Source: Amoebophrya sp. A120
Lineage: Eukaryota > Protista > Dinoflagellata
Reading direction: 5' to 3'
DNA length: 64,000 bases
Assembly: GCA_905178155.1 (NCBI GenBank)
Contig: CAJINV010000019.1
Span: forward strand, 1,038,913 to 1,102,912
Shown here: positions 1 through 64,000 of the stretch, piece after piece
Position numbering within the stretch: the first letter of the stretch is position 1
How the letters are laid out: each line of letters starts with the position of its first letter
Made by a program: the position numbers and the translations under genes
The notes under the pieces: model-generated
Databases searched by the model: none
The model's input: the letters and a program-made list of their open reading frames with translations, nothing else
What the model was told of the DNA's origin: nothing

Positions 1-25
1 GCTCTACCACTGAGCTAAGGGAACC
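1..25 (-). tRNA. 5' part of a tRNA gene, truncated by the window edge (isotype not determinable)
   Basis: Minus strand reads GGTTCCCTTAGCTCAGTGGTAGAGC: acceptor 5' strand plus a canonical D-arm/A-box. Confidence 0.6.
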
Positions 26-298
26 TGATCTGACTACGTTGAGCAGAATTCCCGGCAGGTGGTCAGAATAGCCATGCTAAACACTGGGCTTCGGGCAAAA
101 CAAGGAGAAAGCCAAGCCACGTCAGCGCACCTCGTCCATCATGCGGCGCAGGTGGCCGGTATTTTGTTCATCGATAACTACAAAGAAGACCATCTATCAG
201 CAGATGTCTTCGATTACCGCAGGCATATTCTACCAGGAGGCGCAGCGCACACTTTGCGCCCCAACTAGACGGCGGCCACCCGCGATCCTTCAAAAAAA

Positions 299-394
299 GC
301 GCGTTCCAGGATTCGAGCCTGGATCTCTCAGTCACTGCCCGGGGTCAGTCTTCTCGTTGCGACCTGCTCTCGCTACCAGCGAGCTCCTTCGCCC
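299..394 (-). pseudogene. degenerate tRNA-like sequence followed by a T7 Pol III-type terminator
   Basis: A-box-like AGCTCGCTGGTAG, T-arm CCAGG-CTCGAAT-CCTGG, then TTTTTTT (plus 292-298). The acceptor stem pairs poorly. Confidence 0.35.
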
Positions 395-768
395 TGGGTG
401 CGGCGTCTCCGCGGCTGGTCGATGAATGCGAGAGCTCGTCCTGCGTGCCGCACTATCCTGCATCAGCTCGGCCTGGTTTTTGTGTCTTTACTCATGCGGG
501 TACTAGCTGTAGTAGATCCACTGATCGTTCCAGCATTTCGCCCTGAGCCTCGGCAGCAACCCGGCGAGCAGTTGCCTTGGCTTGCGGACACTTCTGACAT
601 CGTCCTGCAGACTCATCGCACCAACACCACGTCTTGACTGCCCGACCCAGGGAGCACAGGTTCGACCGAGCGCATTACCAATTATGCTAGCCGCGCAATT
701 GAAATAGTTCATCAAGTCAAAACCCGGGTCACCAGAATACCTTTGCTAAATACCGTATAAAATATTAG

Positions 769-3700
769 TCACGAGGAATTCAAATATATACCAATTGTCG
801 ACGTCGCATTCGAGCTGCCGGTAATCGCGTCCTGCTTCATATCAAATGTAAAAATGTCTGGGTCTGGAAACTTGTGATGCTGGGTGGCGTCTCATGATGA
901 GGCCACAAATGCTGGCTCAGCATGACAAGTTTCTGAGCTTCTAGGTGTTGCCTATTCTGCATGACAAACTACCTTCCTGCACCACAGAAAAATGGAGCTC
1001 TTGGGTAACGTGCATGACAGATTTAAGACTCATGCCAGACAAGCATGACAAACCTGGCAATCTCCCAGACCCAGACATTTTTACAATCCATACTTCAAAC
1101 CCGTTAACGACTTCTGCCCCGCACCCCCACCGCCTTGCTCTTGCCCCGCCGATGCGGAAAAGCCACTGACCGCCCCGTTTCCGCAAAGCCACGGCTTCGC
1201 GAGCTTCTGCTCGTGCTCGACGAATTTCACGAAGTCTTTTGTGGTCCACCGCTCCTTGTTCAGCATCGAATGCGAACACTTCCGATAGCACAGCGTCTTC
1301 ACGGTCGGAACAAAGTCCACGAACAGCCCTACTTTCCGCCACTCCTTCCTCAACGTTATCCAGTGTTTGCAAAAGAATTTGGTTTCGCCCATGCGATTAT
1401 CAAGTTATTACGTACTCATACTCAACATGATGCTTTTTTTCAGCCTGGCATACAGATGTTGAGAGATCCCGTTTCTATACCTGATTCAGCATGAGAAGTT
1501 CTTACATTTTTCCCTGCATAAACGTCGGGTAGAGTTGGTTTTCCGTGTCGATGTGCACGCCACAGTGGTGGGCCATGGACTGCAGGAGAATCGGAGCGTG
1601 AATCGACGTAGAAAAGTCAACGCCAACAACGTCGGACTCTTGGAAGGTGTAGTGGGCCTGATAAATAATGAGAAAATCGTTTTGATAATTCTTGATTTGG
1701 TACCGCATCTGCGACGAGAGTGATTAACTTCATGCACAAAGACAAACAAGTACCCACGACTACCTACGAAAAATACACTCGAATTTATTTCATCTACTTC
1801 ATCATGTTGCAGATCAGTATGTACCTGCAGCCACTCCCTGATACTGGTCCAGACCTTCGATTCGTATTGCATCACTGTTGAGAACCAGGTCGAGGCGTAG
1901 GCTATCACGTGCAAATATGTCTGGGTCATCTGGGAGGTTGCAACACTTGTAATGGTGCTCCGCTGACAGAAGAGAGAGATTTGTAGTCATGCATGTTGTG
2001 CTACCGCAACCGCGCTAGTATCTTTTTGCACGTATATTCAAAAATGCAGCCTCTCATGCAGTTTACGCAAGACTCAGTAGCTCAGAAAGTTTTCATGCGC
2101 GGCGTCCCCATATTGGCGATTGCATTATGATCTTCCGCAAGCTAGCAGTAGCATCACAACTTTCCAGAACAAGACCACCTACACATATTTGCCATGCATA
2201 TAGGCCGTCGCGTGGTCTTTGTCCATGGTGTTGTGGCAGCACTCGCGGATCCCCCGCTTAATGACCCGCGCGATCGCGTCGCAGAGAATTAGGTGTTTGA
2301 TGTACGGTAGGGAAACTTTGCTGTACACGTACCCGAGGAAGGTCATGTTGATTCCAAACGAATGGAAGTGGTGCCGCAATTCCTTGCTGTCCACGGGGAA
2401 GCGCTTTCCCGATTCCAATTCCTCTACGAACTTCGGAATCTGGTCGTCCTTTAGGAACCCGTAAGCCTCGACAATCTCCTTCCTTAACGTGTCCGTCTGC
2501 GGACACCCGTCGACGCAGAAGGCACAGAAATCGAAGCTGGGCACGGGGGATAATGAGAAGGGGAGCTTCACCTGCATCTCCGGGCGGAGAAAGTTCAGCG
2601 TGTGCGGATTTACGTCGGAAAAGGACTCCGCTAGCGGCGCGAGCAGACTCGTGCGCTGGCGGCCGAGGTAATATTTGTCGTTCCGCGTGTCCTTATGCAA
2701 AAGTTGGGCGGGACTCAGCCGTATCAAATGTAAAAATGTCTGGGTCTGGAAGAATGCAAGATTTGTGATGCAGCTTTTCCATGACCCATGACTGAGGTCT
2801 GGAATGCGAGATCCAGCATGAGAGATTCTTTGCGGTCTCTATCATGCCTTTCCTGCATGAGAAACTCCCTCTCAACTTGGTCAAAAGCTGAGAACTTTTG
2901 GAACTCACGCAACACAGATTTTTGCATCATTGAGATTTTTTAGCATGACAAGTTCTAATCTTCCAGACCCAGACATTTTTACATTTGATAAGCCGGATGC
3001 GTCGCGCGTTGGGGTTGTCCTTCAGTTTCAGCATGGTGCGCTTCAGGTTTAACGTGTCTATCGCAGGGAAAAGTCACCCCTCCCCATATTGAAAAGGTCT
3101 GTCTCCGAAAATTTGCGTGGCTGATTTGAGGCCACAAATCACATCTGTCTTGCAAGAAGACAAGGGCAGAAGCTTCCGCACCATTATGCAGGCGGTTTGT
3201 CATGCTGTTGGGCCTACAGCGCGGACGTTTTTCATACTAAGCGCCTAGGCCAAAACCTCTCTACTCGCACTTGATACGAGCCTGCAGTCCTCTCCAGCAA
3301 GACATTTGCGTACACAAATCCAGCATCAGAAGTTTCGTTTTGATATGGGGAGGGGGGATTTTTCCTTTTGATAGTGTCCTGAACAAGCTTCAAAGCTTCC
3401 TTCGTCGGCGCGTCGGGTTCTATGTATCGGAGCCTGCCCTGTTTTTATTTTATTTTCGTCGCATAGTGAACAAGCATAAATTTGTCATGTAAAAAACCGG
3501 CCAAGGAGCGAGAGATTTGTGATGCTAAAACGAAATGAAACAACATACAAGCAACTAGATGCTAATATATACCGCCTTATCCGGGTACCACCCACAGGCG
3601 ATGTTGCACTCCTCCAAGGGTTGCACCGCTTGACAGAAGACCCGAAAGCCCGCGTAGTCGACCGTGACGGTCAAATGCCCGTTGAAGGGACAGTTATTTG

Positions 3701-4792
3701 CCGAAGCAGATGAAGCGGCATTATTTCCTCCGTGATGCTTCATGTTGTTCAGAATCACACTTGGATCAATCATGTCCGGGTTGCTCTTCTTTTTCTATGC
3801 ATTGCAAAAGTATCGCACTCGTATAAATGCGTTACAAATTTCCTCAGCATGAGAAATGGAATTTGTGTTGCGGATTTACGTTAAGAAAGAGATTTGTAAT
3901 GCATGATCGCCCTACGAGTACGATACTTTTGCACAGCATATTTTCCCGTCGCCGCCCATAATGTTCGCCACCAAAAAGCGGATCGACCGAACCTCGACGC
4001 CGTTCAAGGCCAGCTCCGTCTCGTCCTTGGTGTGGTATCAAGCAAAAAAGTGCTAACGCTAACGGTTATTTTCAGGCAAAGGCATTGCAGTCATGCATGA
4101 CAAATTTTCGCTATCATGCATGCTATGCAATACAAATTTAGGCATCATTTCTCGTGCGTGCCTGCATGCCAAATTCCGTTAACGTTAACACTTTTTAGTG
4201 TGATAGGTGGTCATCCGCGTCCACGATGAGGCGGTAGAAAATTATCACAAGAAAAAAGTGTTTGAGTTACACATTTCTTTGTTGTAACTCCAGCAACACA
4301 AATTTTCTCTGTGCGGCATAGAAAACTTGCAATGCAAAGATTACAATGGAAAACACGTATGGAGCTGTCCTCTTGTGCATATCCCGCATGAGAGGGCTTG
4401 TCTCTCATGCCGGTCCCGCAATACAGTGTGTAACTGTAACACTTTTTTCCCAGGATAAAAATCCCGTGGTTCAGCGCGCAGGTGACCATGCCGGACTGCC
4501 GGGCTCGCTCCACATCGTCGCAGGGGATGCTGTAGCACAGGTGATCGATAAACTTCCGAGAAAACTCCACCGCCTCGGTCGTGAACTCCCCGAGCAGTTG
4601 AGAAATCTGCTGCGGGTTGTTTTTCCCGTAGAACCGGAGTCGCTCGTCCCATTTGAAAGAGATCTCCTCCTGTTCGCATATCGATTGGTACGTGTTTTTT
4701 AGCGAGTGCTCGGGAATCTCCGCCAAAGGTCCGCCGAAATGCGTGCCCAGTGCGGACCCCCGCGCTTCCTGAGGAGGTTCAAAATTTGTCAT
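769..4792 (-). CDS. multi-exon CLU (clustered mitochondria)-domain protein; may extend upstream to 5568
   Basis: Exon motifs VTVDYAGFRVFCQA, NFLRPE and FHSFGINMTFLG resemble CLU-family motifs. Interrupted by 7 introners. Confidence 0.65.
840..1092. mobile_element. introner family A (253 bp)
   Basis: TIR TAT..TGTAAAAATGTCTGGGTCTGG; DR CTTCA/CTTCA. Confidence 0.95.
1903..2200. mobile_element. introner family A, diverged (298 bp)
   Basis: TAT...ATA ends, degenerate A-type TIR; DR TAGGC/TAGGC. Confidence 0.8.
2722..2990. mobile_element. introner family A (269 bp)
   Basis: Near-perfect ~30-bp TIR; DR AGCCG/AGCCG. Confidence 0.95.
3059..3373. mobile_element. introner family B (315 bp)
   Basis: TIR ..GGAAAA..CCCCTCCCCATAT; DR GTGTC/GTGTC. 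Confidence 0.95.
3796..3940. mobile_element. introner family C (145 bp)
   Basis: TIR TATGC..TGCAAAAGTATCG.ACTCGTA; DR TTTTC/TTTTC. Confidence 0.9.
4036..4205. mobile_element. introner family D (170 bp)
   Basis: TIR TATCA..AAAAAGTGYTAACGYTAACGG; DR TGTGG/GGTGG. Confidence 0.85.
4243..4457. mobile_element. introner family E (215 bp)
   Basis: TIR TATC..GAAAAAAGTGTT..AGTTACAC; DR AAAAT/AAAAT. Confidence 0.9.
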
Positions 4793-4924
4793 GGCGAGAA
4801 GCTAATCGAACGAAAGGCATGAAAGTAGAAGGAGGGTACCTGAACCTCGCTCGTAAATAATACGTAGTGTTCTTGCACCATAGTCTTTACGTCAAGAGAC
4901 TTTTCGCATAGCAATTTCCATTCA

Positions 4925-5568
4925 CTCAAACCAAAACCCGCGATACTTCCTGCTCCTCCCGCAACACCGCTGACACCGCGTCCCGGACCTGCTTTGGCGG
5001 CCGGTCGCTGATGCTCATGGAACTTCTCTTCGTGCAGACATTGTGCAATGAAACCCCCAATGCGTCTTCCAAAGCGGAATCGGCTAGGGAATCCGTATCA
5101 AGTGCGAAAATGTCTGCGTTTGGAAGAATGCAACTTGTTTGTTATGCTGAATCTTAAGCACAAGCATGCAAAAATTTGTGTTGCATGATTACCAAAAGAT
5201 GTCCACTTTTGACCAGTTCGACAGGGAGTTTCTCATGCAGGATAGGCAGGATAGACAGCTCACAGCATTTGTCATGCTAGGTGCTGCATTCCAGGCCTCA
5301 TGGGTCATGGAAAAACTGCATCACAAATCTTGCATTCTGCCAGACCCAGACATTTTTGCATTTGATAGTCCGTAATTCTTCTCGATTTGCTCAAGAAGTC
5401 CGAGTTTCTCGTTGGGCTCGGGTGAAACGAGCGGGAAACGGAGTCGCGTAACGGGTCTGGGTTCTGCTGTGCTTGATTGATGTCGAGATTTTGCTCGTTC
5501 AGTTGTCCGAATTGCTGCTGGAAAGACTGCCGGGCCTCCTTCTCAATGCCGGCTGTGAAATTGAACAT
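4925..5568 (-). CDS. coding exons of unknown function, possibly the 5' part of the CLU-domain gene
   Basis: ORF MFNFTAGIEK...RRITD continues in frame as SLADSALEDALG after removing the 5096-5367 element and one DR. Confidence 0.5.
5096..5367. mobile_element. introner family A (272 bp), inverted relative to 2722-2990
   Basis: A-type TIR; DR ATCCG/GTCCG. Confidence 0.92.
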
Positions 5569-5776
5569 TTTACGTATTAATTTTAAACGTATGAAGTTTT
5601 AGGATTAGGATTTCATCATTCCTCACAATTCCTAATGCGATGTACTAACGATCGGTAGCTTTTGTCATGCCTAAAACAACAACATTCATTTATCAATACG
5701 TGGTGTCGTTGCCGGCGTTGGCTTCGAGTCGGACGGCTTTCCGGTTGGGATCCAGGGAGGTGGGGACTGTTGAGCA

Positions 5777-8361
5777 CTACTTCCCGCCATCTTCGGTGTT
5801 CCCAAAGCGGTGCCGGATTTTAGAAATGAGCCTTGGGAGGAGAGCTGAGAAAGTTTTCGAGATACTTGTGAAGGTGGCGGGACTTTGTGTTTAGTAACCA
5901 GGAGAGATGTTGACCACAGCTCACCGTCTGCAATAGCAACTCACCACACGACCATCACCATGCGCAAAAAGGAGCATGACAAAACCAACCGCCCGCAGCC
6001 GCAATCAATGATCAAGAATTCGATTCCACGCTCAATATTAAATCCAACCCCGTTCTACCTTCCCCTGCGAATTCATTGGCTTCAGCACGGGCATGTCCAG
6101 GTGCAGGTGATTTGTATCCAGCACCAACCCCCCAAGCCCCTCCAAAGGACTAGAACTGGAGCTCGCGCCGCCGGCGCCGCTGGCACAGGCAGTGGTGCTA
6201 CCGCTCGGAGAGGCCTGCTTCTTCTTGTCAAGCTTTTGCTCCAGGCGTTGGACCTTTATTTCATGCACATGGTTTGCTTTGCTGTAATGCCAAAGTGCAT
6301 ACTGCAGCGTGCTGCCATGCGAATGCGAATGCGATCCCGCTCTGCATCAACACACAGGATGACAAAATAGAAACATCCTTCTAAGACAAATAGCAATACC
6401 CTGTCCTTTACACTGTCCCTTCTTTCCCCGCCAGACGCCAGCGGGTGCTCCCTTTCCGAGGTCATGCTGACTACCGATTTCGAACTCGGTCGCGTATCCT
6501 GAGCAAAAACGTCCCCAACCCACACTCAAGTTGGAATCAATCTTTGCCAGACAAATGCAAATCCGGAAGTTCCTTTGGCAGTCACGCATAAAAAGTCTGT
6601 CGCTGTATTGTAATGCAGGCTGCCAAGGACAGCCGCATCACGAAGCCATTTCCGCATACTGTTTGCAGCATTACAACAACTGTACAAACACGATTGGAAA
6701 CAAATGCCTCTCTTGGAGATGCGCAGTTGTACAAATGCTCTTGTAAGTGCATGAAAAATGCTTGACAACTCTGGGGCGGAAACTACATTTCTGCGCAGGA
6801 TATCGTGTGCTGCGTATCTTGTCCTCCTTTACCCGGCTTGACCTCGGCTTCAAGCCCGCTTCAGATGCGGTCACAGAGGCGGAGTCTGTCTCCGACGTGC
6901 TAGAATTATCACTGTCGGAGTCTGAGTCGCTGTCTGAGGAGCTGCTCGACGCCTCCTCTTGCTCCGACTGGGTCAGTTGCAGTGGGTGCTGAGGCTTGTT
7001 ACCGGACTGGATTTTTGTGACAGGAGTTTGAGCTTGATTTTATGATAGTGATACCATAAATCATGCTCGTTGATGTAGTCTACATGAAAGAAAACGTAAA
7101 ACGTAGAACTTTGTCTTGGCTCAGAGGGCCGTGCGGCCGCCTCTTATGCTGATGTGTACAGATGACCATCGATCTTCAAGATCTATCATTCCATTGTTCA
7201 AGACAAGAACAAGAGTACTCTGCTCTGGTGCAACCCGCTCTGTCCGCTCTGTTTGCTTCGGCTACTTACGCGTTTTTCCACTGGTGCAGGTCCACCTCCA
7301 CCTGTCACCATCTTTGGCACGCTGCTGTCGGTTATGGTGGAAGTCGAGCTGCTGGTTGCGGACGAGCTAGACGAACTGGACGACGTCCCGTCGTCGTGCA
7401 TGGCGTTCAAGCGCTCATCGTACGCGTGCTGCAGGTCGTCCTTCCAGTCCACAAACTCATATCATTTGTAAAAACGCCCCCACCCCAGAGTTGTAATGCA
7501 AATCTGCATGCTGACGATGTTCCTCATGCGGAGACCCATGTTGAGAAGCAGTTTCTGCTGGTGTTTTAAGATTTGTGATGCTTCAATCCGCATGGTGTGC
7601 TAGGTCTGTGATGCTGCTGCACCAGCTGAACGCCACTACATTGCGAGCCCAGATTTGTCATGCGCAACACCCAAAGCCTGGCGATTTGTCTAGCAGATTT
7701 CCCATCTTGACTCTGTGGCGGGGACGACGTTTTTGCTCACCATAACTCTGCCTTTGTATTCGCTTGAAACACGACCGGCTTGGCCGCGTTCGCAAAGGCC
7801 AGCTCGATGACGAATTCCCGCTTGTATTTCCTCCTCACCGAGTCGCCGGAGACGATAACGGACAAATCCTGGAGGGAAAAGATCTGCTCCGGCGTCACCG
7901 GGGTTTGCTTCGACGAGGACTTCAGGGCGCCGAACCAGGAGGATATAACCTGCTCAGGTGTTACTCCAATCTCAACCGTTACAATAGAATCCGGGATTTG
8001 TCTTGCATCATGAGCATGACAGACTCGCAGACCGTTCCACTTTCTGCAATACAAATTTCGCCAGCTTGTAGCGCGGTTTGGGACTCCGGAACTTGTCATG
8101 CGCAGTCCTATGAGAGTTGGCTAGATCATACATGCATTTCTTGCATCACAGATTTGCAGAGTCTATTTTAACACTTGAGAAGATTGTAACGTTTGAGCAG
8201 GTCATAGAGGAGGTAGATTTCTTCTGCTCCGGGGAGTCGGCGTAGATGGAGAGGGTATTGGCATCCAAGCGGAGAAACTTCTTCTTCCAGGTCTTGTTGC
8301 CCGTGTAGAAAGTGGCAAAGCCTTCCCGCATGGCGGCGGGCGGGGCGGAGGCCGCGGCCAT
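5777..8361 (-). CDS. multi-exon protein with an N-terminal PH domain and Ser-rich tail
   Basis: Spliced REGF..KTWKKKFLRLDANTLSIY...FVIEL..VVFQANTKAE|FVDWKDDL shows the PH pattern with the C-terminal helix Trp. 3' end tentative. Confidence 0.7.
6495..6802. mobile_element. introner family F, diverged (308 bp)
   Basis: TATCCTG ends, AAAAACGTCCCC TIR on the left; DR TCGCG/TCGTG. Confidence 0.8.
7460..7744. mobile_element. introner family F (285 bp)
   Basis: F-type TIR; DR ACTCA/ACTCT; frame restored (TKAE|FVDW). Confidence 0.88.
7944..8206. mobile_element. introner family G (263 bp)
   Basis: TIR TATRACCTGCTCA..GTTAC; DR GAGGA/GAGGA; frame restored (KSTS|SWF). Confidence 0.92.
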
Positions 8362-8989
8362 AGTCGTCGTGTCTGCTGATCTTTTTTATTAGGGGTGGTG
8401 GAACAGAAATGTGCTGAAAACAGTAGCTTTCTTGAACCTCAGTTTGACCACATAAAATGCTAAATTTTCATTACAGACGGGAACAAATCCTGCGTCAAGA
8501 AACTCAAGTTATTGATTGACCTCTCCCAAAGGTGAAGACACAACTAGACCAAGGATTTTCATCACGAAAACACACAACACACACTTGAGGCCGCTGTTGC
8601 ATTCAATGAAAATACACAGTGCTGGCGGCGCCCTCAAGCATAAAATGGCTGCGTATTGTCGTCGAGTTGCCAGCGTCACTCGTTGCGAATGCAATGAGCC
8701 CAGAAAATTATGGGGTATACTAGAAGACCTGCCCTGGCCTCAAAGAGAAACCCAAGAATCAAGATGAGGGCCGACACTCTCATCAACCACTACAGGTGGC
8801 GCAAGATGAAATAATCTTGCTCATCTCTCGAGAAAGGACTGAAGATGGTAGCTACACTACGCATATTTTTCCCGAAGCAACAAAGAACAAAACGTGGGAC
8901 ACTTCGACCCTGCTCCTTATACCATGCGCACACTACCGTCAGTGAGCGAACCTTTGTGCAGTAGATGAAGGAAACACATTGATGACTAA

Positions 8990-10520
8990 CAAGGCTTGGC
9001 CGCCAATCACGACCACACGAGTAGACGTCCGGGACGCCGGCCGCGCCGGTCCGGAAGTGGTCGCGGCCCCGGGATTTCCCAACAAAGCGGGCGCGCGAAG
9101 GAAAGCCGCCGGCGAGAAAAAAAGGTCGCGCGCCGCCCGCCGCTGGCGCCACAGGCACGCCACCACCGAGAGAACAACGGGAACCGAATAGAGGAACCCC
9201 GCCCGGCCCGGCGGGCCGGGGCCGGCCAAAGACAAGGGACGAGGGCCGGGGCGCCGCCCGCCGGGTGGCCAGGCGGTTCGACACGACGGACCTTGGCCGC
9301 CGCCGGCCTGTACGTCGGGAGCCTACCGGGGGCGGGGAGGCGTGAGGGCGGCGCGGCCTGCGGCCGAGCGGCCAAACTAACTGCGGCGCGCCCGGGCCGA
9401 CGCGCTCGGCCCCCGGCCCGCCGGGGCATGGCGCCGGCGCGCCTCTCGGGGCCCGGGGCAGGCGGGCGGCGCCGGCCGGCCGGCCGCCTGCTTGCTAATA
9501 CATTTCCCCGGCCGGCCTCCGCGTCGGAATTGAAGCCAAACCGACCGGGAGTCCTGCCATGCTACCCGGCTTCCGGGGTGCGCCGAGAACTGCGGGGCCT
9601 GCCCCTGCATCACACCGAGGGCAGGCCGGGCCGCGTGTATGCTCCCGCGCCAGCCTTGGATGGGTGGCGCGGGGGCCTGCGGTCGGACGACGCTACGCGG
9701 CGAAGCCAAGCAGGCGCGCCACATCGCTCTGCGTTTTGCCTGCAAGCCCGCCGTAGCGAACGGCCGGCCCCGGATGAGAATCGCCGCGCGGCTTCTTCAG
9801 AGACAAGCCGCGCGCGCCAGGGTCGGCCATTTTTGGCGCTACGTCGTGCCGGATGGCATTCCATCCACATACACCCGGGGCGGCACACCTGGCAAGTTCT
9901 CTCACGGAAAAGAGCGCGGCGCGTTCCATCCTCATACAGCTCCGCTTTTAAGCGGGCCACTTCCTGCTCAAGCCAGGATATTTGCTGGGGGGCGCTCTTT
10001 GTAATAACATTAGCGCAGACGCAATATTTTTGAGAGCCCGGCGCCCTGCAGTCGTCTCCATATTTTGACGGTCTGCCCTCGAGTTCGCCGGGGCGCGGGG
10101 CGGCCGGGCGGCTCCCCGCCCCACTGCACGAGCACGGCCGCCCCGCTCATTGACGGGCGCGCCCAAGAGAAGCGCGCGGGGCCGCTCCCCTTGCGCCTAA
10201 AGCATCACCCCCGGGCCGCGCACGCCTGCCAAGGCCCGCCAAAGGCAAGAGCACCCCGAGCCGCCATCGCCCGGCGCGCGACTCGCGGACGAGCGGGCGC
10301 CTCGCTCGACTGACAGGCTCAGCATGGCCTTGGCCGGTCCCTCGCGAAGGCAAAAAATCGATCAAGGGGCGGCCGCCCGCCGCGTTTCTTCCACCGCCGC
10401 CACAACCGCCAAACACGGCGACGGGGCGCCTGGCTGGCCGCGGGGCTGGCGGCCTTGTAGCCACGTAGCTGGCCGCTCGTTGCCTGCCATTGAGTTGCCT
10501 GCACGTTGCAAGTACTAGCG
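8990..10520. other. very GC/CpG-rich intergenic island
   Basis: Abrupt compositional shift, dense GGCC/CCGG/GCGC, only low-complexity Arg/Ala/Gly/Pro ORFs. Confidence 0.7.
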
Positions 10521-10871
10521 CGAGGCCTACCCTTTGCTCCTCTTGTCTTCTTCCCGCTCGAACAACTGGTCACCTCTCTCTTGAGACCTGGCTTCGTCCT
10601 GCAACGCCGTAACACCAAGATGAACTTATCAGAAAAATGCTTGATTGCATTTACTCTTGTTTGAAATTGCTTTCATAGTCGTTACTTTTTTCAGATACAT
10701 TGCTGCCGACCGGCCTATAAACTGGTGCATGGTCACAGTTTCAAGCATTTATCGTACAAAAAGAGCAGCCTGAGCATCAGAGAAAGTAATAGAATGGGTC
10801 TTCAGTGGTAAAAACATTTGCCAAAAAAGTGAAACATCACGAACGAAAAACTTATTTAACAGTGAGTCAGT

Positions 10872-13800
10872 TTAGTCGTGGGCAAATCTTCCGTCACCAC
10901 GGTCAAGAAGTTGATTCCAAGACGTGTCAAGAAGGTATAGCCTGTACTCAAGACACTGTAGTGCGAAAACAAGAATCGTACACTTAGAACTACAAGGTGG
11001 AACGTCATTACAATACATACATTGTACAAGGAAAAGAAACTCCTTCAACCAAATCTTCATCTCAATACCCCCAGAACCACCTCCCGATTGCCGTCTTACT
11101 CGGTTTCTCATCCTTTTCATTTTCCTGCACCTCCAAAACCGTTAGCTCCGCGTCTTTCTTTCTCGGTGCTGGATTCCCATCACAGCTTTGATCCACCTGT
11201 GGCCCACGGCCCGCATCCGGCGTCTCCTCCTCATCCGGCGTTTCCTCGATTTCACTGCTGTGCTTGCTACTGGATTTTTCTTCCACAATTTCCACCACTT
11301 CAACCGCCCCCTCCTTCGACTCCAAAGGCGTCTCTACCGGTGGAGTGCGCTGCGAAAGCGTTTGCTGTTCCACGCCAGACGAGTCCACTGAATTTTTGCT
11401 CCCGGCGCCCGTGGTTGAAAATGCCTTGTTACCGCCCGGAATGCCGACTTTGGGAATGATGTTACTCCCCGCAGTTGAAATTCCTGCGTGCCACAGCAGA
11501 GTGGTTGTTGGGCTTTTCATTTTGTTGCCCAACAGTTCCACCGAATTCGTAGTCGGTGATTTTGAGGAAGACAGAGAAATGCTGCGCAAATTTCCGAGCT
11601 GCAGAAACTGGGTTGGCTTTTGCGGGAAGGAGGTCGGAGCTGCTGTAGCTGAGCCTACTTCTGCCGCAACCTTGCTTGTATCGCCCGTTGTTGAAGCAGT
11701 CTCTGGCGCGGCTGATGCTTCTGCTGCTGCAAATGCATCCGTGTTGCTCATCGTAGTACGACCCTCGTCTACTTTGCAACTGTCCGCGTGGTCGGGATAG
11801 AAAAGCTGGTTCGTCGGATTAGCCGTTGATGTACTCGCGCCTGGCTGTTCAGCATTCAGGGTCGCCGTCTGCGCTTCTGTTTTGCTCTTGCTAGTCCCTG
11901 TAGTTTATTTGGTAGAGTGTTTCATGCGATCCCCGACCAAAAATAACAACATCCATTTCCCCCGGAAAACCATAAAATTCAGCACTCAAATACCTGCACT
12001 CGTGCCCTGTACCCCCATAGCTCCCCTCTTGACCGGCGACGCCGTCGCGCTAGAGGCCGCGGAGTTGGACCCAGACCCGCTTCCCGTCCGTTTCTGATGC
12101 TTCAGGGCCATGGTCAAATACCGGGAGCGGCTGCGGGGGCTGGAGAACCGCTCCTTGGATTCTTTGTACACCTTGTACACGTCGAATCCGCCGTACTGAC
12201 TGGAGGTAATGTCAATCGATTTGATCAACTGCAGCAAATCCCGCTTCATCTGGATCCACTCCGTCATAGACACGTGGCTATGCGATTGGTCCATCACCGC
12301 GGCGACTTGGGAGTTGATAGAACTTTGCTGCTGCTGCAATCGTGTGGAAGTAGTTCTCAAGCTGTTTCGCCTTGATGTTCTTTTCCCGGGGCTGCTAGAA
12401 GCCGAAGCGGACGAGGAAAAGCTGTGGTTCAGACTATGCGGCCGTTGTTGAAACGAAGTGTTCTTCTTGCTGTCAGCACTCCGGGGCGAATGCTTATCAC
12501 CTTCACCGTGGGAACTGGCAGCTCTGGAATAACCGTAGCTTGCTTTGTTTGCCAGCTTCATCTCTCTCGGCGAAAGAGCGCGACCTTGCTGCCTCGGGGA
12601 CGTCGAGTTGTGTGGTGAGTTACTCCGAGAGCGGGCACCAGCATTGAGCGGCACGGGATGGAAGGAGAAGCCGTGATAATGTGCACCACCACCACCAGCA
12701 GCCACATGCTCGGGTAGAACAGAAACTTGCCCGTTCGGCTGCAAGTATTTCGGGTAGAGGCGACTCGAAACGACGACATCACCGTCCTCTGTGACCACCA
12801 CCGGGTCTCGTACGGTGGTTAGATGCTTCGCCGCAGTGCCTTTGATGTTGCTGTCACTGCTTTCCAGTTGTAGAAGCTCCGGACTCCTCGGCGCGGCCGA
12901 AGAGAAGTCGTGCTGCTGCGGTGGGTCCTTCACCGACTGCGCCATATGATTCCTCCCTCCGCCCCGGACCGTGGAACTCACTGCTCTTGCGCCTTCCATC
13001 CGGGCTAACCGCCGCACGGAAATTATCGCGTTTGCTTCTATTTCCGAATCCACCTCCCCTGCTTCGGATTGATGCTGCCCTTGCAGCGGTGCCCCCGCAG
13101 TTGTTGTTGAAAATGCTGCCAAAACTTCTTCTTTCACCTGCAGTTTCCCTTGCACCGTTCCGGTCTCTTCCCGTAGCTTTTGAAATTTGGGCGACAGCAG
13201 GCTCATCTGGTCATTTTTCCGCGCTATCACCGCGTTATGAGACGTCGTGTTTGTCCCGCCGGCCGGGGACCAGGGGAGCTGCTGCACGGAGGCTTGCGGG
13301 ACTTTGTTCTGCTGCGAAAACAGTTGTTGCTGCTGCTGCCCAGAGGACGAGGGCTCCTGCCGTGGGGACAGAGTCTTGGAAGAAGTTTCTGTTGCGCATA
13401 CGCCGGCCGCGGCACTCCTGGTCGCCGCTCCTGCTCCCAACCTGGTTCTACTTCCGGTCGGCGAAGAACTGCCTGTCGGCGACTTGCTCCTCGACACAGC
13501 CGGCGGCGGGACTATGTTGACTTTCTGAGAAGCTGCAGAGGACATCATCTCGAGGACAACTTCGCCCTTCACTACAATTTGGTCTGCCTGTAGCGGTTTC
13601 TCCGGTCGCTCGGGTTTACTTTCGACTTTCAAAGCGAAAGCTGCACCGGTGGTGACATCAGAGGGAGATGATGCACGACTAGTGTTCTTTTTTATCGCGG
13701 CAGAAGACGCAGCAGCGGGCGAACTCGGCGAATGCTGGCTAGTCGGCTTCTTCATAATCGCCAGTTTTGTGGCTTTGTGAGCGCCTTCCCTGAACAGTGC

Positions 13801-15402
13801 GTCCTGATCAACTGGTCCGGGTTGTACGGCTGTGCTGCTGCCGGAAGGCGAAGTATTGTCCTGCTGCAGGTTGGTTGTTCTAACGCTGTGAAATTGGCCC
13901 ACCTTTGCCCCCACAGATGCAGCGTTTTTGTTTTTCCGTGGCGGGGGCGGTAGGTAATCCAAACCCACGATGCAATCCGCATCGATTTCCTGCCCTGTCA
14001 GATGCACACCTCCGACCACGCCAGCAGAAGATGTGGCGACGCCACCTGGAAGTCGTCCGGCGGCCCCAGAAGATTGCTTGGAATTCAAAACGGAACCACC
14101 AGCAGGAAAAAACTCTTCCCCAAAAAGGCCCGGTTTATTACTCCGCAGCTCCTCAATCTCCGCCGATTGTTCTCGCAATGCCCACAGCTGCCGCATCACG
14201 TCGTCTAGCTGCTCACTCTGCTTGCTTTGGCTTTCTTCCCCACCCGAAACCGAGCCGTAGCTCGCCGTATCGAGATGAAGATGGTTTTGGTTTTGATTTT
14301 GATGCAGCTGCTGCTGCTGTTCTAACAGTTGCACCGCGGAGAAACTGAAGTTATTTTTCGACGCGAAAGATGAAGCGCTGCTGCTGTTCATCGTCGTCCC
14401 GCTAGCAGTTTGTTGTTCAGCAGACGGGTCAAACAAAAATGGCCGGTTTTCCACCTCTTCGTATCTTCGGAAGTGCTGCTGCTGCGCGCTAGCAGAGCGT
14501 GTGGCTGCAGGTGCGGCTCCAGCAGCTCCTCCTCCCGCTGCACTGTTCAGTTTTTGTCTCTTCGCCCTAGATGGGTTTCGTAAGCCCGAAGAAGAGGAAT
14601 TCTGGCGGTCCGACGCAAGATTCGGTTTCCAATATTCCGCATTGAATCTCCGGTGCGCCTCCTTCCAGCGGAGCATCAGTGGCTCTTTTTTCACAGAGGA
14701 AGTACTAGCTGTCCCTGACGTGGTGTCGTTGGTTTCTTCAACGTCATGTGCTGTAGGTCCGTTATTTTCACGAACCAGCACTGTGCCTGCGCTTGCATGT
14801 TGATTTGTTATTTTTTCGTCTAGTACTGGCTCTGCTTCCGTCTCCGTCGAAGTCGTCGGGGGCGTGAAATGCTGGTCCACCTCCCGCTCATTGTCATTCC
14901 CCTCTCCGTCGGTTTGAAGCGCCTGCTGTTTCACTGACGCTGGTTGCCTTCTTGACTGCACACTCGCATCGCTGTTGCCGTAATCAACCAAGTTCACAGG
15001 AGATGTTGATGTCTTTCCTCCTACCGGAAGCGCAGCTTGGTTGTTATCTTTTTTTTCTCGTGGGTTTTTCGGCACACCGCTCGTTGATGAAACCTCGCCG
15101 AGTTCTTTTCTACTGCTTTCGCACAGGACTTGATCTACGTCTACCGCAGATTCGACTTCTGTACCTTCAGAGACTTCGCCTACTCCTTGCCCTTGTGTGC
15201 CAAGAACTGTCGTTCCTTTATTCCCAACCACCCGTCCTCCCTGTGAACGATTTGATGTTGGTACTGTTGGAGGACTCGCTTTTCGCCCCCCCGGGGAGGA
15301 CTTTGGTGGGGGAAAGCGGGTGGCTTTCCGGTTTTTGTTCCTCTTCCGATCCGGGCTGGAGGGGGGGATATCTGTAGTTTTTGATTTCCGTAAGAGCAAC
15401 AT
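10872..15402 (-). CDS. large low-complexity Ser/Ala/Gln-rich hypothetical protein
   Basis: 1191-aa ORF joined in frame to ORF 11062-11751 by a canonical GT-AG intron at 11898-11993. Last exon tentative. Confidence 0.75.
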
Positions 15403-15535
15403 AAGGTCTTGTCGACTGCATTTGATGATAGCAGACCGGCTTGTTGGGCCGATGCAAACCCCGCAGAAGAAGACGAAGAAAAAATAACCGATGGGATGAT
15501 TTTTATATGTAGTCATGCATCCTCCAAAACACCCA

Positions 15536-17181
15536 CTAAATACGGTCCTTCTCCATGACAATCTCGCCGTCCATGGCTGCTCTGCGCCAGCAGTCTATCC
15601 AACAAAAAAACTGTGTTAGTGTAAGAAAGTCTTTTGGGAAAACAGCATTACAAGTTTGTCTGCAATGACAGGAAAAACTTGTTATGCGCAGATAGGAAGG
15701 GAAAACACATAGGAAGCGAGCCGATCATGCATGTCGAGCATGACAAGTGTAACTGTTTTGCATTTTCTGCATTACAGATTTACACTTACACAGTTTTTTT
15801 CTTCCATACAGTCGAAGTTGTCCGCCAAATCCTCTAAGAACACCGGGACGGAATAGACTGTGAAATTGCTACTCATCTCCGGCCGCCAGCACCCGGGGAA
15901 TCGCCGCGTGTCGAGGACGAAGTGCTTTCTTTCAGTTTCATCGGCGGAAGAGGAAAAAATCCACATTGCGGTGACGTTTCGCCAATTTTTTTCTGCAAAC
16001 GGCTCGTACAGAAAATAGTTTTTCACCGTCGATGCGACGAGAAAACAAGTCTCCGCAAACGTCTCACCGGAACCGTCCAAATGGCAGTGCATTTTCTCCG
16101 GCGTGACGTTGAGAAGGGAAAGGGCCGCGTTGAAGACGGAGTGGAGCTCGGGGGCAACCTTTTGGTTTTGAAACAAGCAACCGTTCAAGCTGGATGATGA
16201 AAAATCTGCTTTCATACTACGAATCGATCCGTGCCCCATACTACGAATCATTGCACGACTCAATAAACACCTAGTACCCCCGCCAGCACAATGGCCTTTG
16301 CGTGGAACATGATAGCGGACATATCAAATGCAAATATGTCTGGGTCTGGAAGGATCCGACCTTGTGATGCGAATTCCGCTACGCGCGCAAAACTCTCATG
16401 CACAGGCAGCAAACGGCGCCCATTTCCTGTCACCAAAGTGGGGGATTTGTCATGCGGATTAAGCATTGCGGAACGTTCTTCAAATCTGTGACGCTAGGGT
16501 TTCCATGACGGACCTTCTGGGTCATGCAAAAACAGCATGACAAAAATCTGCATTCCTCCAGACCCAGACATATTTGCAATTGATAGGACAGGTGGGCCAG
16601 CAATTTCGCGTCCGAGGCCCCTTCCGGGTTGGCGTTCTCCTGTATTCTAGGGAAAAATTCCCCCTCCCCATATCGAAAAGGTACGTCCCAGAAAATTTGC
16701 AATGCTGATTTGTGACCGCAAATCGTCTCTGTCTTGCAAGAACGCAACGCCACAGGCTCCGCCGCATTCTGCAGGCGGTTTGTCATGCTGTTGGCCCTAC
16801 AGCCTAGGCGTTTGCCATGCTCAGTGCCTAGCCCTAAACCCCTCCACTCAGGCTTAGCATAGGCCTGCAGTCCTCTCCAGCAAGACAAATCTGATTTGTG
16901 TACGCAAATCCAGCATCAGAAGTTTCGTTTTGATGTGGGGAAGGCGGATTTTTCCTCTCAATATCCTGTTCCAGGGCGTGTTTTACTTGTTTAATCGTCG
17001 TCAAAATCGTGGACATCGCGGCCACCGGCGTGGCGAGAGCGAGACTCGTCCCGAGACGTGTCGGCTGCTGCGTTGGAGGAGCCGGAGCGGTGCCTGTTGT
17101 GTAGTTGCCGTGGAGCAACGAGGATCCACAGGGCGTGTGCCGCGGCTCGTGCTCTTTCGGGGTGATGGAGGAGGGCGGCAT
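15536..17181 (-). CDS. multi-exon hypothetical protein
   Basis: MPPSSITPK... with frames rejoined across three introners; ends DNFDC|WRRAAM...DRI*. One further short intron is inferred near 16215-16278. Confidence 0.6.
15596..15808. mobile_element. introner family E (213 bp)
   Basis: TIR TAT..AAAAAAACTGTGT.AGTGTAA; DR CAGTC/CAGTC. Confidence 0.92.
16322..16585. mobile_element. introner family A (264 bp)
   Basis: A-type TIR; DR GGACA/GGACA. Confidence 0.95.
16643..16963. mobile_element. introner family B (321 bp)
   Basis: B-type TIR; DR TCCTG/TCCTG. Confidence 0.93.
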
Positions 17182-17925
17182 CTTTATTTCAGTCGGCCGG
17201 GGGTTTTCGCTCGGATATTTATCTTTGACACAGACGAGACCGCTTTTCGATTCAGCAGAAATGAAATTATACGCAAGGATCGCGCTTCTCTGTCGTGTGC
17301 GAAAAGTTCTGTTTTCGCAACTGCCCAAAACAAACCTTTAGCTGGGAGAATAAAAAGGCACTGGACTCCACTGAACCCTATTTTCCAAATCGCGCTCACA
17401 CAGCTACGTACCTTGGATTTCGCCAGGGCAAGAGAACAACGGACGCCAACGAGGAGAAGGCCGACAAGATAACTAAGCAGAGCGACCTGGAGGTGCATCC
17501 TAGCTGGAAGCCATGTTGTAGTAGAAATGTCGTGTGTTACTTCCAATTTCAAAATTGTTCTTGTTGCAGATGACTCTGTCACAATTTATTCCAAACAAAA
17601 TTTTCTCGGAAACTGCTCGAGATAGACGAAATTCAATTGATCAATGAATGTCAATGTAGTTAGAAGGCAGAAACGCTGGTATTGTACACATTGTAAAATT
17701 GTCGAATGTGACTGTATGTGAGTAACTCCAAGATTTGAGTATAAGTGTCGTGTCGTAATTCCAAATTCCAATGACCTCGACAAAGAGGCATCAATAGTAC
17801 TTCATCAGTTTTAATTTACAGTTATCTGAAAGCGAAGCGTATCAATCTAATTACGGCAATTCCGATGTCCAATCAATTTTCTGCCAATCATGATGTCTTC
17901 GAATGTCGAAACCTAAACACCTGAC

Positions 17926-20900
17926 CTACACCATCATGTCCTCCTCCGCTACCTCCAGGTCGACCCACACGGGCAGCGCAACCGAATTCGACGGCTTGTA
18001 ATCGATGCTGTTTACGCCGAGCGTGTTTGGGTTGCGCAATTTCAAAGCGCCGTAGAGTGCCTGGTACGCGGCACTTCTCTCGGACTTTTGTTCTGCTCCT
18101 TTGTTGAACTTGTTGTTTTTAGTACTGCTCTTGAACAAGTCCTCTTTGTCCGCACCGGTCGAAGAACTGCTCGCGTCGCCGTTCCTTCTCCGCTTACTAA
18201 TCCACTTTTTCAGGAGCCACAACACCACCGCACCCGCTCCGCAGCCGAACACGCAGGCAGCGGTAGCTCGGTGGGAAAGGAGGGCTTCGTCGGCGGCTGG
18301 AAAGTTTGGTTTTGGAAAAGTGTAACGGTATGACGGTCGCTCACACTTTTTGTTTGATACATATCAATCAATTTTTGAAAACTAAAGTGGTGGCTCATTT
18401 ACATTTTGCCCATCAACACAAACACATGCCAAGAACCCTCTATATCCTGAGGAAAAACGTACCCAAACCAGAGTCAGGATGGGGATTTTGCAACACAAAC
18501 CTAGGAGCTTTGTGAATCACGCATGACAAGTTGCACTCTGCAGTGTAGTGCAGGTTAGCAAGTGCAGCCGCATCACAGATTCATCTGCTCATCCTGTTCA
18601 CAGCATCACAAATTCCAAAACACGATTGGAAATGGCTCTCATGGGGATGCGCATTACAAGTCTTCCTGTCTTTGCAAATCTGCATTACAACTCTGGTGTG
18701 GGTACGTTTTTACTCAGGATACTCTACCTTGGTGCCTCATCACGTGCCGCACCCGACTGTCTTCCTCCGCTATCGCAAACAAATCAGCAATCGGAATTTT
18801 CTGCGACGTAGCTGCCCCGATGCTACTTCTTCCGTTGAGCAGCAACAAATCCGCCGCGTCGGACCGCTCTCCTTCCGCGGGCGAAATGTGCTTCAGCAGC
18901 GAGGAATCGGGCAGTCCATAAATCGCCCCCTCGCCCTTATTGATCTGTCCATCGGAGGTAGACCCCGAAGTTCCGGAGGGAGTGGAGGATGTTGTTACCC
19001 CGCCATCAGGAACCTCGCTGTTCAGATCTGAAGACGAGGAGGACATAGAGGAACCACTACTACCACCGGACGCTGCATAATTGCTACCCATCTCCACACT
19101 CCCGTCAGCGTTCACTTCCACGTAGTCTTTTTTCTGCTGCAGAAACGCCGAAATGTTCTCGTACCAGGACGATGAGGAACTTGCTACACTCGTCGATGTT
19201 GAACCTCCTTTCTCCAGAAACATTCCGCAACACGACCCACTTGTATCCGCCACGGTAGCGGGTCCCTGGCTTGATTGGAAAACCGCCGGGTCCGACGGGC
19301 GGATGATCTGCAGTTTTAGTTTTGATTTGTTTAAGTACGATTGCTCAAATCATGATGTTAATTCCGATGGTCGCTAATATCGTTCTACATTCTTATTCAT
19401 TGTCGTTCAAAAGTGAGAACATCGCATGATAAAGCATTTCGCTTCTTTTTTCCCCGCATCTTCACACACTGCAATTTCGTAATCTATACCCCCGCCTCCT
19501 TCAGGTACTCCCTATTGACCAAGGGCCACCGTTCCGGGGTTACCCGCACCCAATTGTCACTGACTCGATTTTATCGCCTGTAAATATTTCTAGGTCTGGA
19601 AAAATGGAACTTCTGTTGCTTGTCTGGCACTCCTACAAAATCTGTATTGCGTGACGGACAAGGACGCAGCTACATAACATTTGTCATGCAAAAACGCAGT
19701 TTGTACCGTGCGTACTGCGCATGAGAGAGCTTCCTAAAAACTTTATCTTTAACTTGTCATGCTTGGCTGCATTAGAGGTTCTGCGAGCATGCAAAGTTTC
19801 GCATCACAAGTTTCCAGACCCAAACATATCTGCATTTGATACATTTTCCGTGGTCCATCTCTCCCCACTGTACACCCGCACCTCGTCCGGTGGAATGCCG
19901 GGACTTATGTTTTGCGGGCGGCAGTCACGCCCGATGGAGACCCGGATATTGGTACACTGAAACCAGAACTGGTTGTACCGGGTGAAAACGACCATTTCGT
20001 TCTCCAATTGCAGCGGGGATTGCCCACCGGGGGAGAAGAACAACGCGTCCAAGGTCGGTTCGTTCCACTGCCACTTTTGCGTCAACGGGTTCGGGTTGCC
20101 GTTCAGCGCGTCATCCCGCAGTCGCCCCGTCGTGACCAAATACTTCCGGTAGTTTTCGTACTGGGCGAGGGTGAGCCGCGTGCTTTGATCCGGAAAAATC
20201 GCGTTCTTGTGCATTTGCTCCCACGCGAACTGCAGAATGTTCGAATTCGCCCACTGATGCGAATCGGTCGTAGTTTCTATCCTGTGTAAAAACGTACCCA
20301 CCCCAGAGTTGTCATGCAAATCTGCATGCTGAAAATGTTTCTCATGCGGAGCCCGATGAGAAGCGCTTTCCAGTCGTGTTTTGGAATTTGTCATGCTCCA
20401 ATCAGCATGATAAAATAGATCTGTGATGCTGCCGAGCTAGCTCAAACAGCACTACACTACGAGTCCAAATTTGTCATGCAAAACACCCAAAACTTGTGGA
20501 TTTGTCTAGCCGAGTCCCCATCTTGACTATGGGGTGGGGACGTTTTTACATAGGATAGTTTCCACGTTGTGCCGCAGTGCGAGGACGTTGGGCCCCTTCT
20601 TGATCGGATCCGCAAATTCCGGAGAGTAGGTCAGGTGCAGTTCGACTGGGGTGCCCTGATCGTGGGTTTTTTTGACAACATGGAATTGTATCTAGTGATG
20701 GAAGTTTTGGTCATGGCATTCGCTTTCGCATTGCTGGCTAGAAATGACCAAACTAGACGTCGATGCCTTATCGGCATCACAAATTGATATGTGCCTCGTT
20801 GTCGTTCTGAGCTACATCCCATTTAAATACCCGGAAGCTATCTTGCAGGTCCTGGAAGACATCGCCGCGACTTGAAATGTTGATCACAGTCGTCCGCTGT

Positions 20901-21178
20901 CGCTGCTCTGGGAGGTTGTCCGGAACATTAACAGTTTTGATGGATGACGTCGAAGACGCAGTTGTAGTTCCAGCTTTCTCTTCTTTTCCAACTTTGCTCG
21001 TGTTCTCCTGCGCCTGCTTCTCTTCTTCTTGCACAAGTTGCTTTACTTTCTGCTGCTGTTTCTGTTTTTTTACTCGAGTCTGTTGCTCCTCCAATCTTCT
21101 CTCCTGTGCAGTGGATTCCTTTTTCTGGCGCTGTGCCTCCAGTTGCTCCACCTTTTGCTCTTCACTTTCGCGAACCAT
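17926..21178 (-). CDS. multi-exon hypothetical protein with a probable C-terminal single transmembrane helix
   Basis: Consecutive minus-strand ORFs split by 3 introners and other introns. Last exon has ACVFGCGAGAVVLWLL followed by KKWISKRRR. Confidence 0.55.
18443..18721. mobile_element. introner family F (279 bp)
   Basis: TIR TATCCTGAG.AAAAACGTACCCA.ACCAGAGT; DR CTCTA/CTCTA. Confidence 0.95.
19572..19841. mobile_element. introner family A, diverged (270 bp)
   Basis: Degenerate A-type TIR; DR GATTT/CATTT. Confidence 0.85.
20278..20557. mobile_element. introner family F (280 bp)
   Basis: F-type TIR; DR GTTTC/GTTTC. Confidence 0.95.
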
Positions 21179-22114
21179 CTTGGAATTATATATGGAAGAT
21201 CGTTAAAAAGGAAGCTTCAGAAGAAGAACCAATCTGCTTGTTGCAAGATTAAGGTTGTTTCTACGAAACTGAAACTCCGCAGGCAAATGCCGAAGACTCG
21301 GCCCAGAACTTCTTAATTGTGGCGCACAACGGGCTCCTTGGTACTCTGATGTAGCAGTCGTGTTGCGTTACTTCACGGACGACAAACACCGCAAAAAAAA
21401 AGCTAGGCGATATGGATATTGATCCAGTATGCGTATCACAAGTTTACCTTAGAGGAAGAGTTACGGAAGTCCAAATGGAAATAAACCTCATTGTAAATTG
21501 TAAGTAGAGCATAAGATGAACTCACGAAAGCGATTGTTTGAGATCTTTTTTACGCGTTGTTCACCGACTTTGTGAAACCGGTAGTACAACAACGATAACT
21601 TGAAGACCGATTGCACGATCACGACACCACGAGTGTTAACACGAATCCCGTATCAGAATGTGGCGAATAAAACGACGATCTAGAACAAGTAGAACCACGA
21701 GTAAGGGGAGAACCGACGAGATCCTTTTCCTGGTAGACAGATGAAACCCACGACGAAAATTTCGACATTTCGATCTTTCTTCGACAGAAGCGCAGAGGAG
21801 CACGACCCGGGTAGTTATGAGCTATTTGAAGCTAGCGTAGCCGATCTAGTAGACCGTGAGAAATTACAACGAAATAAAGCAAAAATCGATTTAATGACGG
21901 AACATCGTTACGCCCCCAGCTGCGGCGCAGAGAAAAAAACTAGCCTTGAAACTGTCCCAGACCAGCACGAGAAGTTCTTTTCCGATACATCAAGTGCCAC
22001 ACGGTACAGCAGCTTTAGTGTTCTCATACATTGGAAAGGGTAAGCTGAACTCTTACTGATGTATTCCTGTTTCTTTCCAGCTCGATGTACTCAGCGAGTT
22101 GCACTTCAAATCCA

Positions 22115-25100
22115 TCACAACTTTACTCCGGCAAACAGTTCTTTATCCAGCTTCCGCTCGCGCCAGTACTCTCCGAAGGTATCGTTAACCATCCGGAGCT
22201 CTTCCTGCAGAATGTGCACGTCTGACCGGCTGACAATTACGTCGCCGTCAGTGCCCTCGCGGGCAAGCTGGATAGCGCCCAGAGCTGTTTGAGTTTTTGG
22301 GAAAGAAAATACCGATTTCTGATCCATACAGAATTCATCGCTTTTGTTACACACAGTACAAAGAGGCATTCACTGCTTACCTGCTGACACACGCTTGCTG
22401 GGAAAACAGACAAAAACCAAAAGCGGTCAAATTAAGAGAAAAACCAATAATCCAACATCATATGTACTGTCTTTCAACTCCTCGTTGTCGTTCTTCGCTC
22501 GTGCCAGGTCCATTTCGAGATCGTCTGTTCGTTCGCGCTATGAACTGCAAAAGTATCGTAGTAGTAGTAATTGCAATACAAATTAGCTCAGCATGACAAA
22601 TGGAATTTGTCATGCTGTTTTGCCTTTGGATGGAGATTTGTAATGCATAACTGCGATTACTACGAGTACGATACTTTTGCACAGGATACTCGCAGTTTTA
22701 CCAGTTCCCTTTTCAGCTGGTCCGCCTATGGATTGCAAAAATGTCTGGGTCTCCTGGAAGAGTCCGAACTTGTGATGCGCATCTCAGAACACAGAAAAAT
22801 CTGTCATGCATAGGTAGCAAAAGCTGCCCGCTTTCTGTCACCAAGAAAATGGGGGATTTGTCATGCGGATTCGGCATTGCGGAAGCTTCTCGATGAAACC
22901 TGTGGTGCTAGAGCTTCCATTTCAGACCTTCTGTGTCAGTGTCATGCAAAAACAGCATGAGTCTTCCAGACCCAGACATTTTTGGAGTTGATACCGCCTC
23001 CGCGCGCGCGATCTCCTGTTCCGCCTCCTTTTCCTTGGCCGGGTCTTCCTCCGCCTTTTGCAGGCACATCTCCACGATCAGTAACTCCAGCTGCGGCTTC
23101 GTAAACTCCTTCAACCGGGCGTGCAGATGCCGGGCCGCTTTATCGGACCCACGCTTGGAAAACTCGTGGAGGAAGGTTTTCTCAAATCCGCCCTCCGAAT
23201 AGACAAAATCCAACACCCGCTCCACCTCGTACGGTTGCACACCAGAAGAACGCTCTTGGTTAGATTTCTCTATGGAACGATCATCATCAGGATCTGGCGT
23301 GGTGGGAAGATCCTGCTGTCCAACATCCTCGTCGTCAAAGCCCTCGAGCTGTGGGTCCTCTTCAGACTGCGCTTCCTCCTCCTCCTCGTCTATTCTCGCC
23401 TCGCCCTCAGCTTTTTTCTTTCGCGATCTGGGTGTTAATTTACTGCTCGGCTTGAGTAGATGATGGCTCTTGTAATTATTGCCACCCCCGCGGCCAATGA
23501 TCCCCTTATTTGCTCTTGCTCCTCTGTTCTGGGTAATTCCTGATAACTTATTCATCTTGCTGGTCAACCCTTTTGAGGCTCCTGTGGCCGCTGACAACAA
23601 ACTATTGTTTCTCGCCCCCTCTGCCACCTCACTCTCTAGCGACGTTTCAATGTTCTGGACCTGTTGCAGCTGCTCTACCACCGCTGTCATACAGTCCGCG
23701 ATCGTGATTCCGTGCTGGTGCACGCCCTCGTTCACCGCCGCAATTTGGTCCTCCAATCGCGGGATTTGTTCCGTCGCGATCAAATTCACTTTGTCGTCTA
23801 AGTGACTCACCTGCGATGCGAGGGTGGATACTTGCTGGAGCTGCTGGGAGGTAGTGGGTGGGGTTGTCGGTACTGTTGTGGCCACTTTTTCTTTTACACC
23901 TCCAGATGTTGCACCAGCTACTGGAATCGATGACATTGTATTCTCTTTGTCCAACACCGCAGACGCTGCTAGTGCCGACGGCAAGGCGTTCCCCCCACTG
24001 ACGATTGCTACAGCGCTGGTGGAATCGGCTTTCGTTCCTTCTGTTGCCTTTTTCCCCCGACCCATGTCTAGTGGCGCTTTTCTTCGCGGGGTACTCACGG
24101 ATCTTTGACTTTCCTTTTCCTGTCCGCCCTTTATCACCAAATTGTTCTTGTTGTCCAGCTTGTTTGCCATCATGTAGTTCGGCTTTATCTTATTGTTACT
24201 TCTCTCCCCTTCCGGCTGCATAATTTTATTCGCGTTTGTTCGCCCTGTAGAAGTTGTGCCCGAGTTCGCCCCAGCTGTGATCTCGACGCCAAAATTGACC
24301 GCTTCCCCCTCCGCGGCCACCGGGCGTCGTGTCGGGGGCGGGATGTCCTCCTCTGCGTGATCCGACAAGTCGAGCCCCGACAGAAATTCGTGCAAATGCG
24401 TGAATCGCGGAGCAATGTCATCGTCGTCCTCAATGGAGTTTATTTCATCATGGTCATCCATGTAGTAGTTGCTGCCATTCTCAACATCTGCTAGTCCTTC
24501 TCCCTCTCCAGCAACATTATAGACCAAAGACGCTCCCATCGGGCGACCTTTAACACCTCCGAAGTCGATACTCCCGCGCATGGCGGACGGTGCTGCCTCA
24601 TCCCCTAGAGAGAGCATGGACGAAACAGACCCAATTGCGAAGTTCAGCGACGCGCGGCCGGCCTCTGCCAACTGCTTCGCCGCTTCCACGGGACGCGACG
24701 CCCCGAATCCGTAGGAACCGCGGAAGGCGGGCTGCCGGTTGTCGCTTTCTTCTTCATCAGGTAGTCGTTCTTCTTGATCAGCGGACGTAAATATGGTCGT
24801 GCTAGGTCTGATAACCGGTTGTTGTAAACCACCTGAAGATGCAACAATTTTTCCCACATTATTATTTTTATCAAATCTGCTCCTGTCCCACTGGAGAACT
24901 TCCCCCTCGCCATGATCCTCGTTGATCTTTTGCGACTCGCCGAATCGCCGCCGCACGTTGGCGAAGGGGTTATTCTCGTCGGAGCTATCGAACCCGCGCG
25001 TTATTTCGTTGTCTTCTTCTTCTTCTTCTGCTGCTGCTCTGGGGAATTCTTCCTCACTTGTGTAGTCCCCGGGAACCGAGAGCTTCTTGTTTTCACTTGT

Positions 25101-26224
25101 CACAAAATTTCCCTCATGTAGTTGTCCATCGTCTTCACTATCGTGCATCGGGTCCCAGTCGGCACCGCGTTCGAAGGCTGTTTGTGTGTCGTAAACCGCA
25201 GGCTTTGACTTCCCTGGCGCATAGTTCTTCTCGCCTTTCTGGTCTTCAAAGGAAGTGTTCACCCTGGTGTATTGTTCCACCGTTTTCATCTTTGTAAAAG
25301 CGGAGAGTTTGTTCTTTGCGGATTTAAGATTTGATGTCCTCTGCTGCCCTGGTTCTGGCGAAGGAGTAGGAGAAACAGGTGCTGCTGCGACTTGATTGGA
25401 GGCGATATTTTCATTTGCTTCTGGCACAAAAATTTCATCCGTTTCCATCAATTCGCCGTGTTTTTCTTGTAGTTGTCTTAGTCTCTTCTTCGAGTTGTTT
25501 TTCGGTGAGTCCGCCAAAGATTTTCTTCCGCCAGTTGCACTTGGTGCTTCTTGGACCATATTATCCGCGGCACCATCTTGTTCCGGATCAACGCCAACAG
25601 TCGCACGTATTTTCCGCGTCCGTCGCACCGACCGGGTTTTCAGCACCAGGGACTTTTTCTTTTTCTTCTTGGTGCTCGGTAGATCACCCCCATCGCCTGA
25701 AGATGTCAGTGTTGTGCTGTCTGCAGCAACAGTGTTCTTGACCGGTGGAGCAATGCTGTCATCCTCCTCAGGACGACGCGAGCCGGAAGCGACTTCTATC
25801 GTAGGGAAAAGTCACCCCTCCCCATATCGAAAAGGAACGCCTCTGAGAATTTGTGATGCTGATTTGTGACTAGAAATCGGGTTTGTCTTGCAAGAAATCA
25901 ACGACAGGGGGCTCCGCCCGATTATGCAGGCGGTTTGTAATGCTGTTGGTCCTACAGCATAGACGTTCCTCATGCTAAGTGCCTAGGCCAAAGCCTCTCA
26001 CTCTATATTGGCATGATATGGGCCTGCAGTCCTCTACTGCAAGACAAATCTGATTTCTGTACGCAAATCCAGCATCACAAATTATGTTTTCGATATGGGG
26101 AGGGGGCATTTTTCCTTTTGATAACTTCAGTGTCCAGAAGCGGCAAGGGCCCGGGATTGGGATTCGTCGTTTTTCGCGCGGACGAATCGCGACGCGTCGT
26201 CGTCTTTGCTTTCGATGTCGCCAT
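22115..26224 (-). CDS. large acidic, low-complexity protein with a C-terminal coiled coil
   Basis: ATG at 26224 (MATSKAK) joins the 912-aa ORF across element 25797-26123. Spliced tail reads EA|DQLKRELVKLR|ERTDDLEMDL. Last exon tentative. Confidence 0.75.
22539..22688. mobile_element. introner family C (150 bp)
   Basis: C-type TIR; DR CGCGC/CTCGC. Confidence 0.9.
22727..22993. mobile_element. introner family A (267 bp)
   Basis: A-type TIR; DR CCGCC/CCGCC. Confidence 0.93.
25797..26123. mobile_element. introner family B (327 bp)
   Basis: B-type TIR; DR ACTTC/ACTTC. Confidence 0.95.
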
Positions 26225-27273
26225 GAGAGAAGGAAAGAATCGTCCAACAGGGGCACTAAAACTAAAAACTGATATATAATCTAGTAATCGATGGGACGTA
26301 GATGCTCAACCAGCTCCATCCTACAATATTAGTGGGGAAACAAAGCGTGAAAGACCAGCAGCATGCAAATCAGAAATAGATGGGGCAGCAAACAAAACTG
26401 TCTTGCTCCTCGTCGTACTTTGCGGACCGCAATAGGCGGTGTCTCTCGTGTAGAAACAGTGCTGGAGGGTACTTAAAATGTTTGAGGGTAACTATATCTA
26501 GTTAGAGCAGGAAAGGAAAGCACCTGGAATAATCAAGGTAGGAAACGCCCGCGAAGATTGATGATAGTACACGACGTCCAAGCTCGAGCAAAAATTGCCG
26601 AAACCAAAACCACACGACAACCGAAACGCTTTGTGTACGAGGACATGTTAACCAACAAAGGACGACAGTAAAGAGAACGAAGCAGGTTGATGAAACAACC
26701 GATGAAACAAGTTCTATCGTACGAGTAGACATCATCACGATGCTGCGCGGACCGAAAAGCTAACGCAAACGCAACGACGGACCGAAAAGCCAAAGCATAT
26801 ACGCAGATTGCATTTGGCTGCACGACTGGACAACCCACTTGTCTGCATGTGTGCAGATGTTGTGAACGACGGAAAATGGACGAAGACGAGACAGATAAGG
26901 CAGTCGTGAATACGGGTTCATTGTTCTCTACGACAGACGACAAGCTGCGCCGTCTGAGAAATCACGAACATAAACTCAAAAGTGGAACAGCAGCCGTAGT
27001 AACGTCAAGACGTGGCCACTTTCAACAAACTACGCTCTTTGAAGATGTGCGCTGCTGACGTGGCAGTACTAGGATAACCTGCTTGAGCTTGTACTTACAT
27101 CAAATAGGTATGAATCGTGAAGGTTTTGTTCTGTAGAGCTAGAGGTCGCTGTCGATTTCAATAAAAATCGCTGTCGCTTATGTCCACGGCCTCGGCCATG
27201 ATGCTCAACATTATTCATGATGAAATGTCACGAGGTGACAGACACTCGGGCAACCAGTGTCGCAAAAAACCGC

Positions 27274-30200
27274 TCATGCCCCACCCACCGCGGAGCACGG
27301 CAATGCGGTTGATGAGACCAAAGAGCTGTTCTTTCCCAGGTCGACTCGCAGTCTTTTCGTCGGACTGTCACTCAATACTGAAGCTGCTCCTGCTGCGATA
27401 TCATCTTCTTCTTCTTCTACCATGATCGACGCGCTAGTTTTTCTGTCGCTGTTCTGTAAGCAGTCCGTACTCGGCGAAGCGTCAACTTCTACCGCAACAT
27501 CGGCTTTCGTAGTTCTTCTCGACGTTATTATATGATCCGTGGTTGCTGTAATTATCCCCACCCCTAAACATTCCAGCACGTTTCTCGCGATTTTCGCCAC
27601 CAAAGGCGGGCACACGGCGTTTCCGCACTGGTAATAGAAGCGGTTCGCGTTTCGCTGGTTTTCCACGCAAAACGTCTCTGGAAAACCCTGCAGCCGTGCG
27701 CATTCCCGCAGCGTGAAAAAGCGCGGCGGGGGGAGATTTTCAACACTTTCATTTTCGTGCGTTCCGTCTTCATCCCTTGGATACGGCACGAACTCGGACT
27801 GCACCAAGTAGCCAGATTTGTACCGCGCCGTCAGTGTGCGTGCGAGGTAGTCCAGCTCCACGATGCGCTTTTTTGGTTTTTTCGAACTGGTCCACGATCG
27901 GTGGCTTTTCACCTTCTCCCACTGAGTGTCGGTTAAAAGGACGCTTTTCAACTTTTCGGGGTTTTGTTCCAAGGCGGTATCAGGCTCCAAGATGTCGCGG
28001 ACGGTGACAGGTCTGATTTGACGTAGCGAGGCCGGTGAGTTTGACGAAAGTGATGTTTTTTCCATTGGCGGAGAGAGATCAGATTGGTTTTCTGTTCCAG
28101 CATTGTGGCTTTTTGAATTTGCGGCTCGCCTCCAATCTTGGTCCCCGCAAGAGGTCCTCGTGGAAGAGGTGTCTACTCTCATGTCACTGTGGCTGCAGCT
28201 TGGCACGTGTTTCTCGCCCCCGTCGATGTGTTGGCGTTCCTGTGGTGGCTCGGGCCAGTGGAAATCGAACTCGGGAGAAATATTCTGGTCCAGCTCCAGT
28301 CTTGCTTCAGGCTCAGTTCTTTCACAAGAAGGAGATGCCATTCCACCCCCCCTTCTCATCAAAAACCCGACGATATACAGCCGATCCCGGTTTTGCGGAA
28401 CAACATCCGGACAGACTGCGTGGCTGTTCAGGACCTTGTGGTGCACCTCGTATCCGCAGTCTTGTTCTAATAACTGTTTCACCGTTTCAAACACCTTCCC
28501 GTCCTCCAGTTCCAACAACCCGGGGACGTTTTCTAATAGCAAGGCTCGCGGCTTGAGGCTTTTACTGTGTTTCAGCAGTCTGACGATCTCGAAAAACAGC
28601 TGTCCCGGGTTTGCTAGCTCGTTTTTTAGACCTTTGCGGCTGCTGCCGGTATCAAAGTGAGAAAAACTAGATTTATGTCGCCCCTGGTGCCTCAATCGCG
28701 TTCGTACCTACTAGTGTGTTGAGTACTAGAAATTTAAATGAAACACGGGCAGAGGGAGTAGATGTGGAGAGAAACTAGAACTACTACTACATTTCAATTT
28801 GCATGACAATCGATTTCGCGCTGTTGATTTAAGCATAAATATGTTGCAATTGAAGCTGAAGCGACATGATATCACTATTTTCTGCATTATCATACTTGGC
28901 TTTTGAAAAAGACTGGCAGGGGAATCCGGCACAGAGGAGGTCGAGTTGGCCAGTAAGGGGGCAAGCGGGTAACTTCTCTAGCGTCGTGATGTCGGTATTG
29001 AAGCCAAACAGGGGCTTTCCGTGATTGACTTCGTACAAATATCTTGCCTCCGCGTCGCATTCCGAGGCCAATAGACAGGTCCCGCGCAGGTGGCAGAAAT
29101 TTCCCGACTTCAGGCCGCAGGAAAACCCCCCGATACCCGCGAACAGGTCGACAAACGTGAACTGGGGCAGATTTTCTGCGGTTTTTGTCGGGTGGACAGC
29201 GACACCGGCGTCTGGCTGCAGTTGCAGGTTAGAGACCTGTAGTTCTTCCCCCGCAGTACTGCCATAACTTGTGGACATCGCTGGGCTAACACCTGGGAAA
29301 ATCTCGTTCTGATCTTCGACCGCATCCCCGTCGCAGCCACCTGCTGCGGCCGAGTTGTTCTTCAGTTCATCTGCGAAACGTGTCGACGCAGTAGCATAAT
29401 CCTTCAGAAGATCATGATCGACGTCAAGAACATCGAGTTCCACAAGCTTGACACAAGCTGCTAGGCTCTCGGGAAGCACGTGGTCTTTCATTTTTCCATT
29501 CCTATCTTGGCCCTTGCGAATCATGTTCTTCTTGCCCATCACGTCGAAATTCGGCTCACCACAATGATCGGCCTGCGCTGTTGGCTGCGAAACACCTTTT
29601 TCATGTTTTTCTGTGCGATGTGCTGCGCGCATCAGGCACGAGAAGAAGAAATCCCATTGCGTCCGGGTTAGGGGAACAAATTTGCAGTCTGTTATGTCTA
29701 CCGTACGAGAGGAACCACTGTGGTCCATCAGCGCGCACTCGCCGTTAGGGTCGGAACGAGATTTTGTTGATGCGGCCGGAGAGCATGGTGCGCTCCTACC
29801 TAGTGATGGACTCGTTATCTCGTCTGCTGCTTCAACTTCGTTGTCATCTCGTCCTCTGCACGCGGGCTCGCGTTGTAGGGACGAGGAACAGACCTGTTGC
29901 GTGTCTGGTCCCGTCTGGCTCGGGGATGGCTGTGCGACCTTTCGCTCACGAAATCGACAGGCCGCGATGACATGTTGGATCCCGTAGATCGCTATTTTTT
30001 CTGTCGTACTCCTAGTTGTTTCCACTCCCTCAACGGACCTGTGCCGTACTGTACTTGACGATGCCCGCCCTTCTGCGCTGTCCCTCCTGCCCCTGACATC
30101 ACTGACAGAAGTCAGCTGAGGTCGCGCTTTCTGTGACAAGCCAGCAGGACTTGTGTAGCCAGTCCTCTCTGCATCGTTGGTAGAAGCCGGGCTTATTTTT

Positions 30201-30700
30201 TCCACAAAGAAAACCTTCCTGGGCGTCCACAGTTTGCGATTTGCTTTCCTTTCAAAGTCTGTTCTAGCCCTGGAGGGTTCATCTCGTTGCTCCTCGCCGC
30301 GCAACGCGTAGTTTGCCAAACCTGCTGCACTTGCTCTACCCGCTACTTCTGCCACCTCATGATCTTGCGACAGCACACGTGCAAAGTATATTTCCTCTCC
30401 ACCAGCTGATGTCATCTGCCGGCAGCTTTCCGTGGCGACACCAGGGGCATGAAGTGTGTCCCGCTCTCCACGCGAGGAAGGGTAGTCGTCGTGTGCGCTA
30501 CCTTCATCGGCGACGGGAGGCCTCTTCCCTTTCGACGTGACGCGTCGGCCCCCAGATGGAGTGTCGAGACCTGGTGAAACTGTGCTGTCTAATCGCGCAT
30601 TTGTATTTGTGTCGTTGGTGCCACAAAAGGTCGCTTCCAGCCATTTCAGGGCTGCGGCCAACTGCCCCGGAGGAACGAGAACGCCCTGCTTGTGATTCAT
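27274..30700 (-). CDS. C5 DNA (cytosine-5)-methyltransferase with a long N-terminal extension, two exons
   Basis: Motifs in order: I DLFAGIGG, IV GFPCQSFS, VI LLENVPGL, VIII QNRDRLYIVG, IX TLRECARLQGFP, X GNAV. Confidence 0.92.
28650..28894. mobile_element. old, highly diverged introner (245 bp)
   Basis: TAT...ATA ends, residual TIR (GAAAA.TAG..ATGTCGC), DR decayed (GCCGG/CTTGG). Removing 250 nt gives FSKAGSSRKG. Confidence 0.7.
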
Positions 30701-31930
30701 AATTCTACTTCCGTGCGTGGCTCTCGTTGCCGTGATTCATGATTCACCAGATTTCTCCTTGCGTGGCTCTAGCAGCCGTAGAAGATGAAGAGCTAAGAAG
30801 CAAAGTGTATAATAGAGGCAAAAGGGTTAAACGATTTCCTCTGCACAACCAACTAATTTTCATGTCTCACACAGAATTCTTCTCCCCAGGTTTGTTCATG
30901 TTCATCAGCCTACCCGCTACGCCATACCGCGTTCCTGTTCCGCTACAAAAATCAGTCAAATTGTCTCGCTCATGTTCTTCATCTTCAGGGAACAACTTTA
31001 ATTTTTGTCTTTGACATCAGATCTTTTTCTTCATCTCGCTGCGATCTCGCTTTTCGAGTACGTAGTAGATCTGACCTGCACTTTTTGTTTTTCGTTTTCC
31101 AACGGCAACGCCGAGAGACTAAAGTATCTACCCTAGCTAGCACACACGAGGACCTCGTTTAGAGCCATTTTCACTGATCATCTGATCCATATTCACGATT
31201 TCAGCTGCGTACGGGAACGCACAAAACAATTTTCTCGTTGCTACACACACGCGCACTTCCTTGTGCGGGCACCAGGAGGTGGGACAAGAAGGCATTCGGT
31301 TTCATTGTTCGAAGTGTAAATGTTTCCCTTACGTTGGCAGCCCCAGCTGCTCCTGGTGTCTTTGTTTATTGTTTTTCCATGGTGCTTTTGATATTGCCCT
31401 CAGGTCAACTCTCTTCGAACTCGTACTTTTTCCGCAGTAACAAGTTCGTTTTCCTTGCGATTGACACCATTGCCCACAGCAAAAGCAATGTGATCACGCG
31501 CCGTATTAAAGCAGGAAAGACCGCGGTCTTGTATTTTGTGCAGCAGATGAAGCTGTAGCCTGCCGATGTTCGTTGCATCTTCAAGAACCTGCGTACTGGG
31601 TGGTAGTCATAGCAGTAGTAGAAAACAAAGAGCTTGAAATATAACTACGTAAGAAACTCGCAAGGGAACACTACGTCACCACCTAGCCTGTGATTAAAGA
31701 TAAGCTCGCTGAGTGGTTGTGCGATTCTTTTCTCGTCTTTGAGCACGCCAGTTCGGGTATTAGTGAATAGCCTTGTCCTACGAACAGTTTCTTGACACTG
31801 TCTGATAGCATCGTCCCTAACGTCCTACCGGGTAGTGGTAGTATGCAGCGATGTTAAAGTGGACACAAAACTTATTCTTTCATGAAATGAAGAATCATCC
31901 AAGCGACGAGAGAACCTTATCCACCAATTC

Positions 31931-34900
31931 CTACTCCCCCGCGACCGAGGCCGCCACTGGTCCGCCGCGACCCTTTTTCCGGTGGTCCGCATTCGCAGTT
32001 TTCTTCTGCAATTTTTTATCCTGCTTCTGCTTTTGGCGCAACACTGGCTTCTCGTCCTCGCCCTCTTGGTCCACTTCCATTCTATCTGCAGCATAGTTTT
32101 CCTTGCCCCCACCGCCTTTGCCGCCGTGCCCCTCCTGCCAGTGGTCTTCATAGCCCGGATCCTCCTCATCCCAAGCACCGTCAGCCGCCCAGTCGCCTTC
32201 GTAAAACTCTTTGTAGAGCTCGCCCCAAGAGGACGCACTGTCGAAGTCCCAGTTGTACGACGAGGAAGCTCCTTGTTCTGCAGCTGCTTTCTTCTTTTTA
32301 CTGTTCGCGGTAAAAACTGCTGTTGCTCCATTTTTATCCTTTTTCTTGCTCTTCGACTGTAGTTCTTGTTTTTCACTCGCGATGAAAGAAACCTCCCCAG
32401 GGACGACCTCCTCCGCTTCATCTCCCTGCTCATCTTCCAATGCCAGGAGCTGTTCATACTGCTCGGCGGGCTTAATATCCTCGATCGCCGACGGGTTTTT
32501 TTTACCGCGTTTATTTCTCCCCTTCGCGTCCATCAACGGAAGTCCGTCCTCGCCCCGCGTTTTCCACTCCTCGGACTCGAGCAGCAACACGAATTCCTCG
32601 AAATCTTTCATCCCGTTCACCAAGCCCGCGCCGCCCATTCCCATCATCTTCAAGCAAAAGGGGTCGTTCTCGTGGTCAACCTCTTCCGCTGGCACCTGCT
32701 CCATATAACCCGCTCAGGTGTTACAATCTCAAATCGGTTACCATAGAATATGGAAATCTGTGGTGCAAGAGCAAGATTGCATGATCTAGCCAACTCTCAT
32801 AGGATTGCGCATGACAAGTTCCGGAGCCCCAAACCGCAGTACAAAAATCTGGCGAAATTTGTATTGCAGAAAGTGGAATGCTGTCCGAGTCTGTCATGCT
32901 CGTCATGCAACACAAAACCCAAATTCTATGGTAACCGATTTGAGATTGTAACGTTTCAGCAGGTCATACTCCAGCTCCCCCGTTTCCTCGTTCAGTACCA
33001 ACCGTGGCCGCATTATCCAAGAAAAAAACACCATCACAATCACTTTTGCACAGTTTTGCAATACAAACATTTTTGTCATGCGCAAAACTGCATCACAGTC
33101 AAAAGTCATAGGAGATTTCCCTTTGTGTTTTTGCAATACAAGAAAAATTTGTTATGCGAGACAAATTTCTGATGCAAAACTTCCCAACTGTGATTGTGAC
33201 GGTGTTTTTTTCTTGGATACGCATCGGCGCTACATGCTCGACCGGCCCCCACCGCAGCTGCGCACCGCCGGCGCTCGGGTCCGCCGTGGCGGTGCGGTGC
33301 TTGTTCATGTTCTTCACTCCGCGGCCAAAGCCAGTTGTACTAGAGCTCGTCTTTTTCTTTTTCGCCAACGGCTTTACTTCATCTTCGGAGCTGGTGCTCA
33401 TCGCAGCTTTATTTCCGTAGTTGTCCTCATCCGCCTCCTCTTGTGCTTGTTTAGGGTTCATCATTTTTCGCTTGTTGGACGACGTTTTTGTCGTCTTCAA
33501 ATAATCTGTCTTGGTCGCGTTAGTAACCAGCGCAGCGATTTCTTTTTTCTTCGCTGCGCTTGCGTTCCTCGCGAACTTGTTTCTCGCGATGTCGTATGAA
33601 CTGCAAAAATGTCTGGGTCTGGAAACTTGTAATGCTAAAAGTGAATGGAAGACGCACTGTAATGCCAATGCGCAGCTATGCATGACAATTTTTTTGGCTG
33701 CCATGTCTTACGTATTCCGCATGGCAAACTGCGTTTTTGTATGACAGGCAAGAGGGCCTTTTCGCGCCTATGCAACACAGATTCTCGAGTCATGCCAGAC
33801 AAGCATGACAAACTTGCACTCTTCCAGACTGGGTCTGACCCAGACATTTTTACATTTGATATGTCGTTCTGGATGTCTTTCAGAACCTGCTTTTTGTCGA
33901 GCTGGGGACGTTTGGTGGCGGCTTGTTTCTTGTTGCCCGCGTGCGAAGAATTTTCGTTGTAGTTTAGCTCGTCTTCCCCCTATCATGAGAAAAAAGTGTT
34001 ACAGTTACACATTTGTTGGAGTTTCTGCATCACAAATTTTCTCTGTGTGGCAGAGACCACTTGTAATGCGAAGATCATAAGGGAAAACAGGAAGAAAACG
34101 AGGCTCCCAAGCATTTCCTGCATGAGAAAGGTTGTCTGTGTTGCCGGTCTTGCATAGACTATGTGTGTAACTGTAACACTTTTTTCCTGTGATACCCCCT
34201 CCAGGCACTTGGCGAAGGCGTCCAACTTGGCGGACAAGTCCTCTTTGCCGTTTATGGCGTTCTCAACTGTTACATTCTCAACTGTTACATGGATTTGTGA
34301 TGCAAGAATGGGAAAAGTGAAAGGGGTCAGACTTCGCGTCTTGCATGACAGATCTGGCAAAGATTCTCAGCCTGTTTGGCTCTTCGAGAAGTTGTCATGC
34401 GACGCAGCTTGATCGTGTCGATTCTGATTGTGATTTTGCATTACAAATCGTGTAACAATTGAGAATGTAACATTTGAGAACGCCATACCGTTCTCCTTGC
34501 GGTTCTGGTGCAGCATCGCGTTGTAAAGACTCTTCTTCTATCCATTGCAAATATGGTAACAGGGTCTGGAGTTGTATCTGTGTATATGTGATGCTAAAAC
34601 AACCGCACCGACATTGCCATTGTCCAACATCGCTGAGGAGGCAAGCCTCCGCAGGCGCTGGAACGGCATAGGGTCAGAACCGCGAAAACATCGCGAGTAT
34701 TTCTTCATCCCCGTGATGCGAAATTTCACGCATATATGTGATGCAGAATTTCAAGCACGAAGAAGCTCTGTATTGTACTTCTATGAACAGGACTGCCCGG
34801 CTCCTTTGTCGTGCTGACATTTTTCATGCGACTCACGAATGAATCTGCAAGTAGCTGCCTCGCAAAACTTGTGGTGCTGTACGAAAGACCGCTGCGTCAA

Positions 34901-37900
34901 CATGCAAGAATGACCAGCAAAACAATAAACAAAGTCGCGTCATCCTTTCCTTTCCACAGCGCCAGACCCATACAAATTTCTTCCACTCCATATCTTCACT
35001 CGTTTCCGAAACTCCTTCTCTTCCTTGGACCGAACCCCGTCGGTTTTGCGAAAATTCGGAATTTCGTCTGGGATGTAATCGGCACCGTGCTTTTCCACGG
35101 CTTCAATCATGGTTTCGGCTTCGATGCGGCTCCACCAAAAGGCCATGACGAAATCCTGCGTACTCCAGGTGTACTCGTCTTTGAATACGTCGCAAGTCTT
35201 CAAGGAGCTGGTGTTCGCAAACGGCGCCAGAACCACGTTGAAAACCCAGCTGACCCCCTTCGGTTTGTGCACAATCTCGTCCCGGTTCTTGTCGTAGGTG
35301 ATCAAGCCCAGGGCGTGCAGACCGCGGTACAGCAGTTTTTTCACGTCGTTTACCTCCTTTTTCGAGATCATGTCCGTCTTTCGCAGCCGCTGGTGGTCCT
35401 TGATCAGTGCGTTTACAGCTTCCTGCATCTTCGTCACCAGTTCGATGGAAATGTTGTAGCACTTGTAGATCTCCCAATCGATGTCATCCTTCCTATACCG
35501 CTTCTCGTACGCGGAACGAAAGTTCGTGAGGGACATACTGTGAGGAAAAATCCCCCCTCCCCATATCGAAAAGGTACGTCGCAGAAAATTTGCAATGCTG
35601 ATTTGCGACCACAAATCATCTCTGTCTTGCAAGAAGGCAACTCCACAAGCTCCGCCGCATTATGCAGGCGGTTTGTGATACTGTTTAGCCTACAGCGCAG
35701 ACGTTTCTCATGCTAAGCGACTACGCCAAAACCTCTCCCCTCAGGCTTAACGTGGGCCTGCAGTCCTCGTCAGCAAGACAAATCTAATTTGTGGAGGACG
35801 CAAATCCAGCATCACACACTTCGTTTCGATATGGGGAGGGGGGATTTTTCATTTTGATACGACATGCGCATCCGCGGCCCACAGGCAAGGTCGGTGAAGT
35901 ACTCGTAGGCGCGGCGGCACTATGGATTGCAAAAATGACTGGGTCTGGAAGAATGCAGGAGTTTGTCATGCAGATTTTGCATAACCCGTGAGGTCTGTGA
36001 TGCATGCCCTAGCATCAGAGATTTTGCGAGGGCTTTCTGATGCTCATACCGCATGAGAAATGCCCTCTCCGCGTAGTACAAAATACACCTCTTTCGCTGT
36101 TCATGCAATACAGATTTTATGTAGAGTCCAGAGGTAGCATCACAAGTTGCATCCTTCCAGACCCAGACATTTTTGCATTTGATAGGCACTTGCCGGAGGT
36201 GTTGGCCCCGCGCTGGAAGGCCTTGCGGATGTTCTTCGGCAAGGCATCCATGTCCAATTTCGCCGTCTTATCAAATGCAAAAATGTCTGGGTCTGGAAGA
36301 ATTGGAACTTGTCATGCGAATTCTGGAATAGGCAAAAATTTGTATTGCATAAAGACCAGAACCTTCCGACTTCTTGCTACGCAAATACGAAATTTCTCAT
36401 GCGGGATAGACATCAGGAGGCCTACGCAAAACCTGTAATGCTTTTGCGTGCATTAGAGACCAGTTGCGTGTTGATCCAGAAGATGCATGACAAACTCCTG
36501 CAATCTTCCAGACCCAGACATTTTTACATTCCATACGTCTTGCTGATCTCCGATTCCGGGTCCAACAGGGCCTGCACGATGGTCTATTCTGAGTAAAAAC
36601 GTCCCCACCCCAGAGTTGTCATGCAAATCTGCATGCCAAAAAAGTTTCTCATGCGAAGCCACATGAGAAGCTTTTTCTAGTCGTGTTTTGGGATTTGTGA
36701 TGCTATGCATAGCATGGCATGCTATATCTGTGATGCTGCCGAACTAGCTAAACAGCATTACACTACGAGGACAATTTTGTCATGCGAAACAACCAAAGTT
36801 GGCTGATTTGTCTAGCAGATTTTCCATCTTGACTCTGGTATGGGGACGTTTTTACTCAGGATATGGTCGAGGAAATGTTCAAGCTTTGGAGACGCGTCTT
36901 TGCCGGCCGCGGTTGCTTCCACAAGGGAACGGTGGCGGGGACAAGTTCTTGACCGGATGTTGATAGGTCGTCCATTTTTCGTCTCTTGTTCGTCTGTTTC
37001 ACTGGAACGATGGCAAGCTGGTCGCTCGTCTCTACTTTGCTCCTGCCTTGTTTGGTGGATTTGCTATTCTTATCCTTCTTTACTACAGAGGAAGAACAGC
37101 TGCTGCTGCTGCTAGAGGACTGCTTTTTCGAAGTACAACCAAGGTCATTCTTAATCTTCTTTTTCGTCGTCTTGTAAGTAGAGTAACCGCCGCTGGCTTC
37201 TTCGTAGTAATTGTTCCACCAATCTTGTTCATCGTGATAATCTTCGTATTGGTTTACTTCGTCTTCGCTTTCATCTTCGCTTTTATCCTCTTTCCCGACG
37301 AAGTATTCGCCCGCGAATTTGTCTTCGAAATAATCTTCTTCGTCTTCCTTGTACTCGTTCTTGTTCATCTTTTTGCTCTATCGAATGCAAATATGTCTGG
37401 GTCTGGAAGAGTCGGAGTTTGTCATGCACATTTTGCATGACCCGGGAGGTCTGTGATGCAGGTCCTAGCATCACACATTTTATGTTGAGGGCTTCTTGAT
37501 GCTTATCACGCATGACAAATGCCCTCTCCGCGTGCCAAGAACTGGACCCCTCTTGCTGCTCATGCAACACAGATACTTTTGGAATCCACAGACAGCATTA
37601 CAAGTTTCACCCTTCCAGACCCAGACATTTTTGCATTTGATATGCTCTTCGATACAAGTTTTACGTCCGCTTTGGAACTGGAAGAACCTCCTGCTGTGGT
37701 AGTCTTGCCCTTACTACTCGAATGAGCATTGTTGAATGCTTTGATAGGTTCCGCTAGCTTCCAGAATTTTTCGATGGTTGCTTTCTCGACAGGTTCCGAT
37801 AGCTTAAACCTGAATTTTATTTCTTTGATAGGTTCCGCTAGGTCACAACGAGAAGCAGTTTTCTTGTTCTTTTTGTTTTCTTTGCTCGACACCGCGGACT

Positions 37901-40900
37901 TCGATTTCGACCTCGAAGCTTCGAAGCCATTCAGCAACCGCCGACACTCATCCAAGTCGTAAGGGTTGGGTAGAGGGGGAACTCCGGGCGGTAGTTCTTT
38001 CATCATTTTGTTCCGGTGCTCTACTTTTATTTGTGGAACCTCGATCTCGTCGTCCTCGTCCTCCACATCTTCATGATCCCCGACGTCGTATAAAATGCAA
38101 AAGTGTCTGGGTCTGGAAACTTGTAATGCTGGGTGGCGTCTCATGATGAGGCCACAAATGCTGGCTCAGCATGACAAGTTTCTGAGCTTCTAGGTGTTGC
38201 CTATTCTGCATGACAAACTGCGTTTCTGCATCACAGGAAAATGGAGCGTGTGGGTAACGTGCATGACAGATTTAAGTAGAGTCATGCCAGACAAGCATAA
38301 CAAACATGCATTCTTCCAGACCCAGACACTTTTGCACTTGATACGTCATCACTGTCCAAAATGTCGTCAAAGTCCTCCAAGACCTCCACACCCTCCTCGT
38401 CTTCAAAGTCGCTCAGCTGGAAATTGTTCTTCTTGTTGTCCTTCTTATCTCGACCACGTCGTCCAGCTTTTTGCCATTGTTCTTCTTCTTCTTCTTGCCC
38501 CTGTAGAACCTCCGCCTGTTCTACTTCTAGTTGCTCATCATCGTCTTCTTCTCTGTCTTCGTCCGCGATTTCTACTACAGGATTCTTGCCGCGGCCCTTT
38601 AGCTTCTTCTTGTTGTTTTTCTGGCCCTCTTGTTGTTCCGGATGAACAACAAAATCGTCCTCAATAGGCAAGATCTTCGTTCCCGGATTGCAGTCGTCCT
38701 CGAGGGCCAAAACCGACATGTTCTTCTTCTTGTTATTTGTGAGTCCCTTCATTTCGGCGATTTGCTGTTCCGTCCGCTTCTTCAGCCGCTCAGCCTGCTG
38801 CGCGGGGTTCAGCTTCCCCTCACGGATACGGTTGAAATCCCGGGCCAGCGCCATCTCCTCCACGTTCCGCGCTTCGCCGGTACGACAGTTCGACGTCATG
38901 CGCTTCCAGGAGGAGCTGAAGGCGTATGGAATGCAAGTATGTCTGGGTCTTCTGGAAGATTGCCAGGCTTGCCATGCATGTTTTGCATGACCCAGGGTGC
39001 CTCTAATGCATCACCTAGCATAACAGATTTTTAGAGGGTTTCCTGATGCCTATTTCGCATGAGAAATGGCGGCCCCTCCGTGACATAGCACAAACTGGCG
39101 AGGCAATACAGATGTTTCTAGAATCCAAGGACAGCATCACAAGCTGGATCCTTCCAGACATCCAGGAATACTTGCATTTGATAAAGCGTCCCTCGTGACG
39201 AAAACCGCGTCTTCGTCCTTGACTGCGGTGAGAATCTGCGGCTTGAAGTATTACAATGAAAAATGCCCCCACCCCAGAACTACCTGGCAGCATTTGTATT
39301 GCAAAGCTTTCCAATGGAAACACTCTCTGTCTTGCATCTATCAGCATCACAAATTTTCCATGCTGAATAGCTCAAATTTGTGTTGCAAAGGGGCCCAACA
39401 GCAGCCGGATCTGTTATGCAAAAGATACCTTGCTGCGCACCTAGATTCTGCATCAGAATAAAGGGTCGTAGTCCTTTCATGCAAGACAAAAAGATTGCAT
39501 TTGGAAACTTCGCATGAGAAAGAACTTTAGCAAATTCCGCGATCGTGGGGGCATTTTTTATTGTAATATGATGGTGATGCCCGGCCCGGTCGCGCCCTGA
39601 AATTGGCACCCCGTGGTGCGGAGCGACACCAGGGCCGCGAGCTCTTCGCTGGTCGGCTTCTATCAAACTGAAAAATGCCACCACCCTCGAACTTGGGGAC
39701 ATTTGTATTGCAAGCCTTTCCACATGAAACACTCGCCCTCTTGCATCTATCAGCGTCACAGAATAATTCCAATCGTGAATAGCAAAAATTTGCGTTGCAA
39801 AAGATCCCAGTAAGAGCAGCGCTTGTCATGCAAGCGATGCGATACACGCCTAAGTAGACTCTGCATCAGAAAGATTCATACTCCTTTCATGCATGGCAAA
39901 AAGTTTTCATTTGGAAACTTCGCATCACAAATTTTTGCAAATTTGGGGGTGGGGGCATTTTTCACTTTGATAGCTTCCGCGTCGCTTTCTTCGTGGGACA
40001 GAGCAGCCCCTCGGGATCCAGACCCTTATGGATTGCAAAAGTGTCTGGGTCTGGAAGAGTGTAAGCTTGTCATGCAGGTTTTCCATGACCCATGATATCT
40101 GGAATGCGGGACCTAGTATGACAGAGTGTGTGAGGTCTCTGCCATGCCTATCCTGCATGAGAAACTGCCTCCCAACTTGGTCGAAAGTGGACAGCTTTTG
40201 GCACTCATGCAACACAGATTTTTGCATTATTCGGATGTAGCATGACAAGTTGTAATCTTCCAGACCCAGACATTTTTGCAATCCATAACCCTTCTCTTCG
40301 CACATTTGCTGGTACTCCATCTCCCTGTCCCGCTTCTTCATCCAGTGATCCATCAAAGAGCGGTCCCGCTGGTCCCGCCTCCGCGCGTCGTCCTTCAGTT
40401 CGCGCGCGCGCACGGCAAACGCCTTCTCGTCTTCCGCACTCCCGGACCCGTACCGAATCGGGTCCTCCAAAAAGGCCTCCCAAAGCAGCTTGGTCCGCTT
40501 CAGCGGCATGCGGTGCTTCACGACCCAGGCCTGGAACACCTTGGGCTCCCGATGCACCGCGCTGAAGAGCGTCAGCAACTTCTGCATCGACGGGTTCGTG
40601 CCCGCTTCCTCCTCTTCCTCGTAGTCATCCAGGCCCTTGAGAATCTTTTTCCGCTTCTTGTCAACCACAAGCTGGTGCCCCGGCTCTTCTTGTTCGCCCT
40701 CGTCATGATCTCCCTCCTGCTCTTCACTCGAAGTAGAGACTTCATCACCTCCGCGCAGCACGACATCAAGATGGCCACTACTTGCTGCTGCCATACGTTT
40801 ATTTTTCTTCCTGTCCGCGATGGCCGCTTCCTGCTGCTTTTGTTTGTTTTGCTCGATTCGCATTTTCTCGATGTACTCAGCCCGCCAGGCGGCTAGTTCC

Positions 40901-43900
40901 GTGTCCCAGGTGGTCAGCCATTGCTTGTACTCTTTGTTGGGAATCAGGTACTTTCCTTTCCCCATCTTCGGGTCCTGTGTCAGCAGCACATTCTTCGCGA
41001 CGGACAGCATCCAGTAGAGCTGCTTCCGAAACTCGTGAATGAACTTCTTCGTTTCCGGGGAAAAGCTGAAGCCCGTTTTCTTTAGGTCCTTCGTTTGCTC
41101 GTGGTAAACCACAAGCTTTTCCTCGTAGGCTTGTTTCATGACGACGTAGGTCGCGCCCGGGTAGACACCGAGAACCTCGTAGAAGTTGCAGAAATTTCGC
41201 CCCGTGATCAGCCTCTTCGTCTTCCACATCGAACCGCTCAGGAACTCGGTGCAAAACTGCTGCTATCAAATGCAAATATATTTGGGTCTGGAAACTTGTA
41301 ATGCTGCGCTGGGAATAGTAAATGCTCTGTAATGCACAGCCAAGCATGAGAAATATCTGCGCTTCTTTGTGTTGCGTTTTTCGCATGACAAACTGCGTTT
41401 TTGCATGACAAGCAAATAAAGGGTCTCTTCTTGGACACGCATCACAAATTTTTTTGTCATGCCAGACAAGCATGACAACTCTCGCAATCTTCCAGACCCA
41501 GACATTTTTGCATTTGATAGCTGCACGGAGTCTGCGATCGTGAACTCGCCCTTGGACCCGGTCGTGTAGTGCTCCTCGTCCAGTTTGCGCTTCTTTCGCA
41601 AATACTATGGATTGCAAATATATATGTCTGGGTCTGGAAACTTGTAATGCTGAATGGTCATGATTGACTCTGCCAGTAATTGCAGTGCAGCATGACAAAT
41701 GTTTCAAACGCTTTCTCATGATGCGCAGAACGCATTACAAACTGCGCTTTTGCATGACGAATTAAAGTGTGGCGCGTCATTTGCTGCTTATGCGATACAG
41801 ATTTTTTAGGAATGCGAAGCATGCAATACAGGTTCAACCTTCCAGACCCAGACATGTTTGCGGTCGATAAATACATTTGGTCGTCAAAAGCGTCGTCGTC
41901 GACCGGAATTAGCACGTTGAGCTGATCTTCACCCAATGGACCCTCCTGGTGGTCCTTCTCCACGTGGTCTTCATCTGCGTCGGTATTTGTTCTTGTATCT
42001 CGTCGTGATAGTTGTACCTCCTGCTGCTGCACACTACCTTTATTTCCTTTCGAAGTCCACCCGGGTGGGTTATTTTTGTCTTGCTCCAGTTGTTTTGTTC
42101 TTCCGCTTCCCTGCTGTTTATTGCCCTTCTTCATCAATAAAGCTACGGAAGCTGAAGAAGCTGAGCTGCTACTCCCGCCGGCGCAAGATTTTTGCTGTTT
42201 TGATCCGCGGCCCAGGTCTTGCAAGAGAGCCGCGGTCGCAGAAGAAGTGTTCATCTTGGCGAAAGAGGAAGATGAGGCGAGGAAATCTTTACCATCTCGC
42301 TTCTCGTCTTTGGTTTTTGTTTTGTTGTTGTTTTTTCCAAAAATTTTTGAGCCAATACTTTTTTCATCAATAGCAAAGCCGGTACTAGTACCAAACATGG
42401 AACTACTATCTTCGTCCAACGGCAGCAGATTTTCCGTCACGAAACCCTCCGCCTCGTCGGCGTCAAAGAGATCGGCTTTTAGCAGATTTTTTGGTTGCTC
42501 GCTACTGTCACCAGCAGCACCCTGGTAGTACTCGTAGTTTTTCCGCTTTTCGGAGGATGAGGAACTGCTGGCACTACTGCTTTTGCTGTCGCTCTTCTTC
42601 CAATCCTTATTGTGCCGCTTATTTTGTTTAGTTTGGGCTCCTTTGCCTTGTTTTATATCCTCTTTGTCGTTCTTCTTTTCCACCACTTTGGTTTGCTTTG
42701 TACTTTTGCTTTGCACACGCGACAGCATCAGGACATACCGGTCCGGGTCGCTGACCATCACATTGTTTTTTTTTGGAGCTGCTCTTTTCGGTTTCGGCTT
42801 CGGTTTCGCTGGCGCGCGATAGTCATCGTACTTATCGTGCGGGGGAACGGAAGTCGGCTCTTCACCATACACCTTGTCCACATGAAATATTGTGAGGAAA
42901 AATCCCCCCTCCCCATTCTGAAACGGGATGCTTGTGTTGCTGATTTGTGACCACAAGTCAGCTCTGTCTTGCAAGAAGGCAACTCCACAAGCTCCGCAGC
43001 ATTGCGCAGGCGGTTTGTGTTGCTGATGGGCCTACAGCGCAGACGTTTCCCATGCTAGACGCCTAGGCCAAAACCTCCCTACTTAGGCTTAGTATGGGCC
43101 TGCATTCCTCTCCAGGAAGACAAATCTGATTTGTGTACGCAAATCCTGCACCAGAAACGTCGTTTTGATATGGGGAGGCGGGATTTTTCCTTTTGATATG
43201 AAACCAGAATTCTTCGCTGATGCTGCTTATCCTGAGTAAAAACGTACCCACACCAGAGTTGTAATGCAGATTTGCAAAGACCGGAAGACTTGTAATGCGC
43301 ATCCCCATGAGAGCCATTTCCAATCGTGTTTTGGAATGTGTGATGCTGTGAACAGGATGAGCAGATGAATCTGTGATGCGGCTGCACTTGCTAACCTGCA
43401 TTACGCTGCAGCGTGCAGCTTGTCATGCGTGACTCACAAAACTCCTAGGTTTGTGTTGCAAAATCCCCATCCTGACTCTGGTGTGGGTACGTTTTTACTC
43501 AGGATACTGCTAAGATCTTGTTCATTCCCGGCGTCACCTGCACCTCCGAGAGCCTTCTGCAGCTCGAGGTCATACCTGTTTCTTGATTCTATTTTTTTAG
43601 AAGATCCATCGTCATTCAGAGACTTCTAACTCAAAAAGTGCGGTAAATAAGTAAGTACTTAAGTGAAATTTCAAAAACCAAAAGAACGCGGCAAATTTTT
43701 TTTATCAGAATTTCTCATGCCGAAGTCCCTGCATCAATCTGACACTTCTCTCGACGTAGTGAGCCCATGTATTAGCACCACGACACAACGAACTATACTT
43801 TCGCTTCTTCTCCGCATCCAGCAGAATGTGCTTGCCGGCGTTTACCAACTGGAAAGCGCGCCGATTTTTTTCCTCGTTGATATCCGCGCCCTTATACTCG

Positions 43901-44399
43901 TACCTGTACTATGGATTGCAAAAATGTCTGGGTCTGGAAGATTGCAACTTGTCATGCTGTCTTTGGATTCCAAAAAAAATCTGTATTGCGCGGCCAACAA
44001 CAGGAATACAGTTTGTGTTTCGCGGAGAGGGCATTTCTCATGCGGAATAGGCATCAGGAAGCCCTCTAAAAATCTGTGATGCTGGATCATGCATTACATG
44101 CATCATGGATCATACAAAATATGCATCACAAATCCCGAAATCAATCTTCCAGACCCAGACATTTTTGCAGTTGATATGCACTGAAAATTGATGAAATCCA
44201 GGCAGTGCTTGACCGTGTCAGTGTCGGAGTTTACGGTGATGGGCTCGGTCGCGAGAAGGGTAAGCTCGGCGTAATAATCAACGGGCTTGGGGTCGAGGAG
44301 AGTCTTCTCCTGGACGTTGGCATCGTCCTTGTTCGTGCTCGAGGCTAGTTCTCCGGCTCGCAGCTCCACCTCGCCCTGCTGAGTAGTAGATGACGGCAT
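31931..44399 (-). CDS. very large charged protein with two degenerate DnaJ-like segments; 21 introner introns
   Basis: Frame followed by eye through all junctions from about 43620 to the stop at 31931. J-like segments: VDYYAEL...AFQLVNAGKHILLDAEKKR and NFYEVLGVYPGATYVVMKQAYEEKLVVYHE. Intron structure at 43630-43800 unresolved. Confidence 0.75.
32704..32968. mobile_element. introner family G (265 bp)
   Basis: G-type TIR; DR CTCCA/CTCCA. Confidence 0.93.
33014..33219. mobile_element. introner family E variant (206 bp)
   Basis: TIR TATCCAAGAAAAAAACACCRTCACAATCAC; DR CGCAT/CGCAT. Confidence 0.95.
33595..33861. mobile_element. introner family A (267 bp)
   Basis: A-type TIR; DR TGTCG/TGTCG. Confidence 0.95.
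33981..34194. mobile_element. introner family E (214 bp)
   Basis: TIR TATCA..GAAAAAAGTGTTACAGTTACACA; DR CCCCC/CCCCC. Confidence 0.95.
34253..34487. mobile_element. introner family H (235 bp; G-related)
   Basis: TIR TATGGCGTTCTCAA.TGTTACATTCTCAA.TGTTACA; DR CCGTT/CCGTT. Confidence 0.95.
34539..34992. mobile_element. long diverged family-A-like introner (454 bp)
   Basis: Residual GGGTCTGG/CCAGACCC TIR; DR TCTTC/TCTTC; frame restored (RVK|KSLY). Confidence 0.8.
35536..35859. mobile_element. introner family B (324 bp)
   Basis: B-type TIR (left end TAC); DR GGACA/CGACA. Confidence 0.92.
35921..36184. mobile_element. introner family A (264 bp)
   Basis: A-type TIR; DR GGCAC/GGCAC. Confidence 0.95.
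36269..36535. mobile_element. introner family A (267 bp)
   Basis: A-type TIR; DR CGTCT/CGTCT. Confidence 0.95.
36585..36863. mobile_element. introner family F (279 bp)
   Basis: F-type TIR; DR TGGTC/TGGTC. Confidence 0.95.
37379..37642. mobile_element. introner family A (264 bp)
   Basis: A-type TIR; DR TGCTC/TGCTC. Confidence 0.95.
38089..38343. mobile_element. introner family A (255 bp), interior nearly identical to 840-1092
   Basis: A-type TIR; DR CGTCG/CGTCA. Confidence 0.95.
38925..39183. mobile_element. introner family A (259 bp)
   Basis: A-type TIR, diverged; DR AGGCG/AAGCG. Confidence 0.9.
39249..39568. mobile_element. introner family I (320 bp)
   Basis: TIR TATTACAATRAAAAATGCCCCCAC; DR TGAAG/TGATG. 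Confidence 0.92.
39661..39972. mobile_element. introner family I (312 bp)
   Basis: TIR TATCAAA.TGAAAAATGCC.CCACCC; DR GCTTC/GCTTC. Confidence 0.95.
40027..40287. mobile_element. introner family A (261 bp)
   Basis: A-type TIR; DR ACCCT/ACCCT. Confidence 0.95.
41264..41519. mobile_element. introner family A (256 bp)
   Basis: A-type TIR; DR GCTGC/GCTGC. Confidence 0.95.
41606..41869. mobile_element. introner family A (264 bp)
   Basis: A-type TIR; DR AATAC/AATAC. Confidence 0.93.
42888..43198. mobile_element. introner family B (311 bp)
   Basis: B-type TIR; DR TGAAA/TGAAA. Confidence 0.95.
43228..43506. mobile_element. introner family F (279 bp), near-identical inverted copy of 18443-18721
   Basis: F-type TIR; DR CTGCT/CTGCT. 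Confidence 0.95.
43910..44176. mobile_element. introner family A (267 bp)
   Basis: A-type TIR; DR TGTAC/TGCAC. Confidence 0.93.
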
Positions 44400-44942
44400 T
44401 TTCTTCTTTTATGATCTCGTTGCGTTCTTTTCGGCGCTGGTCTCTGCGTCTGCGATCTTCAACTCTATAACTTTCTCAGATGCCGACCACCTCCGTATGC
44501 TCTTGTTTGTTATCCCAGCGCCAGCACAAATCACAATCAGAGCACGGTTGCATTAAGTACGCAGGCAACATTCATTTTCGAGAAACAGCACAACGACGAC
44601 AAATAGCACATCAGTACGCCGAAACAACAAGAGCGCGATAACCAACGAGCAATTTGAGAAACTGGACCCTCTTCTACATCACTCCCAGGTCTACTACAAC
44701 TCACTCTGTGTCGCTCTAGCACTCGAAGTAAAGCCAAACGCCTAAGAAAGCCGCGAAAGAAACTGTTGAGACTTTGACTTTCAAATGAAAGGGATGCTCC
44801 GACACTGTGACCATTCTGCAAGTAGCCCCGTAGAATGCTCAAACGCAGCCTCACCCCAGACGTGAAAAACCCATTGCGCCGACCCGGGTGCGCGCGATGC
44901 CGGCTTCAGCTATTTCGCAAAGCACGCCTCATCTCAGGTCTT

Positions 44943-47900
44943 CTATTCTTGGAAAGTTGCTTTTCTTGTTTTTTCGTGGCGCTCCTGCAGCGTGCGTGTA
45001 AAGCTTTCATCTGACGAATTTGTTCCCGCAATACTAGTACTTGTACTTGTACTTTCTTTATTTCTCGAAAATAACAGCGACAACACAGACAAAACATTCA
45101 ACACTAACGGAAACGCGGTGAGGTACACGAGGCTTTTTGTGAAATCAGGAAGAGTTGTCTTAATTTTCCCGTCGCCCGTAGTATTTCCGGAAGACGACAG
45201 CAGAATCAGTAATTCTGGCCCGACCGCACTGCCGATGACCATAATGGCCTTGGCCAAACCCTGAATCGCCCCGTTGTGCAATCTCCCAAAAGCCCGCGCA
45301 TGTGCGGTGGTTTGTAGCGTGTTGTTAAAACCGGTGGCGAGCCCCTGTAGCCCGCCAAGGAGTGAAATAAACCCTCTTTGGAAAGAAGGGGTTGTGGCGA
45401 AGGACGAGAGCAAAAAGTTCTGCCTTGAGTTTTTATTCACTTCGACATCTGTTTCCGTTTTTGCAAGTATCGGTGAAGCCGGCACGGCTCGCTGCTGTAG
45501 TTCATCCCGCTCGATCGACAAAAACACCGCGGTGCCCCAGAAGCACAAAATTTCAAAATTGTTTGCCATCATAGCAATGAGCTGCGAGGGGTAATTTCTC
45601 TGGTCATAGTTGTTGGCTTTGGATTTGGAAGTACAAGTTGTACTATTTGAATTATTTATTCTATCCGGTGGCGTAATAAAGCACCCATACATCTTGGCCG
45701 CGACCAAACTGCCGAGGGAACCGCAAATACCCATGGAGACGTAGAAATAGGACAGGTCGGCGGGATGGATAGTTTTGATCTGATGTCTACTTATTGTGCT
45801 GGACGGTGACAAAGCTGTCTCTGTAGGGGTCCTCGCTTCGCCATGATCAGTTGTACTACGTGTACCCTCACGACCGTCGCCACCTCCCAGAAGAATTGAT
45901 TCCAAGTGAATCAGCAACGCCGCGTTCAGCCCGCCTGTCACCGCCATGGTCAGTGAGAAAAGCCAAAAGTGAACGGTTCGCACCGCTTCGGAGAGCGTGA
46001 AGTTTTGTTCCTCTGCGGGTAGTGGTCCTTCTACCGGCTTGGTGACGTCCTCTTTTAGGTGTTGTGCGGATTCTACTAGTTCCGCATCCTCTGCGTCATC
46101 CTTTTCTAATGAACGGTCTTTCTTTTTGTGTGAAGTTTTATCGTCTACTACCCCGTGGTCCTCTTCATCGTCATCGACCAAATTTTCCAGTTCGATCGCC
46201 GAATAAGCTGCAACGTCCCGTTTCCTACCCACCGTCTTTGCCCGGCTGGCGAGTGAAGTTGATGATGATGCGGGTCTACTTCCTGCGTGTCCATGTCTAT
46301 TTGGAGATTTCATCCTAGAACAAGAACTTGAAAGCCCAGCAAAGTTATCGATCTTTTCAGCCGGCAAAGGCAATCCGGTATCCACTGCGAGTCCGTAGTT
46401 CTCCGGCCTGTCGGTATCGGAAAGAAAAATACATGCAGTGTGGAGGCGCATGTTTCTCTCGTAGTTGGAGAACTGGTCATCTACTGCTGGTGATTTCAGA
46501 TCGATGACGATGCCTGATTTTTCGGACAATGAAGTTGCTCACTATACGCGCAAAAATGTCAAAACGTGTTGACTCGAGGAAATAAAACCCCTCATACATA
46601 GCACTCGGTGCGTTGTAGTTCCCTGTACTCGAATGATTGCGATTGGCATTGGGCAGCTGCCATTACAACGATTCTGCATTTATATTCTTTTTCATACTTA
46701 GTGCTGCATAGCTGCATCGCACGCACGACCACGACCATTCAAAAATGTTCTCGCATACTCCGCCATAAACAGCACGGCGATTGGAAGCAAAAAGAACAGC
46801 TCCAGCAGCCCCAGCTCGAAGAACGCTTTTCGCCAACCTTTAGTACTGCTACCGTCACTTTCTTCATCAGTTTTCCCATACCACTCGATCCGCGCTTCCA
46901 CCGCGGATGCAAAGAAGAGCAACGACGCCCCGGTACCCAGCAGCAGTCGCCCCTGCATTTCCGCCCGTTTCTCGATAAACCACTGATTCACTGCGTAAAC
47001 GGACGCGACCCAGAGGCAGCCGTTCCCCGTGGTTCGAAGCAGGTACAGCCCGACGCACAGTTCGAGTTTAGTTTGAAAAGGAACAGTATTTTTTCCGACG
47101 TGTGCATTTATTGATGCAGTCCTTGCAGAAGTACCTGCTTGCGCAGTCGCAGAAGTACTAGTGGCAGAGGGCATTGTACTAGTTGCGGATGCTTTTTGTC
47201 CTCTCAGTTGTGCTCCTTTTGTCGATTGATCTTGAGCTTCTGCTTGAGAGGCCGGAGGGAGCAAGGAAGTGCTTCGAGACAACGTCGACAGTGCTCTATC
47301 CGAGGAAAGCAGACTCCGAAGATTCATCAACATTAGATTCGCAGACCCAAAAATCGTCTTTTCATCAGGTAGTTCTACTGCGGATGTTCTCGTGCTCGTC
47401 GACGCTATATCGGGGGAAAAATCGTCAAAATTTTCGATCGCAGAAGGCCCCACGACGCCCCCACTGTTTTTCGCCGCCACAGAAGAAGCCGTAACAGAAG
47501 TTGTAGTGTCGTACACGAAATACGCCGTGTTTCCAGCACCGACAGCGGAGTACCAAAACGCCGAAAATCCGACCAGGAAAACACAGACCGGAAACATCAC
47601 GGTGACTCCGAGAAGGTCGAGCAGCTTCCCGAACGCCGGTAGGGTCAGGGCGGAGAAAACGGTCGCGATGAACCACAACTCCGAAATCTGCTGGATATCG
47701 ATTTGCAGCTCTTCCGAAATTTTCTTCGTCGTGGTACCAATGGTCGAGGCTTGCCCTGGGGCTGTGAAGGTGCAACCGAGGAAGGCGAGGAAGAGAACCA
47801 CATAGCCATAGTTATAGTGCTTCTTCGCGAAATACCTGATAAGCAAGTTCGCCGGGCGCTTTAGCAGAGCAGGGGGCAGAAGATGATCATGTGTAGGGGA

Positions 47901-48074
47901 CTGGCCGTTTTGGTGCACGTCGGTGGGAGGTCTTGCTGCACAGAGTTCTCGTTCTGCGTTCGCCTCGAGCGGAGACATTACTCGGCCGTTGAAACGTGTC
48001 GCGTCGTCGACGTCGTCGGCTGCATCATTTTCTTCCTCTTGTGCCGAATTCGACATTATGACGGGTTTTTTCAC
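44943..48074 (-). CDS. major facilitator superfamily transporter with long hydrophilic insertions (two ORFs, intron about 46530-46730)
   Basis: Many hydrophobic helices; YGYVVL..., FGKLLDLLGV (MFS loop motif), VNQWFIEKR, EAVRTVHFWL, FGRLHNGAIQG. Confidence 0.85.
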
Positions 48075-49077
48075 GCGAAGTGATCAATCTGTGCCGACTT
48101 TGAAAACGAAAATACGGATTATTTCTTTTCTAAAATTCCATTTCTGCTACGACAGCAAGCGAGCCCCGGAAATAAACCACGAACAGACGAGATTATATCT
48201 GACCCTGGGGCGGAGTTGCCGTGGCAACCTGAGAAGGTCAAGGAAGCGCACGCATTCCGACCTCACTTGTGGCATCAAAAGCCACCAAACTTCGCGTTTT
48301 TTTTTTCGCACTTATTTGCAGCAGCTGCCCTGTGCAAAATCCAAACGGATCTAGAAGTCCTTGCATAGCAGGACCGCGATCATATTGTATTTGGCGTAGA
48401 GTCCTCGAAATCGAATGTAGAAACTGAAAGTGCATTATCAGGGGCATTTTTCAGGAAAGTGGTTTAGAATAATAGCAAGCATGTACATACTACTGAATAG
48501 CTGAGTCTCAAACTCCTCCTATTTTCAATGTCAAATTGAAACAATTTCGTCGTGTGGGGTTTTGGTGTTACTTTTGAATTTTCACGGGTAGTACTTACTT
48601 CGATGAAACAGATAATCATGGGAAGTCGTGCAGCAGATCCTATGCATTTGAAGAATTCTGTGAATCTGAGCATAAAGCTCAAATAAAACTCGGCATGCAA
48701 CGTTTTCATCGTCGGGGGAGAACCTAAGAGTTCTTCGCTGATGAAGTTTAAAGCATGCTGGAAGTTGTACTGATCTCTGCGAAAAACTAGCTTGAAACAA
48801 GAAACAATGACTGTTGCTGTAAGATGAAAAAAAAAGTGTCATGTGCATTTATTATCCAAAAAGCGATAGAGTTACTCATAATTCTCCTTGACAGCAAGAG
48901 CTGCACTGATGTGGTTCTTCTTTTTGAATTTTCATTTTAATACCTGCTGTAGTTGACCTAACTATTATACAAGAGCTGTCAGAAGAAGAAGTTCCTCTTC
49001 TGGCAGTGTAAATTCAATTACTCACCCGCCCGCAAGATGCGGTAAGTAGCTCTTCACAACACAGTTGTTCTTCCTCA

Positions 49078-51100
49078 TCATCCCTCCGTCGGCTGACTCT
49101 CCTCGGCAGCTGCTGGCGCGACGGCATCTACTTCCGCTTTGCCCTCTGTTTCCGGCGCGGGCGCCGCAGCCGCGGCTTGCTCCTCCGCCGCCGCGGCCGG
49201 TGCTTCTACGGGCTCCGCCGCTGCGGCCTCCGTCGCTTCCTCAGCCGCAGGCTGGTCCTGTTCCGCCGCGACCACTGCCTCATCTGCCGCTGGAGCCTCC
49301 GCTTCGGCTGTCGCATCAGCAGGTTCCTCCGCAGCTTCTGCTGCCGCAGTTGTAGCAGACTCGTCGGCCGCAGCTGTTGTGCTTTCGGCTACTGCAGCCT
49401 CCGCGGGTGCTTCCTCCGCGGCAGCAGCGGTCGGTTCTGTGGCGGGTTCCTCTGCAGCAGCTACAACTTCTTCTGTTGCCGTGACACCCTCTTCCGCAGC
49501 CGGTGTTCCTTCCGCAGCGGGGGCGGAGGTTTCATTTCCTTCTTCCACCGCGACCGGAGCCGTGGTTGCCTCCACTTCTACCGCTGGAGTTTGCTGCTGT
49601 TCTGTCGTTTCCTCCGGCAAGACAATGGCCGCTGGTGCTGGTGTTTCTTCTGCCGCCGGCACAGCAGGTGGCTCTTGCAGTTCTTCACCCACGGAACCAG
49701 CAGCTGCAGGAGCTTCGGGGGTTAGATTTTCGTTTTCCTCCGCCGCAACATCAGCTTCCGGTGCAGCAGCAGCTTCTTCCGTTGTTGCGGCCGCAACAAC
49801 AGTTTCATTTTCCTCCGCCACTGTGGTATCAGTTGCGGCCGCTGGTGCAGTAACAGTAGCAGCTTCATCTTCCGGAACAGCAGCGGGGGTAGTGTCCGCC
49901 TCTACTCCTTCCACGGTCGCAGCTGCTGCTGGCTCTGCTACATCTTCCGTCACAACTGCGGGTTTTTCTGCTTCTTCAGCAACTTCAGCTGCCGCCGGCT
50001 CTTGTTGCTCTGTGGTAGCGGCCTCTTCTTGTTGTACCACCTGCTCCGCCGCGGCGGGTTCTACTACTTCCTCCGCGGCCTGTAGTTCTTCGACCGCAAC
50101 AGGTGCCTGCTCCTCGGCCGCTTCTGGCTGCTCCGCTGACCCAGCTGCTCCTGCTGTTTCCTCCACTACCGCTGCTTCCGCAGGAGCGCCAGGGGCTGAT
50201 GACTCTCCTGGTACTACTGCAGCTGCTTCTTCTGTGACGTCGACCGCTGCTGCGGAATCGTCCTCCACGGCAGGTGGGCTGGATTTTTCCTCGACAACGT
50301 CTGCTGCAGGAACTACAGCAGGTGCTGCTTCGTCTTCTTCTGCCTTCACTTCTTCCTCCACTACTTCGTCCTCCCTCGTGGACTGCAACTTCGCGTCCTC
50401 TTGCGTTGTTTGGAGCGTCTGGCCGATCTGGTCGTGCGTGCCCTCCTGAAGATTCACCACCTCTTCTCCTGCCGCGGCTTCTAGCGTTGTGTGGTGGATA
50501 CCGCTGGCTTGCAGTTCCTGTTCTATGCAAGAAAAAAACTGTTTAAGTGTAACTTTCGAGGAGGAACAGCATCACAAATTTGCTCTGCATGACAGAGAAA
50601 ACCTCCCATGCGTAGCTGGTACGTGGAAACACTTACAAGAAGAAGCTCTGATGCATGTCCAGCATAACAAGTGTAGGTGTTTTGCATCCTCTGCAATACA
50701 AATATTACACTTACACAGTTTTTTTCTTGCATATGTTCGGATTCCGATTTAATTTGGTTCTCGTGCTCCACCTGGCCGGCGTCTATCGCAAGAAAAAACT
50801 GTTTCACTGTGAACTTGTGATGCATAGAACGGAACGCAAATGTGTTTGTCTTGCTACACATGCAAGACATTGGATTTTTAGCTGTGTTTTCCCTTAGGAA
50901 ACACGCATGCCAAGTTTTCTTTGTCATGTGCAACAAACTCGTGACGCAGATCTTGCAAAATCATCACAGTGAAACAGTTTGTTCTTTGCATAGCGTCCGA
51001 GTTGGAAATAATCATGGGGTCGGCCATCAGTTCCATCACATCGGCAACAACGGTCTCAACGACCACGTTCGCTGCCTTCTGCTCCTGATCCTGCAGATTT
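49078..51100 (-). CDS. acidic Ala/Glu/Pro/Thr-rich repetitive protein; 5' end unresolved
   Basis: 460-aa ORF extended upstream in frame across two family E introners. Confidence 0.75.
50524..50733. mobile_element. introner family E (210 bp)
   Basis: TIR TATGCAAGAAAAAAACTGT.TAAGTGTAA; DR TGTTC/TGTTC. Confidence 0.95.
50784..50992. mobile_element. introner family E variant (209 bp)
   Basis: TIR ..AAACTGTTTCACTGTGA; DR GCGTC/GCGTC. Confidence 0.93.
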
Positions 51101-51475
51101 TTGTGTAGTTGTGTGTATTGCACGTAGCACCGTCGTGGGATTGGGAATGAAAGTAACAATTGCAAGAAATAAAGGTAGTTCATGAGAGTTCTTGTACACT
51201 ATTCATCACATCATGCTTGTCGATCCTTATGCGGCTAGTTTTCTTTTTTGTAAAAATCAAAACAAAATGATTGATTTTATCATACCACGTGCGCAAAGGC
51301 GGCATCGTAGTCATCGTCTCCGGTTGCAACGGCAGCCCGTTTTCTTTTCGTCGTCGAAGAGGAGCTGCTGCTAGAGGCGGTTGCTTTTTGACCTGATATG
51401 ATTTTCATTTTCTTTTCCTCGCAAAAATAAAATCCTTCACGCATTTCTTCATTTTTCCTACGTACTGTGATTTTT

Positions 51476-54400
51476 GATTTTGTTCTTTATTTTCGTCACG
51501 TAAAAATGTAATATCACGTGAAACGGACAGATTTCGGCACGCAAGGTCTCTGCGAGAAGCAAGAAGGGGGGGCATCAGTTGGGCAATGCAAAAACGACAG
51601 CGAGCGCACAACCCCCCACACACGAGCGGCACATAGATATGCAAAAACGAGCGCGCACTTTGATAGTAAAGGGGAACTATCTAGCGGCCCAAAAAAGAAA
51701 AACAAAATGAAGGGAAAACAAGCCCCGCCTGAGTGAGGCGGAAGCAAAAAAAATACTTCTGCGCCTTCGCCTGCCACTGCAGACGCCATCATGCAAAATC
51801 GGCGGGGGGCGCAATCGCGTGTCGTGTCGACATAACATAACAGCACAGCAGTTGTGTCAGGAGGAGGAAAACAACCAAAGGAGAAGCCAAAAATAGGCCA
51901 CGAGCTACGATCTTCGCCTTCCGTTGCTGATCGTAATTCGTGACCAGGCGGCGATACGTCACCGGGGTAGAGCCTCGGGGCTACCGGATGGGAAGACACC
52001 GGGCGCAGGCACGGAAAAACACCTGTGGGGCGACCGAACAGAACACAGAGGAATATAGGGGAAGGGGATTCTCCGTTGGGTACTTTCGGAAGTGAGGAGG
52101 GGCTACAGGCTAAAAACTTTAAAACTCGGGGGCAAGGGCGGCAACTAAGCTATGTGCGTGTTGGCACGCGCGGCCCGTTCTATTCTATATAAAAAAGGAT
52201 GAAAATGAACAAAACTCATACGCTTGTAGTTGTGTTCTTGTTCGACCAAGCACAAGAGGCCCGGTGGGCTCTTCAGTGCGAAAACGGGTGGGGGGGTACA
52301 GCAGGGGTATGGGTCTCTAGGTGGCAGCGAAAGGAATTCAAACAAAAAGCCGCAGTCGCGGTAACTATTCGAAGACAAAAAACCAAGGGATCGGCCCGCA
52401 GGGGTGCAGGTGGTATCTGGGGGCCGAGTGTCCTGCCACCTAGGGTAAATACAGGGGGCCAATTGCCGCAATCTTACAAAGAAAATGCTTCGACTTTGGA
52501 GAGCAAAGTAGTACAGGATCCCCAAAGGGATGTGATGCAAGTCGCGGCCTATGGGACTTTTCTCAGAATGTTCCGACACAACAACTAGAAGCTAAAATCC
52601 CCTGTCCTCAACTCCTGGGTAGATAGTTGCGTTAGGCTCGGACGGGGCAAGTTGATCTCGGGTGAAATCAAAATATCCTGGATTGGGCTTTTCTCTTTTT
52701 ACTTTGTGTCGAACGTAATACAAGAAGAGAAATCCAGTGGACCTTGGTTACCCGGCATCTCCCCCGGGGGATTTTGTTCTTTATTTTCGTCACGTAAAAA
52801 TGTAATATCACGTGAAACGGACAGATTGTCCTCGAAACGCGCGAAGCCTGTTAGCTTCTTTTCTTTCGCGCCACACAATAGGCGTGGCACCCGCGAAAAG
52901 GACTGCGTGACCGCCCAAAAGAAAATCCTCGCGCGCAGGCAGCGCACGAAATTTTCATGCCCACGCGCCTGCCACGGCACTTGGGCGTCGTGCGGCCGTG
53001 AAGGAGCGCGCGCCACTCCAACCGCCCAAAAGACAAAGCCCGCGCGCGCCACGCAGGTCAGGTTGATTCATTTCAACCAATACGCCTGGCGCGGTGCGCG
53101 TGAAGCAACGCGTACCCCCACACAAAAAAAAAGCCCGCGCGCCCGCAGCGCGCGAAAATATTAAATATTCACACAACTCCACTGCGTGTGCCGCGCGGGC
53201 AAGGGGGAGTGTGCGGCCGCTAATAAAAAAAACGCGCGCGCAAATTTTTATTTTTCGATACCAGCACGCCGCAAGATGTGGCGCGCGGGCCGGCGAAAAG
53301 GGGCGCCCGGCTGCTCACACGAAATAGCCCGCGCGCACGCAACGCGCAGAACTTTTTTTCATTTCCGCCGCGCCGCCAGATGCCGCACATAGGCGAGCAA
53401 GAGCGTCCGGCCGCTCAAAAAGAAGCCCGCGCGCGCGCAATGTGCGGGAATATTCTTTATTTCCCCTACGCCGGCCGCCAGGTCGGTGCGGAGTTATTCT
53501 TTCTTTCCCCGCAACGGACTGCGGGCAAAAAAAGAATGAAAAAGCTGAACCCCCCGGGGCCGAAACATGCGCAGGAGCCTTTTTCTCCGTCCATGGGCAC
53601 GGAACGAGAAGAGCACTTTGAAAAACTCAAGCGAGGGCGGGCTTTTGCGCCAGAGGAAGGTCAACAGCTTTTGCGCCAGGCGCAGGCGAAGATCAAACGC
53701 AATTGAAGACAAAGCGGGAGCCGATAGATTCGACGCGGGAGAATCTCTATAGGGAGAATCTCTATTGGGCGTCGGGAGAATTTCTATAATATTTTTTTTT
53801 TCTAGACATGTAATACGTCACGTAAAAATGTAATATCACGTGAAACGGACAGATTGTCCTCGAAAACCTATCCTCTAGGCTGCCCCTAGCATGATTGGGC
53901 TACCTCTGGCCTGCCGGGGCTGCCGAGCAACAAAAGCCGATCTTGCTGGGCTGCCCAGCAAAGACGAAAGTGAAAGCCTGGGCTGCGTGCCAGCCTGGGC
54001 TGCGTGCAGCCCTCTACTGGGCTACCTGCCTAGGCTAGTTGCTAGGGCTGCCAGCCTAGCCGAGCACAGCCTGGCGCGCTAGGGCTGCTGACCTAGCGAG
54101 GCACAGCCTGGCTTTGCTTGGGCTGGCAGCCTAGCAAAGCCTGGGTTGCAGCTGGCTGGCAGCTGCCATCTCAGATAGAGAATCTCCATCTGAGATAGAG
54201 AGTCTCCATCTGAGATAGAGAATCTCCATCTGAGATAGAGAGTCTCCATCTGAGATAGAGAATCTCTATCTGAGATAGAGAATCTCTATCTCAGATGGAG
54301 AATCTCTATTTCGGTTTCGCCACTGGTGGAGAAGCTGCTGAAATATAAGAAAAAGACGTGGGAAAACAGTAAGAAACAGAAAAAGAAAAAAAGAAAGAAA

Positions 54401-54560
54401 AAACAAGAAAGATATTCCATCCCTCATGGAGAATTTCTATTCTCCTCCGAGAATCTCTATTTCAAATAGAGATTCTCTGAGATTTTCTATTTCGAGAGCC
54501 GTATTGTCACGTAAAAATGTAATATCACGTGAAACGGACAGATTGTCCTCGAAAACCTAT
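51476..54560. repeat. four dispersed direct copies of a 39-bp core separated by three long inserts
   Basis: GTCACGTAAAAATGTAATATCACGTGAAACGGACAGATT starts at 51495, 52789, 53817 and 54506. Confidence 0.95.
54166..54305. repeat. 20-bp minisatellite, 7 copies, quasi-palindromic unit
   Basis: Unit CYATCTSAGATAGAGARTCT repeated in tandem. Confidence 0.95.
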
Positions 54561-56312
54561 TCTCTACCTGTTTCCTTTTTCCCGCTGGATCCGCTGGAGG
54601 TGGATTTTCCCACGAGTACGTCCACTGTCTGCACCCTGGTAAGTTCCTGGTCATCCACCTCCAGGTCCTCCATCAGAGACACGATCGGCGCCCGTCTCTT
54701 CTGCGCCAAAGGACTCAATTTTTGCGCGTTCGGGTTGAAGGGCACGACTTTCTTGAACCTGTTCGTAAGTGAGTAAAAAATAAATGTGTGTAATTTTCTA
54801 TGCACGACGAGAAATCTGTGCAGCACTTTCGCATGCTGATAACATTTTTTTCTTTTAGTTTCACTGCACGCATCACAGATTGTTCTCATGCCTGGAGAGA
54901 ACTTCATTGTCAATCGGAACAATCTTCGCAAAAATAACTACAGACGTAAAGAAAAATAGTACCCGCTCCTGACGTAACTCCGACTCTTCATGTAGGATTG
55001 CTGCTGAATCTCCCGCCGGATCTCCTTCGTCGTTTGCACGGTGGTGAGGCGCTTGGCCAGTAACTCGTTCTCCATGTAAATTCTTCGGGCCTCCATCCTT
55101 CTTGCCCCCTGTGCCTTCGCGTCCGGAGATCGCATGCGGTCCAGCATCTCCCCCGGTTTGCCTGTCATAGTAGAGAAAGAGGTTTTGGTTTTGTGGATAA
55201 CAATTCTTGTTTCGCATGCGACATCACAGTCTACTTTTTCTGTGAAACACGAACGACCGAATCCTCCTGGTAGGTCCTCTATGGACTGTAGGTCCTGAGG
55301 AGCAATCGTATGGATGCATCATACATAAATAGAAGCGAAGATGTAAAAGCCGTATCGACTGCATGTAGTAAGAAAGTACCTTGTGGCGGCAAGTAACCTT
55401 CTCCGTTTCGGATGCTGACTATTCTGTCGATAATGCGCTTGTATCAAAATGAAAAATCCCCCCTCCCCATATCAAAGTGGAAATTTATGATGCTGATTTG
55501 CGTACACAAATCCGACTTGTCTTGCATTATGGCACTCCGGCCAGATCCGCAGCCTAGGTGGGAGCGCTCAGGTCTAGTTGCTCAGCATTGCAAACGGCTA
55601 CCCTCTAGGACCAACAGCATGCCAAATCGCTTCACAATTGGCCGGATGCCTCTGCACTTGTCTTCTTGCAAGACAAACCTGATTTGCGATCAAAAAGCAG
55701 CAACACAAATTTTCGGAGACATTCCTTTTCAATATGGGGAGGGGGGATTTTTCCTCTCAATAGCTTGTTATCCTTGCCCAGAACTCGATTCTGCTCCGCT
55801 AACCGATGGGCCCGAGCCATCTCGACCATCTTCGCGCGCGTGCCTGATAAGTAATTTTGTGTTTTCCTGCTTTTCTTTGTTCTACTACGCACCACTACAC
55901 GACTTGCACGACCACGCTTCAACAGCTGCAGCTCAGAGTCAATAAAACCAATGCACATCAAGCGCCTGCTTAGCATCTGCATCGAGTGGACTACATATCC
56001 TGTGCAAAAGTATCGCTCTCGTAGTAATCGCAATTACGCATTACAAATCTGGTTCCCAAGGCAAATCAGCATGACAAATTCCATTTGTCATGCTGAGCAG
56101 GAATTTGTCATGCTGAGCGAATTTGTATTGCAAGCATTGAATCTAGTACCGTCCGCGCATCCGGGTGGTGTGTTGTCGATATGGGACTGCGCGTTCATGA
56201 TTCGGTCCTTCATCTTAAAGTAGTCCCGCTGCCAGGCTCGCTGTTCCGTGACGGGTGCACGCCAGAGCGGCGGCGCGGGCACCGGGGGCCCCTGCTGCCG
56301 CTGGTAGTACAT
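54557..56312 (-). CDS. CFAP97/hemingway (KIAA1430)-domain flagellar-type protein, multi-exon
   Basis: Motifs KDRIMNAQSHIDNTPP, EQNRVLGKDNK|RIIDRI and ARRMEARRIYMENELLAKRL fit the family pattern (from recall, not a database search). Confidence 0.65.
55442..55762. mobile_element. introner family B (321 bp)
   Basis: B-type TIR; DR GCTTG/GCTTG. Confidence 0.95.
55996..56149. mobile_element. family C introner remnant with one TIR lost
   Basis: Left end TATCCTGTGCAAAAGTATCG and the interior match 22539-22688 inverted; the right TIR is absent. Confidence 0.8.
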
Positions 56313-57497
56313 GATCTTTTTTTCTCTGCAATAAGATCTGGCTGCTCTCGTCCTTCAGCTGCAGAAAATACACCAGTATAGAAGTACAACCGCCACTTAT
56401 GCTTCTAGACGTATGAGAAAAAAAAACACAGCTTCCCGCTAGGAAAGTCGGAGAAGTAGGGGGTGTCGGATTTATTAGGACTTCGATTCAAAAAAGTTGT
56501 ATAGGCCTAATATACGGTACTATTTCTATTTGGTTGTAGCAGTCCTTCTAGGCGGGCTCTTGCTTAATGTGTTCTGGAGCGTTAAGGTTGTTCTACTTGT
56601 AAACGGCTACTGTAACTGGTTTGTTTCTTCGGACTACAAAGTTTTGCTGTAGTTCACTTGAGCTGCACTTGGAGACCACGCTGTCAACCAGTTGTACAAC
56701 TTCTAGACCACGTAGTCAACGGCCTGAGGTGAGGGTACTAAAAACCAAACGTCGTATGAAGTTGTATTGCCGGATAATTTTGAGCACGACGCTGAAAAAT
56801 TAATGTGAAATTAGTATAGTAAGTTAGTTGTCCTGTGAAAATAAAGTTGCGGAAGTGAATATGGTCACAAGAACCTCTGAGTTTTGGTTCCATGTTGTAT
56901 GTGTCTTTGTCTCAACCACGAAATGAGTAGAACGTACGTTGATATTGTTCAAGAAAGACATTGTTGAAGAACGACGTGCGTGCGGTTTTTCTTTTCCCAA
57001 AAAAAATCACAGAACGAAGAGACGCAACAGAACGTTCGTTTTGTTCTTTGGACGACGTAGTACTTCTCTATTTGACAACGTTTGGACGAGGGGTCACGAA
57101 TACTGTCTTCCCACACCGAGTCGTGAGAAAAGAAATCAATCTGTGAAGACTGTTTTTTGATGAAAATGTTTTTTCTCCTCGAGCGGAATCAAGCAAGAGA
57201 AGCTTGACACGAACCGAATCAAAGAAAGAACAGAAACAACTTGTGCATTCCATTTTTCCAGTCTTTTGTGGGTATCTCGAACGAATGATTTCCGAACTTT
57301 GGCGTGAGCATCTTGCGTGTTCAACCAATCGGTCAACATTGGTGGAGAACCTAAATTTCGTTTATTCCCATTCCCTGAAAGCATACCCTTCCCTCTTCGT
57401 TCTAGTCGTAGAAAGTAGGATAGTTTTCTCGGTTTTCTTACGTAAAAATACGCACTTCTGTCAAGCGCAGTCGTGTTTTTATTCTTAATTCGGTCTT

Positions 57498-58360
57498 TCA
57501 TACACTCGCTCGTATATGAAAGTCGTTTTTTAGTTTTCGGTATCTACAAAAGACTTGGGCCAAGTAGAAAAATAGTAGCACACCGTGTAGCTTGTTTCCT
57601 TTGATGCCTCCCTTGTACTCATGTACGGTACCATCCGCGGTGGTCCACTGGAACACTCCCTTCGACGGCTTGTCGTCCTTCCACTCCCCCTTGAAAACGG
57701 AGCCGTCGCAGTACCTCATGGTGCCTTTCCCCGACCGCTTTGATTTGCTCCACTGCCCTTCGTAGGATGGTTCCTGGTTCCCCGCGCAATCGGCAGCATT
57801 AGAGTGGTACACCATTTTCCCGTACCCGTTTTGCGTGCCCCCCTCGATCTCCCCGATGTATGCGCGCAGAGATAAAGAAGGGGGGCTGCTTTCTTCGGTT
57901 TCATCTTCCGAAGGAGCCAAAGGCCTGTTTTCCGCCACCAGAGGAGGTGGATCATGCTCGCCCACAAGCACAACGAATCTTTGCATCCCGAACCATTTGC
58001 CAGGCGCGCGTTTGGCGACGGTATCGTCACAGTACGATTGCAAAGCGCCGTCCACTATTAAATGCAAAAATGTCTGGGTCTGGAAGAGTCATGCTGTTTT
58101 TGCATGACACTGAAGGTCTGGCATGGAACCTCTAGCATCACAGGTTTCGAAAAGCTTCCGCAATGCCGAATCCGCATGACAAATCCCCCATTTTGGGCAC
58201 AGAAAGTGGATAGCTTTTGCTACCTATGCATGCCAGATTTTTCTGTGTCCTGAAATGCGCATCACAAGTTACATCCTTCCAGCCCCAGACATTTTTACAA
58301 TCCATATCCAATGATTCTCTATTTGGCAACGTTTGGACGAGGGGTCAGCACGAATACGCC
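57498..58360 (-). CDS. MORN-repeat protein, partial paralog of 59360-61919 (possibly a pseudogene)
   Basis: YIGEIEGGTQNGYGKM, YEGQWSKSKRSGKGTM, FKGEWKDDKP; high nucleotide similarity to about 60800-61205. Confidence 0.7.
58056..58306. mobile_element. introner family A (251 bp)
   Basis: A-type TIR; DR TCCAC/TCCAA; absent from the paralog. Confidence 0.95.
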
Positions 58361-59359
58361 TGTACAACTTTTTGCGTTGAAAACTACGTGACGCGTGTTC
58401 TACTTCAGTTTTTCTTCATCTTTGTGGATCCCCAATTGCAGTCCACATCAGGAGAAACATAGCTAGAAAAGGAGTTCCAGCTTCTTCCTTTGAGTTTGCA
58501 CGAACTGATGGTAGCGTCGGACGGACTTTCATCATTTTTCACGTACAATAAAGTACTTACGTCGTGGGGGCACGCTGCTGCCTCTTCGAATGCATCCACC
58601 GCCGAGTGATGTTGAACAAGATGAAGTACATACACAGATAAACGCACGGAGCGCTTCAACAAGTAACAAGTATAATGCCCAGAAGATTTATCGTTACCAG
58701 TCTCATTTACTGCTGGCAATTCGAACAGCTCGAGGACCACAAATTCAATCTCGTCGCTTTTCCTACTTTTACAAAAAAAAATGTGTTTTTTCAACATGGG
58801 ATTGATTCATTGAAGAGAAAATTACATGTATGGTTGACAAAGAAGTGTTAGCAAGCACGATGGTATTGTTTTGGAATTATGCTTGAAACTAGAAGATTAG
58901 GCTTTTTGGGAAAATGTCAGGACTACTTTATGAAAGAAGTATGGGGATACTTACGGGAAATTAAAATCGTCTCTTGTTTGAAAAAATCGTCGTAGTGGGG
59001 GCTACTTGGTATTGCTCTCGCAATCGGATACGGATTTAGTTTTAGAGTGGTACATCTTTCATCAAACGACTGCAAATGGAAAGTCGAAGTGTTTAGTAGT
59101 ATATTATTTGCGAAACAAAGTATAGTTTTTTCGCAGCGTTGCTCCAAAAAGAAACGAAAACTTTAATATGCTAAGAACAAAACGAAAAGAATCAAAAAGT
59201 GTGCCGAAACTACAAAAGTGAACTTCTTCTGAACCATTGAACGAATTTTGATAATCGTGAGGATCATGGGGCAGCTAGTCCTAGCTGCCAGTCGCTGCTG
59301 TCGCGGGACCGTCCTACACGATGAGGTCGCCGATGTCCGTCCCCCACGATGTGGGGTCG

Positions 59360-61919
59360 TCATCCTTCGTCTGGGCATCTCGCCGTCGCCTCAGAAGTCG
59401 TGCCGCCCGGCACCAGATAGCAGTCCACTACGCTCCAATAGCGGTTTTGCTCTTTGGCGAACATCAGGGTCACCGTTCGTTCTTCGGAGAACATCAGTGC
59501 AGAAGTCGAAGGAAGGCCTCCACCGTTCTCATTCTTCGGAAAGTACTGAGCAACTGCTTCTTCGGCAACCCGCTCCCGCGGCACAAAGCAGGCACCAGCC
59601 TTTTGCGGCAGAGGATAAGGCTTGTTTGTCAGCGGCTCGGTACTACTTTTTTTTGTCACCACACGCACTTCGAAAACTTTTGCGAGGGGCGCCAATAGCT
59701 CCTCCGCCGGAAGAGTAGCGGGTGTAGTACCGTGCTGGGGGTGCTCCACGAGTCTTTTCCGAACTTCCTCTGCCTTCCAGCCGGAACGATTTTCGTATTG
59801 CAGCAAATTCAGCTGGTCGGCAAAAGCGTCGAAAAGGGAAGACGAGGTATCGTCCGCCTTGTTTTCGAAGGAGGTCAAATGGAAGCCATTCCGAATGACA
59901 CGCTTGAAGCCGACTACTGGGGCCCCGTTTTCGTACTGGCAATCATCTGTATTCCGAAAATCCGGCGCCAACATCAGGACTTCGGTTCCGCTGATAAAAG
60001 CATTCTCTTCCCACTGTCCGGTTTTCTCTATTTCTTCAAGGTACCGATTTGGATTCTTTGCGTAGTTTTCTTGCGGCCCGTACCCTTTTAGCGTGCTTCG
60101 CCGGAAGATTCTGTATTCGGATTTTCCCCAACCGCCGTGTAGCTTGTTTCCTTTGATTCCTCCCCTGTACCGATGCTCGGATCCATCCGAGCATCGCCAG
60201 ACGATGTTCGCCTCACCGATCCAATCGCTGTCGAAGACTTCCTTCTCCTTTCCGTTGATCAGTTTTAATGTTCCTTCAAACTCTCTTAAGAAAGAATGTT
60301 CCTTGACAATCTTCGCGTCATCGCAAGCGCCCTCTGGTGCTGGCCCTTCGTATTTTTTGGGATGCGCCGGCGGCTTGTAGACCCGTTTGTTATACGGCAT
60401 TCTCAACTTCTTCCCTTTGTTCTCCCGTCCTTGTATTCCGTGCAAAAACGTCCCCACCTTATGTTTCTCATGCAAATCTGACTGTCCGATGAAATTATTA
60501 CATGTCGCATGCGCAGCCCCACGAGAAGCGTGCTTCCATGCTCTCTGGGAGTGGGAATTTGTCGCGCTCTTCTCAGAATAAGAAAGCCGATTTTTTGTGA
60601 CGCGACTGCACTAGAAGCAGCTAACCAAGAATACACTGGAGACCCAACCTTAATGTCATGCGCAACAGCCAAAAGAACTTCTTGGCTTGTTTGGTACTTT
60701 AGAATCACAGCCATCTCAACAAGTATGGGGTGGGGACGTGATATCTACTCAGGATATCAACTTGCCCCTCGAAAAAACTGCCGTCGCTCAACGTCAACTT
60801 CCCCTTCCACGGCTTGTCGTCCTTCCACTCCCCCTCGAAAACGGAGCCGTCGCAGTACCTCATGGTGCCTTTCCCCGACCGCTTTGATTTGCTCCACTGC
60901 CCTTCGTAGGATAGTTCATTGCTCCCCTTGCAATGAACAGCGTTGGTGTGGTACACCATTTTCCCGTACCCGTTTTGCATGCCCCCCTCCACCTCACCGA
61001 CGTATTCGCGCAGAAATAAAGTAGCGGGGGCGCTGCTTGTTTCTTCGGTTTCTTCCGAAGGAGGTAAAGGCCTGTTTTCCGCCACCGAAAGAGAGTCATG
61101 CTCGTCCACTCCGTCGAATGTCTGCATCCCGAACCATTTGCCAGGCGCGCCTTCGTCGACTGTGTTGTCACAGTACGATTGCAAAGCGCCAGCCAATGAT
61201 TCTCGCTGGGATTTTCTGCCCCGCCATAGAAAGGGATTGATCCACGACGAAACGCTGAAAGTCATCTGGTCCACCTCGCGCAGCAATTCGGGCAGTGTTT
61301 TCGCAAGAGCAGGGGGTTGGACAGGACGCGACAAAAAGGAAAACGGCCACCTGCTCGATTTTTGTGCTTCTTCAGCCACATTCTTGGCCTGCCTCTCCAA
61401 CTCGGCCTCCTTCGCGGTTTTGATGTCAGCCATGTCAGGGCAAGATTCCAGCCTTCTGAGGAACTCATTGCCATCATTCGCCATCCCCCTGGAGCTGGTT
61501 CGGATCTTTCCCTGCACCCTTTTGAAGAAGTCGAAGTGCGACAGTGCTTTCCACTGTTGCCATGATTCGTTTTCGTGCTCTTGGCGTTGGCCAGGCTTAC
61601 GGCATAATTCTCTGCATGCCTCGGACCGAAATGCTGGAAGTGGAGAATCAACAGTACTATGTGCGGGAGCGGGATACACATCAGCCGGGCTCGCTTGAGC
61701 AACATCGTCATCTTCTAAAGATATATCCTCGACTCCTGCGTTCAGTATTCCATCCGCCGAAATCTCCATCAAACTATCTCCCCGTTTCTCTTTTTTGTCA
61801 TTACTCACTTTGCTTTCCTGCAGGGCTGACACACCCAACACCTCATTGGTAGTGACCACGCCGCCGGCGAGAAGCAGCACGGGCGTCGTTCCCTTCCGAG
61901 GTGGCTTCAAGACCAACAT
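59360..61919 (-). CDS. MORN-repeat protein with a hydrophobic N-terminal segment
   Basis: YxGxWxxxKxxGxG repeats; two ORFs joined across the element at 60434-60756. Confidence 0.8.
60434..60756. mobile_element. introner family F, diverged (323 bp)
   Basis: AAAAACGTCCCCACC / GGTGGGGACGT TIR; DR CTTG offset by 4 nt on the right. Confidence 0.8.
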
Positions 61920-64000
61920 GTTTCGGAACAGACCCTTAGACAGAGTACTACGTACTTCCTAGAGGTCGTCTAGTGCGGATGAAAGACAAGTTGAACCGAA
62001 GAGGGTCTAGTACAGCTGCCGTTTGATCTACTTACAAACGTACGAGCCCACAGGCACGGGATGAGAGAAGCAATATCTTTTCCCAGAGAAAAAGACAAAT
62101 TGCGCGGGTGGCTAGTAGGAGAGGATTAGTAAGTAGATGCACTTACTTACTCCGAAACGAAATGAGTTTGCTTGCTTGTTTTATGTGATACAGTGGGACC
62201 ACGACACGAAAAGTTTTTACGAACAAGTGGAATCGCAATGAATTCGCGAGAGACTGTAAAGTAAATAAATATAAAAACAGTTTTTGAAAAGGATATAATG
62301 AGTAGAGTAAAGAATTCATCTGATATACCTCGTTGCAATAGTGCTTGGAGCTTTCTCCGATTTTTCATCGGCTCTACCTACTGACTCCACGCACAGATGG
62401 TCCACCTCACGCACTGCACGACCGACGAAAGATAAGTAAGTGCTGTGTGGAATCCACCGATTTTTGCGTTCGCACGGTCCAGTTTAGTGTTGCACGAAAG
62501 TTCAACGAAGAACCGAAGTGACTGTCTTGAACGAGAAAGAACCGAGGACGAGATTCTTCTGAAAACAGATTTACCGAACATGTACTTTCTTGGGCGCGTG
62601 TAAGTAGAAGTTGCGTTGGAACGTAGAACCGATGCGGTTGCTGAGAAGTACAAGAACTATAATCGCTGGTATCCTTACGAATTTTTTCACAACATAAGTT
62701 AAGTACTACGTGCGCACGATCATGACACCAACTACAGGAGATGGACAAGAAGAACAACAACTTAAACTGAGCTTAATACTGCGCCGTCTTCTTGGGAAGA
62801 TGTCGACGGACGGCAGTTCAAGAGAGACTGCGCCAGCTTGTTCGGCGTCCTGATCAAATTTTTGCAATTCTCGTCGCATTCCACATCCACTTCATCGTAC
62901 AGGAGGAAATAAGAACTGAAAGATTCTTCTTCTTGTTCCGGAAAAATCTCATAAGTACACCCTCTTGTTTCATCGTCCAGAACTTTATCTACGTCGAAGA
63001 TTCTTCGACGACCACTGCGCAGGCGCAGGGGTTCTACTTCTTTATTTTTTTCGCTTTCATAAACTAGTATCCTTGAAAAACTTGTGTTCGAAGATGTTGA
63101 GCAGGATCATAGATAAGTAGTCCCTGGAGGGACCACCGGTTCTTCTTGCAACTCGAAATAAACTACGAGTCTGGTTCTTTCTTTGACACGGAGGTGACAG
63201 TTGTGACACGACGTTGCATAGAATATGTTCGTAGTTTCAGTTGCAGTCGCAGTTTCCCATGCTGCCACATCAACAGCGCTCGTTTCAAATAAAAACAGCC
63301 TGCTGAGGACCTTTTCGTTCGACTAATCCTGTTTAAAACTTTTGTCCGACGCCTTCTGCCCACCGGCCACGGAGGGGCCGAGGAATTCGTGTTTTTCTAT
63401 TGCATTGTTGAAGACGGTAACTTTGATAAAAAGATTGTTCCCCTGCTCGCGAAAGCAGGAAGTGAAGTTAAACGAAAAATAAGTGCGATATATTGAGACT
63501 ACGGAAACAGGATCCAGCACCAGGGCGCTTTGTAAGGTGCCAGAATCTTTGCTGGGTTCTCACAACAGCCGCCCTGGGTCTACTTCTTCACATGCTGCTC
63601 TGGCGCGTCAACATTTGGCGTGAATAAAAGTCGACTAGATGAACCAGAGATGCTGCAGCGAAGTACAGATACTCTCTGATGAACGAATTTTATGGTTTCA
63701 GATTCTTTAGTATGGTTTTAGAAGTTTTAGGAACAAAAATTACTTATTAATGCGTCTAAATAATATGAAACGAAATGAATCTACTTCACAGACGATCCTT
63801 TCGGCCAGCAACGGCCACCGCAGGTGTCGCACACGGAGGTCGCGAGGAAGAGTAGTTGCACAAACGATATACAGGAGCTCAACCGCTTATTTGGAAGAGG
63901 TGCTCGTCCTCGTCACGGATCTTCAGCTAGAAGTGGTTGACACGTATAGAAACACCACCAGTACGGAGTCGTACCCGTAGAAGAGGCGCTCAGTACAACA

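Follow-up and report, generated by a model that had tools for sequence, protein, structure and literature searches.

The window, by which we mean the whole 64,000-nucleotide stretch of DNA that was analysed, contains repeats that are introners of the plankton parasite Amoebophrya sp. A120 and as such have already been published (Farhat 2021, PMC7789003); the annotated protein P0001 (NCBI: Amoebophrya sp. A120) is 100% identical to an exon of the window. P0001 is encoded on the minus strand by a PH-CLU-eIF3_p135-TPR gene (772..8361), which extends past the start of the window and contains 12 element introns and 7 GT-AG introns. All 12 element introns are removed as the element plus five nucleotides, and none of them offers a GT/GC-AG option. 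Two of them, 2722..2990 in the CLU domain (274 = 269+5 nt) and 5096..5367 (277 = 272+5 nt), face opposite ways with 79.7% identity (77% core identity when reversed, 50% forward) and are both stand-alone introns, and both junctions are contiguous in the A25 ortholog P0002. A first frame drawn across 5096 was wrong and was corrected by P0001. Two further introns of this gene belong to the clan of the elements at 18443 and 43228 described below: 6495..6802 faces as 18443 (68%) and is taken from the annotated protein only, the region being poorly conserved in A25, and 7460..7744, also from the annotated protein, faces as 43228. A degenerate element at 1359..1522, with a gapped and weak terminal stem, is nonetheless removed as element plus five.

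Outside this gene, two elements appear as introns in RNA contigs, 19572..19841 (275 = 270+5 nt, with a mismatched duplication) and 20278..20557 (285 = 280+5 nt, facing as 43228 with 74% identity), both on the minus strand and both with non-canonical joints. The element at 22727..22993 lies in a restored frame of 1039 codons on the minus strand, and at the corresponding site of L011, a locus of a related assembly, the element is absent and the frame is continuous. Its opposite-facing counterpart at 58056..58306 (85.4% identity) borders the partial duplicate of a gene with MORN repeats. The preliminary description had treated both elements as introns; their opposite orientation was confirmed, whereas 58056 is plausible but unproven as an intron, requiring a micro-exon of about 12 nt between flanks that are not called coding. 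The host genes of 2722, 5096, 22727 and 58056 are all on the minus strand.

The same description had centred on the elements 18443..18721 (plus) and 43228..43506 (minus) as a single intron functioning in both directions. These are 279-bp copies in opposite orientation (96.4% identity, 10 differences) whose hosts both lie on the minus strand, as claimed, but only one of them is likely to be an intron of its own. The copy at 18443, which has TAT..ATA ends, a 5-bp duplication (TAGAG in transcript sense) and an empty site in L011, is nested 6 nt inside the donor end of a canonical GT-AG intron of 431 nt (18297..18727, minus), the joint of which (18296-18728) is found in contigs of runs X1, X2 and X4. 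These three represent one sample, the RNA nature of which was guessed and is backed by contigs that skip GT-AG introns. The host frame spliced across this intron is open for 642 codons, and in L011 this donor is present but the element is lacking. No joint that removes the 18443 element alone is listed in the RNA contigs, which drop rare forms; an earlier removal of the element is conceivable. Because this copy lies within an ordinary GT-AG intron, the pair cannot prove the orientation claim. A 227-codon frame first predicted across 18443 was wrong and was corrected by the RNA, and since the frame across 5096 had likewise been mispredicted, intron calls based on frames only need caution.

The copy at 43228, with a perfect TIR of 32 bp, the duplication AGCAG and a terminal fold of z = -9.8, is very likely a stand-alone intron of element plus 5 nt, judging from flanks that are coding-like on both sides and a frame that is kept only if the element plus 2, 5 or 8 nt is removed. 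Its host gene (34943..44399, minus) contains 15 elements and was modelled as a restored frame of 1566 codons with a 5' model. This frame is obtained when 14 elements with 5 nt each are removed, and it includes both orientations, with 35921/36269 and 37379/43910 facing opposite ways; the former are two adjacent elements (35921-36184 and 36269-36535, together 35921..36535, minus) within one restored frame. A canonical GT-AG intron is predicted at 43576..43798 (minus), upstream of the exon preceding 43228, from the frame and the likeness of donor and acceptor. The start of the gene gave a weak J-domain match (DnaJ, E=0.021, below the cut-off), and a PDB search using the J-domain exon gave no matches. 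Protein searches with the host exons of 18443 and 43228 returned nothing at 322-2000 and 563-2000 aa, which are weak blanks; four distant matches from a search of representative proteins were set aside.

The introners have TAT..ATA ends, terminal inverted repeats of 25-32 bp that are mirror images of each other, and target duplications of 5 bp. At this length the duplication is exact in the window for 31 of 46 TAT..ATA pairs and in the related loci for 203 of 256, as opposed to 0-2 pairs at 4 or 6 bp (at 6 bp, 0/46 and 0/256); lengths of 3, 4 or 6 bp were rejected. Positions 11-13 of the TIR carry an A in 208-226 of 237 copies; a few families lack this A-run. Over positions 4-26 no difference is seen between the 5' end and the 3' end, and no duplication position shows a base preference (n=237). 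All six element sites examined are empty in L011, and the related assembly carries copies of its own at other sites. With TIRs, a constant duplication, dispersed copies and empty orthologous sites, the elements are of the short non-coding MITE or non-autonomous DNA transposon type, and the empty sites point to a cut-and-paste origin. No transposase or autonomous partner was found in the window or in 141 related loci; the cargo of longer copies (481-972 nt) is non-coding. IS3EU/GingerRoot DNA transposons share TA..TA termini with them but usually make 6-bp duplications, and are a lead only (PMC10045372). Searches of viral contigs with two TIR patterns and of Rfam gave no matches. The wider counts refer to the window and the 141 loci of this one assembly, which were picked by the TIR pattern of one family from 18 of 64 assembly parts and are biased towards that family.

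Some of these features agree with what has been published. Accounts of A120 describe repeated non-canonical introns of about 240-260 nt, for which a hairpin was proposed (PMC7789003; PMC12130899), with inverted repeats of 8-20 nt and direct repeats of 3-5 nt, the cut being left unresolved (Farhat 2021, PMC7789003). The elements studied here come from the same strain and share the TAT start, seven looser bases followed by AAA, and the direct repeats at the borders; they differ from that account in the uniform 5-bp duplication, the repeats of 25-32 bp and the removal of element plus five. What is added here to the published elements is this constant removal without orientation or target bias. 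An orientation count was not found in the relevant passages and supplements of PMC7789003 and PMC12130899. The introners of Aureococcus, Micromonas and Polarella are also elements with TIRs and duplications that restore the mRNA exactly, and insertion in both orientations, with biases, is reported in the accounts concerned (Huff 2016, summarised in PMC10228655; PMC9860276). In those introners GT/GC and AG are part of the element or co-opted, in contrast to the A120 elements, where neither is the case and no bias is detectable.

Close pairs of elements (at least 85% identity) face opposite ways in 81 of 161 cases across the window and the 141 related loci, and 20 of 26 families hold both orientations. 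A strict subset gives 38 opposite pairs out of 82, and 19 out of 40 when nearest neighbours are paired. From these counts we infer that the elements have no orientation bias, and elements in genes of either direction are likely cut out equally well. The proposal that intron status is independent of orientation is thus supported by copies other than 18443 and 43228, namely 2722/5096, the 1566-codon frame and the pair counts. The equal removal probably arises because both ends carry the same splice signals: as mirror images, they display any signal in either orientation, and the RNA shows a donor-like TAT, a T-run and the subterminal motif GCAT[GCT]AC whichever way the element lies. Two-way insertion is predicted by such ends and is no surprise. 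With mirror-image ends of 25-32 bp, it cannot be concluded, as the preliminary description did, that removal depends on the stem rather than on directional signals; its statements on orientation-free, non-canonical removal are supported.

The removal of element plus five is shown by two copies in RNA contigs and 12 in the annotated protein. Among 343 cases, 176 give coding-like frames with this length removed, as opposed to 54-57 for other lengths. It had also been stated that the splice sites are not canonical, and this holds, as a GT/GC-AG register can be drawn in 13 of the 237 copies; together with its absence from all P0001 element introns, this led us to reject GT/AG co-opted from the duplication as a general account. 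A G before TAT is not enriched (67/237, similar to neighbouring positions), nor is AG at any 3' register of the 237 copies, so that a relaxed spliceosome would forgo both canonical dinucleotides. The canonical donors all read GTA (12/12; 8 GTAT, 2 GTAC, 2 GTAG). The mismatched duplication at 19572 places the 5' cut at least 1 nt before TAT in the RNA contigs, and the same applies to 4036 on the basis of its ortholog. In four of four polarised duplication mismatches, the altered base falls within the part that is intronic under a register of one base before TAT. The register is bounded to 1-4 nt, the upper limit coming from the doubtful 58056 copy. A synonymous excess among duplication mismatches (about half of 47) is indistinguishable from that under a fixed cut, and close to the 3' end the counts of TRAC, a generic branch motif, show no enrichment (114 versus 99.6 expected). 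Among raw RNA data, 85 reads of run X9 and 183 of run X10 match, almost all of them partially and only at element ends.

The most probable explanation, which we favour by a modest degree, is that TAT..ATA introners of both orientations are removed, along with a single duplication copy, by a relaxed spliceosome of the U2 type, which reads whichever end comes first. The 5' cut would lie one base before TAT, with N-TAT mimicking the donor G-TA(T/C/G) of this genome; the far end would supply the T-run and the GCAT[GCT]AC motif, and the hairpin may join the two ends and set the 3' cut without an AG. This explanation is modelled on the non-canonical introns of Fritillaria borealis, in which the TIR ends of transposons are described as the splice sites of a modified U2 spliceosome (bioRxiv 10.1101/2025.08.15.670264; PMC11282704), although the ends of those introns are fixed as AG-AC/AG-AT and a certain target is preferred, whereas the boundary dinucleotides of the A120 elements vary freely and no target is favoured. 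It is favoured by the removal of the weak-stem copy at 1359..1522. For A120, 83 of 89 spliceosomal proteins were reported as found, with no U1 and no minor spliceosome detected (PMC7789003). The analysis showed no lariat, no branch point and no factor, and the spliceosomal route is proposed from motif evidence. Orientation independence, being a consequence of mirror symmetry, says little about the machine. Further indications come from terminal damage: in 18 exon-called copies a terminal triplet is damaged, with changes at positions 1-2 once at the 5' end and eight times at the 3' end, and five of seven damaged 5' triplets read TAC (Fisher p=0.05 for the asymmetry). The signal is small: damage overall is 7 versus 11 (p=0.48) and, if the homology method is used on its own, 2 versus 6 (p=0.29). 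The count leaves out locus-edge rows, non-exonic rows, intact triplets and L051:2865, which was mis-called (intact TAT, 8-bp direct repeat); one exon-called copy, L023:5233, has a damaged second base. The pattern is suggestive of a directional 5' signal, while conservation of TAT may serve transposition only. If removal is spliceosomal, the A120 spliceosome has given up both GU and AG. Ordinary GT-AG splicing, with copies inside canonical introns or using splice sites of the duplication, applies to 18443 and to L057:5517, which follows a canonical donor, and a single GT-AG intron running from 43798 to 43223 would, formally, also take out 43228 without changing the phase. As a general account it is refuted by the 12 P0001 introns, which have ortholog support, the scarcity of GT/GC-AG registers, the two RNA joints and the element-plus-five frames, and we consider it very improbable. 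Least probable of all is that the elements are cut from DNA, like ciliate IESs, or are assembly artefacts. X1-X4 were only guessed to be RNA and the six copies checked are absent from the related assembly, but the same X1, X2 and X4 contigs skip GT-AG introns too, an X5 contig spans the whole 6495 copy without a difference while others reach into element ends, and the related assembly holds its own copies elsewhere.

A more serious alternative, although clearly less probable than the relaxed spliceosome, is the main idea of the preliminary description, a separate structure-guided machine; it would recognise the terminal hairpin and place its two cuts at set distances from it that are unequal and sum to five bases. 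In its favour are terminal stems that are strong whichever way the element faces (z -9.8 and -5.3), the lack of sequence preference at the duplication and of a GT/AG register, and the failure to detect U1 in A120 (PMC7789003). Against it, the RNA stem shows no sign of selection through a G.U excess (G.U 223 versus A.C 232), sense and antisense duplexes are equal (116 versus 114), exonic copies are not better paired than non-exonic ones (p=0.91), pairing at TIR positions 4-10 reaches only about 76%, exon-called copies lose terminal pairs from the 3' side, and the weak-stem copy is removed; were the copies of recent origin, the pairing tests would have little power. Of the two options offered by the preliminary description, a modified spliceosome fits better than a purely structure-guided path, and both remain proposals. 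For the latter, the nonconventional introns of euglenids provide a precedent with a tested code (N3CDG..CHGN5-6 and an exon starting with a purine) and reported circular products (PMC12501133; PMC11282704). They resemble the A120 elements in their paired ends, borders that slide owing to direct repeats, lack of GT-AG and a proposed MITE origin, and differ from them in that the A120 elements have TAT..ATA ends, no CDG/CHG code and no exon base preference. A120 may possess a second, non-spliceosomal machine, convergent with that of euglenids, which excises any TAT..ATA hairpin with exactly five flanking bases of any sequence. The strain is described as having tens of thousands of non-GT-AG introns, with no U1 snRNA detected and the removal mechanism open (PMC7789003). 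Since element plus five is constant and shows no target bias, whatever removes the elements must count off five bases regardless of their sequence; mismatched duplications and damaged ends offer a handle on the cut register and the signal direction from existing genome and RNA data. If removal is not spliceosomal, it would be a second eukaryotic example of structure-guided mRNA splicing, and with such a second machine a whole transposon clan would be harmless in exons in either orientation, and this would extend to the RNA polymerase II gene at L057, which carries an element copy of 972 nt.

Within the window, our own detector found 43 elements in 64 kb, 145-327 bp long, starting with TAT and ending with ATA, in a host whose identity follows from an exon 100% identical to a protein named Amoebophrya sp. 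A120 by NCBI (A25 ortholog, 71%). With a threshold of 17 paired bases out of 25, the window has 46 TAT..ATA pairs, of which 31 show an exact 5-bp flanking duplication and 40 show one with no more than a single mismatch; exact duplications number one at 4 bp and none at 6 bp. From a related assembly, a TIR pattern retrieved 141 loci holding 340 further elements, and 203 of 256 unbiased TIR pairs there carry exact 5-bp duplications; all six window element sites covered by one of these loci, L011, are empty in it. Comparison of the window with itself bears out the reversed arrangement first described for the 279-bp copies at 18443-18721 and 43228-43506 (96.4% identity), and likewise for 2722/5096 (79.7%) and 22727/58056 (85.4%).

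The preliminary description regarded both 279-bp copies as introns by themselves, and this headline example is half wrong, while its two-orientation observation is right in general. Removal of 18443 with five bases gives a frame that closes 15 codons later, and its flanks lack a coding-like score in codon scoring. Contigs on 17400-21500 from runs X1, X2 and X4 of one sample (X3 covers this host gene scantly) connect 18296 to 18728, thereby excising a 431-nt GT..AG intron on the minus strand (18297-18727) that holds the copy 6 nt inside its donor, and the spliced gene is open over 642 codons; no join among those listed from X1-X4 removes the element only. At roughly 90% identity, L011 shares this donor but lacks the element. 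Because of this nesting and the element-free donor, the 18443 copy is a late insertion in an ordinary intron and is uninformative on orientation. In the same contigs, 19572 (275 = 270+5) and 20278 (285 = 280+5) are removed with no GT-AG reading. Another nested element lies just past a canonical donor, as with 18443, at L057:5517-5756. L011 carries separate elements at 4001-4263 and close to 7317. Towards the end of the contig, at 7100-7468, its orientation flips from one intron of the 18443 host gene to another, by inversion or mis-assembly.

The flanks of 43228 are coding-like (scores 4.0 and 3.9), and a gene model from the ATG at 44399, with a predicted canonical intron on the minus strand (43798-43576), keeps its frame only by removal of the element plus 2, 5 or 8 bases. 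On these grounds 43228 is very probably a stand-alone intron, a grading held short of certainty because phase would be preserved too by a single GT-AG intron spanning 43798-43223. GTATG at 43575, directly after the predicted acceptor, is a possible recursive splice site, through which the exon would be skipped along with 43228. Judged by frame, the better partner for a two-orientation argument would be L076:3022-3306, which is 91% identical to 43228, opposite in sense, and has 80 and 48 open codons alongside.

The annotated A120 protein P0001, mapped on 8361-772, spans 7 GT-AG introns and 12 element introns, all 12 of which equal the element plus five bases and none of which offers a GT/GC-AG option. 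Its A25 ortholog is gapless across both 2722 and 5096, which face in opposite directions (core identity 77% reversed, 50% forward). Taking out 14 elements with five bases each restores a 1566-codon frame at 34943-43625, which holds the opposite-facing neighbours 35921 and 36269. Coding-like frames arise in 176 of 343 cases for five bases versus 54-57 for three, four, six or seven, so that up to a third of the five-base calls may be false; retention would introduce an in-frame stop in 226 of 237 copies. A 972-nt element with non-coding cargo (L057:4001-4972) lies in the gene of the RNA polymerase II largest subunit, where its removal with five bases regains the frame after an RPB1-matching exon, and from this frame length does not seem to bar removal. 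The RPB1 and J-domain motifs presumably read across element junctions, search support being for the flanking exons only. At 27277-30736, a C-5 cytosine DNA methylase (PF00145) occupies two long, element-free frames on the minus strand.

Of 344 evaluable elements, 237 received a strand call from a codon model; the calls are correct in 32/32 window cases and agree with the majority strand of the locus in 205/207. Over the window and the 141 loci no orientation bias was found: 81 of 161 pairs at 85% identity or more, which are not independent, are opposite relative to the transcript, and 20 of 26 families contain both orientations. In a strict subset of 102 elements, opposite pairs number 3/11 at 90%, 9/25 at 85% and 38/82 at 80%, and 19/40 among nearest neighbours. 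Together with P0001, its ortholog and the restored frames, these counts uphold the earlier claim that elements serve as introns in either orientation.

The system is already known, and is seen here in its type strain. For A120, Farhat 2021 (PMC7789003) describes TAT-starting repeats with unresolved borders and a missing U1, and the accessible text uses "orientation" for genes only. The method of Gozashti 2022 (PMC9860276) accepted opposite copies; of Amoebophrya, its supplement has strain AT5.2 alone among the matches listed. Gozashti 2025 (PMC12130899) gives 58 A120 families, with no match to "orientation" in the accessible supplement, and a review (PMC10228655) credits both orientations, with biases, to Huff 2016. 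In the open text of these and the comparison literature (PMC11282704, PMC12501133, PMC10045372, PMC11453091, bioRxiv 10.1101/2025.08.15.670264), figures and subscription papers such as Roy 2023 aside, no A120 orientation count was found, and to our searches the observation was not previously quantified.

Excision had further been ascribed to the stem instead of directional signals. Canonical sites are indeed not borrowed, since duplication positions show no base bias (237 copies) and a GT/GC-AG cut is possible in only 13/237; canonical splicing, which accounts for the intron around 18443, is thus a most improbable general account. DNA-level loss is rated lower still; that the contigs are RNA is a guess, supported by the GT-AG introns that they skip. 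Both accounts are nearly excluded. The role of the stem is not established. Over positions 4-26 no difference separates the 5' end from the 3' end read as its reverse complement (all p>0.09), so that each end signal is presented in both orientations. These signals include a T-run at about -14 to -11 and a GCAT[GCT]AC motif; orientation independence rules out only signals within the asymmetric core. At a distance of 15-70 nt from the 3' terminus, GCAT[GCT]AC occurs in 122/237 copies in sense, in 132 in antisense and in 80 on both strands (expectation 2.9; for the window, 98 vs 2). It is possibly a site for a transposase; a generic TRAC shows no enrichment (114 vs 99.6).

A separate structure-guided machine is a tentative possibility. 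Long terminal stems fold in both orientations (z -9.8 and -5.3). Tests of selection on RNA pairing were blank for G.U against A.C (223 vs 232), for stronger sense duplexes (116 vs 114) and for mean pairing (20.7/25 over 147 exonic copies, 20.8 over 39 non-exonic ones; pairing was a condition of detection, and the 39 include true introns), and the 1359-1522 copy has a gapped stem, yet its removal is exact. We somewhat favour a relaxed U2-type spliceosome, which would draw its 5' signal from whichever element end comes first, the hairpin positioning a 3' cut that would require no AG. The canonical introns of the window have acceptors A-rich, not pyrimidine-rich, ahead of AG and donors that are all GTA (12/12; GTAT in 8/12) without G at +5, consistent with a U1 that is altered or missing. 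Two stretches of high GC content, in which short inverted repeats are numerous (8790-10150, with DNA but no RNA-contig cover, and 52900-53300) gave no Rfam match and are possibly regulatory or repeat DNA.

Because five bases leave with the element, the cuts lie outside the stem by five bases in total. The 19572 mRNA retains the last base of the downstream duplication copy, which is ancestral, as does 4036 on ortholog evidence, and the 5' cut therefore falls at least one base before TAT. Given the GTA donors, a cut one base before TAT would give a donor-like start missing only G; G is not enriched there (67/237). This register is matched by 4/4 polarised mismatches (19572, 4036, 22539, 58056; chance 1 in 16), 22539 being synonymous and 58056 doubtful. 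The donor-mimic idea preceded the count of damaged ends: among the exon-called copies, 18 (the union of two detection sets) have a single terminal base altered, at 3' positions 1, 2 and 3 in 5, 3 and 3 of them and at the 5' positions in 0, 1 and 6, five of the six giving TAC, also a donor variant. With Fisher p=0.05, p=0.007 for 1/18 against one third, p=0.48 overall (7 vs 11) and p=0.29 by homology alone (2 vs 6), a directional 5' signal is a lead, not a result.

Some copies are irregular. L051:2865-3147, in a long open frame, has an 8-bp instead of a 5-bp direct repeat, the frames for +8 and +5 being the same, and an element-like copy in a MORN-repeat gene (60434-60755) has no 5-bp duplication flush with its ends, and its flanking frames require an offset cut. 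A fragment at 55996-56108 has one end and tandem GCATGACAA motifs, its partner end being absent, and part of an array of palindromic units of about 20 bp (54168-54478) looks falsely like an element. Neighbouring MORN-repeat genes share an 85% identical duplication (57658-58049 and 60802-61190), the second copy of which is an empty site for 58056.

What the first reader, a model, noticed from the sequence alone, without database searches (positions are those of the whole stretch)
51476..54560. Repeat-insert array: three long inserts at one site, each with its own staggered 50-58 bp duplication
Seen: an identical 39-bp core occurs four times. Adjacent copies share different extents: 58 bp (51476-51533 = 52770-52827), 50 bp (52788-52837 = 53816-53865) and 55 bp (53817-53871 = 54506-54560). 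Removing inserts 51534-52769 (1236 bp), 52838-53815 (978 bp) and 53872-54505 (634 bp), each with one duplicate, rebuilds a single site just downstream of the CFAP97-like stop codon. The inserts differ in composition from each other and from the genes, and carry no introners. Inference: repeated site-specific capture of DNA with unusually long target duplication, architecturally like a giant-spacer array or an integration hotspot. It is unrelated to the 5-bp-DR introners.
Basis: partly seen in the sequence, partly recalled or inferred. Interest (0 to 1): 0.85.

Follow-up and report, generated by a model that had tools for sequence, protein, structure and literature searches.

The report
Mobile elements stacked inside one intron
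Three different repeated DNA elements sit in a row inside one spliced intron of a marine parasite's gene, separated by 50-61-base copies of the surrounding intron sequence, and a related genome has similar stacks at unrelated sites, so this is likely the scar of an insertion process with unusually long target duplications, not a CRISPR-like memory array.

Summary
The repeats are confirmed: a 39-bp core four times, with staggered extents of 58, 50 and 55 bp (61 with one mismatch). Short-read contigs break exactly at three predicted edges. The whole array lies inside a 3175-nt GT-AG intron that transcript contigs skip, and the 'stop codon' is intronic. The inserts are not unique spacers: each has other copies in the same sample, one end of each coincides with a family terminus, and those copies lack the core. 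In 0.55 Mb of a related assembly I found 7 more inserts with 30-70-bp duplications at 5 unrelated sites, 2 of them staggered stacks. One insert is a 5' piece of a Penelope-like element. Several junctions carry short copies of the target. Best reading (0.45): a retroelement enzyme, working in trans at nicks 50-60 bp apart, likely jumped between templates and the target, probably in one event. Rivals: serial targeting of an introner-end motif present in this core, or host break repair. No empty site, long read or enzyme was seen. The scan noted this insert class before in this genome (e1-10627074). Interest 0.5.

The parts
51393..54567 (-). GT-AG intron, 3175 nt, holding the whole array; 164 nt if the inserts and extra copies are subtracted
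   Evidence: Transcript-type contigs of X3 and X5 (one sample) join 51390 to 54566; splice ends and open spliced frame
54568..54758 (-). Exon upstream of the intron; the gene continues past it (weak Hemingway/CFAP97 match lies in the exon before, 54963-55163)
   Evidence: Pfam PF13879 E 0.01, 17 bits, below the 25.6 cut-off
51286..51392 (-). Exon downstream of the intron
51476..51533 (.). Target copy 1 (58 bp, continuous with the left intron flank)
   Evidence: contig ends at 51505 as predicted
51534..52769 (.). Insert 1, 1236 bp, no recognised gene; body about two copies, right end shared with at least three other places
   Evidence: no Pfam match for 3 frames, no Rfam match, no homolog for one frame
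52770..52837 (.). Target copy 2 (68 bp)
   Evidence: contig starts at 52808 as predicted, single-copy depth
52838..53815 (.). Insert 2, 978 bp; degenerate 97-bp tandem repeats, palindromic motifs near the right end; another copy starts at about the same left end
   Evidence: period 97; record 5
53808..53815 (+). 8-nt junction stretch identical to part of the target
   Evidence: 0 of 77 interior windows match the target this well
53816..53877 (.). Target copy 3 (one mismatch at 53872)
53878..54505 (.). Insert 3, about 628 bp; 37-bp and 17-bp repeats, seven 20-bp palindromic units at 54166-54306; another copy ends at 54500 without the core
   Evidence: record 6
54506..54566 (.). Target copy 4, continuous with the right flank and ending one base short of the splice donor G
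   Evidence: contig starts at 54531 as predicted
51500..51509 (+). 10-bp motif that matches positions 9-18 of introner ends (also at 52794, 53822, 54511)

Best explanation
Three low-copy, non-coding repeated elements lie head to tail inside a spliced intron, each between long copies of the intron sequence, and they were likely put there by a retroelement enzyme working in trans that would nick the two strands 50-60 bp apart and jump between templates and the target, probably in one event. Shown: the geometry, the intron, the dispersed copies, similar stacks in a relative. Inferred: (1) the repeats are target duplications (no empty site seen); (2) the two nicks lie 50-60 bp apart; (3) after copying one template the polymerase switches to the single-stranded target overhang, recopies it, and switches to another template, which gives staggered target copies between unrelated elements without any need for a specific target sequence; (4) the enzyme is a LINE or Penelope-like reverse transcriptase. 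The stack persists because the intron is still spliced. It probably has no function for the host.
For: Other copies share the right ends of inserts 1 and 3 and the left end of insert 2 and then run into other DNA (3 contigs loose behind 52770, agreement 0.52; records 5 and 6). Insert 3 looks cut at its left end relative to another copy (13-nt loose end; weak). Same footprint in a relative: 7 inserts at 5 sites, duplications of about 30-70 bp, 2 of 5 sites stacked; independent random insertion predicts 0.0015 pairs within 20 bp. The 6 targets share no sequence (15 pairs, lowest p about 0.1), so enzyme sequence specificity does not explain the stacks as a class. 4 of 20 junctions carry 8-19-nt copies of the target, and the middle copy at L058 differs from two identical outer copies, as expected if it was synthesised anew. 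Lineage has a candidate enzyme: the L038 insert is 47% identical over 345 aa to the N-terminus of a 1181-aa protein, and its relatives carry GIY-YIG plus a YxDD reverse transcriptase motif. Retroelements are known to give long variable duplications (Dualen over 50 bp, R9 126 bp: PMC9977147 passages); duplication length is set by the nick distance and ends with a template jump to the target (PMC2881922 passages).
Against: No poly(A) or simple-repeat tail at any end of the 9 insert sequences scanned; the nearest is a T10 run 15 nt inside insert 2. The L038 piece lacks its 3' part, the reverse of ordinary 5' truncation. The palindromic arrays near the right ends of inserts 2 and 3 look more like protein-binding sites of a DNA element (inference). 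No Penelope-like protein is encoded in the window. The left 370 bp of insert 2 has no identical sibling (single-copy depth), so no fresh donor was seen. 16 of 20 junctions show no target-copied filler. This core, unlike the 5 relative sites, holds an introner-end motif, which suits serial targeting. The middle L058 copy could be part of an element.
Confidence: 0.45

Rival explanations
1. Serial insertion: retroelements that prefer the motif of introner ends hit this intron three times, each insertion regenerating the target, and are spliced out with the intron.
For: The core holds a 14.7-bit match to the introner-end profile, reached by 0.2-0.3% of background windows and 0.5-1.5% of AT-rich ones; 18 of 19 outside hits of the 10-mer are in introner ends. 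Inserts 2 and 3 share one boundary, 5 bp before the motif, and related right ends. Unreviewed notes report introner-targeting retroelements in this genome.
Against: The motif was spotted after the fact. None of the 5 relative sites has it, including both stacks. Insert 1 uses a boundary 19 bp away, and its other copies run into unrelated flanks. 1 mismatch in about 169 duplicated positions suggests similar ages.
Confidence: 0.25
2. Host repair: a staggered break with a 50-60-nt overhang was filled in and captured loose DNA (element copies or cDNA pieces), with repair polymerase switching back to the target between pieces.
For: Cargo is heterogeneous and includes broken pieces (L038; L019 second insert starts in mid-frame). 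Target-copied fillers. Overhang fill-in gives small tandem duplications (PMC8355091 abstract). Yeast breaks capture 2-4 joined fragments (PMC11372161 passages). Agrees with note e1-10627074.
Against: Insert ends coincide with family termini, which random fragments would not. The yeast passages read do not describe target copies between fragments. The narrow length range needs a nicking enzyme with a set spacing.
Confidence: 0.2
3. Assembly artefact or mixed alleles: single inserts at one site in different cells, or circles, were chained by the assembler.
For: No contig spans the array; with 31-base words the order cannot be read, and an empty site would be invisible. X1 and X2 may be the source sample.
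Against: Three contig edges fall exactly where the array predicts (51505, 52808, 54531). The copy 2 / insert 2 junction has the depth of the flanks (46.6 against 43.1 and 47.2). A second assembly shows the same architecture.
Confidence: 0.06
4. A dedicated acquisition locus (CRISPR-like giant spacers) or a recombinase attachment site.
For: Four identical cores; the core has a short inverted repeat (6-bp arms).
Against: Both boundaries vary; inserts are repeats of the same genome; other copies carry no attachment-site copy; no viral match in 3 scans; unrelated targets elsewhere; the site is an ordinary-looking intron.
Confidence: 0.04

Closest known systems
Non-LTR retroelements with long target duplications: Dualen-4b of Chlamydomonas and R9 of rotifers (PMC9977147, passages)
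   Same: Long, variable duplications flanking the insert, explained by the distance between two nicks
   Different: Here the inserts are short, non-coding, tail-less and from several families, and they stack with target copies between them; no enzyme is linked to them
N-terminal GIY-YIG Penelope-like elements, Naiad/Chlamys (PMC8557442, section 9)
   Same: A relative's long-duplication insert is a 5' piece of a protein with this domain order; Chlamys often hold tandem repeats and lack hammerheads
   Different: Window inserts encode no such protein and show no partial-tandem repeat; the text read gives no duplication length; clade membership was not tested by a tree
Insertion with long target duplication in bacteria (Furuta et al. 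2010, PMC2853133, passages)
   Same: About 46-bp unique duplications around inserts with no mobility gene
   Different: Prokaryotic restriction-modification cargo, proven by empty sites; here eukaryotic repeats, empty site not seen
Replitron-1/N1 of Chlamydomonas (PMC10288648, passages)
   Same: Non-autonomous elements near 1 kb, variable duplications, fuzzy extra bases at one end
   Different: No significant terminal hairpins here; no HUH partner seen; no fixed dinucleotide target
Amoebophrya introner elements (PMC7789003 and PMC12130899, passages)
   Same: Same kind of genome; the core shares a motif with introner ends
   Different: Introners have terminal inverted repeats and 3-5-nt direct repeats; these inserts have neither and do not create the intron

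Membership tests
CRISPR-like spacer array | Fixed-length repeat duplicated exactly at each acquisition | tested here: not met
   Both boundaries vary: 58, 50, 61 bp
CRISPR-like spacer array | Unique spacers of foreign origin | tested here: not met
   All three inserts have other copies in the same sample; no viral hit in 3 pattern scans
CRISPR-like spacer array | Processing into small RNAs | not testable with these tools
   The one raw RNA run laid no reads
Amoebophrya introner | Terminal inverted repeats with 3-5-nt direct repeat | tested here: not met
   None of the 42 catalogued elements lies in 51393-54567
Recombinase attachment-site integration | Element carries its own copy of the site | tested here: not met
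   Other copies end without the core (records 5, 6 and loose ends)
Non-autonomous non-LTR retroelement | Variable-length target duplication | tested here: met
   reading as target duplication is inferred, no empty site
Non-autonomous non-LTR retroelement | Poly(A) or simple-repeat 3' tail | tested here: not met
   and the sequence
Non-autonomous non-LTR retroelement | Shared 3' end with 5' truncation among copies | tested here: inconclusive
   Right ends shared for inserts 1 and 3; summed depth rises to the right in insert 2; contig depth is no copy number
Non-autonomous non-LTR retroelement | Autonomous partner with a matching end | not testable with these tools
   No genome held
Penelope-like element | GIY-YIG plus reverse transcriptase reading frame | tested here: not met
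   No tblastn hit in the window; present only in the relative's L038 insert
Penelope-like element | Hammerhead ribozyme or partial-tandem repeat | tested here: not met
   No Rfam hammerhead, no core motif in inserts 1-3 (motif recalled); Chlamys also lack hammerheads
Helitron / Replitron (HUH) | Subterminal hairpin | tested here: not met
   6 of 6 terminal 50-mers fold no better than shuffles (z from -1.1 to 1.1); longer palindromes further inside insert 3 were not part of this test
Helitron / Replitron (HUH) | HUH transposase partner | not testable with these tools
   No genome held
Insertion with long target duplication | Unique duplication over 30 bp, no mobility gene in the insert | tested here: met
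Insertion with long target duplication | Empty site in a related genome | not testable with these tools
   The syntenic contig L069 ends at window 55771, 1.2 kb short

The most novel reading that the evidence does not exclude
Amoebophrya has an undescribed, sequence-independent insertion system, perhaps driven by an N-terminal GIY-YIG Penelope-like element, that cuts 35-60 bp apart and in a single event writes a chain of unrelated elements, recopying the target between each one.
Probability: 0.3. Interest if true: 0.72.

Novelty: new variant of a known kind. Interest (0 to 1): 0.5.

Why it matters
Most eukaryotic elements duplicate a few to about 20 bases (established knowledge). A lineage-wide process with 30-70-bp duplications that stacks unrelated elements at one spot would be a natural record of the poorly understood second half of retroelement insertion (second nick and template jump), and it makes a sharp population test: all-or-none alleles against stepwise ones. 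It also warns that long-repeat arrays in eukaryotes can mimic spacer arrays, and shows a 164-nt intron absorbing 3 kb and still being spliced. I found no description in dinoflagellates in searches or in the passages of PMC7789003 and PMC12130899; their supplements were not read and may list these repeats.

Tried and rejected
Whole-genome search: none held; the relative's contigs are not searchable as genomes. Viral scans for the core, the insert 1 end and the 20-bp unit: 0 hits; metagenome scan for the 20-bp unit: 0. Rfam: 21 weak matches, all under their gathering scores, the best from the palindromic repeat; no tRNA. Terminal hairpins seen by eye were not significant. A dif-like or snoRNA reading of the core was considered by eye and dropped for lack of support. 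Inserts 1-3 have no homolog in 0.8 Mb (146 loci) of the relative beyond one 29-bp low-complexity match. Protein searches: L038 frame, longer proteins, none, then found by the full HMMER search (1 of the 12 hits, P0012, is an unrelated pilin-like protein); atlas hit to GIY-YIG 0.86, lead only; L019 frame, which looked to me like an LTR integrase tail (recalled pattern), had no Pfam match or homolog, so that label is unproven; insert 1 frame none. Of 40 repeat pairs, 27 were introner-end copies, 1 was the outer pair of L019, and 6 were dropped because the enclosed DNA held introners or matched other loci; 6 pairs at 5 loci were kept, and L058 then split into two. Those loci were picked for an introner motif, so the rate is not genome-wide. 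Sequence look-ups of earlier findings gave nothing. The 49-bp duplication of trypanosome SLACS is recalled and was not confirmed.

Full report
Observation. The 39-bp core occurs at 51495, 52789, 53817 and 54506, and neighbours share 58, 50 and 55 exact bases as stated. The third pair extends to 61 bp with one mismatch. The core occurs nowhere else in the window. No genome was held, so I used public runs. In two DNA-type contig sets of one sample (X1, X2; possibly the source sample, so not independent) contigs end at 51505 and start at 52808 and 54531. A 31-mer graph simulated from the window predicts breaks at these three places. The contig over the copy 2 / insert 2 junction has depth 46.6, like the flanks (43.1, 47.2). 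So these junctions are in the reads at about one per genome. No contig spans the array, so order and an empty allele cannot be read.

Context. The window has at least 42 short elements with TAT...ATA ends, inverted repeats and 5-bp direct repeats, matching the introners described for Amoebophrya (PMC7789003 passages); earlier notes label the genome as strain A120 (not checked by me). Contigs of X3 and X5 (one sample, RNA by guess, but they skip three introns) join 51390 to 54566, skipping 3175 nt. The skipped part reads GT...AG on the minus strand at 54567-51393, and four joined exons give a frame with no stop. Subtracting 3011 bp leaves 164 nt; the neighbouring introns are 195 and 204 nt. The CFAP97 label is weak (17 bits, below cut-off).

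The inserts. None has terminal inverted repeats in the catalogue, a Pfam match in the 4 insert frames tested, a credible Rfam match or a significant terminal hairpin. Insert 2 has 97-bp degenerate repeats, insert 3 has 17-, 37- and 20-bp repeats, and both carry a palindromic motif near the right end that is absent from the rest of the window; their last 80 bp align loosely. All three are dispersed repeats. In X1, 124 contigs lie on 3.5 kb, with summed depth up to 540 against 45 (not a copy number). Three contigs leave insert 1 behind 52770 into unrelated flanks, and a contig in X3/X5 does so at 52769. Another copy of insert 2 begins at 52841 after 76 other bases. Another copy of insert 3, in a 13.5-kb contig, ends at 54500 with no core after it. 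Only 6 of 27 loose ends were shown. So the boundaries are element ends and the core belongs to the host intron.

A relative. A scan for the introner end found 146 listed loci of assembly JACKZZ01, 82-95% identical to and syntenic with parts of this window. L069 stops at window 55771, 1.2 kb short of the array, so the empty site was not seen. In 77 loci (about 0.55 Mb non-redundant) 40 repeat pairs passed my filter; after dropping 27 introner-end pairs, 1 outer pair and 6 likely gene duplications, 5 loci remain: L038 (60 bp), L064 (57), L051 (30), and two staggered stacks, L019 (49-50 and 35 bp) and L058 (46 and about 70 bp). L058's first insert has 98-bp repeats, like insert 2 here, though no sequence match was found. 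Random independent insertion predicts 0.0015 such close pairs. The six targets are unrelated. Four of 20 junctions hold 8-19-nt copies of the target that no interior window matches, and a fifth (7 nt) is borderline. At L058 the middle copy has substitutions and gaps against two identical outer copies. The L038 insert carries a frame cut at its 3' side; 11 of its 12 HMMER hits match along this frame, and three or four long relatives have GIY-YIG at the N-terminus with a later YxDD motif, the domain order of Naiad/Chlamys Penelope-like elements (PMC8557442 section 9).

The core motif. The core holds a 10-mer that is the conserved part of the main introner end: 18 of 19 hits outside the array are in introner ends. 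Its profile score is reached by 0.2-1.5% of background windows, but none of the 5 relative sites has it, and I noticed it after the fact. Unreviewed notes describe retroelements that target introner ends in this genome; I could not test them.

Mechanism. Long duplications follow from two nicks far apart, with a template jump to the target at the end (PMC2881922 passages; Dualen and R9 in PMC9977147 passages). [quoted passage not shown] Stacks at unrelated targets, near-identical copies, target-copied fillers and an error-bearing middle copy are most simply explained if one polymerase run alternated between templates and the target overhang. The monotonic stagger itself proves nothing, since any clean stack must have it. 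Against a retroelement: no tails, a 3'-cut Penelope-like piece, DNA-element-like palindrome arrays, no enzyme linked to these inserts. I put 0.45 on a jumping retroelement enzyme, 0.25 on serial motif-targeted insertion, 0.20 on host repair capture (PMC8355091 abstract; PMC11372161 passages), 0.06 on assembly artefact and 0.04 on a dedicated acquisition locus. That it is a real stack of mobile DNA with long duplications in an intron I hold at about 0.9.

Novelty. It works like insertion with long target duplication (PMC2853133 passages) and like long-duplication retroelements, but fails defining tests for CRISPR arrays, introners, attachment-site elements, tailed SINEs and hairpin-ended HUH elements. 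Searches (listings) showed no report of this in dinoflagellates; supplements were not read. The scan had noted the single-insert class in this genome (e1-10627074); the stacks, their recurrence in a second genome at unrelated targets, and the intronic position are what this report adds. Verdict: new variant of a known kind, interest 0.5.

Noticed in passing
window 8990-10560: A 1.6-kb island of 71% GC with no Pfam match in its longest frame, no long flanking repeat and no match in the relative's loci; unexplained.
   Followed up: partly
L038 1886-3549: 5' piece of a GIY-YIG plus reverse transcriptase element with the endonuclease at the N-terminus, inside a 60-bp duplication; the Naiad/Chlamys paper had no mention of alveolates or dinoflagellates in its main text.
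   Followed up: partly
L058 13436-14955: Two-insert stack with repeated partial copies of the target start interleaved with the insert end at 13935-14000.
   Followed up: partly
L019 1190-3746: Two-insert stack; the second insert starts in mid-frame with a stretch that resembles an LTR integrase tail by eye only.
   Followed up: partly
window 52717-52769: A contig in the RNA-type runs X3 and X5 holds a diverged insert 1 end followed by at least 255 other bases; a copy of this family may lie in a transcript.
   Followed up: no
window 27274-30736 (minus strand): C-5 cytosine DNA methylase gene (Pfam PF00145, E 6e-36 for the 27274-28707 frame).
   Followed up: no
window 57500-61950: Tandem paralogous MORN-repeat genes about 3.1 kb apart; the relative's L069 aligns at 55771-57100 and again from 62754, so this stretch is absent or very different there.
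   Followed up: no
window 840-58306: At least 42 introners of several families share an A-tract at positions 11-15 from both ends.
   Followed up: partly
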